Under the pieces are notes generated by a model that saw only the letters and a program-made list of their open reading frames with translations, had not been told where the DNA came from and ran no database searches. Below are positions 1-64,000 of a stretch of DNA of 64,000 nucleotides, in pieces. The translations under genes and the position numbers were made by a program. The number at the start of each line of letters is the position of its first letter. Position 1 is the first letter of the stretch. Where the stretch lies: the NCBI GenBank assembly GCA_030390025.1, contig CM059449.1, positions 17,050,001 through 17,114,000 of the forward strand. Direction: 5' to 3'. This DNA is from Squalus acanthias (Eukaryota).

Positions 1-258
1 TGGTCGGGACACCGGGGAGAGCTCCCCTTCTCCTCTTCAAAATAGTGCCAAGGGATATTTTACGTTCAGCTGAGAGAGCAGACGGAGCCTCGGTCTATTC
101 TCTCATCTAAAAGACGGTATCTCCGACAGTGCAACGCTCCCTCAGTACTGCACTGGGAGTGTCAGCCTAGGTTTTTGTGCTCAAGTATGTGGAGTGGGAA
201 CTTGAAACCCACAGCTTTCAATGTTTCAGAGGCCGAGGGTGCTACCAACTGAGCCACG
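1..258 (-). mobile_element. tRNA-derived Deu-domain SINE (5' part)
   Basis: Head gtggctcagttggtagcac...ttcaagt plus the Deu-like core ttagatgagaga...ccgaggctccgtctgctctctc; same family as 6895-7345 and 61980-62437. Confidence 0.75.
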
Positions 259-861
259 GGAAATGACGCTGCCTAATTTAATTTACTGGAACAGTGTATA
301 CAATACAATACAACATATTGTGCCATAGATATAGCGCTGTAATGCACTGTGGTATAATGCTATAGGATACAACATAACATGGTAGAAAACAGGAGAACGC
401 AATAAAATGAAGTCTACAGTAGGATGTACCGTATTGCAAAACAATAAAAGGATACAATTAGTATGGTCCAAGATATAATACGCTACCACGCAATATAAAA
501 CAGCATAAGGTTCTTCTGTGCGATAGAAACGGTGTTCATGTCAGATTCCTAGGCCCACTATTTTAACTGTTTACTTTAAACTAATGCAAAAAGCAATTTG
601 ACATGAGCGCGCCAAGCACTCGTACGAGAATAGGGTGATGTCCAGACTAATCGACTATAATATATGATATATAATACAGCATGACATTGAAACGTACTTT
701 TTAATATCATGTAATAATTCATCACAAAAAAAATCAGCGTGTGGTAAGAAAAAATTATAAAATATTATATTATCCATAAACCTTAACACTTCCAATTGAC
801 TTTGTGGCCAATATGTCTAACATGTGTCACTCAATAACCGTTCTGGAAACAATAATTATTG

Positions 862-1172
862 AATCATAGAGTCATACAGCACCGAAGGAGGCCATTTGGC
901 CCAACCTGCCTGTGCCGGCTCTCTGAAAGAGCTATTAATTAATCCCACTGCCCCCACCCCCCCGCACCGCTCTTTCCCCATAGCCCTGAAACAATTCCCT
1001 TTTTAAGCATTTATCCAATTCCCTTTTGAAAGGTATTCTTGACTCTGCTTCCACCACCCTTTCAGGCAGCGCATTCCAGATCACAACAACTCACTGAGTA
1101 AATAAAAATCCTCTAATTTGTCCGTCGCATTTTCCCCCCCAGTATCTTAAATCTGTGTCCTCTGGTTGCCGA
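862..1172 (-). mobile_element. CR1 LINE 3' fragment
   Basis: Antisense WNALPERVVEA-type coding end plus a ctatga tail. Confidence 0.75.
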
Positions 1173-1201
1173 CAGAATAATCAGACAGATCAATACTGAA
1201 C

Positions 1202-4200
1202 TCATGGCCAACGGATTACACCTGATAGATAAGAAAATTAACCAAATTATCAATTAAAATCAAATTAAATCGAAGGAGTAAGCGTTCGGAGTTTATTAAA
1301 AATGACAGGTTGCTCACGTTTCTTTCTGTCACCCACCTGTTTCATGGATCTCTGAGTAGAGCGGATCTGGACTGAAGCAAAAGAGGACATCAGAAAATTT
1401 AGGCATCCCAAACAATAAAATACATTAAAGAAAAAGAAAGTGGTTTTCTTTAAAAAAAAGTAGATCTATGTAAACAGTTACCTGGTGGGTTGCTGAAGAG
1501 CGACTGTGAGGAGAGAAAGACAAAGACAGAAATATTAAAGAGCTGAAGTTATTGATTATACCTGCAAGAAGCAACGGAAATAATTGGTATCGAAATAATT
1601 GAATCACATTTTGGGGGCAACTTTAACCAAACCCGCAGAGAAACGGACGGGATCGGGTGCAACGTTTTGAAGTCAAATGAGAGCAATATTGGGCGGGTCT
1701 AAACCCGGCGTTCCACCCGATACCCTGCGTTTCCCGCCCGGTGAGTTCGGATAAAATTATCAGAGAATTTGCCAACAACATGGAATTCAGTAGAGGTACA
1801 ATTAATGCTGTTACCTCTCTTACGATGCCGGCTGATAACAACTATGATTATGATGATGATGATGATCACGAGAGGCACCGCTACCGCTGCATAGACGAAT
1901 GGTTGGATCATTGGTGCGGACTCGCCGTGGCTGCTCTCTCCACCACCTGTGTGTAAATCTAAAGTTTCTTTTGTGAGACAGAGCAGTCAAGAGCAGGACA
2001 ATGGTCACATTGAGATTGAGGATCCGCAAATGGGACACAGATTCCCAATCCCCTTTGACATGCGGGGCTATTTCACACTGGCATACATCAAACTAGGCCA
2101 CGGATCAAAACGCAAAATGTCACCAGTGGGCAACAGGGGATATTCCCACCCTGGAAGTAACACTGGGGGAATTTTAATGTAGGGACGCTTAATGGGTTGG
2201 TGCCAGTTTCCTTTCATTTAAATAGCGGGGGGTGGGGTGGGGGTCGTGTGAGTTCTGTTAACATAGGAACATGAGGAGGCCATTCAGTCCCTACAGCCTT
2301 TTCCACCATTCAATGAGATCATGGCTGATCTGCGACCTAACTACATATAACCGCCTTTTGCCCCATATCTGTTAATACATTTGGTTAACAAAACTCTATC
2401 AATCTCCGATTTAAAATAAAAAATTGATCAGTTGTCGTTTGCGGAATAGAGTTCCAAACTTTTACCACCATTTGTGTGTGTAGAAGTGTTTCCTAATTTC
2501 ACCCCTGAAAGGTTTAGCTCTAATTTTTAAACCCTGGAGATCCAATAGGTCCAGAGCAAGAACGAGAAAATCTTCCCCTCGTATTTACGGGATGCTTAAG
2601 ACAAAACAAACATCTGGAAATTAGACGGGCCGAAACTGGGTGATCAACGTGGTTCTTCCGCGGACCAATCTTTGCATTTTGTTGGCGCAATGTTGTAATT
2701 TCTATTTACACACTCAACTATATCCGTCACTACCTTCATTTACAGCATGACAGTGAAATCTAACTTATCATACATGTGTTGTCCGGTTTATTCCCAATAT
2801 TGGTACGCGGTGATTTCAAGGCTCACATGTTGCTCTAATTACGGGGCTCCAGTCTTCGCCTCGCACACTGTAACTGGGTTGAATTCTTATCTATAGTCCT
2901 ACCTAAAATTGTATACAGCAACTGAATGTCATTAATATCCCCTCCATTTATTTATTTTAAAAGATCATTCTCGGGATACGGGCGACGCTGGCGAGGCGGG
3001 CATGTTATTGTCCATCTCTGCTTGACCCCTTCAGAAGGTGCTGGTGGGCCGCCTTCTTCTTGAACCGCTGCAGTCCGGTGTGGTGATGGTTCTCCCGCAG
3101 TGCTGTGAGGGAGGCAGTTCCAGGATTTTGGAAGGAACAGCGATACAAGTCCAAGTCAGGCTGGTGTGTGACTTGGCTGGGGACTTGGAGGTGATTATGT
3201 TCCCATGCGCCTGCTGCCCTTGACCTTCTAGGTGGTGGAGTTCGCGGGTTTGGGAGTTCCAATTGATCTGATGGAGAATTTACCTATACGGCCAATATTA
3301 CCCCCTAGTAAAATCCCACATGAATGCGTGCAATTTCATTGGTAAGAATATCTCCACCAATCCAAACTTACTCTGTTGACGCCGTTCCACGGTCACTGTT
3401 GTCCCGTGTCCCTCTGCTGCAGCGAATCCCACGAGCTGCACGTTGCAGAAATAGAACCCTGTATCTTCCGGTTTCAGCTGGATTATTCTAATGGACGCGT
3501 CTCTCCTCTGTCTGAAATCCTCTTCACTTGCCCCGAACACCCTGCCTCTGTATTCCGCTGTATTGTTGGAAACTTCATTTCCCTGTTTGGTGCCTCGGTG
3601 CCACGTGTAGCTGCCGATTCCTGTGGGACCCTCATATCTGCAGAGCAGGTCCGCTGTCTGTCCCGGGGTTTTGGTGAGTGATTGCGGGCTCTGAATTACG
3701 GTGATGTTTCCAACAGTAACTGCTGCAAGTGGGTAAAACAGACCATCTATAAATATACAGGGCACTTCTTTGCTTTAAAGCACGCCGTGGAAGGGCTGGT
3801 TTTAAGCAAATATTATTTCGGAGGATTTTTGATAAGGTATTCATGATCTTTAACTTGAGGGAATAAAAACAGAAAACACTGGAAACGCTCAGCAGGCCAG
3901 GCAGCATCTGTGGAGAGAGAAACCGAGTCAACGTTTCAGGTCGACGACTTTTCGTCAGAATTGGAAAAAGTTGGAGGTGTACCAGGTCTTAAGCAAGTGT
4001 AGGGGCAGGGAAAAGGGGGGAGGGGAGGAAAGAACAAAAGGGAAGGTCTGTGACAGAGTGGAAGGCAGGAGAGATGAAATAACACAAGGGATGATTGGGC
4101 AAGTAAAAAGGAGCTGGTAATGGGACAGGTAAAGAAACAAAAGATGGGTCTAGAAAAGGTTTAAATGGTTAACTTGAGGGATATTGGTGCTGGAGCTGGA

Positions 4201-6041
4201 GCGCCTTTGGTTTTTGGGCGCACTCCTCGGTCAAGTATAAAATGGATCTGGTACAAAGTACCTCTGACCCGTTCCAGATAATAAGCATTCACTTTAATTT
4301 CAGTTCTCCCGATATTCTTTCTGTGCTGCCCGCCGGTCTCATTAACACTTTGAGCGAGGGTGTGAAATGGGCAATCTCGAATTAAACGGCTTGCCCGATG
4401 TTCTCTTCCATTTGGGGGTCATTTTAACTTTAGGTGCTAAATGGTCGAGATCGGGTCGGCTGCCTGAAATTAAAATCGGGGCAGGTGTACACGGTCGCAC
4501 AAATTCAAAATCACCCCCAGGAAGTGAGGAGAAGTCTGATCTGATTAGTCTGATCAGATTGGAAGTCAGCTAGGTGCTAAACCCCAGCGACCTTCTCACT
4601 ATTAATCAGCGGTGACTGGAGATTATGGAAAATACAAACAGAATATTAATAGTCAAAATAATGAAACCGGCTAAATGTTACATGTACCGACATTACAAAT
4701 TGGATGAATGATTTCCCACTTTGGGTATATCTTGTACAATCGCCAATACCTCTTTAAAAACTGTTTACGGATCAGAGAAAATAGCCAATGCATTTGCGAC
4801 CTCATTGGAAGCAGCAAGCAGCGCAACTCTTGCCCTGTGTTGGTAAATAGAGAAAGGTTGTATCCAGTTAAATTACTGTAAATAATAGGAATTGAACAAA
4901 AAAAAGTCATGCCCCCTGGAAACGGGTCTTTACTTGAACACAGCCAGCACTGCAAATATTCACTATTGTGGATAGAGAATATTGGCATTTTTAGGTAGAT
5001 ATAATATCATAGAATCATAGAATAGTACAGCAGAGAAGGAAGCCTTTCGGCCCATCGAGTCTGCGCCGGCACTTTCGAAGAGCAATTCAGTTTGTCCCAC
5101 TCCCCCGCTCTTCCCCCTATCCCTGCAATATTTTTCATCATCAAATATTTGAATCTGTATCCACCACCCTATCAGGCAGAGTACTAGGGCAATCTGTACT
5201 TCAGGGAGCAACATACATTGTGCTCTCCTGGAACAAATACAATAAACCTCGTTATCCGAGAGCTGATCCGTCTCTCACGTTTAGCTCTCTCTATCTCTCT
5301 CTGTCTTCCTCAGTCTCTCTTTCTCTCTCTCACACACACGCACGATTGGAACCCATTTCTCTCTCTCTCTCTTTTCCTATTCCTATCCATTACTTGTTGA
5401 TTTAACCCGTCTACCCTCCCACTATTTCCAACCTTGATGCTGTCCTACGCCATGGGCCATGGGCCCTTCACTTAAATGCCTCAATTCAAAATAAGCAACC
5501 TCGAAAACGTTAGCTTCTCTGTGGCGAGCCCTGGTTAACTGCGAGATTGATTATATTACCAGCACAATAATCATTACCACGGCGCTGAGAAATGAAGATG
5601 GTTAATCTCGCGTCTATGAGAATGTCCGCACAAACCTGATGTTCTTTGAATTGCAGGCGAGCTGGTCATGAATATAAAATGGGTGAAATCCACAATCTGG
5701 TGCTGTGATCAGCAAATATGGGATATCGGAATAAGATTTAACCAGATACACATATAAGTAAGAAAAAATAGATGGGAGGACATCACTATGGCTCTTTAAT
5801 ATCTAATTAAGACATAGAATATTTTATTAAAGTCATTAAGAAATTATGGAAATTAAAATCAGTCCATTCCAATAACAGGCGGCCACTCCGCAACGCCAGC
5901 TTTACGCCCAGGCGGCAAGTTGAAAATCTACCCCATATTCTTGAATGGAGCTGATGTATCAGAAATAAGCTTACCGGAGAACATAGCGAATGCCCAGGTA
6001 ACTGCAGCCCAATTCATTCTCCCTTTCGGCGGCGATATCAT
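1202..6041 (-). CDS. NKp30/NCR3-like single V-domain receptor, gene 1 (inhibitory-type). Model: join complement(5975..6041, 3372..3722, 1815..1946, 1482..1503, 1337..1371, 1202..1221)
   Basis: All introns are GT-AG with consistent phases (1,1,1,2,1). Protein: MISPPKGRMNWAAVTWAFAMFS-AVTVGNITVIQSPQ...LLC...TW...DTGFYFCNVQLVGFAAAEGHGTTVTVERRQQ-SGGESSHGESAPMIQPFVYAAVAVPLVIIIIIIIIVVISRHRKR-VALQQPT-SPDPLYSEIHET-GVIRWP*. The last exon is the least certain. Confidence 0.8.
1337..1503 (-). CDS. Gene 1 cytoplasmic mini-exons (22 nt, 1482-1503; 35 nt, 1337-1371) encoding VALQQPTSPDPLYSEIHET
   Basis: Both exons have pyrimidine-rich acceptors and GT donors, with phases 1-2 and 2-1; YSEI motif. Confidence 0.72.
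1815..1946 (-). CDS. Gene 1 stalk/transmembrane exon (uncharged TM)
   Basis: 132 nt, phase 1-1, acacag/gtaac. TM FVYAAVAVPLVIIIIIIIIVVI is followed by the stop-transfer sequence SRHRKR. Confidence 0.85.
2262..2530 (-). mobile_element. CR1 LINE 3' fragment
   Basis: Antisense of the same 3' UTR (atcagccatgatctcattgaatggtgga) found at 18470-18530. Confidence 0.7.
2965..3260 (-). mobile_element. LINE 3' fragment, second family (also at 9555-10060, 13862-14180, 20676-21420, 63708-63952 on minus; 55926-56075 on plus)
   Basis: Shared block gagaaggtggtggtgagccgccttcttgaaccgctgcagtcc; the longer copies encode MEYSPLAWMSAAPTTLKKL (RT C-terminus). Confidence 0.75.
3372..3722 (-). CDS. Gene 1 Ig V-set (VJ-type) exon
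   Basis: 351 nt, phase 1-1, ttgcag/gtaagt boundaries. B-strand Cys, C-strand Trp, DTGxYxC and GxGTxVxV G strand; close in pattern to the NKp30 ASxxI...YxCxVxxxGxxxxxGxGT motif. Confidence 0.92.
3862..4168 (-). mobile_element. Penelope-like terminal repeat with a minimal hammerhead motif
   Basis: Minus strand tctgacgaaaagtcgtcgacctgaaacg followed by ctctctccacagatgctgcc; family copies at 14592-15250, 27010-27385, 32335-32690 and 56712-57080. Confidence 0.7.
5975..6041 (-). CDS. Gene 1 leader (signal peptide) exon
   Basis: ATG at 6041 (or 6017) reads (MISPPKGR)MNWAAVTWAFAMFS+G into a phase-1 gtaag donor; resembles the gene 3 leader (W..AM..G). Confidence 0.75.
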
Positions 6042-6185
6042 TTCAGAAAAGAAATTCAGGTAGTGTACAGACAGGAATATTTAAGTAATGCAGTGGGAGA
6101 GTGAACCTGAGTCAGAGTCCGGATGTGAGAGAATGGAAAAAAAATGAATTGCAAGCTGTTTATACAACCGCAGTTATCTCTCTCG

Positions 6186-6214
6186 CACATGGTTCTGTCT
6201 CTCTCTCTCGCTCT

Positions 6215-6245
<31 letters not shown>

Positions 6246-6246
6246 G
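6186..6246. repeat. (CT)n/(CA)n microsatellite just upstream of gene 1
   Basis: Direct reading. Confidence 0.9.
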
Positions 6247-6319
6247 CATTCTCTCTCAAGGACAGTTCGCAGCAGATACTCACACGCGGGGTAGATTCTT
6301 GGCCTCACCCGTAACCTGG

Positions 6320-6870
6320 GTACGTAACTGACCACGGGATAGGAGGCAGAGAGTCGTGGATGTTTCTGTCACTGGTGAGAAGTATACAATGGGGTTCCCC
6401 AGTGATTGGTATTAGGACCATTGCTTTTCTTGTTATATAGAAATGTTCTGGACTTGGGTATAGGGAGCACAATTTAGAAATTTGTGAATGATGCAATAAT
6501 TGGTAACATAGTAAATAGTAAGAGGGACAATAGCAGACTTCAGGAGGACATAGCCTGATGAAATGGGCAGGCACATGGCAGATGCAATTGAATGCGGCTA
6601 AGTGTGAAGTGATGCACTTTGAGAGGAGCAACATGGAGAGGCACTGTGACCTAAATGGTGATATTTTGAGGGGGTGCAAGTGCAGAGAGACCTGGGTGAG
6701 CATATTCACAAATATCTGAAGGTGGCAGGGCAAGTTGACAAGGCAGTTAAGAAAGCGTGTGTGATACCTGGCTTTGTCAATCGGGGCATTGAATACAAAA
6801 AGAAAAAAGTGAAGTTAAGCCTTTACTAATCACTGGTTAGGCCTCAGCTTTTGTATTGTGTACAATTCCC
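6320..6870 (+). mobile_element. Degenerate CR1 RT fragment
   Basis: GVPQ..VLGPL, WQMQLNAAKCEVMHF and AGQVDKAVKKA motifs. Confidence 0.8.
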
Positions 6871-6894
6871 GTTTTCTGGTTTAGAAAGAAAAGA

Positions 6895-7345
6895 AGGAAT
6901 TGCATTTATATAGCGCCTTTCACCAGCTCAGGATGTTCGAAAGTGCTTTCCAGCCAATGAAGTACTTTTTGGAGTGTAGTCACTGTTGTAATGTAAGAAA
7001 CGCGGCAGCTAAATCTGTGGACAGCAAGCTCCAACAAACAGCAAGGTGATAATGATCAGATAATCTGTTTTATAGTGATATTTATTGAGGGATAAATTTT
7101 GGCCCAGGACACGGGGAGAACTCCCCCTGCTCTTTTTCGAAATAGTGTCGTGGGACCTATTACATCCACCTGAGAAAGCAGACGGTTTAACCTCTCATCC
7201 GAAAGAAGGCACATCCGACAGTGCGGCGCTCCATCAGTACTGCCACTGGAGTGTCAGCCTAGATTTTTGTGCTCAAGTCTCTGGAGTGGGACTTGAACCC
7301 ACGACCTTCAGAGACTCAAGCGCTACCCGCTGAGCCATAGCTGAA
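6895..7345 (-). mobile_element. Deu-domain SINE, near full length
   Basis: tRNA head (tggctcag...ggttcaagtccc), core ctttcggatgagaggttaaaccg, tail aaggcgctatataaatgcaa. Confidence 0.8.
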
Positions 7346-8029
7346 TCCTAAAGGGGTCCTGTTCCTTAATTTCACTTCACACGCACATAGTCAAGAGCTC
7401 CCTTTACAGTTTCCCTAATGTGCGTTGAGTTTTCCTTTCCCGATCCTTGCTCTCTCTGAAGAATTTGTCACATTGCGTGTACACACACATATATATATAT
7501 ATATACATAACTCTAACTGCAACAGCAGTGCTGGGTTGACTGGGCGTGTATGAGCGTATGTCTGTGAGAGAGAGGTCTGTGCAAACTGTGTGCGTGCGAA
7601 TCAGAAGGATAGTAAGGGCTTTCTGCACAGAGTATCTGACAGCTTGTCAGGGTCTGCAACGACCTGCGAGCTATTGATGTTCGTGGCCCTGGTGTCAGTC
7701 AACACGTTGACTCCGCTCTGCGGTCAGCTACGTGCCAAGAGTGAAGCTGTGTGGGCGTCGAGCTCTTCTTTGCACAACCCAACCTGTTAACCTGAGCGAG
7801 TATTTTGAAAACTCGCAGATGAAGTCCTATAAATATTCTAGCGAGATCGACAACTGACTGAAATGTGTTTATCGCTGAACGCTACAGATCGTGAGGTGTG
7901 AACTGTGGGTGGGTAACTGCAGAGAATCATCTCGCAAATATTTCCACTGCTTTAGTGCGAGGCCTATTTTGCCTTAAAGCAAATCTAGAGGCCAATGATA
8001 TATCAAATAGGGAATTCAGAAGAAGCTTC

Positions 8030-8613
8030 TTATAGAATTACAGAACGGTTACAGCGCAGAAGGGGACCATTCGGCCCGTCGAGCCAGTGCCGGCTCTCTG
8101 CAAGAGCACTTCAGCTAGTCCCACTCCCCCGCCCTTTCCCCGTAGCCCCGCAATTTTCTTTTCCTTCAGGTACTTATTCAATTCCCTTTTGGAAGCCACG
8201 ATTGAATCTGCCTCCACCAGCCTCTCAGGCACTGCATTCCAGATCCTAACACCTCGCTGCATAAAAAAGATTTTCCTCATGTCGCCTTTGGTTCTTCTGC
8301 CAATCACCATAAATCTGTGTCCTCTGGTTCTCGACCCTTCCGCCAATGGGAACAGTTTTTCTCTATCTGCTCTGTCTAGTGCCCTCATGATTTTGAACAT
8401 CTCTATCAAATCTGCTCTCAATTTTCTCTGCTCTAGGGAGAACAACCCCAGCTTCTCGAGTCTATCCAAGTAACGGAATTTCCACATCCCTGGAACCATT
8501 CTTGTAAATCTTTTCTGCACCCTCTCTAAAGCCTTTACATCTTTCCTTAATTGGACACAATACTCCAGTTGTTGCTGGACCAGTGTTTCATAAAGGTTCA
8601 TCATAACTTCCAT
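8030..8613 (-). mobile_element. CR1 LINE 3' end
   Basis: ORF 8038..8613 LEYCVQ...LERVQKRFTRM...WNAVPERLVEA. Confidence 0.9.
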
Positions 8614-8766
8614 TGATATGAAAAGGTAAATCGGGTGGGGTTTATTACAGGCTGCCGATCCGCCACTGCCCGTTTTCTGCTCCCAAAGGAAGTTGACATT
8701 TGACCCTGCTGTTCTTTTTCCAGTTGCTCTCCCCTATTTGTAACTACAGTGTTGATTTATCCCAGT

Positions 8767-8812
8767 ATAGGTTCTGGTCGTCCTACCGCAGCATTACAGT
8801 ATCTTGGGACAG
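8767..8812 (+). pseudogene. Candidate decayed leader exon of gene 2
   Basis: Reads as (M)VLVVL-[frameshift]-AALQYLGT+G into a cag|gtaact phase-1 donor; there is no intact ATG. Confidence 0.3.
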
Positions 8813-10404
8813 GTAACTCTTAAAAGTACAGGATTCTTTTTTTAAAGTTTGGCTAGAATAAGTAGCAAAAAAGCACTAATCATGTCGTGCCCGTCGAAAG
8901 CGCTCTGCAAGTGAAAGGCATGCTGTTGGATTTACACAACTGGGCTCAGCACCATTCCGTGACATGTGGCCAACACATGTTCATGTTTCAGACAATTGCC
9001 AGGCACTATTCATTTAAATCAAACCTGAGTACTATCACCGGTTCTCATTTACAAACTCTGCGCCCTCTAAGTTCAGTCTAATAAATTTGTCATTGTTTAA
9101 ACAGGTGCAAGATGAGTTTCAATCCCCCGGGTGCGTAAACACCCACTGAAATTAGTGAAGGATGAAACTGAACTGCGAGGCGTTATTCCTTTGTTTCAAT
9201 GTTCCGCTTGTGTAATGTTAAAGTAGTGCTTCTTTCTTAAGTATTCTTAAAATATGACGTTTCCGACTACAATTGGAAAACGTGCGTAGTGAACAGAGTT
9301 CCTCTGTGCTTTGTTAAACCACCAGTAGGTTTCGTCATATAAGTGAACGTCTGCTGAGGGATGTTTGCTAAACTTAACAGCACTTTCGGACGCTGCAGGT
9401 CAGATGTTAGCTCGTAGTGTTCTGCGGAGCAAGAATGAAAATGCCTCCTATTCGCATGTGGAAGTTGTTGAATTAACGGAACATACTTTTGCCTGTCGGT
9501 GAGCCGCTGTCTTCTGATGTACACATTTTAATGTTTTTTCGGTCTTTTTAAATTCGCTTATGGGTTCTGTGCGTCGCTGGCAAGGCCAGCATTTATTGCC
9601 CATCCCTAGTTGCCGTTGAGAAGGTGGTGGTGAGCCGCCTTCTTGAACCGCTGCAGTCCGTGTGGTGAACGTTCTCCCACAGTGCTGTTAGGTAGGGAGT
9701 TCCAGGATTTTGACCCAGCGACGATGAAGGAAGGTGTGTGTCTTGGAGGGGAACTTGGAGTTGGTGGTGTTCCCATGCGCCTGCTGCCCTTGTCCTTCTA
9801 GGTGGAAGAGGTCGCGGGTTTGGGAGGTGCTGCCAAAGAAGCCTTGGCTAGTTGCTACAGTGCATCTTGTAGATGGTACACACTGCAGCCACGGTGCACC
9901 GGTGGTGGAGGGAGTGAATGTTTAAGGTGGTGGATGGGGTTCCAATCAAGTGGGCTGCTTTGTCCTGGATGGTGTTCGAGCTTCTTGAGTGTTGTTGGAG
10001 CTGCACTCATCCAGGCAAGTGGAGAGTATTCCATCACACTCCTTACTTGTGCCTTGTAGATGTTGGAAATTCTATATTTATTAAGGCGTACGATTATTTG
10101 TTTGGGCAGGTTGTTTCCTTATGCGGAACTAATATATAACGAAGTTACATTGTGTAAAAAAAACGGTTTTATTTTATTATGCTGTGTTACTTTGCGTTGA
10201 ATCCACCATTTCAACGGTATAAGCTTTTTATCTTTCGGGGAACTTTATATTATACAATTAACGTTCTCTTCCATGCAGATGCTGTGAATTTGCATTTTAC
10301 AATTAACATAATTAATAGGGCCTACTAAAACGTACTTATGGAAATAAATTAACTCACGGACTCCTAAATGACTGTGTTGCACATGGAATTATCTGACATA
10401 TAAT

Positions 10405-11144
10405 GGCCCAAAAATTAGTCCCGCTACGCGAGAGTACGCACTGCGTACTCTCGCGTATTCTGTCACCAATTGCCGGTTTTCTGCATGCACTGCGCATGCG
10501 CTGAAAACCGGCACTTGGTTTTTGGAAAAGGGGGCGGTTCCTCGGTGCACCGCGTGCGCGCTAAAGGCTGCGCGCACGCTGTGCACTTAGTGCTTTGAAC
10601 GCGCAGGTAAGGACGGAAGATTTTAGAAATGAAAAAAGGAGGAGTAAGACCCACTTTTAACAAGGTAAGTAGTGAATTAAGTATTATTTTGAATTTTTTT
10701 TAACAGGTATATCGTTTTTAGAGACTTTAAAGACAGGTAAGTTTATTTTTATAACTTTTTAAAAGATTTTAAATTTTTTCAAAAATTTTAATTTTTATTT
10801 AAAATGGTTAATTTATTTAACTATACTTATTTTATTAATGTGATTTTTTTTTAAATTTAATTGAGGTTTAGCTGTTATTTTGGGTGTGTGTAAGATTCAT
10901 AGCTTTCACAGCACGTATGTGAAACTTATGAATGGAAGATGGTGTGCTGCCATTGGCTCTAACTGAGTCACGTGATCCAACAGCTTGCACGAATTCACTA
11001 CGCCGGTGGGATACGCAAGCACTGCCCAGCTGATGTCTCGAACATCAAGTTCGTGCGAGCTGGATCTGAAAAAGCCAACGCGGAGTGAGAGATCGCGGGG
11101 AAGCCTTACCCCCGCGTCAACACTTAGCCTTTAATTTCTGGGCC
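10405..11144. mobile_element. Putative non-autonomous DNA transposon (MITE-like)
   Basis: Terminal inverted repeats ggcccaaaaatta / taatttctgggcc (12/13 match), GC-rich palindromic subtermini, AT-rich core. Confidence 0.5.
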
Positions 11145-12029
11145 TATATCTTCTACTCGACAATTCAACGTCTTTGCGTTCGACACAATTTATTCTATTC
11201 GCAAAAAAATGATATTCAACCCGTTTCCAAAAGTTCCCATACTTACACTTGACATAATAGAAGGGACAGATTTCCTTCTTAAATGATTAAAGATGACAGA
11301 AGTGAAAACTGCCCCCAGTAGGAGGTTGAAATAGAAATGAGTTGGGGAGTGGTGATTATATTATGTCAATACAAAGTAAACAAACTGCGTGAAAACACAG
11401 CAGATCCGCCTTTATATAGTGACAATTGCCTCTAATTTTTGCACTATATAGGTTCTGAATGTACACAGCTGTTCAATCTGATTATGGACTGCAATTTCCC
11501 AAAGTTCCGTTGAGAAACTGGAAAAGGACCCAATGTAATGACAGCTGAATACCGGTTTGTAGCTCAATGATTGATGGATCAATCAGCATTTTAAATTCTT
11601 CATAATAGCTTGTAAATTGTGGGACACAAGAGATCATTATATCCAAAAAAAACCTGTCCCTGTTTCACAGATCAATGCTTCTTTCTCCAGAAACACACCT
11701 GCTGTCTCTTGAATCTATTTGTACTGCCCACTCCCACGGCCGTCTCCAGTAACTTGTTCCACAAATCCCTTACTCTATAGGCGAACAATTTCCGCCTAAC
11801 TTCCCTTCTTACAGCTAACTAGTTAACGTCTAAAGTGTGACCCTTGGAAATTAGATCCTTCCCCACAGTGACCGATCTATCTGGGCTCAATTCATAATAA
11901 TTGTACAACGTTAATTGACAGGTTGCGGTATTTCATGTACGATACATTGATTCGAATTTATTCCAACAAAAAAGGACACCCTGTAACATCAATTAGTAAT
12001 AGTGAAAGATACTTTAATTTGAGCTTCAC

Positions 12030-12857
12030 CCCTCGTGGCAGATGACAATTCACGCAGGAAAGTGCGAAGTGTTGCATTTAGGTAGGAAGAACGAGGAGAG
12101 TCAATATCAACTGAAGGTAACGATCCTAAATGGCCTGCATGAACAGAGAGACCTGGGGGCACATGTGCACAAATCATTGATGGTGGCAGGGCAGGTTGAG
12201 AAAGCGGTTAACAAAGCATACGGGATACTGGGCTTCATAAATAGAGGCATAGAGTACAAAAACAAGGAAGTTACGATGAACCTTCATAAAACACTGGCTC
12301 GGCCTCATCTGGAGTATTGTGTCCAATTCTGGGCACCACACTTTAGGAAGGATGTGAAGGCCTTAGAGAGGGTGCAGAAAAGATTTACAAGAATTGTTCC
12401 ATGGATGAGGAAATTCAGTTATGTGAATAGACTGGAGAAGTCGGGGTTGTTCTCCTTGGAGCAGATAAGGTTGAGAGGAGATCTGATAGAGGTGTTCAAA
12501 ATCATGAGAGCTCTGGACAGAGTAGATAGAGAGAAACTGTTCCCATTAGTGGAAGGGTCGAGAACCAGAGGATATAGGTTTAAGGTGATTGGCAAAAGAA
12601 CCAAAGGCGACATGAGGAAAAACTTTTTTACGCAGCGAGTGGTTAGGACCTGGAATGCACTGCCTGAAAGTGTGGTGGAGGCAGATTCAAACGTGGCTTT
12701 CAAAAGGCATTTGGATGAGTACCTGAAGGAAAAAAATGATGGGCTACGGCGAAAGGGCGGGGGAGTGGGACTCGCTGAAGTGACCTTGCAGAGAGCCGGC
12801 ACGGGTTCGGTGGGCCAAATGGCCTCCTTATGTGCTGTAAAAATTCTATGATTCTCT
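12030..12857 (+). mobile_element. CR1 LINE 3' end immediately upstream of the gene 2 V exon
   Basis: ORF 12042..12851 (KCEVLHLG...RPHLEYCVQFWAP) plus an attctatg tail. Confidence 0.92.
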
Positions 12858-12917
12858 ACTGGTCTGTAATTCTGTAGGTCACTTTTGACAGATTGCATTG
12901 TTCCATTTATACTCCAG

Positions 12918-13255
12918 ACAATGGGTTGATGAGTGGAATCAGAGTGTTCCAGTCCCCAGATGCCATCAATGTAATAGAAGGAGGATCGGTACAGCTGAAC
13001 TGCACTTTTGAAGCGAATAATACTGTCGGACGAGTTGTTTGGAGGCGGGCCTCACAAAACATGGAAGTGTCGGTTCGGAATCCTTTCTATCAGAGCCGGA
13101 TAACGAAGTCAGGGTCGAAATTGTTTGCAGAAAAAATGGCTTTCATTGAAATGATCAATTTACTGACAATGGACTCGATTTTTACTACTGCGAGGTGGAA
13201 ATTCCGGCGCTTGGGAAAGCAAGCGGGACAGGAACACAACTTATAATAACTGACA
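12918..13255 (+). pseudogene. NKp30/NCR3-like gene 2 V exon with a 1-nt frameshift
   Basis: ctccag/gtgagt boundaries; 338 nt, one short of 339. IRVFQSPDAINVIEGGSVQLNC...VW...DS, then a frameshift at ~13177-13183, after which the other frame reads FYYCEVEIPALGKASGTGTQLIITD. Confidence 0.88.
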
Positions 13256-14591
13256 GTGAGTAGAAAAGATCAGAGTTCGTTTTAAGGATTTACCAATATT
13301 TTGACATTGGTATGGCTGTACATGTGCTATGCAAAGAGATTTTAGTTCGGTTGCTGAATTGTGTCCGTGTGTCAATATCACTTTCAAAGTACATCGGGAA
13401 CAATTGGTCGACAATTAATATCCTGAAAGTGCCGTATATCTGACTTGAATCTGGCTATTCAAGGCGCGATGCTTTAGGAATAGGAATACACGAGCTTCAG
13501 GCTACTCCCCCATCCCCCACCACCACACCACCTGAAGGTGAGTGTTATTTCAAAATAGTACTTCGCATTATCCCTTGATTTTCTTGCTTGGCACCTTACC
13601 TTACCTCTGTTAGGGCAGCTATGTTCGTCCCTGTTTTACAAAGCTAATCAGACCGAGCTTTTCTAGTCTTTTGTTTCTCTCATAACCTAGCACTAGAACA
13701 CGAGGGAACAGGAGAGCGTTCACTCCACCTCCGGGACTTGCATGTCTCCCTTGAGCCTGAGTGACCAGAACTAAACACAATACTCAAGATGCCATCTGAC
13801 CCGAGCGGTGTACGGTTGGATCCCCACACCATATAAAAGAAAATATGATTTCTGTATTTTTTATTCGTTCCTGGGATGTTGGCGTAGCCCAGCATTATTG
13901 CCCATCCCTAGTTGCCCTTGAGAAGGTGGTGGTGAGCCGCCTGCTTGAACGGCTGCAGTCCGTGTGGTGAATGTCCGCCCACAGCGCTGTTAGGGAGGGA
14001 ATTCCAGGATTTTGACTCAGCGAGGATGAAGGATCTGCGATGTACTTCCAAATTAGGCTGGTGTGTGAATTGGAGGGGAACTTAGAGGTGGTGGTGTTCC
14101 CATGCGCCTACTGCCCTTGTCCTTCTATGTGCTGGAGGTCGCGGGTTTGGGAGGTGCTTCTGAAGAAGCCTTGGCGAGTTTAATGAAATAGGCTTTAGGT
14201 GTAATTTACTGTTTTCGATATAAGCCTTTATTTTAAACAGGTTAGCGTCTTGGTTAAAATGAAGGGAATTTGCACGCTAGTATTTCAACAAATAATTATA
14301 GTTTTTTTTCAGTTTCCACGTGGATTCAATACCTCAGATTACATATAAAATAGGAAACGGCCTTTCTTTAACGTATAGAACGCCACTGGAATGATATTTC
14401 AGTTTTCATATCCTTTCACTGAGCAATCCAAATTTAATTATTAAATTGCGCACTAGTGGCCTTCATTATGGCGATTTCTGATTTCAATTGATAGGCGGAG
14501 AGTGGGAGGCGGGGCAGTGTGATCGCCTGATATACACTCCGCCCAGTAATGCGTCCAATTGCCTTAAAATAAAACTGAATATTGGGCGCAC

Positions 14592-15250
14592 CAAAGCCAA
14601 ATGCTGCGGATGCTGGTAATCTGAAAAAAGAAACAGAAAATGCTGGAAAATACTAAGCAGGTCAGGCAGCATCTGTGGAGAGTGAAAAACAGAGTTAATG
14701 TTTCAGGTTTCTGACAGAAGGGCATCGATCTGAAACGTAAACTCTGTTTCTCTCTCTCCCTGCAGATGCTGCCTGACATGCTGAGTGTTTCCAGCATTTT
14801 CTGCTTTTTATATTGAATATTGGGCGAGTTGTACAGCGGTCGGCCAATATGTTTCTGTCTGCCTTGAGAGCATGTCCATGTCCAATTTCACCCCTACAAC
14901 AACACAAAAGCCAAATACTGCGGATGCTGGAAATCTGAAATAAAAACAGAAAATGCTGGAAATTCTCAGCAGGTCAGGCAGCATCTGTGGAGAGAGAAAC
15001 AGAGTTAACGTTTCAGGTCGATGAGCCTTCGTCAGAACTGGAAAAAGTTGGAGATGGAACAGGTTTTTAAGCAAGTGTAGGGGCCGGGAAAGGGGGGAGG
15101 GGAGGAAAGAACAAAAGGGAAGGTCTGTGACAGGATGGAAGGCAGGAGAGATTAAAGAGACAAAAGTGATGATGGTGCAATGCAAGAGGAGATGGTAATG
15201 GGACAACTTAAGAAACAAAAGATGACTCTAGATGAAGTATAAATGGCAAT
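14592..15250. mobile_element. Penelope-like terminal repeats (inverted pair 14636-14803 plus a minus-strand copy 14905-15250)
   Basis: Arms cagaaaatgctggaaa...tttcag / ctgaaacg...tttccagcattttctg; hammerhead core at 15009-15038. Confidence 0.7.
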
Positions 15251-15347
15251 GGCAGAATGATCGACCACCCCACCATTTTCTTGCATTATCTTTCACTTCA
15301 ACCAAGCGCCACCATACTGACTATATTATTGTTTCTGTTTCTAACAG

Positions 15348-15469
15348 GAGCTAGAGTCGAGCCTATCTGCCATTTCCCCACACTTAGCGCTGGATTACAA
15401 GTTACAAAAACGGAGCTGCTGATCATTCTCATAATCACAGGCCTGACGACGTACCTCTGTCCCACGTAG
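15348..15469 (+). pseudogene. Gene 2 stalk/TM exon (Lys in TM)
   Basis: Acceptor tgtttctgtttctaacag, phase 1. RARVEPICHFPTLSAGLQVTKTELLIILIITGLTTYLCPT*; the frame continues GKKYYDL* after the TAG. Confidence 0.6.
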
Positions 15470-15694
15470 GGAAAAAAATACTATGATTTATAACAAGATA
15501 CATCTGCAAACGCTGTAGGACAAGATGTCGAAAGTCGATGTAAATTTTATCAGGAAGTTCTTTAAGTTGCCCATGGTCGATATCTTTGTGTTACAGCATT
15601 GCATCGATGTGGAGTAAAGCATGGGCGATGATAGATATCGTTTTTATTACAAAATATTTCAATTAAAGTTACTGCAGCTTCAAAATAATAACTA

Positions 15695-18558
15695 TGAATT
15701 AGCTGCGCAAATAGAGGTAAACGAATATGATTTGATTGGGATTACTGAAACATGGCTCCAGGGTGGCCAAGGCTGGGACCTCAACATCCAGGGGTACTCA
15801 ATATTCAGGAAAGATAGGAAAAACGAAAAGGAGGTGGGGTAGCAATGCTGGTTAAAGAGGGGATTAACACACTTGAAAGGAAGGATATTAGCTCTGATGA
15901 TGTGGAATCTGTATGGGTTGAACTGAGAAATAACAAGGGGCAGAAAACGTTAGTGGGAGTGATATATAGACCTCCAAACAGTAATGCGGAGCTTGGGGAT
16001 GGCATTAAAAGGGAAATTAGAGAAGCGTGCAATAAGGGCACAGCAGTCATCATGGGTGACTTTAATCTACATATAGATTGGGCTAACCAAATTAGTAACA
16101 ATACTATGGAGGAGGAATTCCTGGAATGTTTACGGGATGGTTTCCTGGACCAATATGTCGAGGAACCAACCAGAGATCAGGCCATCTTAGACTGGGTATT
16201 ATGCAATGAGAAAGGGTTAATTAGCAATCTTGTTGTGCGAGGCCCCTTGGGTCGGAGCGATCATAATATGATACAATTCTTCATTAGGATGGCGAGTGAA
16301 GTAGTTGAATCAGAGACTAGGGTCCTGAATTTAAATAAAGGAAACTTCGATGATATGAGGTGCGAGTTGGGTAGGATTGATTGGGGAATGTCACTCAAGG
16401 GGTTGACGGTGGATAGGCAATGGCAAACATTCAAAGACCGCATGGACGAACTACAGAATTTGTTCATCCCAGTTTGGCATAAGAATAAAACAAAAAGTGT
16501 GACTCAACCGTGGCACAAGGGAAATTAGGGATATATAAGAACCAAGGAGAGGGCATATAAATTGGCCAGAAAAAGCAGTAACCCTGAGGATTGGGAGTAG
16601 TTTAAGATTCAACAAAGGAGGAGAAAGGAGGACAAAGGGATTAATTAAGAAGGGGAAAATAGAATACGAGAGTAAGCTTTCAGGGAACATAAAAACTGAC
16701 TGTAAAAGCTTTTATAGATATGTGAAGAGAAAAAGATTAGTGAAATCAAGCATAGGTCCCTTGCAGTTAGAATCAGGGGAACTTATAATGGGGAACAAAG
16801 AAAAGTCAGCCAATTAAATAGATATTTTGGTTCTGTCTTCACAAAGCAGGACACAAATAACCTCCCAGAGATGTTGGGGAACATAGGGTCTGGTGAAAGG
16901 GAGGAACTGAAATAAATCAGTATTTGTAGGGAAATGGTGTTAGGGAAATTGAAGGGATTGACAGCCGATAAATCCCCAGGGCCTGATAGTCTACATCCCA
17001 GGGTTCTTAAGGAAGTGGCCCTTGAAATAGTAGATGCATTGCTGATCATCTTCCAACATTCGATGGAATCTCAAACAGTACCCATGGATTGGAGGGTAGC
17101 TAATGTTACCCCACTATTCAAAAAGGGTGGTAGAGAGAAAACGGGGAATTAAAGACTGGTAAGCCTGACATCGGTAGTGGGGAAAATGCTAGAGTCCATT
17201 ATAAAAGAAATAATAGCTGAGCACTTGAAAAACAGTGACAGGATCGGACAAAGTCAACATGGATTTACAAAAGGTATATCATGCTTGTCTAATCTACTGG
17301 AATTTTTTGAGGATGTAACTGGTAAAATAGATAAGGGAGAACCAGTGGATGTGGTGTATTTGGACTTCCAAAAGGCTTTTGATAAGGTCCCGCATAAGAG
17401 ATTAGCGTGCAAAATTAAGGCATATGGGATTGGGGGCAAGGTATTGACTTGGATAGAGAACTGGTTGGCAGACAGAAAGCAAAGAGTTGGAATAAACGGG
17501 TCTTTTCCGAGTGGCAGGCAGTGACTAGTGGCGTACCGCAGGGATCGGTCCTTGGACCCCAGCTATTCACAATATATATTAATGATCTAGACAAGGGAAC
17601 TGGATGTAATATCTCCAAGTTTCCAGACGACACAAAACTGGGTGGGCGTGTGTGCTGCGAGGAGGATGCCGAGAAACTCCAGTATGATTTGGAAAGTTTG
17701 GGTGATTGGGCAGAAGCGTGGCAGATGCAATATAACGTGGATAAATGCGAGGTTATCCACTTTGGTGTCCAAAACTGAAAGGCAGATTATTATCTGAATG
17801 GCAATAGATTGGGAGAAGGGAACGTGCAACGAGACCTGGATGTTCTTGTGCACCAGTCGCTGAAGGTAAGCATGCAGGTGCAGCAGGTGGTTAAGAAGGC
17901 AAATGGTATGTTGGCCTTCGTAGCGAGAGGGTTTGAGTACAGGAACAAGGATGTCTTGCTGCAGTTGTACAGGGCCTTGGTGAGACCACACCTTGAGTAC
18001 TGTGTGCAGTTTTGGTCGCCTTATCTGAGGAAGGATGTTCTTGCCATGGAAGGAGTTCAGCGAAGATTCACAAGGCTGATACCTGGGATGGCAGGAATGA
18101 CGTATGAAGAGAGATTGGGTCGATTGGGCTTATACTCGCTGGAGTTTAGAAGAATGAGAGGGGATCTCATTGAAACTTATAACATTCTGACAGGACAGGA
18201 CAAACTAGATGCAGGAAGGATGTTCCCGGTGCTCGGGGAGTCCAGAACCGGGGGTCACAGTCTAAGGATAAGGGGTCAGCCAGTTAAGACAGAAATCAGG
18301 AGGAATTTCTTCACCCAGAGAGTGGTGAACCTGTGGAATTCTCTGCCACAGAAGGCAGTAGAGGCCAATTCATTAAGTAGATTCAAGAAGGAGTTCGATA
18401 TATTTCTTAAGGCTAAAGGGATCAAGGGATATGGGGAGAAAGCAGGGACAGGGTACTGAGTTTGGATGATCAGCCATGATCGCATTGAATGGCGGAGCAG
18501 GCTAGAGGGGCCGATTGGCCAACTCCTGCTCCTATCTTCTATGATTCTATGATTCTAT
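15695..18558 (+). mobile_element. CR1 LINE, near-complete disrupted ORF2 (APE endonuclease + RT)
   Basis: IGITETWL, GVIYRPP, MGDFN, SDHN; YLDFQKAFDKVPH, GVPQGSVLGP, FPDDTK; (attctatg)n tail. Confidence 0.95.
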
Positions 18559-19060
18559 GGTAGTTTCATGGTCACCATTACTGATACTAGATTTTTATTC
18601 CAGATTTATTCAATTATTTCAATTTAAAATCCCCAGCTGCCATGGTGGGATTTGAACCCATGTCCTCGGATCATTAGCCCAGGCCTCTGGATTACTAGTC
18701 TCGTAACATAACAGGGTCGATGCTGAGCCTAGAGCTAGGGGTCATAGTCTCAGAATAAAGGGTCAGCCATTCAGGATTGAGATGAGTAGAAATGTCTTCA
18801 CTCAGAGAGTTGTGAATCTTTGGAATTCTTTACCCCAGAGGGTTGTGGAGGCTCAGTCATTGAGCATATTCAAGGCTGAGATCGATAGATTTTTGGTCTC
18901 TAAGGGAATCAAGGGTTATGGGGATGGGGCAGGAAGGTGGAGTTGAGGTGGAAGATCAGCCATAATCATATTCAATGACGCAGCAGGCTTGAAGGGCCGA
19001 ATGGCCTACTCCAGCTCCTATTTCTTATGTTCGTATAACCACGATGCTACCGTCCGCCCG
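18559..19060. mobile_element. SINE head (minus strand) interrupted by a CR1 3' end (plus strand, ~18715-19030)
   Basis: The SINE head matches 60078-60240 in antisense; CR1 3' UTR. Confidence 0.65.
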
Positions 19061-19104
19061 TAGTAAATTTGTAACACTTTCTCCATCACCTTTTATTCCC
19101 ACGG

Positions 19105-22100
19105 CCCTCGAACCTGCACGCTTACAACGATCAGTGATATATTGAAGTGCAGATCAATCTTCTCTTTATCTCTCTATTTAATTGACGTGCATTTAGATAT
19201 TCAATCCACTGACATCTTTTTCCGTTTTCCGTTTTGATCTCAAAGCAATATTGCGCCTTGCAGGAACATTATTTTTAATGGTGAGTATTAGTTAGATGCA
19301 TTTAACTGTTCGATTTTTTTAAATAGTCCTTGAAGCAATTTTTTTTAATGAGCAATTATTGTTAGTAAAGGACTTCAGTAGTTGCGCTGATTTTTATTGC
19401 TGGATGTACAGAAGAGGTACATACAATTTTAATCTCATTTCACATTATCAAATGTCTTGTTTGCATCAAAGGATAGACCTTAATTTTCGGCTTTCATCCC
19501 CACAGAGTTAGCTCCACAAGCACAAAGGTTGGTTGGTGGTTATGAGGGTGAAGCATTTTTTAAATTACCTGGATTTTTGTTTCAGCTATGTGATGTATCT
19601 TTTCTCTTCCCAGACCCTGGATGGACATCGCTGGTTCCGCCTATGATGACATTAATCCAGCTGGTGAGTGACGCACCTGCAGAGCAGTTAACCTGCTCCT
19701 CAATGGACCGGTTGCTTCAGAGCCTACATGCACTGCCCGGTGTACTCCTGAGTCACCAGTGCCAGAGAGATCCCATGGTTAGATCCGTGAGATGTGCCGA
19801 ACTAACTGATCTTACTCTGGCTGGTGATTGGGTGCTAAGGTGGCCGGAATTTTAATCGGGAGTCTGGTTGGGTGCAGGGTGGAGAGGCTGGCTGGGAGCT
19901 GTGAGGTGGGGAGGGATCAGGTGCGGGCCGGAGGTGAGGTTGGGTTGTCGGGGGCCGGAGGAGGATTGGGGAGGAGGGAGGGAGGGAAGCATCGGGGCCG
20001 GAGCGTCGAGGAGGTGAGGGAGAGAAGATCGGGGCAGGAGCCTTGGGTGGGGTGGGGGTGGGGGGGGGACAGGGAAAGAATATCGGAGCCGGAGCATCAG
20101 GGGAGAAGGGAGAGAACATTGGGGTTGGAGCCTGGGGGCAAGGGGGGATCGGGAGAAAACATCTGGGGGGCGGGGATCTGCTTCCACCATCCTTTCAGGC
20201 CGTGCTTTCCCTATCATAACAACTCACTGCATGAAAAAATTCTCCTGAACTCCCCTCTGGTACTTTTGCCAATTATCTTGAATCTGTGTCCTCTGGTTAC
20301 CGACCCTCCCGCCAGTGGAAACAGTTTCTTGTAATCGAACTGTTTTTAAACAGATTGCATTAACGTTACAAAGCTTTCATGGTGAACTTTTACTTTTGTA
20401 GATGTTCCTCCACCACTTGGAATGTCGGTAAATCTCAGAGTTAACGTTTCCTACATCTTTTATGCTAATTTCTCTTTAACTCTGCAGTAACACTCATTTT
20501 ATCTTATTTGTTTGTCGTCCCGAAGGAATGAGCCGTTCTGTGATGAAACTAACTTAGATGGTGAGCACCACCGATTAAAGAATCATTTAACAAGATTCAA
20601 TAAGTCTTCAGTATTATACGTGTGTGAATAGCTCAGGATCAAACTCAGTAGCTTGCTGTTTGCTATTTTTTTAATATTCGTTCTTTGGATGTGGGCATCA
20701 CTGGCAAGGCCAGCATTTAATACCCATCCCTAATTGCCCTTGAGAAGTTGGTGATGAGCCGCTTTCTTGAACCGCTGCAGTCCGTGTGCTGAAGGTACTC
20801 CCACAGTGCTGTTAGGGAGGGATTTCCAAGATTTTGAGACAGCGACGATGAAGGAACAGTGATATACTTCCAAGTGAGGATGGTGTGTAACTTACAGGGT
20901 AACTTGGAGGTAATGGTGCTCCCATACGCCTGCTGCCCTTGTTCTTCTAGGTGTTACAGTTCGCGGGTTTGGGAGGTACTGCCGAAGAAGCATTGGCGAG
21001 TTGCTGCAGTGCATCTTGTCGATGGTACACACTGCAGCCACGGTACACTGGTGGTGGAGGGAGTGAATGTTTAATGTGGTGGACGCAATGCCAATCAATG
21101 GGTTGCTTTTTCCTGGATGGTGTCGAGCTTCTTGAGTATTGTTGGAGCTGCACTCATCCAGTCAAGTGGAGAGTATTCCATCACACTCCTGACTTGTGCC
21201 TGGAAGATGGTGGAAAGGCTTTGGGAAGTCAGGAGGTGCGACATTCGCCGCAGAATACACTACATCTGGCCTGCGCTTGTAGCCACATTATTTATGTGAC
21301 TGGTCCTGCTAAGTTTCTGGTCAATGGTGACACCCCCAGGATGTTGATGGTGGGGGATTCAGCGATGGTAATGCCGTTCAATGTCAAGGGGCGGTGGTTA
21401 GACTCTCGCTTGTTGGAGATGTAATATTCTTCACCTTGTGCTGTTGGACACGGGGCAATATTAACCTAACCTGACCATCGGGAAACTGACGAGATCGGGT
21501 GCAACGCCGGCATTACATGCCGCTCGATTTTACTCTCCAGTGAAGTCAGTGGAGGGTAATATGGGGCAGGGGGTGTAAAACCGGAGTTCCACCCGATCCC
21601 GTGGGTTTTCCTGGCCGGCCTTAGGCTAAAATTACCCACGGTATCAGCAGCGAGCACTGCTGGAGCGCTATTGAATTACAGCACCGGTTAGGAGGAGCGA
21701 AGCGTCCCCCCTGCACTGTACTAACGCTATATTTTAGCCACAATCTCTGAAGAATACCTCTTATTGGATCAGTATGACATCGCTTTTGATTTGTTGGGCA
21801 GCTACACATCATCCCTTTAATGCTTCATTATATTCAGTTCAACCACGCCCGCTGGATGCTGGATGTCCTAAACTATCTTTACACATTGCCCCTCTAGACA
21901 GGGATAAAGGGCACCCTCACCCGGCAGTTAGAGTTGGAATGAAACTGGTCGCATAATGAAATGGGAACCGACTGCAGTGAAACCTTCCCACTCCCACTCC
22001 CCTTAGATAAACAATTATTAATTATTATTGAAAAATGATAAAAACCAAGACGCAGTTAAGAATGCAGCTGTGCTAAACACAGTCTCAGATATAACAGAGT

Positions 22101-22269
22101 TAAGAATTTCTTGTTTGTTCATTGTCTTTCCACAGACTTCTCTCCACCTTTGCAATGATGCGTAGATATCACTGTGACATTTTGCTGCCTTTATTTTCAT
22201 GGCACGTACCGCGTGTCCTCCCTTTGTGGTTCAGTGATGAAGAGGTCTATGCCGAAATCCCCCCGCATG
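19105..22269 (+). pseudogene. Array of four cytoplasmic mini-exon pairs: 19105-19129/19246-19280; 19506-19527/19614-19663; 20402-20423/20526-20560; 22136-22157/22235-22269
   Basis: Sizes 25/35, 22/50, 22/35 and 22/35 nt, phases 1-2/2-1 as in gene 1. Products: xLEPARLQRNIAPCRNIIFN, ELAPQAQRPWMDIAGSAYDDINPA, DVPPPLGMNEPFCDETNLD, DFSPPLQCDEEVYAEIPPH. Several splice sites are mutated (cacgg, atcagt, atgcgt). Confidence 0.68.
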
Positions 22270-22349
22270 GTAAGGATTGTTACAGTGTCTTACTTACAAG
22301 CTACTATTGTCTATATTAGCCTTTCATTTATGCGACATTCATTACTCCA

Positions 22350-24872
22350 ATAGAGAGAGAGGAACAGATATGTAGGCAAATCTCAGAGAAGTGTAGAAAT
22401 AATAGGGTAATAATTGTAGGGGATTTCAACTTCCCCAATATTAACTGGGATAGTCCGAGTGTGAAAGGATTAGAGGGTGTGGAATTCTTAAAGTGCATCC
22501 AGGAGAGCTTTTTGAACCAGCATGTAGAAAGTCCTACAAGAGAGGGGCGGTACTGAACCTAATTCTAGGGAATGTAGCCGGACAAGTGATAGAAGTGTCA
22601 GTAGGAGAGCATTTTGGTGACAGTGACCATAATTCGGTGAGATTTAAGGTAGTCATGGAAAAGGACAAAGATGGACCGGAAATTAAATTTATAAATTCGG
22701 GGAAGGCCGATTTTAATATGATAAGGCTGGAGCTGGCCAAAAGTGGACTGGGATCAGCTACTTGTAGGAAAATCCACATCAGAGCAGTGGGAGTCTTTCA
22801 GAAAGGAAATAGAGAGAGTACAGCGCCAACATATTCCCGTGAAGGTCAATGGTGGGACCAACAAGCCCAGGGAACCCTGGATGTCAAGGGATATACAAGA
22901 ATGGATTAGGAAAAAAGGGAGGCTTTTGGCAGATACAAAGGACTAAAAATAGTGGAAGCCCTAGAGGAGTATAGAAAGTGCAGGGGGGTACTTAAAAAAG
23001 AAATTAGGAGAGCGAAGAGGGGGCATGAAAAAACACTGGTGGGCAAAATAAAGGAAAGTCCCAAGGTGTTTTATAAGTATATTAAGGACAAGAGGATAAC
23101 CAGGGAAAGAGTAGGGCCCATTAGGGACCAAAGTGGCAATCTGTGTGTAGAGCCGGAAGATGTAGGTGAGGTTTTAAATGAACATTTTTCATCTGTGTAA
23201 ACTATGGAGAAGGACGATGTAGGCATATAAATCAGGCAGGGGGATTGTGATATACTTGACCAAATTAGTATTGAGAGGGAGGATATACTAGCGGTTTTAG
23301 CGGGCTTAAAAATGGATAAATCCCAGGCCCAGACGAGATGTATCCCAGGCTGCTGTGTGTGACAAGGGAGGAGATTGCAGGGGCTCTGACACAAATTTTC
23401 AGAAGCTCTCTGGCCACAGGGGAGGTGCCAGAGGAATGGAGGACAGCCAACGGAGTACCATTATTCAAGAAGGCTAGTAGGGATAAACCAAGAAATTACA
23501 GGCCAGTGAGCCTAACATCAGTGGTAGAGAAATTATTGGAAAAAAATCTGAGGGACAGAATTAGTCTCCACTTGGAGAGGCAAGGATTAATCAAGGATAG
23601 TCACCATGGCTTTGTCATGGGGAGATCATGTCTAACCAATTTGATTGCATTTTTCGAGGGGGTAACTTGCTGTGTGGATGAGGGTATTGCAGTTGATGTA
23701 GTCTACATGGACTTCAGTAAGGCTTTTGACGAAGTCCCGTATGGGAGACTGGTCAAGAAGGTACGAGCCCATGGGGTCCAGGGCAATTTGGCACATTGGA
23801 TCCAAAATTGGCTCAGTGGCAGGCGGCAGAGTCTGGTGGTCGAAGGTGGTTTTTGTGACTGGAAGCCTGTGTCCAGTGGTGTACTGCAGGGATCGGTGCT
23901 GGATCCTTTGCTGTTTGTAGTGTACATTAATGATTTAGATATGAATGTAGGAGGTATGATCAGTAAGTTCGCAGATGACACGAAAATTGGTGGAGTGGTA
24001 AATAGCGAGGAGGTAAGCCTCAGGGTACACGATGATATAGACGGATTGGTCAGATGGGCAGAACAGTGGCAAATGGAATTTAACCCTGAAAAGTGTGAGG
24101 TGATGCATTTTGGGAGTACTAACAAGGCAAGGGAATACACAATGAATGGTAGGACGCTAGGAAGATCAGAGGATCAGAGGGACCTTGGTGTGCATGTACA
24201 TAGATCCCTGACGGCAGCAGGACAGGTAGATAAGGTGGTTAAAAAGGCATACTTGCCTTCATTAGCCCAGGCATAGAATATAAGAGCAGGGAGGTTATGA
24301 TGGAGCAGTACAAAACGCTTGTTAGGCCACAGCTGGAATACTGTGTGCAGTTCTGGTCGCCACACTATAGGAAGGATGTGATTGCATTGGAGAGGGTGCA
24401 GAGGAGATTCACCAGGATGTTACTGGGCTGGAGCGCTCAGCTATGTAGAGAGACTGGACAGGCTGGAGTTGTTTTCCTTAGAGCAGAGAATGCTGAGGGG
24501 GAATGTGATTGAGGTGTACAAAATTATGAGGGCCATAGATAGGGTAGATAGAAAGGAACTTTTCCCTTAGTAGAGGGGTCAATAACCAGGGGGCATTGTT
24601 TCAAGGTAAGGGGCAGGAGGTTTAGAGGGAATTTGAGAAAAACTTTTTCACCCAGAGGGTGATTGGAATCTGGAACTCACTGCCTGAAAGGGTGGTAGAG
24701 GCAGGAACTCTCACAACATTCAAGAAGCCTTTAGATGAGCACTTGAAACGCCATAGCATACAAGGCTACGGACCAAGTGCTGGAAAATGGGATAAGAATA
24801 GACAGGGCTTGATGGCCGGCGCGGACTCGATGGGCCGAAGGGCCTCTTTCTGTGCTGTAAAACTCTATGACT
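22350..24872 (+). mobile_element. CR1 LINE, 5'-truncated disrupted ORF2
   Basis: VGDFN, SDHN; ORF 23338..24276 NYRPVSLTS...YMDFSKAFD...FADDTK. Confidence 0.95.
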
Positions 24873-25009
24873 CTTGACTCTGGCTCGCATTAAACGGCGA
24901 TAAGTGCCACTCCCCTTAATATAAATAACAATAACCCTATGGCTATAATTAACGTGAAAAAACTCGCACACATTAGAGTGTACTTCTAATATTGTACCGC
25001 CTGTGTTAT

Positions 25010-25715
25010 GAGAATCATTGAAAGTTAACATGCAGGTACAGCAAGCAATTAGGAAAGCAAATGGTATGTTGGCCATTATTACAAGAGGATTTGAGTGGAA
25101 GAGTAAAGACGTCTTACTGCAATTATATAGGGCGCTGGTGAGACCACACCTGTAGTATTGTGGACATTATTTGTCTCCTTACCAAAGGAAGGATATACTT
25201 GTCGTACAGGGAGTGCAACCAAGGTTCACCATGCTGGTTCCTGGTATGGGGGAATTGTCCAATGAAGAGAGATTTAGTAGACTAGGCCTATATTCTCTAG
25301 AGTTTAGAAGAATGAGAGGTGATCTCATTGAAACATACAAAATTCTTACAGGGCTTGACAGGGTAGATGCAGGGAGGATGTTTCCCCTGGCTGGGGAGTC
25401 TAGAACCAGGGGTCACAGTCTCAGAACAAGGGGTCGGCCATTTAGGACTGAGATGAGGAGAAATTTCTTCACTCTGAGGGTGAGGAATCTTTGGAATTCT
25501 CTACCCCAGAGGGCTGTAGAGGCTCAGTCGTTGATTATATTCAACACAGAGATCGATAGATTTTTGAATATTAAGGGGTCAAGGGATATGGGGATAGTGC
25601 AGGAACGTGGAGATTTGGTAGAAGATCAGCCATGATCTGATTGAATGGCGGAGCAGGATCGAAGGGCCAAATGGCCGACTCCTGCTCCTATTTCTTATCT
25701 TCTTATGTTATTATG
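25010..25715 (+). mobile_element. CR1 LINE 3' end
   Basis: ORF 25171..25635 plus 3' UTR and a cttatgtt tail. Confidence 0.9.
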
Positions 25716-26785
25716 TCTCCTTCCGTATGAAAAAATAAGATACTTTCCCTGTTCGCTATATTAACGGTCGGATTTGCTGTGTAACCAGACCACATGCTTG
25801 TGGCTATAAACATTATGCACAGTGAATGTTTTCATACTGACATAAAATTTAGTGCGATTATTTTGCTCTTCGTCCCGAGCCATACTTTCGATTTCCTGCA
25901 AAGTTGCTTCCTAGAACCGTCCTTTAAACATGTAACAACAGTCAAATGTTCAGATCCGAATGTTCTCTTTGTTGTCAGATATTATTGAGATGGTTGGCTC
26001 CGTAGATGTTAACGGTGTGCTATATAAACTTACAGTTACTGAAATTCAGACATAGAATGTATTTATTGTTTCTGTAGAAAAACCCCCATGTCAGGTAAAA
26101 ACGAAAAGTTCCTCAGAGCGAAAAATGCCACTTTTGAACTCACTATAAAAGCCTATACATTTTTGGAAAAAGGGAAATCCATTATGCAAACCGAGCCACT
26201 GTCCCCTATTGTGAGACAAATCCAACCTAACAACAACTACTTGCATTGATAAAGCGCCTTTTATATAGTAAAACGTCCCACAGGCTTCACAGGAGCGATT
26301 ATCCATCAAAATTTGACACAGAGCCACATATTAAGACAGAGGTAGGCTTTAAGGAGCGTCTTAAAGGAGAAATAGCGAGGTAGACAGGCTTAGGGAGGGA
26401 ATTACAGAACTGAGGACCCAGCCAGCTGAAAGCCTTCTCATCCAATCGCTTAATCCACTATCTCTCTGGAAGCGCATTTAACAGTGGTCTTGCAGTACGG
26501 CAGCCTCAGCTAAGCAAAACAGTTCGCGGTACCCTTGGATGTGACAGCAGCAGTGGAGCTTGGGGACCAAGCTGTCAGTCAGAATACAATTGTACTGAGG
26601 CAACCAGGTGTGAGACCACCTCTAGCAAAGGGACGAGCATGGCCAATCCGCTTCATAATCTCGCAAACATGTGCGCCATTCTCGTGAAATCTCCTCTCCT
26701 CCTAAGAAAAACATGGCCAAACTCTATAACTTTCCTTGATAACATATTATTAAGTTTGTTCCTGAACTGTTTCCCTTTTCCTGAA

Positions 26786-26900
26786 GACGTTTCTTATTTG
26801 CATACCGCTCCATGAGTGATGGCCGTCCTCCAGCAACGCGGCCAAGTGGCCATTGTACATATGTGAACATCGACCGTGAATTTAACAATCCGGTCCTGTA
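26786..26900 (+). pseudogene. Possible terminal cytoplasmic exon (RFLFAYRSMSDGRPPATRPSGHCTYVNIDREFNNPVL*)
   Basis: Strong acceptor tgtttcccttttcctgaag, open frame in phase 2, YVNI motif; intervening exons are not resolved. Confidence 0.35.
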
Positions 26901-27484
26901 ATCAGCAGAGTCCCACACGCGTGCCATTTCTATTACATGGTCGATGAAGATCCAATGAGTACACGAAATCTAGCTAATGCTCCATCCCTAACGCACTGGC
27001 GTTGAACCACCTCTCCCCAACACTTGCCGAACTCTACTACTCTCCTTTTGCCTTGCACCATCTCTTAATGTCTCTTAAGCTTCCTGCCTTCCATCTAGAG
27101 CCATCTTTTGTTTCTTAGCTTGTCCCATCACCATCTCTTTTGCCTTGCACCATCTCTTAATCTCTCTTAATCTCTTCTGTCTTCCATCCTATTACAGGCC
27201 TTCCCTTTTGTTCATTCCACCCCTCCCCCTTTTCCCTGCACTTATTTAAAAACCTGTTCGATCTCCAGCAGCTTTTTCCAGTTCTGACGATGGGTCATCG
27301 ACCTGCAACGTTAACTCTGTTTCTCTCTCCACAGATGCTGCCTGACCTGCTGAGTATTTCCAGCAGTTTTCTGTTTTTATTTCAACTAAAGTGTTGCTTG
27401 CTTGTTCTGTGCAGCTCCTCTACTCAATGGACACACGCCTTTGAGGCATGGGGGAGCGTTTATCCTTAAAAAAGGAAATCACCG

Positions 27485-29710
27485 AATCATAGAATGACAC
27501 AGCACAGAAGGCCATTCGACCCATTGTACCTGTGCCGGCTCTTTGATAGAGCTATCCAATTAGTCCCACTGCCCCGCTCTTACCCCATAGTCCTGTATTT
27601 TCCCCCTTCAAGTGTTTATCCAATTCTGTTTTGAAGGTTACTGCATTTCAGACAGTGCATTCCAGAGCACAACAACTCGCGGTGAATAAAGAGTTTCCTC
27701 ATGTCACCTCTGGTTCTTTTGCCAATCAACTAAACTCTGTGTCCTCTGGTTACCGACCCTTCTGCCACTGGAAACAATGTATCCTTATTTACTCTATCAA
27801 AACCCTTCATGATCTTAAACACCTCGATCAAATCTCCTCTTTAAATTCTCTGCTCTGCGAAGAACACGCCCAGCTTCTCCAGTCTGTCCACATAACTGAA
27901 GTCACTCAATGGTACCATTCTAGTAAATCTCTTCTGCACCCTCTCTCAGGTCTTGACATCCTTCTTAAAGTGGGGTGCCCAGAATTGAACACAACTCTCT
28001 AGCTGAGCCATAACCAGTGTTTTATAAAGGTTCAGCATAACTTCCTTGCTTTTGTAATCTTTGCCTCTATTAATAAAGCCAACGATTCTATAAGACTTGT
28101 TAACACCCTTCTCAACTTGTTCCGCCATCTTCAATGATTTATGTACATACAACCGCAGGTCTTTCTGTTCCTGCACTCCCTTTAAAATGTTATCATTTTG
28201 TTTATATTGCCTCTCCTCATCCTTCCTACCAAAATGTATCCCTTCACGCTTCTCTGCGTTAAATTTCATCTGCCATGTGTCCGCCCATTTCACCAGTCTG
28301 TCTATGTCCTCCTGAAGTTTCCTGCTCATTCTTTACTTCATTTCCGATTTTTTTTTCATCTGCAACCTTTGAAATGATGCCCTGTATACCCAAGTTCAGG
28401 TCATGAATATATATCAAAAGCAGGGTTCCCAATACTGACCGCTGGGGAGCACCACTGTACACTTCACTCCAGTCTGAAAAACCACCGTTCACGACGACTC
28501 TCTGCTTGCTGTATCTTAACCAATTTCATTGCCACTGTCCCTTTAATCCCATGGTCTTTAATTTTGCTAACAAGTCTATTATGTGAGACTTTGTCAAACG
28601 ACTTTTGAAAGTCGATATATAAAACATCAACCACACTACCCTCATCAACCCTTTCCATTACTTCATCAAATAATTCAATCCAGTTAGCAAATCACGATTT
28701 TTCTTCAACAATACCGTGCTGACTTTCATTTATGAGCCCATACTTTTCCAAATGCCAGTAAATTTTGTCACGGATAATTGTCTCTCAAAGTTTCACCACA
28801 ACCGACATTCGGCTGACTGGCCTGTAGTTGCCGGGTGTATTCTTCTACCATTTTTTAAACAAGTGTGTAACATCTGCAATCCTCTAGTCCTCTAGCACTA
28901 CCCCCATTTCTAAGGAGGATTGGAAGATTGTGGCCAAAGCCTGTGTAATTTCCGCCCATACGTTCCTCTGCAACCTAAGATGCATCCCATCCGGACCGGG
29001 TAAGCTTTCTACTTTGAGGACTGCCTACCTCCTCTTAAAATATTTGTATCCTAAATATATCACCACTACCTCCTCCTTTACTGCTACATTGGCAGCATCC
29101 TCTTCTCTAGTGAAGACAGATGCAAAGTATTCAATTAGTACCTCAGCCATGCCTCTGTCGGAGCAAGAATTTCATAGGATTATATCGGCACAGAAACAGG
29201 GCTTTCGGCCCAAGCAGTCCATACCGGTGTTTATACTCCACTCGAGCCTCCTCCCGTCTTTCCTCATCTAAATCTATCAGCATAACCCTCTATTTCCTTC
29301 TCCCTCATGTTTGTCCAGCCTCCCCTTAAATGCATCTATACTATTCGCTTCAACCACTCCCTGTGGTAGCGAGCTCCACATTCTCACCAGTCTTTGGGTA
29401 AAGAAGCTTCTTCTAAATTCCCTATTGGATTTCTTGGTGCCTTTCGTATATTGATGGCGAATATTACATTTTTGTTCCCTAATCTGTCCGATCCTTCCTT
29501 TGACTACCCTTTTACTATTTATATGTTTATAAAAGGCTTTTGGCTTCCCTTTATGTTGCCGCTCAGCTATTCTCATACTCTCTCTTTGCCCCTCTTATTC
29601 CCTTTTATAGATCTCCTCTGTACTTCCTGTGTCCATCCTGCTTCTCGACTGTATTATGAACCTTACGTTTGTCATAAGCCTCCTTTTTCTGTCTCAACTC
29701 TGAACTCGGT
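27485..29710 (-). mobile_element. Fragmented CR1 LINE(s), RT region, with a nested CR1 3' end at ~29170-29445
   Basis: ORFs 27946..28329 and 28464..28658 (IDFQKSFDKVSH, WQMKFNAEK). Confidence 0.85.
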
Positions 29711-31059
29711 CACCTTTGGGGGGAGGGGGGGGCGGTGAAATTGATCATTGGCGAAGCCGCAAAACAGGTGGAATCGCATATACTACTGATAATCAATTCC
29801 ATTGATGTCAATGGCGTTGAATATCGGTCGCAGCGTATAACAGGGGACCCATGCAAAACCGCCTGTTTTCCGTCCCTGCCCATGTCAAATTTCAAGCCCA
29901 CCCTCCATATTTCTTGTTTGCCCCTGTTAACTTTCTCAAAGGCAAGAATATTTGTCCTGTGATTGGGTGACCAGAAAAGATCACGTGCTGCTCCGGATGG
30001 ATTCTGATTTCTGAATTAATAGTTGGCTTTATGCTTTCCTTTGCTTTAATAAAGAGAAAATGTAAACCTTACCTATATTTCTAAGTTATAAGCCTAGAAA
30101 TTGTACGTCGTTATTGAAGTAACAACACTTAAAACCATTCGGTACTAAATCTCTCTAAGAGAGATTTTTAATCCATTTATGCTAAAGGTCCTGTGCCTTC
30201 CTCAAGTAACAGGCAATGAAATTTGATGGAAGTGCTTTAAGCGTTTTAATGATAACATAACATCTGGGGGACATTATATGTAACAAAGGAGCAAACCGAT
30301 TCTGTATAAATAAGATATTAATTTCATTCAGCATAGTGCATAGGAGAAACGGTCCCTTATATTACATTTCAAGCTCTTGTGTAATCATGTCTAATGTTTG
30401 GTCAGAATTTTGCCAGCTGTGTTTTATTCAGGTTTAATAGATTCGTTGATCTTCGAATTTTTCACAAATTTTCCTTCATTTCGTTCTGTGGTGAAGTTTG
30501 TAATATGTTTTATTACTTTAACATAAACAGAATGAAAACATATTTAAACCATATGCAACAGTGAAGAAGAAAACAACATAAAATATGGGACCTGCATTTG
30601 GAAGGGACTGCAATGAGGAATTCGGTATAAACAGCTCCACAAGTGTAAAGTGTAAAGATTGTGCTTTTTCACATGACTCCTGCAAACTATCTAATCCATC
30701 AAATCTGTTTCGGGGTGATTGCAAAGATGTCTCTGGCAATGTTGGTCAAGCATAAAATCTGTAAATAACAGTTTGTTAAAAGTTTCAATGATGATTCAAT
30801 TAATTGATAAAACATAATCTGATTAATCTGCTTGCTAGAAAAATGGTATCTTGATCACAGATTGCACACCGTGTCTTACTATCACAGATAGCATCCCATT
30901 AATCGTAAGATATTATTGATTTAGGCCCTATTTTATCTTTTGAATATGCCAAAGAAATCATTAATAGATCAGAAACAGCACTGATCTCCCACAGAAATAT
31001 AGACCGACTGGTAAAATGGGCAGTCTGATTTTTGGATGCCCCCAGCAGGAAAATCAAGC

Positions 31060-31890
31060 AACGCTGTTCTGGGCAAGTTATTAGAATCAATATTTAAGGA
31101 CAGCGTGACTGAGCACTGGGAGAAATTTGAGGTGATTAGAGAGCGCCAACATGGAATTGTAAAGGGTAGGTCATGTCTAACGAACCGAATTGAATTTTTT
31201 GAGGAAGTGACTAAAGTAGTCGAGAGGGGATTGTCTATGGATGTGGTTTATATGGACCTCCAGAAAGCATTTGATAAGGTTCCGCATAAGAGACTGTTGG
31301 CTAAAGGTAAAGCTCATGGAATTGAAGGCAAATTATTGACCTGGTTACGAGATTGGTTAGACGGTGGAAGACAGACAGTAGGGATAATGGGTTTATACTC
31401 GAATTGCAAGGTATTAACTAATATTGTCCCACAAGGATCTGCGCTGAAGCCTCTTCTATTCACTATATAGATTAATGACTTAGATAGCACAATAGAAAGC
31501 CACATACCCAAGTGCACCAAAGATGCAAAATAGGTGGTGTAGTAAGTAGTGTAGATGGGAGCATAAAATTACAAAGAGTCATTGATAGATTAAGTGAGTG
31601 GGCAAAGCTGTGGCTGTTCGATTTCAACGCAGGTAAGTATGAGGTCATCCATTTTGGTTCAATTCAGGACAGATACAAATATTTTCAAAACGGTGAAAAG
31701 CTAGGAACAGCGGAGGTCCGAAAAGATTTAGGGGTCCATGTACACAGATCACTAAAATGTAGTAACCAGGTACAAAAAAATAATCAAAAAGGCTAATGGA
31801 AAGTTATCCTTTATATCTGGAGCACTAGAAAATGAAGGGGCGGATATTTTGCTGTAGCTATACAAAGCCGCTTCTACCCTCTCACCTGGA
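31060..31890 (+). mobile_element. CR1 RT fragment
   Basis: QHGIVKGRSCLTN...MDLQKAFDKVPHKRL. Confidence 0.85.
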
Positions 31891-32334
31891 GGGAAAATGT
31901 GCCCTAGCTCTATTTGGACAAGAGCAGGGGACGAGGGCATTTTAGGAATCCTGAAAATCGCTATATAAATGCACCACTTTTCATTCTTGAAGTTACATTT
32001 ATAATGCGCACTTTGAGAACTCCAAGCAGTCAGAGACGGCTTCCTATGTGAAGCCTCACACATCAGGACGCTAGGGCCCTGGGAAACTTCAGAGTTATAT
32101 TACTACATATGCGTTGATTTTCACTTTGCATTAACACAAACAACAGTTTAAACAGTTTTTTGTGATGAACAGAGTAACTTCCGGTCTGATTATATGAACT
32201 ATCTACCCAAATGGAAAGATACCAATACAGATTATCCTAGGCGGCATTGGGCTGTTTTGGGTTACATTACCCTTGAAGCGGAGGGGGGGGGGCGGTCCCA
32301 CCCTTGCTAGTTGACCAATGACTAACCAGTGCAC

Positions 32335-32924
32335 ACAAAAGCAAAATACTGCGTATGCTGGAAATCTGAAATAAAAACAAACAATGCTGGGAATACCCAG
32401 CAGGTCAGGCAGCACCTGTGGAGATAGTAACAGAGTTAACGTTTGAGGTCGATGGTACTTCGTCAGAACTGGAAAAAGCTGGAGATGTAACAGGTTTTTA
32501 AGCAAGTGTAGGGGCAGGGAGAGCGGGGAGGGGAGGAAAGAACAAAAGGGACTTTCTGTGATAGGATGGAAGGCAGGAGAGATTAAGAGACAAAAGAGAT
32601 GATGGTGCAATGCCAAAGGAGATGGTAATTGGACAAGTTAAGAAACAAAATATGATTCTAGATGAAGTGTAAATGGCACTGACTGAATGATCGATGTGAG
32701 AGAGAATTTTTTTTTTTTAAAGATAGGGGCAGAGGTTATGGTCTGAAATTGTTGATCTCGATGTTGAGTGCATCGGGTTGTAAAGTACCTGATTGAAAGA
32801 TGAGGTGCTGTTCCTCGGGCTTACGTTGTGCTTCATTTGAACAGTGTAAGAGGCCGAGGACGGAGAGGTCAGAGTGTGAGTGGAGCGGAGAATTAAAGTG
32901 ACAGGCGACTGGAAGCTTGGGGTC
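32335..32924 (-). mobile_element. Penelope-like element 3' part (GIY-YIG C-terminal half + terminal repeat), split by the ERV; the upstream half lies at 40411-40520
   Basis: Minus 40520->40411 reads VYCICCS*CDLLYIGETKRKLGDRFAGHLRSVR; minus 32924->32740 continues DPKLPVACHFNSPLHSHSDLSVLGLLHCSNEAQRKPEEQHLIF. Confidence 0.8.
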
Positions 32925-33445
32925 TGTCGAAGTATCAACTTCCGATTCAAGACTCTTGTAAACAATATCGTCAAAGAAGGCTTTTTATTATATTTTACTT
33001 GCAAGGAGACTGCAACCATAGCCCAATTAGCTATGATGACAGACTGCCGAATCACAGAAAATGGAGTATTCTTATACAGTATAATATCACATGACATGTT
33101 GTTTAAGGTAAGCTAAGTTAACAATTAGAAAAAACACGTTAGAAATGCCTTACAATGAGACTAGCTAATCTCTATAAAATGGAGTCTCTCTATTTTACTT
33201 CTCTCACCAAGGCCAAGGCGCCTGGTTTGTTTACTTTACTAGCCCTTGGTTATCTCAATATTAAGCCTGTTTTCTTTTGTGCAGGCAGACTTTTGCTGGC
33301 AGCATAGTCTAAGACTTTTAAGTTATTTTCAGAAAAGAACATAACAATGGATTTTTTCCCTTTTCCACACAAGTCAGAGTCGGCCATTTTATTAGTTTAA
33401 ATTCAAGGAAACCATTTTGTCCGAGACAGAAACTGCACTTCCACA
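32925..33445 (-). repeat. ERV 3' LTR
   Basis: TGTCGAAG...TTCCACA; adjacent ttccccccttttttg is the polypurine tract on the minus strand. Confidence 0.92.
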
Positions 33446-33794
33446 TTCCCCCCTTTTTTGTCCTCTAGGACAAAATAGCTCAATTTAACTTTTTCGGTCT
33501 TTTTTGTCGGTTCCTGTACCAAATTTGGATTTTGGCCAGGGATGCCAACTTCTTTTCTGTTTTAACCATCCTCGGGATTATACCTGTACTGATGGCTGAC
33601 CTTATTTAAGATCGTCCTTCTTCTCTGCCTAGTCTCGGTGTTTGGGCGTATGTTCTTGCAGGGGTTTTAGTTTTGTTTTGGTGACTGTGGCGTACTTTTG
33701 TGGTTCATTAGTCTGCTGTTCTCTAACTTTTCCTGCAGCTTTTACTAGCCTGCAGTTCAGGTGTCGCTATACACCCTCTAAGGTGATAGGGTAC

Positions 33795-33935
33795 AGCAGC
33801 TTATAGAGGAGTTCTATGTCATGGCCCACACAGTTTATGCCTAACCTGTGGGGTTCTCCTAGGGAACTGCAGCTTATAGAGGAGGACTGATTCATGACCC
33901 ACACAGTTTATGCCTAACCTGTGGGGTTCTCCTAA
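33795..33935. repeat. ~73-bp tandem duplication in the ERV 3' untranslated region
   Basis: gcagcttatagaggag...cccacacagtttatgcctaacctgtggggttctccta occurs twice. Confidence 0.85.
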
Positions 33936-34277
33936 GCACAAGTGCTTCTACGTGAGCCTCCAGAGTGCGGACCAAGTGATATACAAGGTCGATGTCACCG
34001 GCAGTTGAAAGGAGTCCTCTCTCTTTCCCTAGCCTGCAGATCCCATTGATGGCTGGAAGAATGTTTACCGAAAGTGGGGAGCATGCAAAAATGTATATAT
34101 ATCTATATGTATATTTTGTCTAGGTTGTCTAATCATCAAAATTGTATTTTATTCAATCGCCTCAGTTCCTCCCCGAAGGGACCATACTTTTCTTCTTCGT
34201 CATTTATTTCTTTCTGTTTCATTATACTTACTTCAGGTATGACTACCTTGCCTAACCTATCAAATCTTTTAATCATC

Positions 34278-34872
34278 TTAAACACCTCGATCAGGGTTCA
34301 CGTTGGTGTGGAAAACGGTAAAACCCATCTGATTGTCAGTATTCAATCGTTTAGTCCCATTCCATGGTCTGTTATTAGTCAAATTCATCAAACTGGTAGT
34401 ATTGAACCACCAGCTTTCCATGGAACTTCCTGCCTTGTACGTAATAAACTTTTGTATGCAACGACTTTTCCCCATATTAACTCTGTTCCCTTTAGTCTGT
34501 CCTAGATTTTCTAACGAATATCCTCCCCCCTTAAACTCGTTTCTTAGGCTAGACCACTTTTGTTCCCATTCTTTCCCGAAGGTGGATAGGGTGGTATCCT
34601 TCTGTTTCGTATGATTTTCATTAATGATCCATTCTGCCATATCTGTGAGGTTCAAGGGTATCGGTCGCAGAGGTATTCCTCTTTTCACATGGGTAGGAAT
34701 ATGGCTACATACCCAACAGGCGTTTATCCCACTTTTTTTTGGCATACTTATATGACATATACAAAAAGGTGTTCATATGTAAGTCTCGTTTCTTTCGGGG
34801 TTCTTTTCGTCTTCCTTGGCAGGCTATACATATCAGTCCGATTAGTAGGTAAAACGTAAATAACAGCTTCAT
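34278..34872 (-). pseudogene. env: ERV env remnant (signal peptide and SU N-terminus)
   Basis: Frameshifted MKLLF..TFYLLIGLICIACQGRRKEPRKKRDLHMNTFLYMSYKYAKK/SGINACWVCSHIP (CxxC motif); no TM subunit seen. Confidence 0.72.
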
Positions 34873-34897
34873 TGTTTAAGTCTTTTCAAATTCAAAT

Positions 34898-35650
34898 TCA
34901 ACTGTCCTTATCTGATACTTTCTTGCAATGGAATGCGTGGATCCAAGTAGGTCTTTCCTTGACCTTTACAGCTGTATTTGTTGTCAAGAGTACTTGATAT
35001 GGCCCTTCAAAGCGTGGCTGCAGACCGTTCTTCCTCTTATAGACCTTTACGTAGACGTCATCTCCTGGTTCCAAGTTATGGCACTTTCCTTCGGCCGGTT
35101 CCGTTTGAGCTTCCTTTACCTGTTGGTGAAAGCTGGAAATACATCTAGTTAATGCAATGCAATAGTTTAGCATACTTTCATCCATTTTATGAATGTCCAT
35201 TTGTTTAACCGTAAAGGGTGCTGAGAATGGCAGCCTTTGGGGTCGTCCCATAACAATCTCATGTGGCGACAGTCCAGTTGTCCTGTTAGTTGCTGCTCGC
35301 ATTACCATCAATGTTAAGGGTAACAGTTCAACCCATTTTAGTCCAGTTTCATTGCAAAGTTTAGAAAGTTTATTCTTCAGCATTCCGTTTTATCTTTCTA
35401 CTAGTCCCGCGGATTGCAGATGATAACTGCAGTGGAAATGCTGATTAATCTGCAAAGCCTTACATAGTTCCTTTATGATCATTCCAGTAAAATGTGATCC
35501 GTTGTCGCATGAAAGTTGCATAGGTATTCCAAACCTTGGTATGATTTCTTTTAACAAACACTTTGCAACTGTTACAGCATCATTCTTTTTACATGGAAAA
35601 GCTTCAACCCATCTTGAAAACATATCTATGATTACCATTGTGTAAGTCCT
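34898..35650 (-). pseudogene. pol: ERV integrase core and C-terminus
   Basis: IIDMFSRWVEAFPC...IIPRFGIP..LSCDNGSHF...SAGLVER*; [17 protein letters not shown]...WIH. Confidence 0.92.
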
Positions 35651-35657
35651 TCAAAAT

Positions 35658-36351
35658 GTAAATTGTTTTTTCTCTGTCTATTACCCCCCCACCCTGTGTT
35701 GTTTTGCATTTTACGATTCCCTTATCACTTCTATTTGTCTTTTGATGCTTGATATTCGACCTTGCTGGCATTTCTGCTATCTATTCCTGGCTGCATGTTG
35801 TCAGTTTCTGTTCTAAGAATTAAAACCCATCTTTGAATCTAACAGTTATTTCTTACAATTCCCTTCTTTGAGAAGGAAATAAGGGTTATTTCCTTCTCAA
35901 AGAAGGGAATTGTAAGAAATAGCTGTTATATTCAAAGATGGGTTTTAATTCTTAGAACAGAAACTGACAACATGCAGCCAGGAATAGATAGCAGAAATGC
36001 CAGCAAGGTCGAATATCAAGCATCAAAAGACAAATAGAAGTGATAAGGGAATCGTAAAATGCAAATCTTGTATATTAGCTTTTATCTCGGCACAGACACT
36101 AATAACTTCCATGCCGGTAAACCTTTTTTTTTCTCTGTCTATTACCCCCCCACCCTGTGTTGTTTTGCATTTTACGATTCCCTTATCATTTCTATTTGTC
36201 TTTTGATGCTTGATATTCGACCTTGCTGGCATTTCTGCTATCTATTCCTGGCTGCATGTTGTCAGTTTCTGTTCTAAGAATTAAAACCCATCTTTGAATA
36301 TAACAGCTATTTCTTACAATTCCCTTCTTTGAGAAGGAAATAACCCTTATT
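35658..36351. repeat. Inverted triplication (A - inverted A - 60-bp templated insert - A)
   Basis: 180-bp palindrome arms 35703-35882 / 35886-36065; 36062-36121 equals 39615-39674; A is repeated at 36125-36343. Confidence 0.9.
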
Positions 36352-39300
36352 GACTTCTCACAATCGGCTCTTGACTAATCTAGCTTCCTATTGCTCTCTC
36401 TCAACTTGGGCATTAGTTAGTAGGGAGTCTTGAAGATTTCTCCCTTCTAATAATCCATTCCGGTGTTCCAATTCTGCCCCGCCTGGGGTATCCTCTGTTT
36501 CTTCTATCTTTCCTGATGTTACCCCGCCTGGGGTCTCCTCTACATTGCTTCGGATCTTCTCTTTCGGTGTGCTCAATTTGTTAGTGCTGGTTAGTCATGG
36601 GCATGAGTACCCAATTGCTCTTGTCTATCTTACTACATAGGTTACATATATCAAATACACTATCATTACAAGTTGGAGAACTACCAGAGCGTGTGAAATA
36701 ATACAAATCTAAGTGTGTGCTGATATATTAAGCCCAATTATCCCACCAGTGTGAGTTGTCCCCTATACTGTCAATTTCAATATCTATTCTCGAGTTGTCT
36801 TCCTTCAGAACATAAAAATGCTTTAGGGAGGAGTTCAGTCGCATCATGAGCTCACTGATAACTTTAGACAACAGGGGAATGTCGTATCCGAATTATGCCA
36901 CATAATTGTGCAGCTCATACTTAAGTACCTCATTTACTGTCAGTTTCACTTGAGCATAGGTTTCGATATTATGTAAAATGTGTTGGTTAACGGGACAGGT
37001 CCTGTTAGACCCGTAAAGCATGGTAGTTGCGGTAGTAGTGACACAGGAGGCACTACCAAAACCACCTCATACTGGATTCGCACTGGTTTTTCCCACGCTC
37101 TGTTACCTCCAAAACACAATTATTACAGTCACAGTTAAATTCAGTCTTACAATTTCAAGCAACATTACAGTTTAACATCTAATCAACAAATCATGGACTT
37201 AAAAGATTCTCCAGATCTCTTTTTTACTCGTATCCATCTTGTGGATAATTCTTGTTAAACATGATTTCTCCTTAGCCCTCAATTGTCCCAATCCAGATTC
37301 CATGTAACTCTCCACTTCAACTTCAATTTCAATCCTTCTAACAGGTACCAGTGTGTTTAACTCTATTCTGATTGTTTCATTAATTAGATAGTTTCTCGAT
37401 GGAGTATGTGTCAATGCTTTAAAAGTTGTCTCGCTCTCCTGAGCCACATTAACCATTTCATGTCTTGCTGTTGTCAAGTAACTGAGCATGTCTGAGACCC
37501 GTTCTTCAGTGCAAATTCAACATACATTTCCAGATGGTAATCGCTTCATACGTAACAAATCACATTTGCACACTCATACCGGTATCTCAATATCGTGCCA
37601 CATGTGCCCCTCTCGGGCTCCCAGGCATCTTATCAAAAGATTGTCTTAGTTCATCTTCCTCTGCATGGTCCCGATATCTTGGATAGTGGCCAGGCTATCA
37701 AATTTAGTTTTCTTAAAAGTTCATTATAGGCAGGGACACAAATGTCTCCAAGAGAAAGCTAACAATTTACTATTCTTAGCTACACTTTCCTGACTTCCAC
37801 TAACAAGTTTTTTTTAAATTCCCATTCAGCAGTGTAATTTCTCCTGTTTCTATCTTACACATCCCATTAATTGCCATTCATATCTCATTCATGAGCCCTG
37901 GAGTAACTTTACTGTCCAGTATAATATTTAAGATTGAAAACATAGATCAAACATTCTCACTAGGTCCAAGTTACTAACACTTTTTATTTATCATTATTTT
38001 AGAGGATCTTTTATTTTCCAAAAGTAACCCAATATATAGTGCCTGAGTCCATTTTGTTATTACAAAATTATCCCAAAATCCAAACAGCAGTACTGTTGAA
38101 CTGATAGGTTTTGTCAATGTTCAATTTCATTTCTATCAATTTATCCTCCATTTCCAATTTCAGAAACAAGTGATTCCCAGGCTAGATGGCTTGCACAGTG
38201 TTTTAACATTAGAGACAGAAGTGCTGCAATTAGTTTACAAGGTAACTTCCATATAACAAAAGAAAGAAGAGACTCCATTGTGACTCTACTTAGAGCCCAA
38301 GGGGTTAATTTATCAAATCATAATTTTCCTTCTGTCACTGTGGGGACATATTAACTTAAAATTAAGAAACTTATATTTAATAATGTCCAATATCTTTAAA
38401 TTTCATACTAAAGTTGTTGCTCGATGAACTTAATCAGCTGTCAGTGGAAAGGGTTAACTACTTTGCAGGTTTTTTTAAGAAGGTGAAGCAAAACATTATC
38501 AGGCGCACGCAATTGCGTCACTTCACGTAAATTAAAAAAAACTTTCCCGATCCAAAAAAGCAGTTGTGTGTTCACACTTTAACTAAACACGAACAGAACA
38601 GATAAAACAAAACAAAATAGCACATGCATGCAGAACTAGTAAATTACATCATATTTCGTATTGTCCTTTCTTCAGATGTCTTTCCAAAATACTATAACTA
38701 TAAATTAGTTTTTCACATTTAAGCAAATCAAATCAAATTGCTTTGGAAGATTTCACCATAGCAACCGCGACTCCAAGGTTAAATCTTAGACCGAAACTTA
38801 TTCTTTTGTTAAACAACTTTTTTTTGTTGTTCTTCTCAGTTTTTACACACCAGCTTAACTTAAATTGTAATTGAAATTAGTTTTTTTTTCTAATTCTTGG
38901 GGCACTTTCCCTGCAAAGTCTGATATAAAATTCCTGTCTATCCCTGACAGTAAAGGCGAATTTCCTTGTGATTCCTCTGCCAATGGTATGGACCAGAACC
39001 CGTTCTGTATCCAAGACTGTAAATATTTCAAAATCTGGTTTCAGACCATTAAATATCTTATTCAATGCAGTCTACACAAGTTTACACCAACCAGAATTTC
39101 ACCGTGCACAATGAAAGTCTGGTTTTTAATAGGTTAATTAACCTCAATAATTCCAATTCAATCCAGATCAATTTTTTTAAAAACTAACCAGTGTCAGTTG
39201 GAAAAGAAAACATAGTCGCATTTAACAAAGAAACAATTACCATGCCTTGTAAACATTAAAATTAATTTTCTTTCCAGGCACATTGGCAACTGTGACTTCA

Positions 39301-39889
39301 AGGCTGAAGCTTATACCTCTTTTGTAAAACAATTAACAAACTTAAAACAACAACGCTTGAGTATCATTCAAGACAAGTCTTCAAAGAGATAAAAAACAGC
39401 TTTTAGCTCTCTGTACAAAAGAGTGGGTGGAGCTAAAACATAAACAAAATGATTAACACCCTATTTTTTAGGCAGAATTTTTTTTCTCAGGAACAAAATA
39501 ATACTGTAACTTAACAAACTTAAACATTCACACAATCAGTAATCTTTTACCATTTCACACACACTTTCACACAACTGAGATCCCAGTATTCCTTTTAAGA
39601 TTCCTTTCACTCAACAAATCTTGTATATTAGCTTTTATCTCGGCACAGACACTAATAACTTCCATGCCGGTAAAACTTTTCTCAGCAGCTTTTCCTGGCT
39701 TTCCAAATCCCTTTTTTTTTGCTTTGAGTTTCAGATTTCGGGTTGTAAAGTACCTGATTGAAAGATGAGGTGCTGTTCCTCGGGCTTACGTTGTGCTTCA
39801 TTTGAACAGTGTAAGAGGCCGAGGACGGAGAGGTCAGAGTGTGAGTGGAGCGGAGAATTAAAGTGACAGGCGACTGGAAGCTTGGGGTC

Positions 39890-40410
39890 TGTCGAAGTAT
39901 CAACTTCCGATTCAAGACTCTTGTAAACAATATCGTCAAAGAAGGCTTTTTATTATATTTTACTTGCAAGGAGACTGCAACCATAGCCCAATTAGCTATG
40001 ATGACAGACTGCCGAATCACAGAAAATGGAGTATTCTTATACAGTATAATATCACATGACATGTTGTTTAAGGTAAGCTAAGTTAACAATTAGAAAAAAC
40101 ACATTAGAAATGCCTTACAATGAGACTAGCTAATCTCTCTAAAATGGAGTCTATCTATTTTACTTCTCTCACCAAGGCCAAGGCGCCTGGTTTGTTTACT
40201 TTACTAGCCCTTGGTTATCTCAATATTAAGCCTGTTTTCTTTTGTGCAGGCAGACTTTTGCTGACAGCATAGTCTAAGACTTTAAAGTTATTTTCAGAAA
40301 AGAACATAACAATGGATTTTTTCCCTTTTCCACACAAGTCAGAGTCGGCCATTTTATTAGTTTAAATTCAAGGAAACCATTTTGTCCGAGACGAAAACTG
40401 CACTTCCACA
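39890..40410 (-). repeat. ERV 5' LTR
   Basis: Same 521-bp sequence with about 7 substitutions; no PBS visible next to it. Confidence 0.92.
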
Positions 40411-43400
40411 GGTCCCCCTTACGGACTGAGCGGAGGTGTCCCGCAAAGCGGTCACCCAATTTGCGTTTGGTCTCCCCAATGTAGAGGAGATCGCATCATG
40501 AGCAGCAAATACAGTATACATCAAACCAGTCAACATTCTCCATCGTGCGGGGAGTAAAGTGATGGCTTCAAACTCAAAATGCCTCCATGGTGACTCACGG
40601 GAGTAAAGGTTCAGAACCAAAGTAACTGTGTTACAGCCTAAGTAATGGGATAGCTGAGCCAGAATTAACCACTGGGCCCAACCTGTCATCTGCTGACATT
40701 GACAGATGTACAATATTCGGCAGGGGAAGCCCTCCTTAGTTGAATAGCTTCCGTCGATCATTGTCCGGGCTCACAGATGAAGATGGCCACTAAGAGTTAC
40801 CACCTGTGGAACAATAGGCAAACCATGACTCAGCTCCTTCAGCGGGAAGGCAGGGGGTCAATTATGTAAATAGCTTCATGAGATGTTTCTTGCCCCCTAA
40901 ATTTCCTGTATCAATCTAATCGAAATCACCAAAAGCAAGCTCTTTTTTTCTGTTGGCCGCGTTTGCTTTTCCAGACGTTTAATATATACAGAGAGAATTG
41001 TTGTTCTTTTTTCACTGACTTGTTTTCTGTGCAGAATGTGGCTCATCTGCAGGTTACTAAAGTTCATGCCGAGTGTGCTATTCTGCACGTAGCTTCATGT
41101 GTTCAGCCGGATTCACACTAACAACGAAACTCTGCAACAAAGCACTTGAGTCAAAGGCCGAATCTATGAAAGACACTGAGCCTCGTTCAAAACCTATAGC
41201 TGGAATCCAATGTGTTAGCAAAGTGTTAGGTTGCAAAAATGTGTGTTGCTGTTTCTTAATTGCAGTCACTTAATTTAAGCAACGAGAACCATTCGTCAAC
41301 TTGACTCGACACTGCACGATGCTAAGGAAAGCCTGAGTGAACTCCATCCCAGTCTGTGGTCAGCTCCATCCTCATTTTAGTTAGCATCATAACGTGGAAG
41401 AAAGATACCAACAACCAAAATCCATCGCAACTGCCTAAAATTCAAACATTACGCCTGGGCCTGAAATTTACAAAAAAAATATAAGGAAACTTACCACCTT
41501 CACGTGCAACCATTGTATATGTCTTTTCAGGAAGATGTTAACTTTTTTACTTTAAAAAAACTTAAAGGACTCCAATAAAATGAAAAGCAAGAGAAATTGA
41601 TAATATAGAGCGAAGATTTCAGTCTTTTAGAATCAGAAACATTTACGGCACAGAAGGGGGCCATACGCCCCATCATGTCTGTGCTGGTTTAAATAGAGCT
41701 CACCAGCCGAATCCCACTTTCCTGCTCTTGGTCCGTAGCCTTGTAGATTACAGCACTTCAAGTACATATTCAACTATTATTTAAATGTGACGAGGGTTTC
41801 TGCCTCTACCACCCGGTCAGACATTGAGCTCCAGACCTCCAACACCCTCTGGGTGAAAAAAGTTCGCCTCAACTCCCATCTAAACATCCTATCAATTACT
41901 TTAAATCTATGCCCCCTGGTTATTGACCTCTCTGCTAGGGGAAATAGGTCCTCCATATCCACTCTATCTAGGCCCCTCATAATTTTATACATCTCAATCA
42001 AGTCTCCAGTCAGCCTGCCTCCTCTGTTCCAAAGAAAACAGTCCCAGCCTATCCAAACTTTCCTCATAGCTAAAACTCTCCAGCCCTGGCAGCATCCTCG
42101 TAAATCTCTTCTGTACCCACTCTAATGCAATGACACCTTTCCTGTGATATGGTGAACATAACTGTACACAGTACTCTAGCTGTGGCCTAGCTAGAGTTTT
42201 ATATAGTTCAAGCCTAACCTCCCTGCTCTGATATTCTATGCCTCAGCTAATAAAGGAAAGTATCCTGTATGCCTGTCCTGCTATTTTCAGGGACCTCTGG
42301 GCATGCATTCCAAGGTCCCTCGGATCCTCTATGCATCTCAGTATTCTACAAATTAATGTGTTTTCCTTTGCCTTATTAGCACTCCCCAAGTGCATCATAC
42401 TTCTCCAGATTTTACTTATTCCTTCACAGGATGTGGGCATTGCTGGGAAGGCCAGCATTTATTGCACATCCCCCAATTGCCCTCGCGAAGGTGGCGTTGT
42501 GTTGCGTTTTTGAATAAGTGGCTTGCTAGGCCATTTCAGAGGGCAGTTAAGAGCCTACCACATTTCTGTGGATCTGGAGTCACATTTGGCCAGACTAGAT
42601 AAGGACGGTAGATTTCCTTCGCTAAAGGGTATTTGTGAACCAGATGGGTTTTTACGACAATCTGGTAGTTTCATGTAATTTTTGTAATTCATTGAAGCTG
42701 CAGTGGTGGTGATATGAGCTCATATCTCCGGATCATTAGTCCAGGCGCCTGAATTACTAGATCAGTAACATAACCATTATGGTACCAAACCCCCAATTCC
42801 ATTTGCCACTTTTCTGCCCAGCTGATCAGTCCATTGACATATTGCTGCATTCTAAAGCTTTCATCCTCATTATCAACCAAACGGCCAATTTTTGTATCAT
42901 CTGCAAATTTCTTCATCATGCCCCTTACATTGAAGTCTATATCGATTATATTTTTAATGTAGTATCGCTGCAAGATAGTAATTCTTTCCAAGTAATTGAT
43001 TAACATTCTCTTAATCAAGGTGTATAACATTATGAGGGGACTAGATAGAGTGGATAGGAAGGACCTATTTCCCTTAGCAGAAGGGACAATAACCAGGGGA
43101 CACAGATTTAAAGTAATTGGTCGAAGGATTAGCGAGGAGTTGAGGAGAATGCTATCACCCAGAGGGTGGTGGGGATCTGGAACCGACTGCCTGAAACGTT
43201 GTTAGAGGCAGAAACCCTCATGGCATTTAAACTGTACTTGGATATACACTAGAAGTGCTGTAACCAACAGGGCTACGGACCAAGAGCTGGAAAGTGCGAT
43301 TAGGCTGCAGAGCTGGTTTCGGCCGGGCAGTCAGGATGGGCCGAATGGCCTCCTTCTGTACCATAAACCTCTATGATTATAAGAAGCCTATATTTGTGAA

Positions 43401-46400
43401 GGAGGAGGGATGGTCCTGGTTATGTCAAGCTTATGGATTTTTAACAAGCTGCAAGACGACCATTCTTGACTTGTTTCTAAGTTCAGCACTTCCTTACAGA
43501 CCCATGTTGCTATTGCGCAACATAAACAGGAAACGCTGAAAGTGCTCAACATGTCAGTCGACATAGAATCATAGAATCATAGAAAGTAACAGCACGGAAG
43601 GAGGCCATTTCGGCCCATCGTGTCCGCACCGGCCAATAAAGAGCTATCCAGCCTAATCCCACTTCCCAGCTCTTGCTCCGTATCCCTGCAGATCACAGCA
43701 CCCCACGTACACATCCAAGTACTTTTTAAATGTGGTTAGGCTTCCTGCCTCTACCACCCTTTCAGGCAGTCAGTTCCAGACCCACACAACCCACTGGGTG
43801 AAGACATTTCCCCTCAAATCCCCTCTAAAATTTCCACTAATTACTGTAAATCAGTGCCCCTTGGTTTTTGACACCTCTGCTGAGGGAAATAGGTCCTTTC
43901 TATCCACTTTATCTGTGCCCCTCAAAATTGTATCCATCTCAATAAGGTCTGCCCTCAGCCTCCTCTGTTCCAAGGAAAGCAGACCCAGCCTATCCAGTCT
44001 TTCCTCATAGCTAAGATTCTCTACTCCCTGCAACATCCTTGTAAATCTCCTCTGAAAACTCTCTAGTGCAATCACATCTTTCCTGTAATGAGGTGACCAG
44101 AACTGCGCGCAGTAATCTAGCTGAGGCCTAACTGTGTTTCATACAGTTGAAGTATAACCCCCCTGCTCTTGTTTTCTATGCCACGGCTAATAAAGGCAAG
44201 CATTCCGTATGCCTTCTTAACTTCCTCATCAACCTCGTCTGCTACCTTCAGGGATGTGTGGGCATGCATTCCGAGGTCTCTCTGTTCCTCTATGCTTCTC
44301 GGTATCCTACTATTTAATGGGTATTCCTTTGCCTTATTAGCACGCCCCAAGTGCATCATACTTCTCCAGATTTTTTCTTATTCCTTCACAGGATGTGCGC
44401 ATTGCTGGGAATGCCAGCAATTATTGCCCATCACCCAATTGCCTTGCGACGGTGGCGGTGAGTTGCCTTCTTGATTAACTGGCTTACAAGGCTATTTCAG
44501 AGCGAAGTTAAGAGTTTACCACATTTCTGTGGGTCTGGAGTCACATATAGGCCAGATTAGGTCAGGACGGCAGATTTCCTTCCCTGAAGGACATTAGTGA
44601 ACCAGATGGGTTTTTACGACAATCTGGTAGTTTCATGTAATTAGTGTAATTCATTTAATTTAAATTCTTCAGCTGCAGTGGTGGAGATATGAACTCATAT
44701 CTTCGGATCATTTGTCCAGGCCTCTGAATTACTAGACCAGTAACATAACCATTATGGTACCGTACCCCCAGTTCCATTTGCCACTTTTCTGCCCAGCTGA
44801 ACAGCCATTGATATATTCCTGCATTCTACAGCTTTCATCCTCATTATCAATCAAACGGCCAATTTTTGTATCATGTGCAAACTTCTTCATCATGCCCCTT
44901 ACTTGAAGTCTATACCGATTCTATCTTTTAATGTAGTATCGCTGCAAGATAGTAATTGTTTCCAAGTAATTGATTAACATTCTCTGAATCAAGGTGTACA
45001 AAATTATGAGAGGCCTCGATAGAGTGGATAGGAAGGACCTATTTCCCTTAGCAGAAGGGTCAGTAACCAGGGGCCATAGATTTAAATTAATTGGTAGAAG
45101 GATTACGGAGGATTTGAGGAGAATGCTTTCACCCAGATGGTGGTGGGAGTCTGGAACTCACTGCCTGAAAGGGTGGTAGAGGCAGGAACCCTAACAACAT
45201 TTAAAATGTACTTGGATGTGCACGTGGGGTGCTGTAATCTGCAGGGCTACGGACCAAGAGCTGGAAAGTGGGATTAGGCTGGAGAGCTGTTTTTCGGCCG
45301 GCACAGTCAGTTTGGGAGGAATGGCCTCCTTCTGTACCATAAACTTCTATGATTTTAAGAAGCCTATATTTGTGAAGGAGGAGGGATGGTCCTGGTTATG
45401 TCAAGCTTATGGATTTTTAACGAGCTGCAAGACGACCATTCTTGACTTGATTCTAAGTTCAGCACCTCCTTACAGAGCCGTGTTGCTATTGCGAAACATA
45501 AACAGGAAACGCTGAAAGTGCTCAGCATGTCAGTCGACATAGAATCATAGAATCATAGAAAGTAACAGCACGGAAGGAGGCCATTTCGGCCCATCGTGTC
45601 CGCACCGGCCAACAAAGAGCTATCCAGCCTAATCCCACTTCCCAGCTCTTGGTCCGTAGCCCTGCAGATTACAGCACCCCACGTGCACATCCAAGTACAT
45701 TTTAAATGTTGTTAGGGTTCCTGCCTCTACCACCCTTTCAGGCAGTCAGTTCCAGACCCACACAACCCACTGGGTGAAGAAATTTACCCTCAAATCCCCT
45801 CTAAAATTTCCACTAATTACTGTAAATCAGTGCCCCTTGGTTTTTGACCCCTCTGCTGAGGGAAATAGGTCCTTTCTATCCACTTTATCTGTGCCCCTCA
45901 AAATTTTATCCATCTCAATAAGGTCTGCCCTCAGCCTCCTCTGTTCAAAGGAAAACAGACCCAGCCTATCCAGTCTTTCCTCCTGGCTAAGATTCTCTAC
46001 TCCCGGCAACATCCTTGTAAATCTCCTCTGAAAACTCTCTAGTGCAATCACATCTTTCCTGTAATATGGTGACCAGAACTGCACGCAGTAATCTAGCTGA
46101 GGCCTAACTGTGTTTCATACAGTTGAAGTATATCCCCCCTGCTCTTGTTCTCCATGCCATGGTTAATAAAGGCAAGCATTCCGTATGCCTTCTTAACAAC
46201 CTTATCAACATCAACTGCTCCCTTCAGGGACGTGTGGGCATGCATTCCAAGGTCCCTCTCTTCCTCTATGCTTCTCAGTATCCTACTATTTAATGTGTAA
46301 TCCTTTGCCTTATTAGCACGCCCCAAGTGCATCATACCTCTCCAGGTTTTTTCTTATTCCTTCACATTATGTGCGCATTGCTGGGAAGGCCAGCAATTAT

Positions 46401-49400
46401 TGCCCATCACCCAATTGCCTTGCGACGGTGGCGGTGAGTTGCCTTCTTGATTAAATGGCTTGCTAGGCCATTTCAGAGGGCAGTTAAGAGCTTACCGCAT
46501 TTCTGTGGGTCTGGAGTCACATTTTGGCCAGATTAGGTCAGGACGGCAGATTTCCTTCCCTAAAGGACATTAGTGAACCAGATGGGTTTTTACGACAATG
46601 TGGTAGTTTCATGTAATTAGTGTAATTCATTTAATTTAAATTCTTCAGCTGCAGTGGTGGAGATATGAACTCATATCTTCGGATCATTTGTCCAGGCCTC
46701 TGAATTACTAGACCAGTAATATAACCATTGTGGTACCATACCCCCAATTCCATTTGCCACTTTTCTGCCCAGCTGAACAGCCATTGATATATTCCTGCAT
46801 TCTACAGCTTTCATCCTCATTATCAATCAAACGGCCAATTTTTGTATCATCTGCAAACTTCTTCATCATGCCCCTTACTTGAAGTCTATATCGATTCTAT
46901 CTTTTAATGTAGTATCACTGCAAGATAGTAATTGTTTCCAAGTAATTGATTAACATTCTCTGAATCAAGGTGTATAAAATTATGAGAGTCCTCGATAGAG
47001 TGGATAGGAAGGACCTATTTCCCTTAGCAGAAGGGTCAATAACCAGGGGCCATAGATTTAAATTAATTGGTAGAAGGATTAGGGAGGATTTGAGGAGAAT
47101 GCTTTCACCCAGCGGGTGGTGGGGATCTGGAACTCACTGCCTGAAAGGGTGGTAGAGGCAGAAACCCTCATGGCATTTAAACTGTACTTGGATATACACC
47201 AGAAGTGCTGTAACCTACAGGGCTACGGACCAAGAGCTTGAAAGTGGGATTAGGCTGGAGAGCTGTTTTTCGGCCGGCACAGTCAGGTTGGGCCGAATGG
47301 CCTCCTTCTCTACCATAAACTTCTATGATTATAAGAAGCCTATATTTGTGAAGGAGGAGGGATGGTCCTGGTTATGTCAAGCTTATGGATTTTTAACCTG
47401 CTGCAAGACGACCATTCTTGACTTGATTTCTAAGTTCAGCAACTCCTTACAGAGCCGTGTTGCTATTGCGAAACATAAACAGGAAACGCTGAAAGTGCTC
47501 AGCATGTCAGTCGACATAGAATCATAGAATCATAGAAAGTAACAGCACGGAAGGAGGCCATTTCGGCCCATCGTGTCCGCACCGGCCAACAAAGAGCTAT
47601 CCAGCCTAATCCCACTTCCCAGCTCTGGGGCCATAGCCCTGCAGATTATTGCACCCCACGTGCACATCCAAGTACTTTTTAAATGTGGTTAGGTTTCCTG
47701 CCTCTACCACCCTTTCAGACAGTCAGTTCCAGACCCACACAACCCACTGGGTGAAGAAATTTCCCCTCAAATCCCCTCTAAAATTTCCACTAATTACTGT
47801 AAATCAGTGCCCCTTGGTTTTAGACCCCTCTGCTGAGGGAAATAGGTCCTTTCTATCCACTTTATCTGTGCCCCTCAACATTTTATCCATCTCAATAAGG
47901 TCTGCCCTCAGCCTCCTCTGTTCCAAGGAAAACAGACTCAGCCTATCCAGTCTTTCCTCATAGCTAAGATTCTCTACTCCCGGCAACATCCTTGTAAATC
48001 TCCTCTGAAAACTCTCTAGTGCAGTCACATCTTTCCTGTAATGTGGTGACCAGAACTGCACGCAGTAATCTAGCTGAGGCCTAACTGTGTTTCATACAGT
48101 TGAAGTATAACCCCCCTGCTCTTGTTTTCTATGCCACGGCTAATAAAGGCAAGCATTCCGTATGCCTTCTTAAACACCTTATCAACCTCGCCTGCTATCT
48201 TCAGGGATGTGTGGGCACGCATTCCAAGGTCCCTCTGTTCCTCTATGCTTCTCAGTATCCTACTATTTAATGTGTATTCCTTTGCCTTATTAGCACGCCC
48301 CAAGTGCATCATACTTCTCCAGATTTTTTTTTATTCCTTCACAGGATGTGCGCATTGCTGGGAAGGCCAGCAGTTATTGCCCATCCCCCAATTGCCTTGC
48401 GACGGTTGCGGTGAGTTGCCTTCATGATTAAGTGGCTTGCTAGGCCATTTCAGAGGTCAGTTAAGAGCTTACCACATTTATGTGGGTCTGGAGTCACATA
48501 TATGCCAGATTATGTCGGGACGGCAGATTTCCTTCCCTAAAGGACATTAGTGAACCAGATGGGTTTTTACAACAATCTGGTAGTTTCATGTAATTAGTGT
48601 AATTCATTTAATTTAAATTCTTCAGCTGCAGTGGTGGAGATATGAACTCATATCTCCGGACCATTAGTCCAGGCCCCTAAATTACTAGACCAGTAATATA
48701 ACCACTATGCTACTGTACCCCTAATTCCATTTGCCAATTTTCTGCCCAGCTGACCAGCCATTGATATATTCCTGCATTCTACAGCTTTCATCCTCATTAT
48801 CAACCAAACGGCCAATTTTTGTATCAACTGCAAACTTCTTCATCATGCCCCTACATTGAAGTCTATATCGATTATATCTTTTAATGTAGTATCGCTGCAA
48901 GATAGTAATTGTTTCCAAGTAATTGATTAACATTCTCTTAATCAAGGTGTATAAAATTATGAGGGACCCTCGATAGAGTGGATAGGAAGGACCTATTTCC
49001 CTCAGCAGAAGGGTCAATAACCAGGGGACATAGTTTTAAAGTAATTGGTAGAAGGATTAGGGAGGAGTTGAGGAGAATGCTTTCAATCAGAGGGTGGTGG
49101 GGATCTGCAACTCACTGCCTAAAACGGTGGTAGAGGCAGAAACCCTCATGGCTTTTAAACTGTACTTTGATATACACTAGAAGTGCTGTAACCTACAGGG
49201 CTACGGACCATGAGCTGGAAAGTGGGATTAGGCTGGAGAGCTGTTTTTCGAACCGCACAGTGAGGATGGGCCGATTGCCCTCCTTCTGTGCCATAAACCT
49301 CTATGATTATAAGAAGCATATATTTGTGAGGAGGAGGGATGGTCCTGATTGTGTCAAATATATGGATTTTTAACGAGCTGCAAGACCACCATTCTTGACT

Positions 49401-50106
49401 TGATTCTAAATTCTGCACCTCCTTAACAGAGCTGTGCTGCTATTGCGCAACATTAACAGGAAATGCTGAAAGTGCTCAACATGTCAGTCGACATAGAATC
49501 ATAGAACCATAGAAAGTAACAGCACGGAAGGAGCCATTTCGGCCCATCGTGTCTGCGCCGGCCAACAAAGAACTACCCAGCCGAATCCCACTTCCAGCTC
49601 TTGGTCTGTAGCCCTGCAGGTTAGAGCATGCCACGTGCACATCCAAGTACTTTTTAAATGTGGTTAGGGTTCCTGCCTCTACCACCCTTTCAGGCAGTGA
49701 GTTCCAGACCCACACAACGCTCTGGGTGAAGAAATGTCCCCTCAAATCCCCTCTATACCTTCCACCAATTAATGTAAATCTGAGCCCCTTGGTTTTTGAC
49801 CCCTCTGCTGAGGGAAATAGGTCCTTTCTATCCACTTTATCTGTGCCCCTCATAATTTTATACACCTCAATAAGGTCTCCATCTAGCTTCCTCTTTTCCA
49901 AGGAAATGAGTCCTAGCCTATCCAGTCTTTCCTCTTAGCTAAGATTCTCTAATCCCAGGAACATCCTTGTAAATCTCCTCTGTACCCTCTCTAGTGCAAT
50001 CACATCTTTCCTTAATGTGGTGACCAGAACTGCACGCAGTACTCTAGCTGAGGCCTAACTGTGTTTCATACAGTTGAAGTATAAACCCCCTGCTCTTGTT
50101 TTCTAT

Positions 50107-50191
50107 TGAGAGGTCGCACAACACCAGGTTATAGTCCAACAGTTTTATTTGAAATCACAAGCTTTCGGAACTATCGCTCCTTCCTCAGGTG
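50107..50191 (-). mobile_element. Single-arm copy of the same Penelope-type repeat
   Basis: Minus strand cacctgaggaaggagcgatagttccgaaagcttgtgatttc; flanked by duplicated ttttctat. Confidence 0.7.
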
Positions 50192-52168
50192 TTTTCTATG
50201 CCACGGCTAATAAAGGTAAGCATTCCGTATGCCTTCTTAACCACCTTATCTACCTGGTCTGCTAACTTCAGGGATGTGTGGGCATGCATTCTAATATCCC
50301 TCTGTTCCTCTATGCTTCTCAGTATCCTACTATTAAATGTGTATTCCTTTGCCTTATTAGCACTCCCCAAGTGCATCATACTTCTCCAGATTTTTTCTAA
50401 TTCCTTCACAGGATGTCGGCATTGCTGGGAAGGCCAGCAATTATTGCCCATCACCCAATTGCCCTCGTGACGGTGGCGGTGAGTTGCCTTCTTGATTAAG
50501 TGGCTTGCTAGGCCATTTCAGAGGGCAGTTAAGAGCCTACCACATTTCTGTGGGTCTGGAGTCACATATAGGCCAGGCTAGGTACGGACGGCAGATTTTC
50601 TTCCCTAAAGGACACTGCTGAACCAGATGGATTTTTACGACCATCTGGTAGTTTCATGTAATTTGTGTAATTCATTGAAATTAAATTCTTCAGCTGCAGT
50701 GGTGGTGATATGAACTCATATCTCCGGATCATTAGTCCAGGACCCTGAATTACTAGACCAGTTACATAACCATTATGGTACCGTACCCCCAATTCCATTT
50801 GCCACTTTTCTGCCCAGCTGATCAGCCATTGATATATTCCTGCATTCTACAGCATTCATCTTCATTATCAACCAAACCGTCAATTTTTGTATCATCTGGA
50901 AACTTCTTCATCATGCCCCTTAATTGAAGTCTATATCGATTCTATCTTTTAATGTAGTATAGGTGCAAGATAGTAATTCTTTCCAAGTGATTGATTAACA
51001 TTCTCTGAATCAAGGTGTATAAAATTATGAGGGGTCTAGTTAGAGGGGATAGGAAGGACCTATTTCCCTTAGCAGAAGGGTCAATAACCTGGGGACATAG
51101 ATTTAAAGTAATTGGTAGAAGGATTAGGGAGGATTTGAGGAGAATGCTTTCAACCAGAGGACGGTGGGGATCTGGAACTCACTGCCTGAAAGCGTGGTAG
51201 TGGCAGAAACCCTCATCGCATGTAAACTGTACTTGGATATACACTAGAAGTGCTGTAACCAACAGGGCTACGGACCAAGAGCTTGAAAGTGGGATTAGGC
51301 TGGAGAACTGTTTTTTGGCCGGCACAGTCAGGTTGGGACGAATGGCCTCCTTCTGTACCATAAACTTCTATGATTATAAGAAGCCTATATTTGTGAAGGA
51401 GGAGGGATGGTCCTGGTTATGTTAAGCTTATGGATTTTTAATGAGCTGCAAGACGACCATTCTTGACTTGAATCTAAGTTCAGCAGCTCCTGACAGTGCC
51501 GTGTTGCTATTGCAAAACATAAACAGGAAATGCTGAACGTGCTCAGCATGTCAGTCAACATAGAATCATAGAAAGTTACAGCACGGAAGGAGCCATTTCG
51601 GCCCATCGTGTCTGCGCCGGCCAACAAAGAACTATCCAGCCTAATCCCACTTCCCAGCTCTTGGTCCGTAGCCCTGCAGGTTAGAGCATCCCAGGTGCAC
51701 ATCCAAGTACTTTTTAAATGTGGTTAGGGTTCCTGCCTCTACCACCCTTTCAGGCTGTGAGTTCCAGACCCCCACAACCCTCTGGGTGAAGAAATTTCCT
51801 CACAAATCCCCTCTGAACCTTCCAGCAATTATTGTAAATCTGTGCCCCTTAGTTATTGACCCATCTGCTAAGGCAAATAGTTGCTTTCTATCCACTTTAT
51901 CTGTGCCCCTCATAATTTTATACACCTCAATAAGGTCTCCACCAAGCCTCCTCTGTTCCAAGGAAAACAGACCCAGCTTATCTAGTCTTTCCTCATAGCT
52001 AAGATTCTCTATTCCCGGGAACATCCTTGTAAATCTCCTCTGTACCCTCTCTAGTGGAATCACATCTTTCCTGTAATGTGGTGACCAGAACTGCACGCAA
52101 TACTCTAGCTGAGGCCTAATTAGTGTTATATACAGTTGAAGTATAACCCCCCTGCTCTTGTTTTCTAT

Positions 52169-52368
52169 CACCAGGTTATAGTCCAACAGCTTTATTTGAA
52201 ATCACAACCTTTCGGAGCGCTACTCCTTCGTCAGGTGACTTCACCTGACTAAGGAGCAGTGCTCCGAAAGGTTGTGATTTCAAATAAAGCTGTTAGACTA
52301 TAACCTGGTGTTGTGCGACTTGTCACTTTTGTCCACTCCAGTCCAACGCCCGCATCTCCTCATCATGG
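52169..52368. mobile_element. Penelope-type inverted terminal-repeat insert with hammerhead cores and a 12-bp TSD
   Basis: 70-bp inverted arms 52169-52238 / 52241-52310; TSD cttgttttctat; the minus arm reads cctgacgaaggagtagcgctccgaaagg. Confidence 0.75.
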
Positions 52369-55300
52369 CTTGTTTTCTATGCCACGGCTAATAAAAGCAA
52401 GCATTCCATATGCCTTCTTAACATCCTTACCTAACTGGCCTGCTACCTTCAGGGATCTGTCGGCATGCATTCCAACGCCCCTCTGTTCCTCTATTCTTCT
52501 CAGTATCCTACCATTTAATGTTTATTCCTTTACCTTATTAGCACTCTCCAAGTGCCTCATACTTCTCCAGATTTTTTCTTATTCCTTTCCAGGATGTGGG
52601 CATTGCTGGGAAGGCCAGCATTTATTGCCCATTCCCCAATCGCCCTCACGAAGGTGGCGGTAAGTTGCCTTTTTGAATAAGTGGCTTGCTAGGCCATTTC
52701 AGAGCGCAGTTAAGAGCCTACCACATTTCTGTCGGTCTGTAGTCACATATAGGCCAGATTAGGTAAGGACGGCAGATTTCCTTCCCTAAAGGACATTAGT
52801 GAACCAGATGGGTTTTGACGACAATCTGGTAGTTTCATGTAATTTGTGTAATTCATTGAATTTAAATTCTTCAGCTGCAGTGGTGGTGATATGAACTCAT
52901 ATCTCCGGATCATTAGTCCAGGCATCTGAATTACTAGACCAGTAACATAACCATTATGGTACCGAACCCCCAATTCCATTTGCCACGTTTCTGCCCAGCT
53001 GATCAGTCCATTGATATATTCATGCATTCTACAGCTTTCATCCACATTATCAACCAAACGGCCAATTTTTGTATCATCTGCAAACTTCTTCATCATGCCC
53101 CTTACTTGTATCTCTCTCGATTATATCTTTTAATGTAGTATCGCTGCAAGATAGTAATTCTTTCCAAGTAATTGATTAACATTCTCTTAATCGAGGTGTA
53201 TAAAATTATGAGGGTCCTCGATAGAGTGGATAGGAAGGACCTATTTCCCTTAGCAGAAGGGTCAATGACCAGGGGACATAGATTTAGAGTAATTGGTAGA
53301 AGGATTAGGGAGGAATTGAGGAGAATGCTTTCACCCAGATGGTGCTGGGCGTCTGGAACTCACTGCCTGAATGTGTGGTAGAGGCAGAAACCCTCATCGC
53401 ATTTAAACTGTACTTGGATATACACTAGAAGTGCTGTAACCTACAGGGCTACGGACCAAGAGCTGGAAAGTGGGATAAGGCTGGACAGCTGTGATCGGCC
53501 GGCACAGTCAGGATGGGCCGAATGGCCTCCTTCTGTGCCATAAACCTCTATAATTATAAGAAGCCTATATTTGTGAAGGAGGAGGGATGGTCCTGGTTAT
53601 GTCAAGCACATGGATTTTAACGAGCTGCAAGACAACCATTCGTGACATGATTCTCCGTTCTGCACCTCCTTACAGAGTAGTGTTGCTGTTGCGAAACATA
53701 AACAGGAAATGCTGAAAGTGCTCAGCATTTCAGTCGAACCAGAATCATAGAATCATAGAAAGTTACAGCACGGAAGGAGCAATTTCGGCCCATCGTGTCT
53801 GCGCCGGCCAACAAAGAACTACCAGCCTAATCCCACTTCCCAGCTCTTGGTCCGTAGCCCTGCAGGTTAGACATCTCACGTGCACATCCAAGTACTTTTT
53901 AAATGTGGTTCGGCTTCCTGCCTCTACCACCCTTTCAGGCAGTGAGTTCCAGACCCCCACACACCTCTGGGTGAAGAAATTTCTCCTCAGATCCCCTCTA
54001 AACCTTCCACCAATTAGTGTAAATCTGTGCGCCTTGCTTTTTGACCCCTCTGGTAAGCGAAATAGGTCCTTTGTGTCCACTTTGTCTTTCACCCTCATAA
54101 TTTTATACATCTCAATTAGGTGTCCCCTCAGCCTCCTCTGTTCAAGGAAAACAGTCCCAGCCTATCCAGTCTTTCCTCATAGCTAGGATTCTCCAAGCCC
54201 AGCAACATCCTTGTAAATCTCCTCTGTACCCTCTCTAGTGCAATCACATATTTCCTGCAATGTGGTGACCAGAACTGCACGCAGTACTCCAGCTGAGGTC
54301 TAACTAGTGTTTTATACAGTTGAAGTATAACCCCCCTGCTCTTGTTTTCTATGCCACGGCTAATAAAGGCAAGCATTCCGTATTCCTTCTTCACCACCTT
54401 ATCTACCTTGCCTGCTACCTTCAGGGATCTGTGGTCATGCATTCCAAGGACACTCTGTTCCTCTATGCTTCTCAGTATCCTACTATTTAATGTGTGTTCC
54501 TTTGCCTTATTAGCACTCCCCAAGTGCATCATACTTCTCCAGATTTTTTCTTATCCCTTCACAGGATGTGGGCATTGCTGGGAAGGCCTGCATTTATTGT
54601 CCGTCCCCCAATTGCCCTCGCGAAGGTGGCGGTGAGTTGCCTTTTTCAATATGTGGCTTGCTAGGCCATTTCAGAGGGCAGTTAAGAGCTTACCACATTT
54701 CTGTCGGTCTGGAGTCACATATAGGCCAGATTAGGTAAGGACGGCAGATTTTCTTCCCTAAAGGACATTAGTGAACCAGATGGGTTGTTACGACAATCTG
54801 GTAGTTTCATGTCATTTGTAATTCATTGAATTTAAATCCTTCAGCTACAGTGGTGGTGATATGAACTGATATCTCCGGATCATAAGTCCAGGCCTCTGAA
54901 TTACTAGACCAGTAACATAATCATTATGGTACCGTACCCCCAATTCCATTTGTTACTTTTCTGCTCAGCTGACCAGTCCATTGATATATTGCTGCATTCT
55001 ACAGCTTTCATCCTCATTATCAATTAAACGGCCAATTTTTGTATCATCTGCAAACTTCTTCATCATGCCCCCTACATTGAAGTCTATATCGATTATATCT
55101 TTTAATGTAGTATCGCTGCAAGATAGTAATTCTTTCCAAGTAATTGATTAATATTCTCTTAATCAAGGTGTATAAAATTATGAGAGGCTTAGAATGAGTG
55201 GATAGGTAGGACCTATTTCCCTTAGCAGAAGGGTCAATAACCAGGGGACATAGATTTAAAGTAATTGGTAGAAGGATTAGGGAGGATTTGAGTAGAATGC

Positions 55301-55369
55301 TTTCACCCAGAGTGTGGTGGGGGTCTGGAACTCACTGCCTGAACGGGTGGTAGAGGCAGAAACCTCTCA

Positions 55370-55925
55370 CTCTCACCTCTGGAATTCAGCTCCTTTGTCC
55401 ATGTTTGGACCAAGGCTGCAATGCGGTCGGGAGCCGAGTGGTCTTGGCGGAACCCAAACTGGGCATCAGCGAGCAGGGTATTGGTGAGTAAGTGCCGCTT
55501 GATAGCACTGTCGATGACACCTTCCGTCACTTTGCTGATGATTGTGAGTAGACTGATGGGGCGGTAATTGGCCGGGTTGGATTTGTCCTGCTTCTTGTGG
55601 ACAGGACATACCTGGGCAGTTTTCCACATGGTCGGATAGATGTCAGTATTGTAGCTGTACTAGAATAGTCTTGTCTAGAGGCGCGGCTAGTTCTGGAGCA
55701 CAAGTCTTCAGCACGATAGCCGGGATGTTGTCGGGGCCCATAGCCTTTGCTGTATCCAGTGCGCTCAGCCGTTTCTTGATATCACGTGGAGTGAATCCAA
55801 TTGTCTGAAGATTGACTTCTGTGATGTTGGGGACCTTTGGAGTATGCCGATATGGATCATCCACTCGGCACTTCTGGCTGAAGTTGGTTGCAAACGCTTC
55901 AGCCTTGTCTTAAGCACTCACGTGC
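55370..55925 (-). mobile_element. LINE RT fragment terminating the tandem array
   Basis: KAMGPDNIP..LKTCAPELA; WKTAQVCPVHKKQDKSNPANYRPISLL; QFGFR. Confidence 0.88.
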
Positions 55926-56711
55926 TGGTACTCCCTCCCTAACAGGACTGTGGGAGTACCTTCACCACACGGACTGCAGCGGTTCAAGAAGGCGGCTCAC
56001 CACCACCCTCTCAAGGGCAATTAGGAATGGGCAATAAATGCTGGCCTTGTCAGCGACGCCCGCATCCCATGAATATTTTAAAACTATGTGGCTGATTCTC
56101 CTGTTCCTGCGCATAGGACTATTGAAACCCCTGAGCGCAGCGAATGCAGCAACATCGGACAGGATGTGGTTAGGGGCGTCTGCTGCTCTCCACCCGCTTT
56201 TCCTGCATTGGTTGCGCCCAGGCGCAGGAACGGGGAAAGACTGCCCCTTAAACTTTTATGCGTTCACTTTCATGCAAGCCCATATATTTTCTCCTGTGGG
56301 CCATTTGCAACGAGTTCTAAGATCTTGCAGGGAAGAGGAAAATAGCAGACAATAATGTGCTTTATTATGATCAAATCTATTGCAAACAGTTCCCAAATAT
56401 TAACTCAATATTTCCAATGCGGCCGAAATTCCACCATAACTTCAACTGAGATCGAGGGAAACTACAAATTGCTCTTTTATATTACTGCTAATGCATACAG
56501 TTTTTTTATACGACTGCATATTTAAATGTGCATTTGTAAGTTTGCGGTTCGGCATCACAGTCGCTGCAATTTCAATTCAAACTATTCTGTTGAATAGTGA
56601 TTGGTATTTGACACGAGTATTTTGCTAAACTAGCCCATTTAAAAAAGGAAGTTTTCCGTCCTGTCAACGCGGTTTACAATTCAGCCCGGGTCTCAGCTTT
56701 TGAGCTATAAA

Positions 56712-57080
56712 TAACAACAGAAAACGCGGGAAAAACTCAGCAGGCCAGGCAGCATCCGTGGAGAGAGAAACAGAGTTAACGTTTCAGGTCGAAGACCTTT
56801 CGTCAGAACTGGAAAAAAGCAGGAAATGAAATAGATTTAAAGCAAGTATAATGCTGGGGAAAGGGGGTTTGGATGAAAGAACAAAAGGCAAGGTCAGTGG
56901 TGGGATAGAAAGCAGGAGAGATTAAGAGACATTAAGAGATAATCAAGGCAGGAGGAGGTGGTAATGTGACAGGTTGAGGCTAGTTGAAGTGTGAGATGCG
57001 CTGGCAGAATGAAGGACAGCTGCCAGCTTCTGGGAGGGAAGAAAAAAGGCCAAACAAAAGGGTTCGCTATAATCCCCGCA
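56712..57080 (-). mobile_element. Penelope-like terminal repeat with an intact minimal hammerhead core (56780-56809)
   Basis: Minus strand: ttCTGACGA a aggtc-ttc-gacct GAAAcg. Confidence 0.7.
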
Positions 57081-57507
57081 TGCTTCATTGCTGCCTCTGT
57101 ATCTCTCACTCCTGGCCTGTTCTGATTTATCTCCGAATGCACATTCATTAATAGGTCAGCCAGACATCTGGCTTAGCAGCTTTAAGCCAGAAGTGTCTCC
57201 CACGCTTTCCTTTTCTGCGGAAGATTTTGATTTTGCAAGTTCTCCGCGCAGTTAATTTCAGTTACCATGGACACTGAAGTACAACTGAAGTGGATTCCAA
57301 ACCACAGCTTGTGCCTGGTATTCTGGCATCTATGTCCCTGCAGAGGCGGGAACAAATCAAAACCGAGAATGCCAATTGGGCGATTGGGTCCGTTACGTCA
57401 CATACTGTGTCATGCGCCTCTCCACAGTTAGAATTCGATTGTTATTTTTCTCTGATCCTGCACTGCTGTTCCTCAACTGACTTCATGCCCAGAACTGTGC
57501 AGACACC

Positions 57508-57559
57508 ATGAACTTTAGCCATGTTATTGGAACAATCTGGGTAACGGCTATGATCGCCG
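57508..57559 (+). CDS. Gene 3 leader exon
   Basis: 52 nt (17 codons + 1), good Kozak context, gtaagg donor. Confidence 0.78.
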
Positions 57560-60047
57560 GTAAGGAACTATTTTATGTTATGTCGGTTTCCAATTGCAAG
57601 ATGAGAGTACAAACCGGAAAGAAAGCAACATCCTCTTGTAGCGCATTCTTATATTGTTTCATTTGTTAAATTCAAGTACTCTTAGATATTATGATCCGCA
57701 CGCGGATAAATAAATAGGGCGTTAAGCTTTAAAAAGAAATCAATGGTACCGAAAGGACAGCTTTCCAAACTTGAAATGGTTGACGTGACTGAGAAATGTG
57801 CCGATTTCAAATACATACACGCGCAATGATCACCGAGCCATTATTGTTTAGCAACCCTCGCCGACAATCAAAGCTGGCGCCCATCTTAAGTGAATGGCCC
57901 AAAATTGCAAGGAATTAAATCAACATTTTGAAATAACACAGATCCGAATAATTTCTTAATATCATTGAGGGGCCTAGATAGAGTGGATAGGAAGGATCTA
58001 TGTCCCTTAGCAGAAGGGGTCAATAACCAGGGGGCATAGATTTAAAGTAATTGGTAGAAGGTTTAGAAGGGAGTTGAGGAGAATTTTCTTCACCCAGAGG
58101 GCGGTGGGGGTCTGGAACTGAATGCCTGAAAGGGTGGTAGAGGCAAAAAACCTCATCGCATTTAAAAAGTACTTGGATATGCACTTGGAGTGTTGTAAAC
58201 TACAAGGCTACAGACCAAACGCTGGAAAGTGGGATTAGGCTGGATTGCTCTTTGTCGGCCGGCGCGGACAAGATGGGCCGAATGGACTCCTCCTGTGACG
58301 TAAATTTCTATGATTCTATGATTTGATTTATTCCCAATCCTTTTATTTCGGTGTTCTGAAGTGATAATAAGATGAAAAATAGCCGATATATTAAGAATGT
58401 AACGAAGCAATTTTAAAAAACGCCATAAGTGTGTTAGAATATAAAGCCATGATAGTGTCAGAGAACTAAACTAAGCTTCTAAATGCACGGGTCAACTATT
58501 GTTAAAATCCTACTTTCAGCTTTCCTATCGATGACACAAAATATATCTGGACTGGAAAGGGTGCATTGAGGAGCAACAAAACCCTTCCGAAGTGTAAAGA
58601 GATGATACGTGAGGAGAGATAAGCGAAGCATAAGTGTTTCAGTCTTAAAATAAGGCAGTTAAGTGCCGGGGGCGGCGGGGGGTGAGTGTGGCGCGGGGGG
58701 GGGGGGGGGGGGGAATTTAATCATAAATGCTATAGATAAAGTGCATCCCGATTATTCCGTCGAAGCCATGAAAGTAGAATCAGATCCATCAATGGGTAAT
58801 AGTGAAAAGGGACATTTTAAGCTAAAAGCAAGAACAACGTGTTTGTCTCAAAACTTGTAGGAATTTATATAGCGCGCAATAGAGGTAAATATTGGGGCTA
58901 CTCAAAATGCAATTAAATGCCGTGGCGGGAGTTCGTGTATCTAATGGTAGATTTTGATGGGTTGAGGGACATTTTCTCGTCACAGGCTTTTTAAGTGCCT
59001 TTAGAGCCATGTTTTATTGCACCAACTAACAACACGGGCTATATACAGTCAATGTCACTGTATTAATATCCGTGTTTTTCTAAATATATTTGAACAATGT
59101 ATCCTTAAAAATTGCCATTCGGCAGAGTGGCGGCGCGCACGCCTCGCTCAACTGTAACAATACTGATAATTTTTAAAGGTTTAAGGACTCTTTTAAACGC
59201 TGCGAGCATTCATGCCTAATATAGGAAGCAGTACTTTCCAGGGCAAAAGATCTCACCCCACTGTGTATTGTATTGACTTCACCCATCCACAGCAGTTACT
59301 GTTGGAAAAATCACCGTAATTCAGAGCCCGCAATCACTCACCAAAACCGCGGGACAGACAGCGGACCTGCTCTGCAGATATGAGGGTCCCAAAGGAATCG
59401 GCAGCTGCACGTGGCACCGAGGCACCAAACAGGGAAATGAAGTTTCTAACAATACAGCGGAATACAGAGGCAGGGTGTTCGGGGCAAGTGAAGAGGAATT
59501 CAGCCAGAGGGGAGACGCGTCCATTAGAATAATCCAGCTGAAACCGGAAGATACCGGGCTCTATTTTTGCAAACTGGAGCTCTTGGGATTCGCTGCAGCA
59601 GACGGACCCGGGACAACAGTGACCGTGGAACGGGGTAAGTTTGTATTTTTTTTGAAAAGTAGACGGGTTCTTTTAAGTGCGAGAGGTGTGCCCTGCCAGG
59701 TTACCACCCAGGATGGTAACGGCGAACTTCCAGCCCGGAGGACGTCTTAGCCCCCTTGCGTTACTCGTTGCCTTGGACCAGAAAGCGATAGGGAGATTTT
59801 TTAGACCTGTTATTCCATAGGTGCCGAAACGGAATTTAAGATAATGAGCAACGAAGAGCCTACAAGCTTCTTCAGCGACGTCCGGATTCTATGGTGTGTC
59901 CGTGCTGCAGTGATAGCTTTACTGGTCGTTTTTGGAATCATCGTCGCTATCTATCTGCTTCCGTCAGAAGAGGTACTGGTAGCGAATGTCAATATATGTA
60001 TTATTTACTGTTTGGGACGCATGGAAAAGTATTTTACAATTGTTTAG
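57508..60047 (+). CDS. NKp30/NCR3-like single V-domain receptor, gene 3 (activating-type). Model: join(57508..57559, 59293..59634, 59821..59972 or read-through to the stop at 60047)
   Basis: caccATG start; leader MNFSHVIGTIWVTAMIA+G|gtaagg; 342-nt V exon; TM exon GAETEFKIMSNEEPTSFFSDVRILWCVRAAVIALLVVFGIIVAIYLLPSEE with an intramembrane Arg placed like NKp30 (LLLRAG). Confidence 0.85.
57955..58322 (+). mobile_element. CR1 3' end in gene 3 intron 1
   Basis: RVDRKDL.PLAEG...WN..PERVVEA coding end plus a ttctatga tail. Confidence 0.85.
59293..59634 (+). CDS. Gene 3 Ig V-set (VJ-type) exon
   Basis: ccacag/gtaagt, phase 1-1. AVTVGKITVIQSPQSLTKTAGQTADLLCRYEGPKGIGSCTWHRG...DTGLYFCKLELLGFAAADGPGTTVTVER; 17 nt differences from the gene 1 V exon. 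Confidence 0.92.
59821..59972 (+). CDS. Gene 3 stalk/TM exon with Arg
   Basis: ttccatag acceptor, phase 1, hydrophobic ILWCVRAAVIALLVVFGIIVAIYLL. The 3' end is uncertain (GAG|gtactg donor or read-through to 60047). Confidence 0.82.
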
Positions 60048-60077
60048 CACAACGATTACACTCTGGTTCCATAGAAT

Positions 60078-60456
60078 GAGGGTACGATAGCAGAGTGGTA
60101 ATGTTACTGGACTGGTAATCCAGAAACCTGGACTAATAATCCGAGGACAAGCGTTTAAATCCCACCACGGCAGCTGGGAAATTTAAATTCAATTAAATAA
60201 ATCTGGGATAAAAAGCGAGCATCAGTAATGGTGAGCATGTAACTACCGGATTGTCGTCAAAACCCATCTGGTTCACTAATGTCCTTTAGGGAAGGAAATC
60301 TGCCATCCTTACCTGGTCTGGCCGATTTGTGACTCCAGACCCACAGCAATGTGGTTGACTCTTAACTGCCCTCTGAAATGGACTGGCAAGCCACTCAAGG
60401 GCAATTAGGGATGGGCAATAAATGCTGGCCTTGTCCACATCCCGTGAATGAATAAA
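60078..60456 (+). mobile_element. tRNA-derived SINE sharing its 3' tail with the second LINE family
   Basis: Head tagcagagtggtaatg...tttaaatccc; tail ggcaattagggatgggcaataaatgctggccttg matches the LINE 3' ends. The same SINE occurs in every array unit. Confidence 0.8.
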
Positions 60457-60784
60457 GAAAACGTTTATCGTTTAATTAATGTAAGATGCAGGAAGATAGC
60501 GGTGTGAGAAGGATTGCTGCACTTGGGTTCCAGCCAAGCAGAACCGCACAACAATGTCTGGATCCTTGAAGTCTGGCTCTGTAACAGTCTTAGCTCAAGA
60601 CTGAGCTGCGAGCACGTTTGATAAAGGCTCGCTCCCTCTCTCCGAACGTTAAGTGTTTCTAAAGCCGGGAGAGGAGAACACCTGCTCTCAAGACACATAA
60701 ATTGAGATGATATGGGTTTGCAAAGTGTTCAGGATGTCCAAGGAAACAGAGGGGAAGATAATCCTTCCAAAGTGGCCGTTACAT

Positions 60785-61220
60785 AGGATTACATTACATA
60801 AGATATACGGCACAGAAACAGGCCATTCGGCCCAGCTAGTCAATGCCAGTGTTTATTCTCCACTCGAGCCTCCTCCCGTCTCAATCGATCAGCATAACCC
60901 TCTATTCCCTTCTCCCTCATATGCTTGTCTAGCCTCCCCTTAAATGTATCTATACTATTCGCCTCAACCATTCCCTGTGGTAGCAAGTTGCACATTCTCA
61001 CCACTCTTTGGGTAAAGGAGTTTCTTCTGAATTCCCTATTGGATTTCTCGGTGACTATCTTATATTGATGGCCTCTAGTTATGCACTTCCCTACAAGTGG
61101 AAACATTATCTCTGTATCCACTCTATCAAAACCTTTCATAATTTTAAAGACCTCTGTTAGGTCAGCCTTCAGCCTTTTTGTTTTCAGGAGAAAAGAGACC
61201 CAGCCTGTTCATCCTTTCCT
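60785..61220 (-). mobile_element. CR1 3' end
   Basis: ORF 60840..61139 MKGFDRVD...FTQRVVRM. Confidence 0.85.
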
Positions 61221-61979
61221 TATATACATACTTTATTTGTTATATGTTATTTTACTGAAAACAGCTCACTGTAAAGCAGTTTCAGTTTGAGCTTTCTCTG
61301 GACAACTTCATTGCTTTCCCAAGGTTTCTCTGGCTTTCCTCTGGGGTGAGAAGAACCTCCGCGGAAAATCCAGGCGATTCCACTTACAAGGGAAAAATTG
61401 TAGGATTGTATCGTGCGGTAACTAAATTATTGTGTGTCTGCAAACTGAGTCTACTTTGAGCTCCATAGCACATTTCCAAATAATTAATTTGGCCATTCTT
61501 AAAGAAGGTCGTAAATGCAATACTGAGGGATATTTATATTCATCAGTTCTTGCAAAGCCCAGTTAAGCGCTAACATAATTAATTAGTACTGAACACATGA
61601 CAGCAGGACTAATACACTTTCCGAGTCTCATAAGGGTGATATTAACAATTTTGAAGTACCGCAATTTAAAAAAAAATGAAGCAGAGCTGGTTTGACACCG
61701 CTTGACAGGTTTTACCGGGTCGCCTGGGGTTTCCGCCGATCTTCTGCCGAAGTTACGGCGGGAGAAACCCCAGCGAAAATTCGCCCCTAGTGTTTGTAAC
61801 GTTCAGCTCAGAGTTATTTAATTAAATTGCTATGGACGCGATAGATAACACAGTCCTGTTTCCCAAATGGGAATTCTATGAAGATCCTGCAATAGGCAGT
61901 TATATAATTGAAGGACAGTGACAAATTAGCAGAAATAAATGATCCAAAGGTTTATAAACTAGTCTGAACTTCAAAAAAG

Positions 61980-62437
61980 TCTTGCATTTCTATAGCGCAT
62001 TTCACGACAAAAGGACATCCCAAAGTGCTTTGCAGCCAATGAAGAACTTATGAAGTGGAGTCACTGTTGTAATGTAAGAAACGCAGCAGCCAATTTCTGC
62101 ACAGCAAGCTCCCACAAACAGCAATGTGATAATAATCAGATAATCTGTTTTTGTTATGTTGGTTGAGGGATAAATATTGGCCACTGCACCCGGGATAGCT
62201 GCCCTGCTCTTCTTCGAGATAGTGCCATGGGATCTTTTACATCCAACTGAGAGGGCAGACGGGGCCTCGGTTTAATGTCTCATCCGATAGACGGCACCTC
62301 CGACAGTGCAGCACCCCCTCAGTACGACACTGGAATATCAGCCTAGATTTTTGTGCTCAAGTCTCTGGAGTGAGATTTGAACCCACAACTTTCTGACTCA
62401 GAGGCGACAGTCCTACCCACTGAGCTATGGCTGACGC
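61980..62437 (-). mobile_element. Deu-domain SINE, full length
   Basis: Head tagctcagtgggtagga...ggttcaaatc, core cggatgagacattaaaccgaggccccgtctgccctctc. Confidence 0.82.
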
Positions 62438-64000
62438 CGATATGATAGCAATTGATGTTTGATTTTTACTCTGGAGTCCAAGATTGTTTTGGACATTCTA
62501 GGATATATTTCTCTTAAATCCTGTTGTACAGAAATACATGATCAGAGGTCTCGAGCGAATGTTTAAAATAGGGTATCTAGCGTAGCACAAACATTATGTA
62601 CAGCCCATAATTTATGTAATCTTTTGCCCATTTCTGTTGGAAACTCTACCAATTCACTGTTGTATTAATTGCGGTACAGTTAAGGTACTGTTCCCCATGA
62701 AAGGGTATGATGCTTCATTAAGCGCTGATCTTTTTCCCATTGTCCTATTTATCCTCACACTTTCTATTTTCCTTGTGATGAGATTTGTCACTCTGTTTCA
62801 TTACTTTGTTTTCTAATACTTGTTTTTCTTTGAGCATCGTGAACTGCTGTAAATGTTGCTGTTCAGCTTTATACCGAAAACCAGAACTGGTATTTTTCCC
62901 CCTGCAAAATATCTGTATGCGGGAAATAAGTGTACGGTGCCCCTGCCCCATCGTCACCAACACCCAAATCCATCAGTTGACAAGTAATCTACAAATGGAA
63001 ATAACTTGGTCTGAAATTCATTTTTCTGTTACTTTTGTGAAAGAACGAACCTACTTTTTATAAAAAGCTAAAACAAGGAGAACATTTTCAGGTAAACATG
63101 TAAAGAGCTGGTATCCTCGTCTCCGACAGCCTAATGTCTTGCTTTTTATCAAGTATCCACGCATAAACCCACCAATAAATGCAATGTTTTCGGGTAAAGC
63201 AGTGGAGCCTATATGTTATGTTTCAATCATTCTAATCTGGCACAATTTGCATAAAATAAATAATGGTTTCCGTCATTTTATTCCAATTTGGGGTCATAAT
63301 AGTGGCAGTAAAGGTGAATATCTGGTACTATTGCTGAAAGGCGAAACCATGGTAATACTCGAACTGGAAATCTGAATAAGGTGGTTACAAACGCACCAGA
63401 TTTTTACACTATGATTGTGATTTACAATAAATGTGATTGCCATTGAAACTATTGAAATTAACTTTTCAAATTTTATTTTGATGAATATGTTTCCTCATCA
63501 CGGAGGCAATGGAAGTACTGAACATTCAACCCATGTGGGACCTTTTTCTCCTCCCCCAAATATTGCATCTAACGCCGACTTCAGACTGCCCACTTCCGAT
63601 GATGATGGTGATTTTCCATTTCCTAACGGCCTTCTCACAGTCCATCTTTCGACTCAATGCATTCAGGAGAAATAAGCTTCCCCATAGGCTGCACGCAAAC
63701 TTTTATTTTATTCCTTCTGGGGAAGGTGGGCGTCGCTAGTTCATCCCTAGTTGCACTTGAGAAGGTGGGGGTGGGCCTCCTCCTTGAGTCACTGCAGTCC
63801 GTGGGGTGAAGGTACTCCCAAAATGCTGTTAGGTAGAGAGTTCCTGGATTTTTGACCAAGCGACAATGAAGGAAAGACGATATATGATGATACAATTCGG
63901 GATGGTGTGTGACTTGGAGGGGAACTTGGAGGTGATGGTGTACCCATGCACCTCGGTTGTTCCTACGAACTACATTTCCATCGGAGTTTAATTGTTTGAT

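Follow-up and report, generated by a model that had tools for sequence, protein, structure and literature searches.

A V exon shared by two head-to-head NKp30-like genes with different membrane and tail exons in Squalus acanthias

Human NKp30 (NCR3) is a receptor with a single Ig domain and a J-like GxGT motif; it carries a short tail and an Arg in its transmembrane (TM) segment, which pairs with an adaptor according to the cited portion of PMC6514059, and its helix and ligand groove are described in the cited part of PMC3135353. The Siglec-5/14 and Siglec-11/16 pairs are presented in the portions of PMC5701461 and PMC4042635 drawn on here as adjoining inhibitory and activating genes, whose ectodomains are near-identical by gene conversion and whose TM segments and tails differ. 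In CEACAM1/CEACAM3-type pairs of mammals and Xenopus, ITIM-bearing and activating members show coevolution of their ligand-binding domains (PMC2832619 and PMC5112662, in the parts cited). Several shark relatives of the genes described below have been automatically named SIRP-like. In SIRP alpha/beta themselves, which have three Ig domains, an ITIM tail is set against a charged TM. An NCR3 family from nurse shark has been deposited in GenBank (MT914154-914161). These deposits reportedly go back to Kinlein et al. 2021. Charged-TM and tyrosine-tail NCR3 forms are already known from them: QTT61898.1 has a tyrosine tail, and QTT61904.1 has a charged TM (Lys) and a tail of 9 residues. The novelty claimed in the original prediction for the locus analysed here was therefore set too high.

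The locus is a window of 64,000 nucleotides, the whole stretch of S. acanthias DNA that was analysed; it has no N and contains NCR3-like genes and repeats only. Two of these genes, gene 1 on the minus strand and gene 3 on the plus strand, are arranged head to head; their start codons, at 6017 and 57508, are separated by about 51.5 kb, in agreement with the predicted orientation and distance of about 51 kb. The exons are as follows.

1202..1221, minus strand: gene 1, candidate last exon of the first model, G VIRWP stop, with a good acceptor and an immediate stop; uncertain
1337..1371, minus strand: gene 1, tail micro-exon of 35 nt, (S)PDPLYSEIHET, phase 2 to 1
1482..1503, minus strand: gene 1, tail micro-exon of 22 nt, ALQQPT, phase 1 to 2, placed by AG/GT borders and frame
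1815..1946, minus strand: gene 1, stalk/TM exon of 132 nt, phase 1-1, uncharged TM PFVYAAVAVPLVIIIIIIIIVVIS, then RHRKR
3372..3722, minus strand: gene 1, V exon of 351 nt, phase 1-1, AG/GT borders, VJ-type Ig V domain, end GHGTTVTVERRQQ
5975..6017, minus strand: gene 1, leader exon, MNWAAVTWAFAMFS plus 1 nt, phase 1, donor GT
12917..13255 (approximate), plus strand: gene 2, distant NCR3-family V exon, ..YYCEVEIPALGKASGTGTQLIITD
19246-19280, 20402-20423, 20526-20560 and 22235-22269 (DEEVYAEIPPH), plus strand: gene 2, tail micro-exons from an exon scan of 19246..22269
57508..57559, plus strand: gene 3, candidate leader exon, MNFSHVIGTIWVTAMIA plus 1 nt, phase 1, donor GTAAGG
59293..59634, plus strand: gene 3, V exon of 342 nt, phase 1-1, end GPGTTVTVER
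59821..59972, plus strand: gene 3, stalk/TM exon, (G)AETEFKIMSNEEPTSFFSDVRILWCVRAAVIALLVVFGIIVAIYLLPSEE, weak donor GTACTG

Gene 1 agrees with the deposited nurse-shark NCR3 in its leader, its TM exon and its 22- and 35-nt tail exons. Specifically, the leader was located through a pattern search built on the leaders of shark relatives (MHWIAVTW.., MDWAAVTW..), and its boundaries were then checked. The TM exon (...PFVYAAVAVPLVIIIIIIIIVVISRHRKR), with no charge in the TM, is 57.6% identical to QTT61898.1 over 33 aa (E 8.8e-9; tblastn E 5.6e-8). The counterpart of the 22-nt micro-exon is ATLQQPE of the bamboo-shark protein P0157, and the 35-nt exon is 72.7% identical over 11 aa to SSDPLYAEMHE of the same protein; SNPLYADMHD of nurse-shark P0004 is comparable. 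Reading through the donor of the 35-nt exon leads to a stop after GG. An uncharged TM and a tail containing LYSEI, as originally described, are thus found in TM exon and tail exon, respectively. No homologue of the candidate last exon at 1202..1221 was found; the relatives go on with GETNY...VQYAEI...MVYAKV, and the true next exon may lie beyond the start of the window, which may cut gene 1 there.

The listed gene 3 leader has one rival candidate in the stretch from 56 kb to the V exon. By eye, 10 of its 17 residues match MNFSHFTGNIWIMTMIT, which stands directly ahead of the V domain in Chiloscyllium punctatum GCC38509.1; this leader type is unlike that of gene 1 and is common to a bamboo-shark gene. 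The TM exon (...SDVRILWCVRAAVIALLVVFGIIVAIYLLPSEE) has an in-phase acceptor 186 nt 3' of the V exon and an open frame of 75 codons, and read-through past its donor adds 24 residues up to a stop at 60045-60047. One Arg occupies the sixth position of a 25-residue hydrophobic run (ILWCVRAAV...), and a short tail lacking a tyrosine motif follows; the predicted intramembrane Arg and the lack of a clear signalling tail are accordingly read from the sequence of this candidate exon. A blastp search against 156 proteins gave no significant homologue of the TM exon (best match E 0.30), an Atlas search gave no match, and against a profile of 17 charged NCR3 TMs the segment scored 1.5 bits, a score that shuffles reach in 109/1000 and 335/1000 cases.

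Gene 2 contributes the third and more distant V exon of the window (29% identity). A relative of this exon is horn-shark P0016, and a frame change is seen near 13142-13152. The gene 2 tail resembles that of P0016 as well (QSNIAPC.., 73% over 15 aa; DEEVHSDIPP vs DEEVYAEIPP).

By sequence, predicted fold and tree, the V domains of gene 1 and gene 3 are those of single VJ-type V receptors of the NKp30/NCR3 family, and the original prediction of NKp30-like receptors holds to that extent. Pfam V-set is recognised in gene 1 and gene 3 (E 2.6e-13 and 9e-13). The best PDB relatives by sequence are four NKp30 entries (E 3.1e-13 to 4.5e-13, human NKp30 being best for the gene 1 V at 3.1e-13), followed by antibody V domains from 1.4e-11 and SIRP from 3e-9. 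The gene 1 V model (pLDDT 92.1) retrieved NKp30 chains at Foldseek ranks 1-4, with TM-scores of 0.79-0.84, and its predicted helix at 66-72, modelled for gene 1 only, corresponds to helix alpha2 of NKp30 beside the F and G strands. A whole-library HMMER search returned 363 matches at E<=1e-3, the top ones being shark proteins, including QTT61898.1 at 75% identity. The J-like motif G-x-G-T-x-[VL]-x-V takes the form GHGTTVTV in gene 1; in gene 3 it is GPGTTVTV, and in both genes it lies within a single phase 1-1 exon. In an alignment of 40 family sequences G104, T107 and V111 never vary, and G106 is kept by at least 90%. In the phylogeny of V domains that had been proposed as a check, the two genes fall within a 9-row shark clade (94/92), and the nearest named proteins are shark NCR3. 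A TM with Arg or Lys and a short tail, found in family members of horse, hamster, lizard, turtle, sturgeon, bichir and sharks, is present in the gene 3 sequence and absent from gene 1.

Identity to human NKp30 is about 29-33%, the TM of gene 1 is uncharged and followed by a tyrosine tail, and the shark window holds several genes instead of one. The gene 1 V is 73-75% identical to that of QTT61898.1, with which it shares the leader type, the TM exon and the DPLY-type tail motif; gene 3 resembles QTT61904.1 in its charged TM and short tail, but couples them to a QTT61898-like V, whereas the V of QTT61904.1 is far more distant. The Siglec pairs belong to another Ig family, with sialic acid ligands, in primates, and their signal signs are experimental, while those of the shark genes are inferred. 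In CEACAM pairs, again another family, the activating members carry ITAM-like tails and not a charged TM. Among the systems compared, SIRP alpha/beta come second after NKp30 in fold and sequence, but the shark V domains are closer to NKp30 (rmsd of the gene 1 V model 2.1-3.2, vs about 4 for SIRP).

Gene 1 and gene 3 share one V exon and have different membrane and tail exons. Within this exon 17 of 339 shared in-frame bases and 14 of 113 residues differ (95% nt and 88% aa identity), a recount that returns the 14 differences originally reported, and gene 1 has 9 extra bases (RQQ) ahead of its donor site. When positions 1-12000 were compared with the whole window by blastn, a single match between the two genes emerged (3379-3725 vs 59636-59290, 94.8%, 347 nt, E 3.6e-156), the remaining matches being interspersed repeats. 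A word-7/9 search of both oriented gene regions gave six matches, namely the V exon, one 68-nt repeat piece and four of 16-26 nt. Leaders, introns and TM/tail exons are unrelated, as had been noted for the TM and tail exons.

The flanks of the V exon can be aligned for about 15 nt on its upstream side and about 10 nt on its downstream side and no farther, dS is 0.038, and 3 synonymous changes stand against 14 replacement changes (dN/dS 1.47). Low dS, this dN/dS and the unalignable flanks point to exon-limited gene conversion, although dN/dS above 1 for the exon pair is not significant (Fisher P 0.77), nor is the clustering of differences at its 3' end (max chi-square permutation P 0.076). In the tree the two V domains are sisters (98/98). 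Bamboo shark P0008 has a gene 3-type leader, yet its V is only 58% identical to that of gene 3 and groups with orectolobiform sequences. Because each leader type has counterparts in other shark orders and the flanks are unalignable, both genes look older than the V exon they share; the nearest true partner of either V exon may lie outside the window.

Gene 3 carries most of the changes, which are in elements that make up the B7-H6 groove of human NKp30. At the 14 differing sites, the state of six outgroup sharks is kept by gene 1 at 10 and by gene 3 at 2, with 2 undecided, and the branch lengths are 0.028 and 0.11, respectively. Human NKp30 contacts B7-H6 at residues to which 11 positions align, and four of the 14 changes are at these positions (P 0.030); nine lie in a set of 31 residues made up of helix 66-72 with strands F, FG and G in the gene 1 model (P 0.0023, in a post hoc test).

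Of the features that paired receptors combine, the locus has the following: very similar ectodomains in neighbouring genes; ectodomains apparently matched by conversion with distinct signalling ends, as judged from dS, flanks, the 98/98 node and the leader types found across orders; and, in the sequence of gene 3, a charged TM with no signalling tail, on an exon with zero depth in four runs and no significant homologue. A canonical ITIM or ITSM in one member was not found within the window. The ITIM consensus needs I/V/L/S at -2. PLYSEI of gene 1 has Pro there and is not canonical, as the original description of it as ITIM-like had conceded, and its Tyr is missing in relatives (horn shark PDPINAEI, catshark SDRLCAEV). 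Canonical ITIMs occur in related shark proteins (VQYAEI, VQYATL, VLYATV), and a tblastn search of the window, with the ITIM-bearing tails of four shark relatives as queries, detected no ITIM exon. The proposal of a paired system on the NKp30 scaffold consequently stands as regards the like ectodomains, the unrelated signalling ends and the gene 3 Arg, but not as regards inhibition by gene 1.

Taken together, one explanation, to which we give an even chance as a whole, would join these observations. The window would hold a portion of a shark cluster of NCR3 (NKp30) genes that has expanded, in which gene 1 would be the local counterpart of the tyrosine-tail NCR3 lineage of nurse, bamboo, horn and cat sharks, and gene 3 would represent another lineage, distinguished by a leader exon of its own and by a TM exon with Arg and short tail. 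Gene conversion, or replacement, limited to the V exon would recently have made the two V domains alike; after that, amino-acid changes would have accumulated mostly in the gene 3 copy, chiefly at the helix and F-strand/FG-loop elements that correspond to the ligand groove of human NKp30. Working as a pair, the two genes would be co-expressed and would share a B7-H6-like ligand or recognise closely related ones, the gene 3 Arg recruiting an Asp-bearing ITAM adaptor of the CD3zeta, FcRgamma or DAP12 type and gene 1 signalling through its tail tyrosine motifs, with a sign that may be inhibitory.

It is unlikely, though well within consideration, that gene 3 is instead a copy that is out of use or in decay (a V exon flanked by exon relics, or a donor or recipient in conversion), and that no working pair exists. 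Most changes do lie on gene 3, including Y38C and D68E, R73G and F89L at sites invariant in the six outgroup sharks; relaxed constraint would fit the dN/dS and 3'-clustering results, its donor, GTACTG, is a weak one, its TM exon lacks a significant homologue, and the neighbouring gene 2 already has a frame change. Nevertheless, the three gene 3 exons are all open, with AG/GT borders and matching phases, and the V domain retains both Cys, the Trp and the GxGT motif. The reads speak to both sides. Contigs of four small runs, out of six listed, were placed on gene 3, and the gene 3 leader and TM exon bins have zero depth in all four, a result of small runs in which a hole between contigs proves nothing. 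The V exon contigs end at the exon borders and are therefore spliced, and one contig of 155 nt from run X1 (59292-59446) matches the V allele of gene 3 itself with 0 differences and covers four sites that separate this allele from gene 1. The suggested RNA-seq check thus gave spliced V contigs and one exact gene 3 V, but no reads on the gene 3 leader or TM exon.

We also regard as rather doubtful that gene 1 is non-inhibitory, its membrane-proximal YxxI/M being an endocytosis signal (YxxO type, AP-2) or a dock for Src-family kinase or PI3K; what would set the two genes apart is then trafficking, or which positive signal each one gives, rather than opposite signs. Such a role accords with the accepted functional meanings of YxxO, YxxM and NPxY motifs, since PLYSEI has no I/V/L/S at -2, the orthologous YADM (nurse shark) and YAEM (bamboo shark) fit YxxM, NPLY of nurse shark fits NPxY, and QTT61898.1 ends shortly past the motif with no ITIM. 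On the other hand, relatives in the same clade from bamboo, horn and cat sharks have, farther downstream, VQYAEI, VQYATL or MQYAQL plus VLYATV or MVYAKV, and it is therefore plausible that gene 1 has a long isoform with ITIMs, using exons that lie past the start of the window. As to the V exon itself, a single recent exon insertion, or a duplication of the whole gene after which the other exons were replaced, seems distinctly improbable: two sequences alone give the same picture for conversion and for a one-off exon replacement, but the flanks cannot be aligned and both leader types recur in other shark orders.

Returning to V-exon conversion between two working genes, we advance tentatively, as a possibility that we rather doubt, that repeated conversion of this exon alone keeps an adaptor-coupled NKp30-like receptor matched to its tyrosine-tail partner, after which the adaptor-coupled copy diverges fast in the B7-H6-type groove. 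If this were true, the arms-race logic of an inhibitory receptor and a fast-evolving activating one, as in mammalian Siglec, CEACAM, KIR and SIRP, would already have operated on the NKp30 scaffold near the base of the jawed vertebrates.

We modelled gene 1 and gene 3 exon by exon, and the resulting exons are reported below together with those recognised for gene 2.

Exons of the three NCR3-like genes
6017-5975, minus strand: gene 1 leader exon, MNWAAVTWAFAMFS
3722-3372, minus strand: gene 1 V exon, phase 1-1
1946-1815, minus strand: gene 1 stalk/TM exon, with an uncharged TM and RHRKR
1503-1482, minus strand: gene 1 22-nt tail micro-exon
1371-1337, minus strand: gene 1 35-nt tail micro-exon, PDPLYSEIHET
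1221-1202, minus strand: gene 1 last exon, a candidate of the original prediction, adding GVIRWP
57508-57559, plus strand: gene 3 candidate leader exon, MNFSHVIGTIWVTAMIA
59293-59634, plus strand: gene 3 V exon
59821-59972, plus strand: predicted gene 3 stalk/TM exon, SDVRILWCVRAAVIALLVVFGIIVAIYLLPSEE
about 12917-13255, plus strand: gene 2 V exon, with a frame change near 13142-13152, in an A-run
19246-22269, plus strand: gene 2 tail micro-exons NIAPCRNIIFN, VPPPLG, NEPFCDETNLD and DEEVYAEIPPH, matching the tail of the horn-shark protein P0016

The gene 1 exon borders are AG/GT, in phases 1, 1-1, 1-1, 1-2 and 2-1, and read-through past the 35-nt exon reaches a stop after two codons. For gene 3, a strict search yielded no leader of the gene 1 type, and a looser scan led to the candidate at 57508; the TM exon ends in a weak donor (GTACTG), read-through of which adds 24 residues up to a stop at 60047, and no tail exon was found. 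Gene 2 lies between the other two and is a more divergent member of the NCR3 family; its frame change reflects either a pseudogene or a homopolymer assembly error.

Much of the intergenic space is occupied by a tandem array (41628-55369), whose seven or so units of about 2 kb are mutually 84-91% identical and composed of reverse-transcriptase-like ORF fragments. An interspersed repeat of about 300 nt is found at 3862-4168, 14939-15246, 27094-27381, 32370-32676 and 56710-56974 (copies 77-86% identical), with one copy in gene 1 intron 1 and another upstream of the gene 3 leader. A run of about 20 G lies in a G-rich tract (58670-58715, plus strand) between the gene 3 leader and V exons, and the gene 1 TM includes a run of eight Ile encoded by microsatellite-like ATC/ATA repeats (1840-1866, minus strand), for which allelic length variation could be conceived.

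As the original prediction had it, the two genes share a near-identical V domain, with 17 base differences over 339 nt and 14 amino-acid differences over 113 residues. A tblastn search of the window with the gene 1 V ORF matched, apart from the query, the gene 3 exon at E 4.5e-66 (84.9% over 119 aa with flanks counted in) and the third V at 12938-13282 (29%, E 1e-7), the other three matches having E values of at least 0.59. At the DNA level, the sole likeness between the genes is that of 3379-3725 to 59636-59290 (94.8% over 347 nt), the rest being interspersed repeat; a finer comparison of the oriented gene regions turned up, in addition, a single 68-nt stretch of repeat and four short matches (16-26 nt). 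When the V exons were aligned pairwise with 200-nt flanks, identity faded over about 15 nt on the upstream side of the exon and about 10 nt on the downstream side, the flanks beyond being unalignable, and gene 1 has 9 additional bases before the V-exon donor. The window contains no N. The leader exons are unrelated, and so are the TM and tail exons, as had been proposed for the latter; the exon translations bear out the uncharged TM and LYSEI tail of gene 1 and the TM Arg of gene 3. Within the V domain, the N-terminal N-glycosylation sequon of gene 1 is absent from gene 3 (NIT to KIT, 59307-59309, plus strand), and gene 3 carries an additional, third Cys (Y38C, 59406-59408, plus strand) two residues ahead of the invariant Trp, at a position that aligns with Val53, a B7-H6 contact in human NKp30.

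NKp30 belongs to the small set of NK-cell receptors whose conservation extends from sharks to humans. Both V domains matched the Pfam V-set (E 2.6e-13 for gene 1, 9e-13 for gene 3), and the top four solved sequences were human NKp30 (E 3.1e-13 to 4.5e-13), followed by antibody V domains (1.4e-11) and SIRP (3e-9). Modelled with AlphaFold from a 40-row alignment, the gene 1 V domain reached a pLDDT of 92.1 and includes a helix at 66-72; its best four Foldseek matches were NKp30 chains (TM-score 0.79-0.84, rmsd 2.1-3.2), with SIRP alpha next (TM-score about 0.75, rmsd about 4). Whole-library HMMER searching returned 363 matches with E no greater than 1e-3, of which 67 passed a cutoff of 1e-10 and 11 one of 1e-30. 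Shark proteins lead them, namely Scyliorhinus XP_038671257.1, the nurse-shark 'natural cytotoxicity triggering receptor 3' QTT61898.1 (75% identity) and entries from Heterodontus and Chiloscyllium, and the weaker matches include NCR3 from horse, hamster, lizard, turtle and sturgeon. None of the HMMER matches was near enough to be Squalus acanthias itself. Word-index searches with the gene 1 V (two candidates, unscored) and with the stored homologues P0004 of nurse shark (five proteins) and P0008 of bamboo shark (four proteins) likewise returned nothing from this species, nor any full-length protein of the gene 3 type. The membership of both V domains in the NKp30 family is firm, and the proposed NKp30 scaffold is upheld by sequence and, for gene 1, also by fold.

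The origin of the V-exon identity was assessed through substitution distances and a tree. The synonymous distance is 0.038 (3 changes) and the replacement distance 0.056 (14 changes), giving a dN/dS of 1.47, a value without significance (Fisher P 0.77); purifying selection therefore cannot account for the identity. The tree comprised 24 V domains from 19 labelled proteins, out of 164 stored, with the gene 2 V excluded because of its frame change; HSPs covering at least 85 query positions were admitted to the tree, and those covering more than 95 to the identity comparison. In this tree the V domains of gene 1 and gene 3 are sisters (98/98). The gene 1 leader resembles those of nurse shark (MHWIAVTW..), catshark (MHWVAVSW..) and horn shark (MDWAAVTW..), and a single stored protein has a match for the gene 3 leader: MNFSHFTGNIWIMTMIT, identical by eye at 10 of 17 residues, immediately before the V domain of P0008 (Chiloscyllium punctatum GCC38509.1, a protein model that ends after the V domain). 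The V domain of this bamboo-shark protein clusters with other orectolobiform sequences and is 58% identical to that of gene 3. Leaders, in other words, sort by gene type across shark orders, whereas V exons sort by species, which is the pattern expected of gene conversion limited to the V exon.

Homogenisation limited to the V exons is, in conclusion, well supported. A one-off replacement of the exon would leave the same picture when only two sequences are compared, and the two processes cannot be told apart here; another part of the genome may also hold a closer relative of either V exon. Paired receptors matched by conversion are well known from Siglec-5/14 and Siglec-11/16 (PMC5701461, PMC4042635) and from the CEACAM families (PMC2832619, PMC5112662).

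Judged by its sequence, gene 1 is an already known NCR3 type. Its TM exon is matched by the TM of QTT61898.1 (57.6% over 33 aa, E 8.8e-9), and its micro-exons have counterparts in bamboo shark (..ATLQQPE and SSDPLYAEMHE.. of P0157) and nurse shark (SNPLYADMHD). The tails of the bamboo-shark, horn-shark and catshark relatives extend further, with VQYAEI, VQYATL or MQYAQL and with MVYAKV or VLYATV. A tblastn search with the tails of the stored proteins P0001, P0005, P0007 and P0157 found nothing credible in the window as an ITIM exon beyond the TM and 35-nt exons. Since only 1336 nt, partly repeat, are left past the 35-nt exon, gene 1 may be cut off at the window's start; alternatively, it may make a short form only, like the nurse-shark entry that ends four codons past the motif. 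Horn shark (PDPINAEI) and catshark (SDRLCAEV) have other residues in place of the motif Tyr, whose role is therefore uncertain. YSEI, YADM and YAEM also fit the YxxO consensus for sorting signals, and YADM and YAEM that of YxxM.

The TM exon of gene 3 has a correct-phase acceptor 186 nt past the V exon and a 75-codon open frame, with a single Arg at the sixth position of a 25-residue hydrophobic run. It had no significant relative among 156 stored proteins (blastp-short, best E 0.30), and an Atlas search gave no usable match. Against a profile of 17 charged-TM NCR3 segments it scored 1.5 bits (gene 1 TM, 1.0), which is not significant: whole-exon shuffles reached this value in 109 of 1000 cases, and shuffles of the TM alone in 335 of 1000. 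A TM Arg or Lys with a short tail is common in the NCR3 family from mammals to sharks, as judged from proteins of up to 520 aa (P0001-P0080 plus later charged-TM rows); one example is the nurse-shark QTT61904.1, whose TM carries a Lys and whose tail is 9 residues long. The TM Arg of human NKp30 pairs with CD3zeta or FcRgamma, as stated in a review (PMC6514059). Of the activating/inhibitory pair originally predicted, the activating half is plausible from the sequence anatomy of gene 3; the inhibitory half, gene 1, is hypothetical, no ITIM exon having been found in the window.

Four sequencing runs, none on record as RNA, were aligned to 57401-63400; sampled-word shares across the runs on record did not exceed 0.17 (0.17, 0.07 and 0.06). 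Depth was high on repeats only and zero at unique non-coding stretches, and the gene 3 V exon was covered by short contigs. A 155-nt contig from run X1 corresponds to 59292-59446 without difference, covering four sites that separate gene 3 from gene 1. Two contigs from run X2 (355 and 226 nt) align no further than 59292 (9 differences) and 59633 (8 differences), respectively, and run on into sequence absent from 57401-63400; they have the appearance of spliced transcripts from a paralogue, for example gene 1. The bins with the gene 3 leader and TM exons had zero depth in all four of these runs, none recorded as RNA and with word shares of at most 0.17.

As regards the direction of change, we compared the 14 differing sites with six outgroup sharks, drawn from a 9-row clade with P0017 left out. 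The outgroup state is kept by gene 1 at 10 sites and by gene 3 at 2, with 2 undecided, and the branch lengths are 0.11 for gene 3 and 0.028 for gene 1. Contact positions were assigned through a phmmer alignment to human NKp30 and the contacts tabulated by Li et al. (PMC3135353, Table II). On this basis, four differences fall on the 11 aligned B7-H6 contact positions (P 0.030), as follows.

Differences on aligned human NKp30 contacts, after Table II of Li et al.
Y38C: Val53
R70S: Leu86
Q95E: Glu111
V97L: Leu113

In the predicted fold, 9 of the 14 differences lie in helix 66-72 and the F, FG and G elements (31 of 113 residues), a post hoc comparison with P 0.0023. Clustering after in-frame base 260 was not significant when the choice of break-point was corrected for (max chi-square permutation P 0.076; naive binomial P 0.008). 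Such figures may reflect selection for altered binding or, equally, a relaxation of constraint in gene 3.

A multigene NCR3 family in nurse shark was reportedly described by Kinlein et al. in 2021. The proteins of two of the nurse-shark 'NCR3 genes' MT914154-914161, listed under that name in a 2025 paper (PMC12227049), are among our search matches, and together they show both the tyrosine-tail and the charged-TM, short-tail designs. The 469-aa RefSeq model of Scyliorhinus canicula, P0001 (XP_038671257.1), appears to fuse two NCR3-like neighbours, of which one ends in an ITIM-type tail and the other combines a TM Arg (SARILGVFILFF) and a short tail; this suggests that the two designs adjoin in catshark too. 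As sharks are already known to have both the family and its two designs, what is gained is one well-defined example, together with a conversion signature, rather than a new kind of system. Arg-TM and tyrosine-tail forms sharing a freshly homogenised ligand-binding exon would offer a concrete pair with which to probe the age of paired-receptor logic, and the same shark locus could show whether divergence is aimed at the B7-H6 groove.

Follow-up and report, generated by a model that had tools for sequence, protein, structure and literature searches.

The eight micro-exons between positions 19,105 and 22,269 of the window (the whole analyzed stretch of 64,000 nucleotides, i.e., 17,050,001-17,114,000 of Squalus acanthias contig CM059449.1, here called C26) are very probably the cytoplasmic-tail exon pairs 2-5 of a shark receptor of the NCR3/NKp30 family, which is headless and decaying at this locus. 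On the same reading, complete copies elsewhere on C26 encode a receptor with a single V domain, an uncharged transmembrane (TM) segment and a tail of five units, which likely originated by tandem duplication and is predicted to be a docking scaffold with multiple phosphotyrosines.

The window is part of an NCR3-like gene cluster

The genome of S. acanthias has a size of 3.7 Gb and is LINE-rich. The window contains three V-set exons, human NKp30 was the best PDB match for each of them, and relatives in several sharks bear the name NCR3-like; thus, the locus belongs to a shark-type NCR3 cluster. A search for paralogous V exons revealed at least 68 NCR3-like exons (a lower bound, with 150 of the 497 candidates scored), all of them on C26 between 13.47 and 17.14 Mb. 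Many members carry lesions, and the region has the appearance of a birth-and-death cluster. Sixteen of 50 MHC class I domain matches were also found on C26, at 30.7-38.4 Mb; they are alpha-2 exon-like, belong to the weaker-scoring ones, and are located 14-21 Mb from the cluster. The strongest class I matches were on small contigs, and a genome search for MHC class II yielded no match anywhere.

Gene 1 represents a second tail-bearing subtype. As the earlier note had stated, it has a 22/35 pair, and one such pair was present in all 17 near-full-length copies of this type, the TM/tail regions of which are near-identical. The tyrosine position of the pair is occupied by Tyr in 15 copies and by Asp and Cys in one copy each. 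Within the approximately 5.4 kb fetched per copy, the 41-nt exon was found in 15 of 17 copies and a terminal exon with two ITIMs (LQYATL and VLYASV, both fitting the consensus) in 11 of 17. For gene 1 itself both exons lie just left of the window, and this ruled out that it ends straight after its pair. Gene 3 has a V exon that is 88% identical to that of gene 1, its TM contains an Arg (VRAAVI), and a long tail was not seen. Together with the two-ITIM gene 1 it looks like an activating/inhibitory receptor pair.

Table 1. Features of the window and related loci. Positions refer to the window unless C26 is given.
Feature	Position	Strand	Remarks
Gene 1	1337..6017	-	leader 6017-5975; V ~3720-3380; TM 1946-1815
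Gene 1, 22/35 pair	1503-1482 and 1371-1337	-	PLYSEI
NCR3-like pseudogene of another subtype	9441..15469	+	upstream of the tail
Its leader	9441-9498	+	TAA at 9474
Its V exon	12918-13255	+	1-nt frameshift
Its possible stalk exon	13481-13538	+	Pro/Thr-rich
Its putative TM exon	15348-15469	+	Lys-bearing, ends in stop
LINE	15618..18558	+	2.9 kb; reverse-transcriptase/endonuclease ORF pieces; 3' end at breakpoint
Pair 2, first exon	19105..19129	+	25 nt, phase 1-2; acceptor GG and donor AT, both broken; AG/GT in C and D
Pair 2, second exon	19246..19280	+	35 nt, phase 2-1; PCRNI, Cys at Tyr position
Pair 3, first exon	19506..19527	+	22 nt
Pair 3, second exon	19614..19663	+	50 nt; SAYDDI (C/D SAYDEI)
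Pair 4, first exon	20402..20423	+	22 nt, Pro-rich; donor weakened, last base G to T
Pair 4, second exon	20526..20560	+	35 nt; FCDET; complete copies IYDEP/IYDES
Pair 5, first exon	22136..22157	+	22 nt, Pro-rich; donor AT broken, window copy only
Pair 5, second exon	22235..22269	+	35 nt; EVYAEI
41-nt exon after the pairs	25979..26019	+	phase 1-0; donor CT broken
Terminal exon	30531..30581	+	PYATV, basic end, then stop; matches end of horn-shark isoform X4
LTR-retroelement-like stretch	33787-40100	-	integrase-like ORF pieces 34898-35650; 73-nt tandem repeat
Gene 3	59292-59972	+	V and TM
Copy C	C26 ~15.447-15.464 Mb		complete, 1.6 Mb from window
Copy D	C26 ~14.994-15.010 Mb		complete plan, 2.0 Mb from window; stop in last exon
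Locus E	C26 15124600-15128700	-	two V exons
Paralog F	C26 14916930-14919690 (~14.917 Mb)	+	V, TM and one pair

The micro-exons form pairs in a fixed phase

The exon coordinates, the sizes of 25/35, 22/50, 22/35 and 22/35 nt, the phases (1-2 and then 2-1) and the short inner introns, all proposed in the earlier note, were borne out, and its motifs SAYDDI, EVYAEI, PCRNI and FCDET as well as PLYSEI of gene 1 were located in the sequence. The introns within the pairs have lengths of 116, 86, 102 and 77 nt, those between the pairs of 225, 738 and 1575 nt. The proposed typical cassette of 57 nt applies to the last two pairs, but not to the first two, which comprise 60 and 72 nt. When the joined pairs were aligned with the tail of the horn-shark protein P0010, 48 of 79 aligned residues were identical and the score was 234. 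The maximum for 4276 slid copies of the exon layout was 58, and, thus, the pairs are not a chance finding. An ad hoc pair scanner found no pair in 10 shuffles of the plus strand of the window, and over 501 kb of real sequence it gave 19 rows, of which 18 were post-TM pairs; it is strict, i.e., at its threshold it detects one of the four pairs in the window.

Alignment to the complete copies C and D identified the four pairs as pairs 2-5 of a five-pair tail. The earlier note had missed the 41-nt exon and the terminal exon, as well as the absence of a fifth pair and of the whole 5' half.

Complete copies in the dogfish cluster and an ortholog-like protein in the horn shark

Two DNA searches each revealed five copies of the tail in the genome, i.e., the window copy and the copies A, B, C and D. 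Paralogous receptors with exon runs of the 22/35 type, for which the earlier note had proposed a search, thus exist, and C and D are complete. In both, leader and V are followed by an uncharged TM, the five pairs, the 41-nt exon and, at the end, an exon with a YxxV motif; the additional unit in comparison to the window is pair 1 (22/44 nt). AG/GT splice sites are present at every exon of the complete copies, and in copy C an open frame extends from the ATG through five pairs, the 41-nt exon of phase 1-0 and the PYATV exon to the stop. The tail of the complete receptor has about 133 residues and five tyrosine motifs. A single-exon VJ-type V with NKp30 as best PDB match is present in D, for which the top four PDB matches were all human NKp30 (E ~1e-13), and in gene 1; the tail in the window has no V.

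An ortholog-like protein exists in another shark, and the condition under which the earlier note would have been refuted, i.e., no ortholog in any shark, did not apply. The horn-shark proteins XP_067865360-9 have leader, V, TM and five units as in the complete copies, and 81 of 133 residues are identical between the tails of copy C and P0010. The motifs of the five units in C and the horn shark are FYEGI/IYDDI, PCSNI/PCSNF, SAYDEI/SNYDEI, IYDEP/IYHDI and EVYADI/EVHSDI, followed by PYATV/LYSTV in the terminal exon. The five-pair expansion seems to be older than the split from the horn shark. C and D differ at 4 of 246 exon positions (1.6%) and 58 of 3055 intron positions (1.9%), a comparison of little power; because this divergence is flat and includes only four exon differences, it is the horn-shark match that argues for constraint on the complete copies. 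In the V tree, D and gene 1 fell into a clade of 14 rows together with named shark NCR3, the inner forks of which were open. The branching between C/D and P0010 was not resolved, and thus their orthology is based on tail and TM. The horn shark was the one other species matched in a tail-only protein search, which was a weak search. Among the tails shown for the best 150 representatives none resembled the five-pair tail, and unrelated repeat expansions do occur. Tandem tail repeats, in some cases with one Tyr per repeat, were seen in the fish Ig receptors P0049/P0164 (horn shark), P0145, P0108 and P0142, showing that tail-repeat expansion recurs.

The earlier note had assigned one tyrosine to each module. 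This was not the case: four of the five pairs carry Tyr in the complete copies and three of five in the horn shark, in which the motif position of unit 5 is occupied by His. The two Cys-containing units it described are both present in the window, but they have different origins. The Cys of unit 2 is old, because it is shared by C, D and the horn shark, and the Cys of unit 4 is recent, because the TAT-to-TGT change is confined to the three headless copies. The motif of pair 3 is the sole ITIM-like motif that is preserved in both species.

The horn-shark proteins are predicted RefSeq models, and nine isoforms were compared. Their differences sit on predicted junctions, i.e., 3-nt shifts at two junctions and a varying last exon; the TM exon is skipped in three of nine models, and a stop directly follows pair 5 in one of nine. 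Seven of the nine end in an apparent antisense LINE piece. The C-terminus of isoform X1 was considered as a tail exon and rejected, as it matched only LINE-like antisense frames. The five-pair gene is thus an example of a gene model that annotation pipelines treat poorly. Within the dogfish cluster, paralog F has a V that is 61% like that of D, an uncharged TM and one strong, Tyr-less 22/29 pair; further strong tail exons were looked for there and not found.

Taken together, the cluster combines activating-type and tail-bearing receptors, and one subtype has a five-fold two-exon tyrosine unit that is conserved in the horn shark.

Predicted signalling and the question of module skipping

The TM of the complete receptor is without charge, and therefore it must signal through its tail. 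It differs from the activating NKp30 type of mammals, which has a charged TM and a short tail, while C and D have an uncharged TM and a long tail. Only one of the five tyrosine motifs of C (SAYDEI) fits the ITIM consensus S/I/V/L-x-Y-x-x-I/V/L, and most motifs of the five-pair tail are without its hydrophobic -2 residue. The tail also does not have the ITAM arrangement (YxxL/I-x7-YxxL/I, exon border in the first module), as its tyrosines are about 19 or more residues apart and the exon border does not fall within the motif. Acidic Y-D/E-x-I motifs belong to the typical substrates of Src-family kinases and are typical SH2 docking sites. Upon clustering by a ligand, Src-family kinases would phosphorylate the acidic Y-D/E/A-x-I motifs, and the phosphorylated motifs would recruit SH2 adaptors. 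All five units would be included constitutively, and tuning would take place on the evolutionary scale, with Tyr codons being gained or lost. Such a constitutively spliced, adaptor-like phosphotyrosine scaffold is the moderately likely case, and we lean towards a co-receptor of the adaptor-like kind and away from a classical ITIM receptor. With this gene, signalling by an NKp30 relative that has no charged TM becomes amenable to testing.

Tuning by module skipping, as had been proposed, would mean that regulated loss of whole pairs leads to cell-specific tyrosine numbers. Each pair has phase 1-1, so the frame would survive the loss of a pair, the introns are short within and longer between the pairs, and several splice sites score weakly. 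In addition, other exons of the horn-shark gene are used alternatively in the models, and the isoforms of a related horn-shark receptor differ by an indel of 14 residues in the tail. However, none of the nine horn-shark isoform models drops a pair, and regulated skipping is thus rather unlikely. Similarly doubtful is a wider scheme, according to which the fixed-register cassette of the shark NKp30 family is a rheostat, with the signal strength set by its number (1 versus 5), by the skipping of whole cassettes in particular cells and by the identity of one codon (Tyr, Cys, His, Asp, Asn), and according to which non-rearranging VJ receptors had signalling tails of their own before NKp30 was reduced to the adaptor-coupled form of mammals.

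The five units likely arose by tandem duplication

The sequences argue that a single two-exon unit was likely duplicated in tandem to give the tail of five units. This agrees with the duplication of exon pairs proposed earlier: all 17 gene-1-type copies have one pair versus five here, and the Tyr/Cys codon has a fixed register, as in gene 1 and in each of the five units it begins at a distance of 22 nt from the end of the second exon. The mutual identity of units 1-5 is 20-29 of 55 aligned bases versus about 14 after shuffling, with p<0.05 for 10 of 10 pairs, although the base-shuffle null ignores common coding constraints. The gene 1 pair showed a weak likeness to the five units (18-23 of 55 bases; p<0.05 in three of five cases).

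Alternatively, the five pairs could be old, independent tail exons that are alike through common constraints and not through tandem duplication. The intron cores would agree with this, as similarity was found in none of the 10 comparisons, and so would the varying sizes (22 or 25 nt for first exons; 35, 44 or 50 nt for second exons) and the modest likeness of the peptides. In contrast, the identical phases, the common codon register in all units and gene 1, and the sister subtype, in which exactly one pair precedes the same 41-nt exon, make independent exons improbable. With tandem duplication, the tail represents a clean case of the multiplication of a signalling motif via exon-pair duplication on a ligand-binding receptor.

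The gene-1 copies, with one pair, 41-nt exon and terminal exon, and related proteins suggest a family plan of TM, n pairs of the 22/35 type, 41-nt exon and terminal exon. Pair number differs between the subtypes on this plan: the gene-1 subtype would have n=1, and the subtype described here n=5. In related proteins, with junctions placed from the protein sequence only, the equivalent position is Tyr in nurse shark and lungfish, Cys in catshark and Asn in horn shark.

The window copy is a decaying fragment

The copy in the window is an unprocessed pseudogene fragment in neutral decay, because essential exons are absent, disabling lesions are present and exons diverge like introns. Neither the leader, V and TM of C/D nor their pair 1 has a match in the window. 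Homology to C/D begins at 18559, directly after a LINE that we take to be CR1-like, and the sequence upstream differs. The copies A and B have the same headless layout. The decay claimed in the earlier note is evident from four broken splice sites in the window copy (Table 1); copy A has an in-frame TAA and a broken acceptor, and copy B a 1-nt deletion. Between headless and complete copies the divergence is 7.3-8.6% for exons and 8.7-9.4% for introns, among headless copies it is 2.4-4.5% and 2.9-4.2%, respectively, and none of the 10 tests of exon versus intron divergence was significant.

It is very improbable that assembly or haplotype duplication explains the three headless copies. The region consists of repeat-rich segmental duplications with some stretches of up to 99% identity, but the introns differ by 3-4%, and each copy has private repeat insertions as well as private lesions.

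A V gene of another subtype is located upstream of the tail. Its possible stalk exon and putative TM exon are both conserved beside D, and in C and D its counterpart sits head-to-head with the complete gene. The TM is unlike that of its V homologs in horn shark and catshark, and P0002 and P0003, homologs of the upstream V, have a different TM and tail without a match in the region. Splicing of the tail onto this V exon to form a new chimeric receptor would fit the common strand and the recurrence of the layout in A and B, where the V frame is open, but this reading is largely refuted and hardly credible, as the leader has a stop in the window, A and B, a frameshift disrupts the V of the window, no TM resembling that of the complete copies lies between 15469 and 19105, and the tail has four broken splice sites and neutral divergence.

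The window copy has two insertions of its own, 10401-11152 and 13615-14145. The former, an element of 750 nt, occurs elsewhere in the cluster at paralog-specific positions and is possibly a recently mobile non-autonomous element. Locus E shows the mirror event of the break between V and tail: here a CA repeat links a V of the five-pair subtype to a body of the gene-1 type, which comprises a V with a stop, a TM and a pair with Cys, and the result is a chimeric two-V gene without a five-pair tail.

Comparison with known receptor systems

The NCR3 family of the nurse shark (QTT61898 / MT914154-61) was reportedly described by Kinlein et al. 2021 with eight published subtypes. It resembles the dogfish genes in its single VJ-type V exon and its multigene cluster, and the QTT61898 tail has one pair-like unit, PLYADM, as in the gene 1 subtype. 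The V of the five-pair subtype (copy D) is 48% identical to QTT61898, versus 74% for the V of gene 1. Shark NCR3 genes have been published, and accessions are given in the accessible part of PMC12227049. Human NKp30, the best PDB match of both shark V types, carries an arginine in its TM and lacks a signalling tail, and its tail is varied by splicing, according to an excerpt of PMC6514059. The five-pair subtype differs by its uncharged TM and the long tail with five tyrosine motifs.

Multiplication of a two-exon tyrosine-motif unit is also seen in TCR-zeta and in Xenopus laevis FcR-gamma, which obtained a second ITAM from an added exon (accessible part of PMC4536121). In these ITAM chains the first YxxL of the two-tyrosine ITAM is interrupted by the exon border (same excerpt), whereas the shark units each contain a single YxxI that is encoded completely by the second exon, are spaced by about 19 residues, and are part of a ligand-binding receptor. 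Tail-exon number varies among the paralogs of bovine WC1 (CD163 family; 4, 5 and 6 small tail exons; excerpt of PMC2681482) and of the Xenopus XFL receptors (1-5 small tail exons; excerpt of PMC2413239), and tyrosine motifs are present. Their ectodomains are different, and the excerpts do not mention a repeated symmetric exon pair. As far as these excerpts go, duplication of tyrosine motifs by a two-exon unit (ITAM chains) and different numbers of tail exons among paralogs (WC1, XFL) are already known. A description of the five-pair tail was not found in the literature covered, which did not include Kinlein et al. 2021 and its supplements, and the accessible parts of PMC10751288, PMC11599192, PMC11372145 and PMC10450919 contain nothing on it. 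Also for these exact tyrosine motifs no paper was found.

Other elements of the window

The LTR-retroelement-like stretch has duplicated flanks near 32700-33100 and 39700-40080. The region 41700-55300 contains about seven tandem 2-kb units of LINE fragments, which are visible as repeating ORFs.
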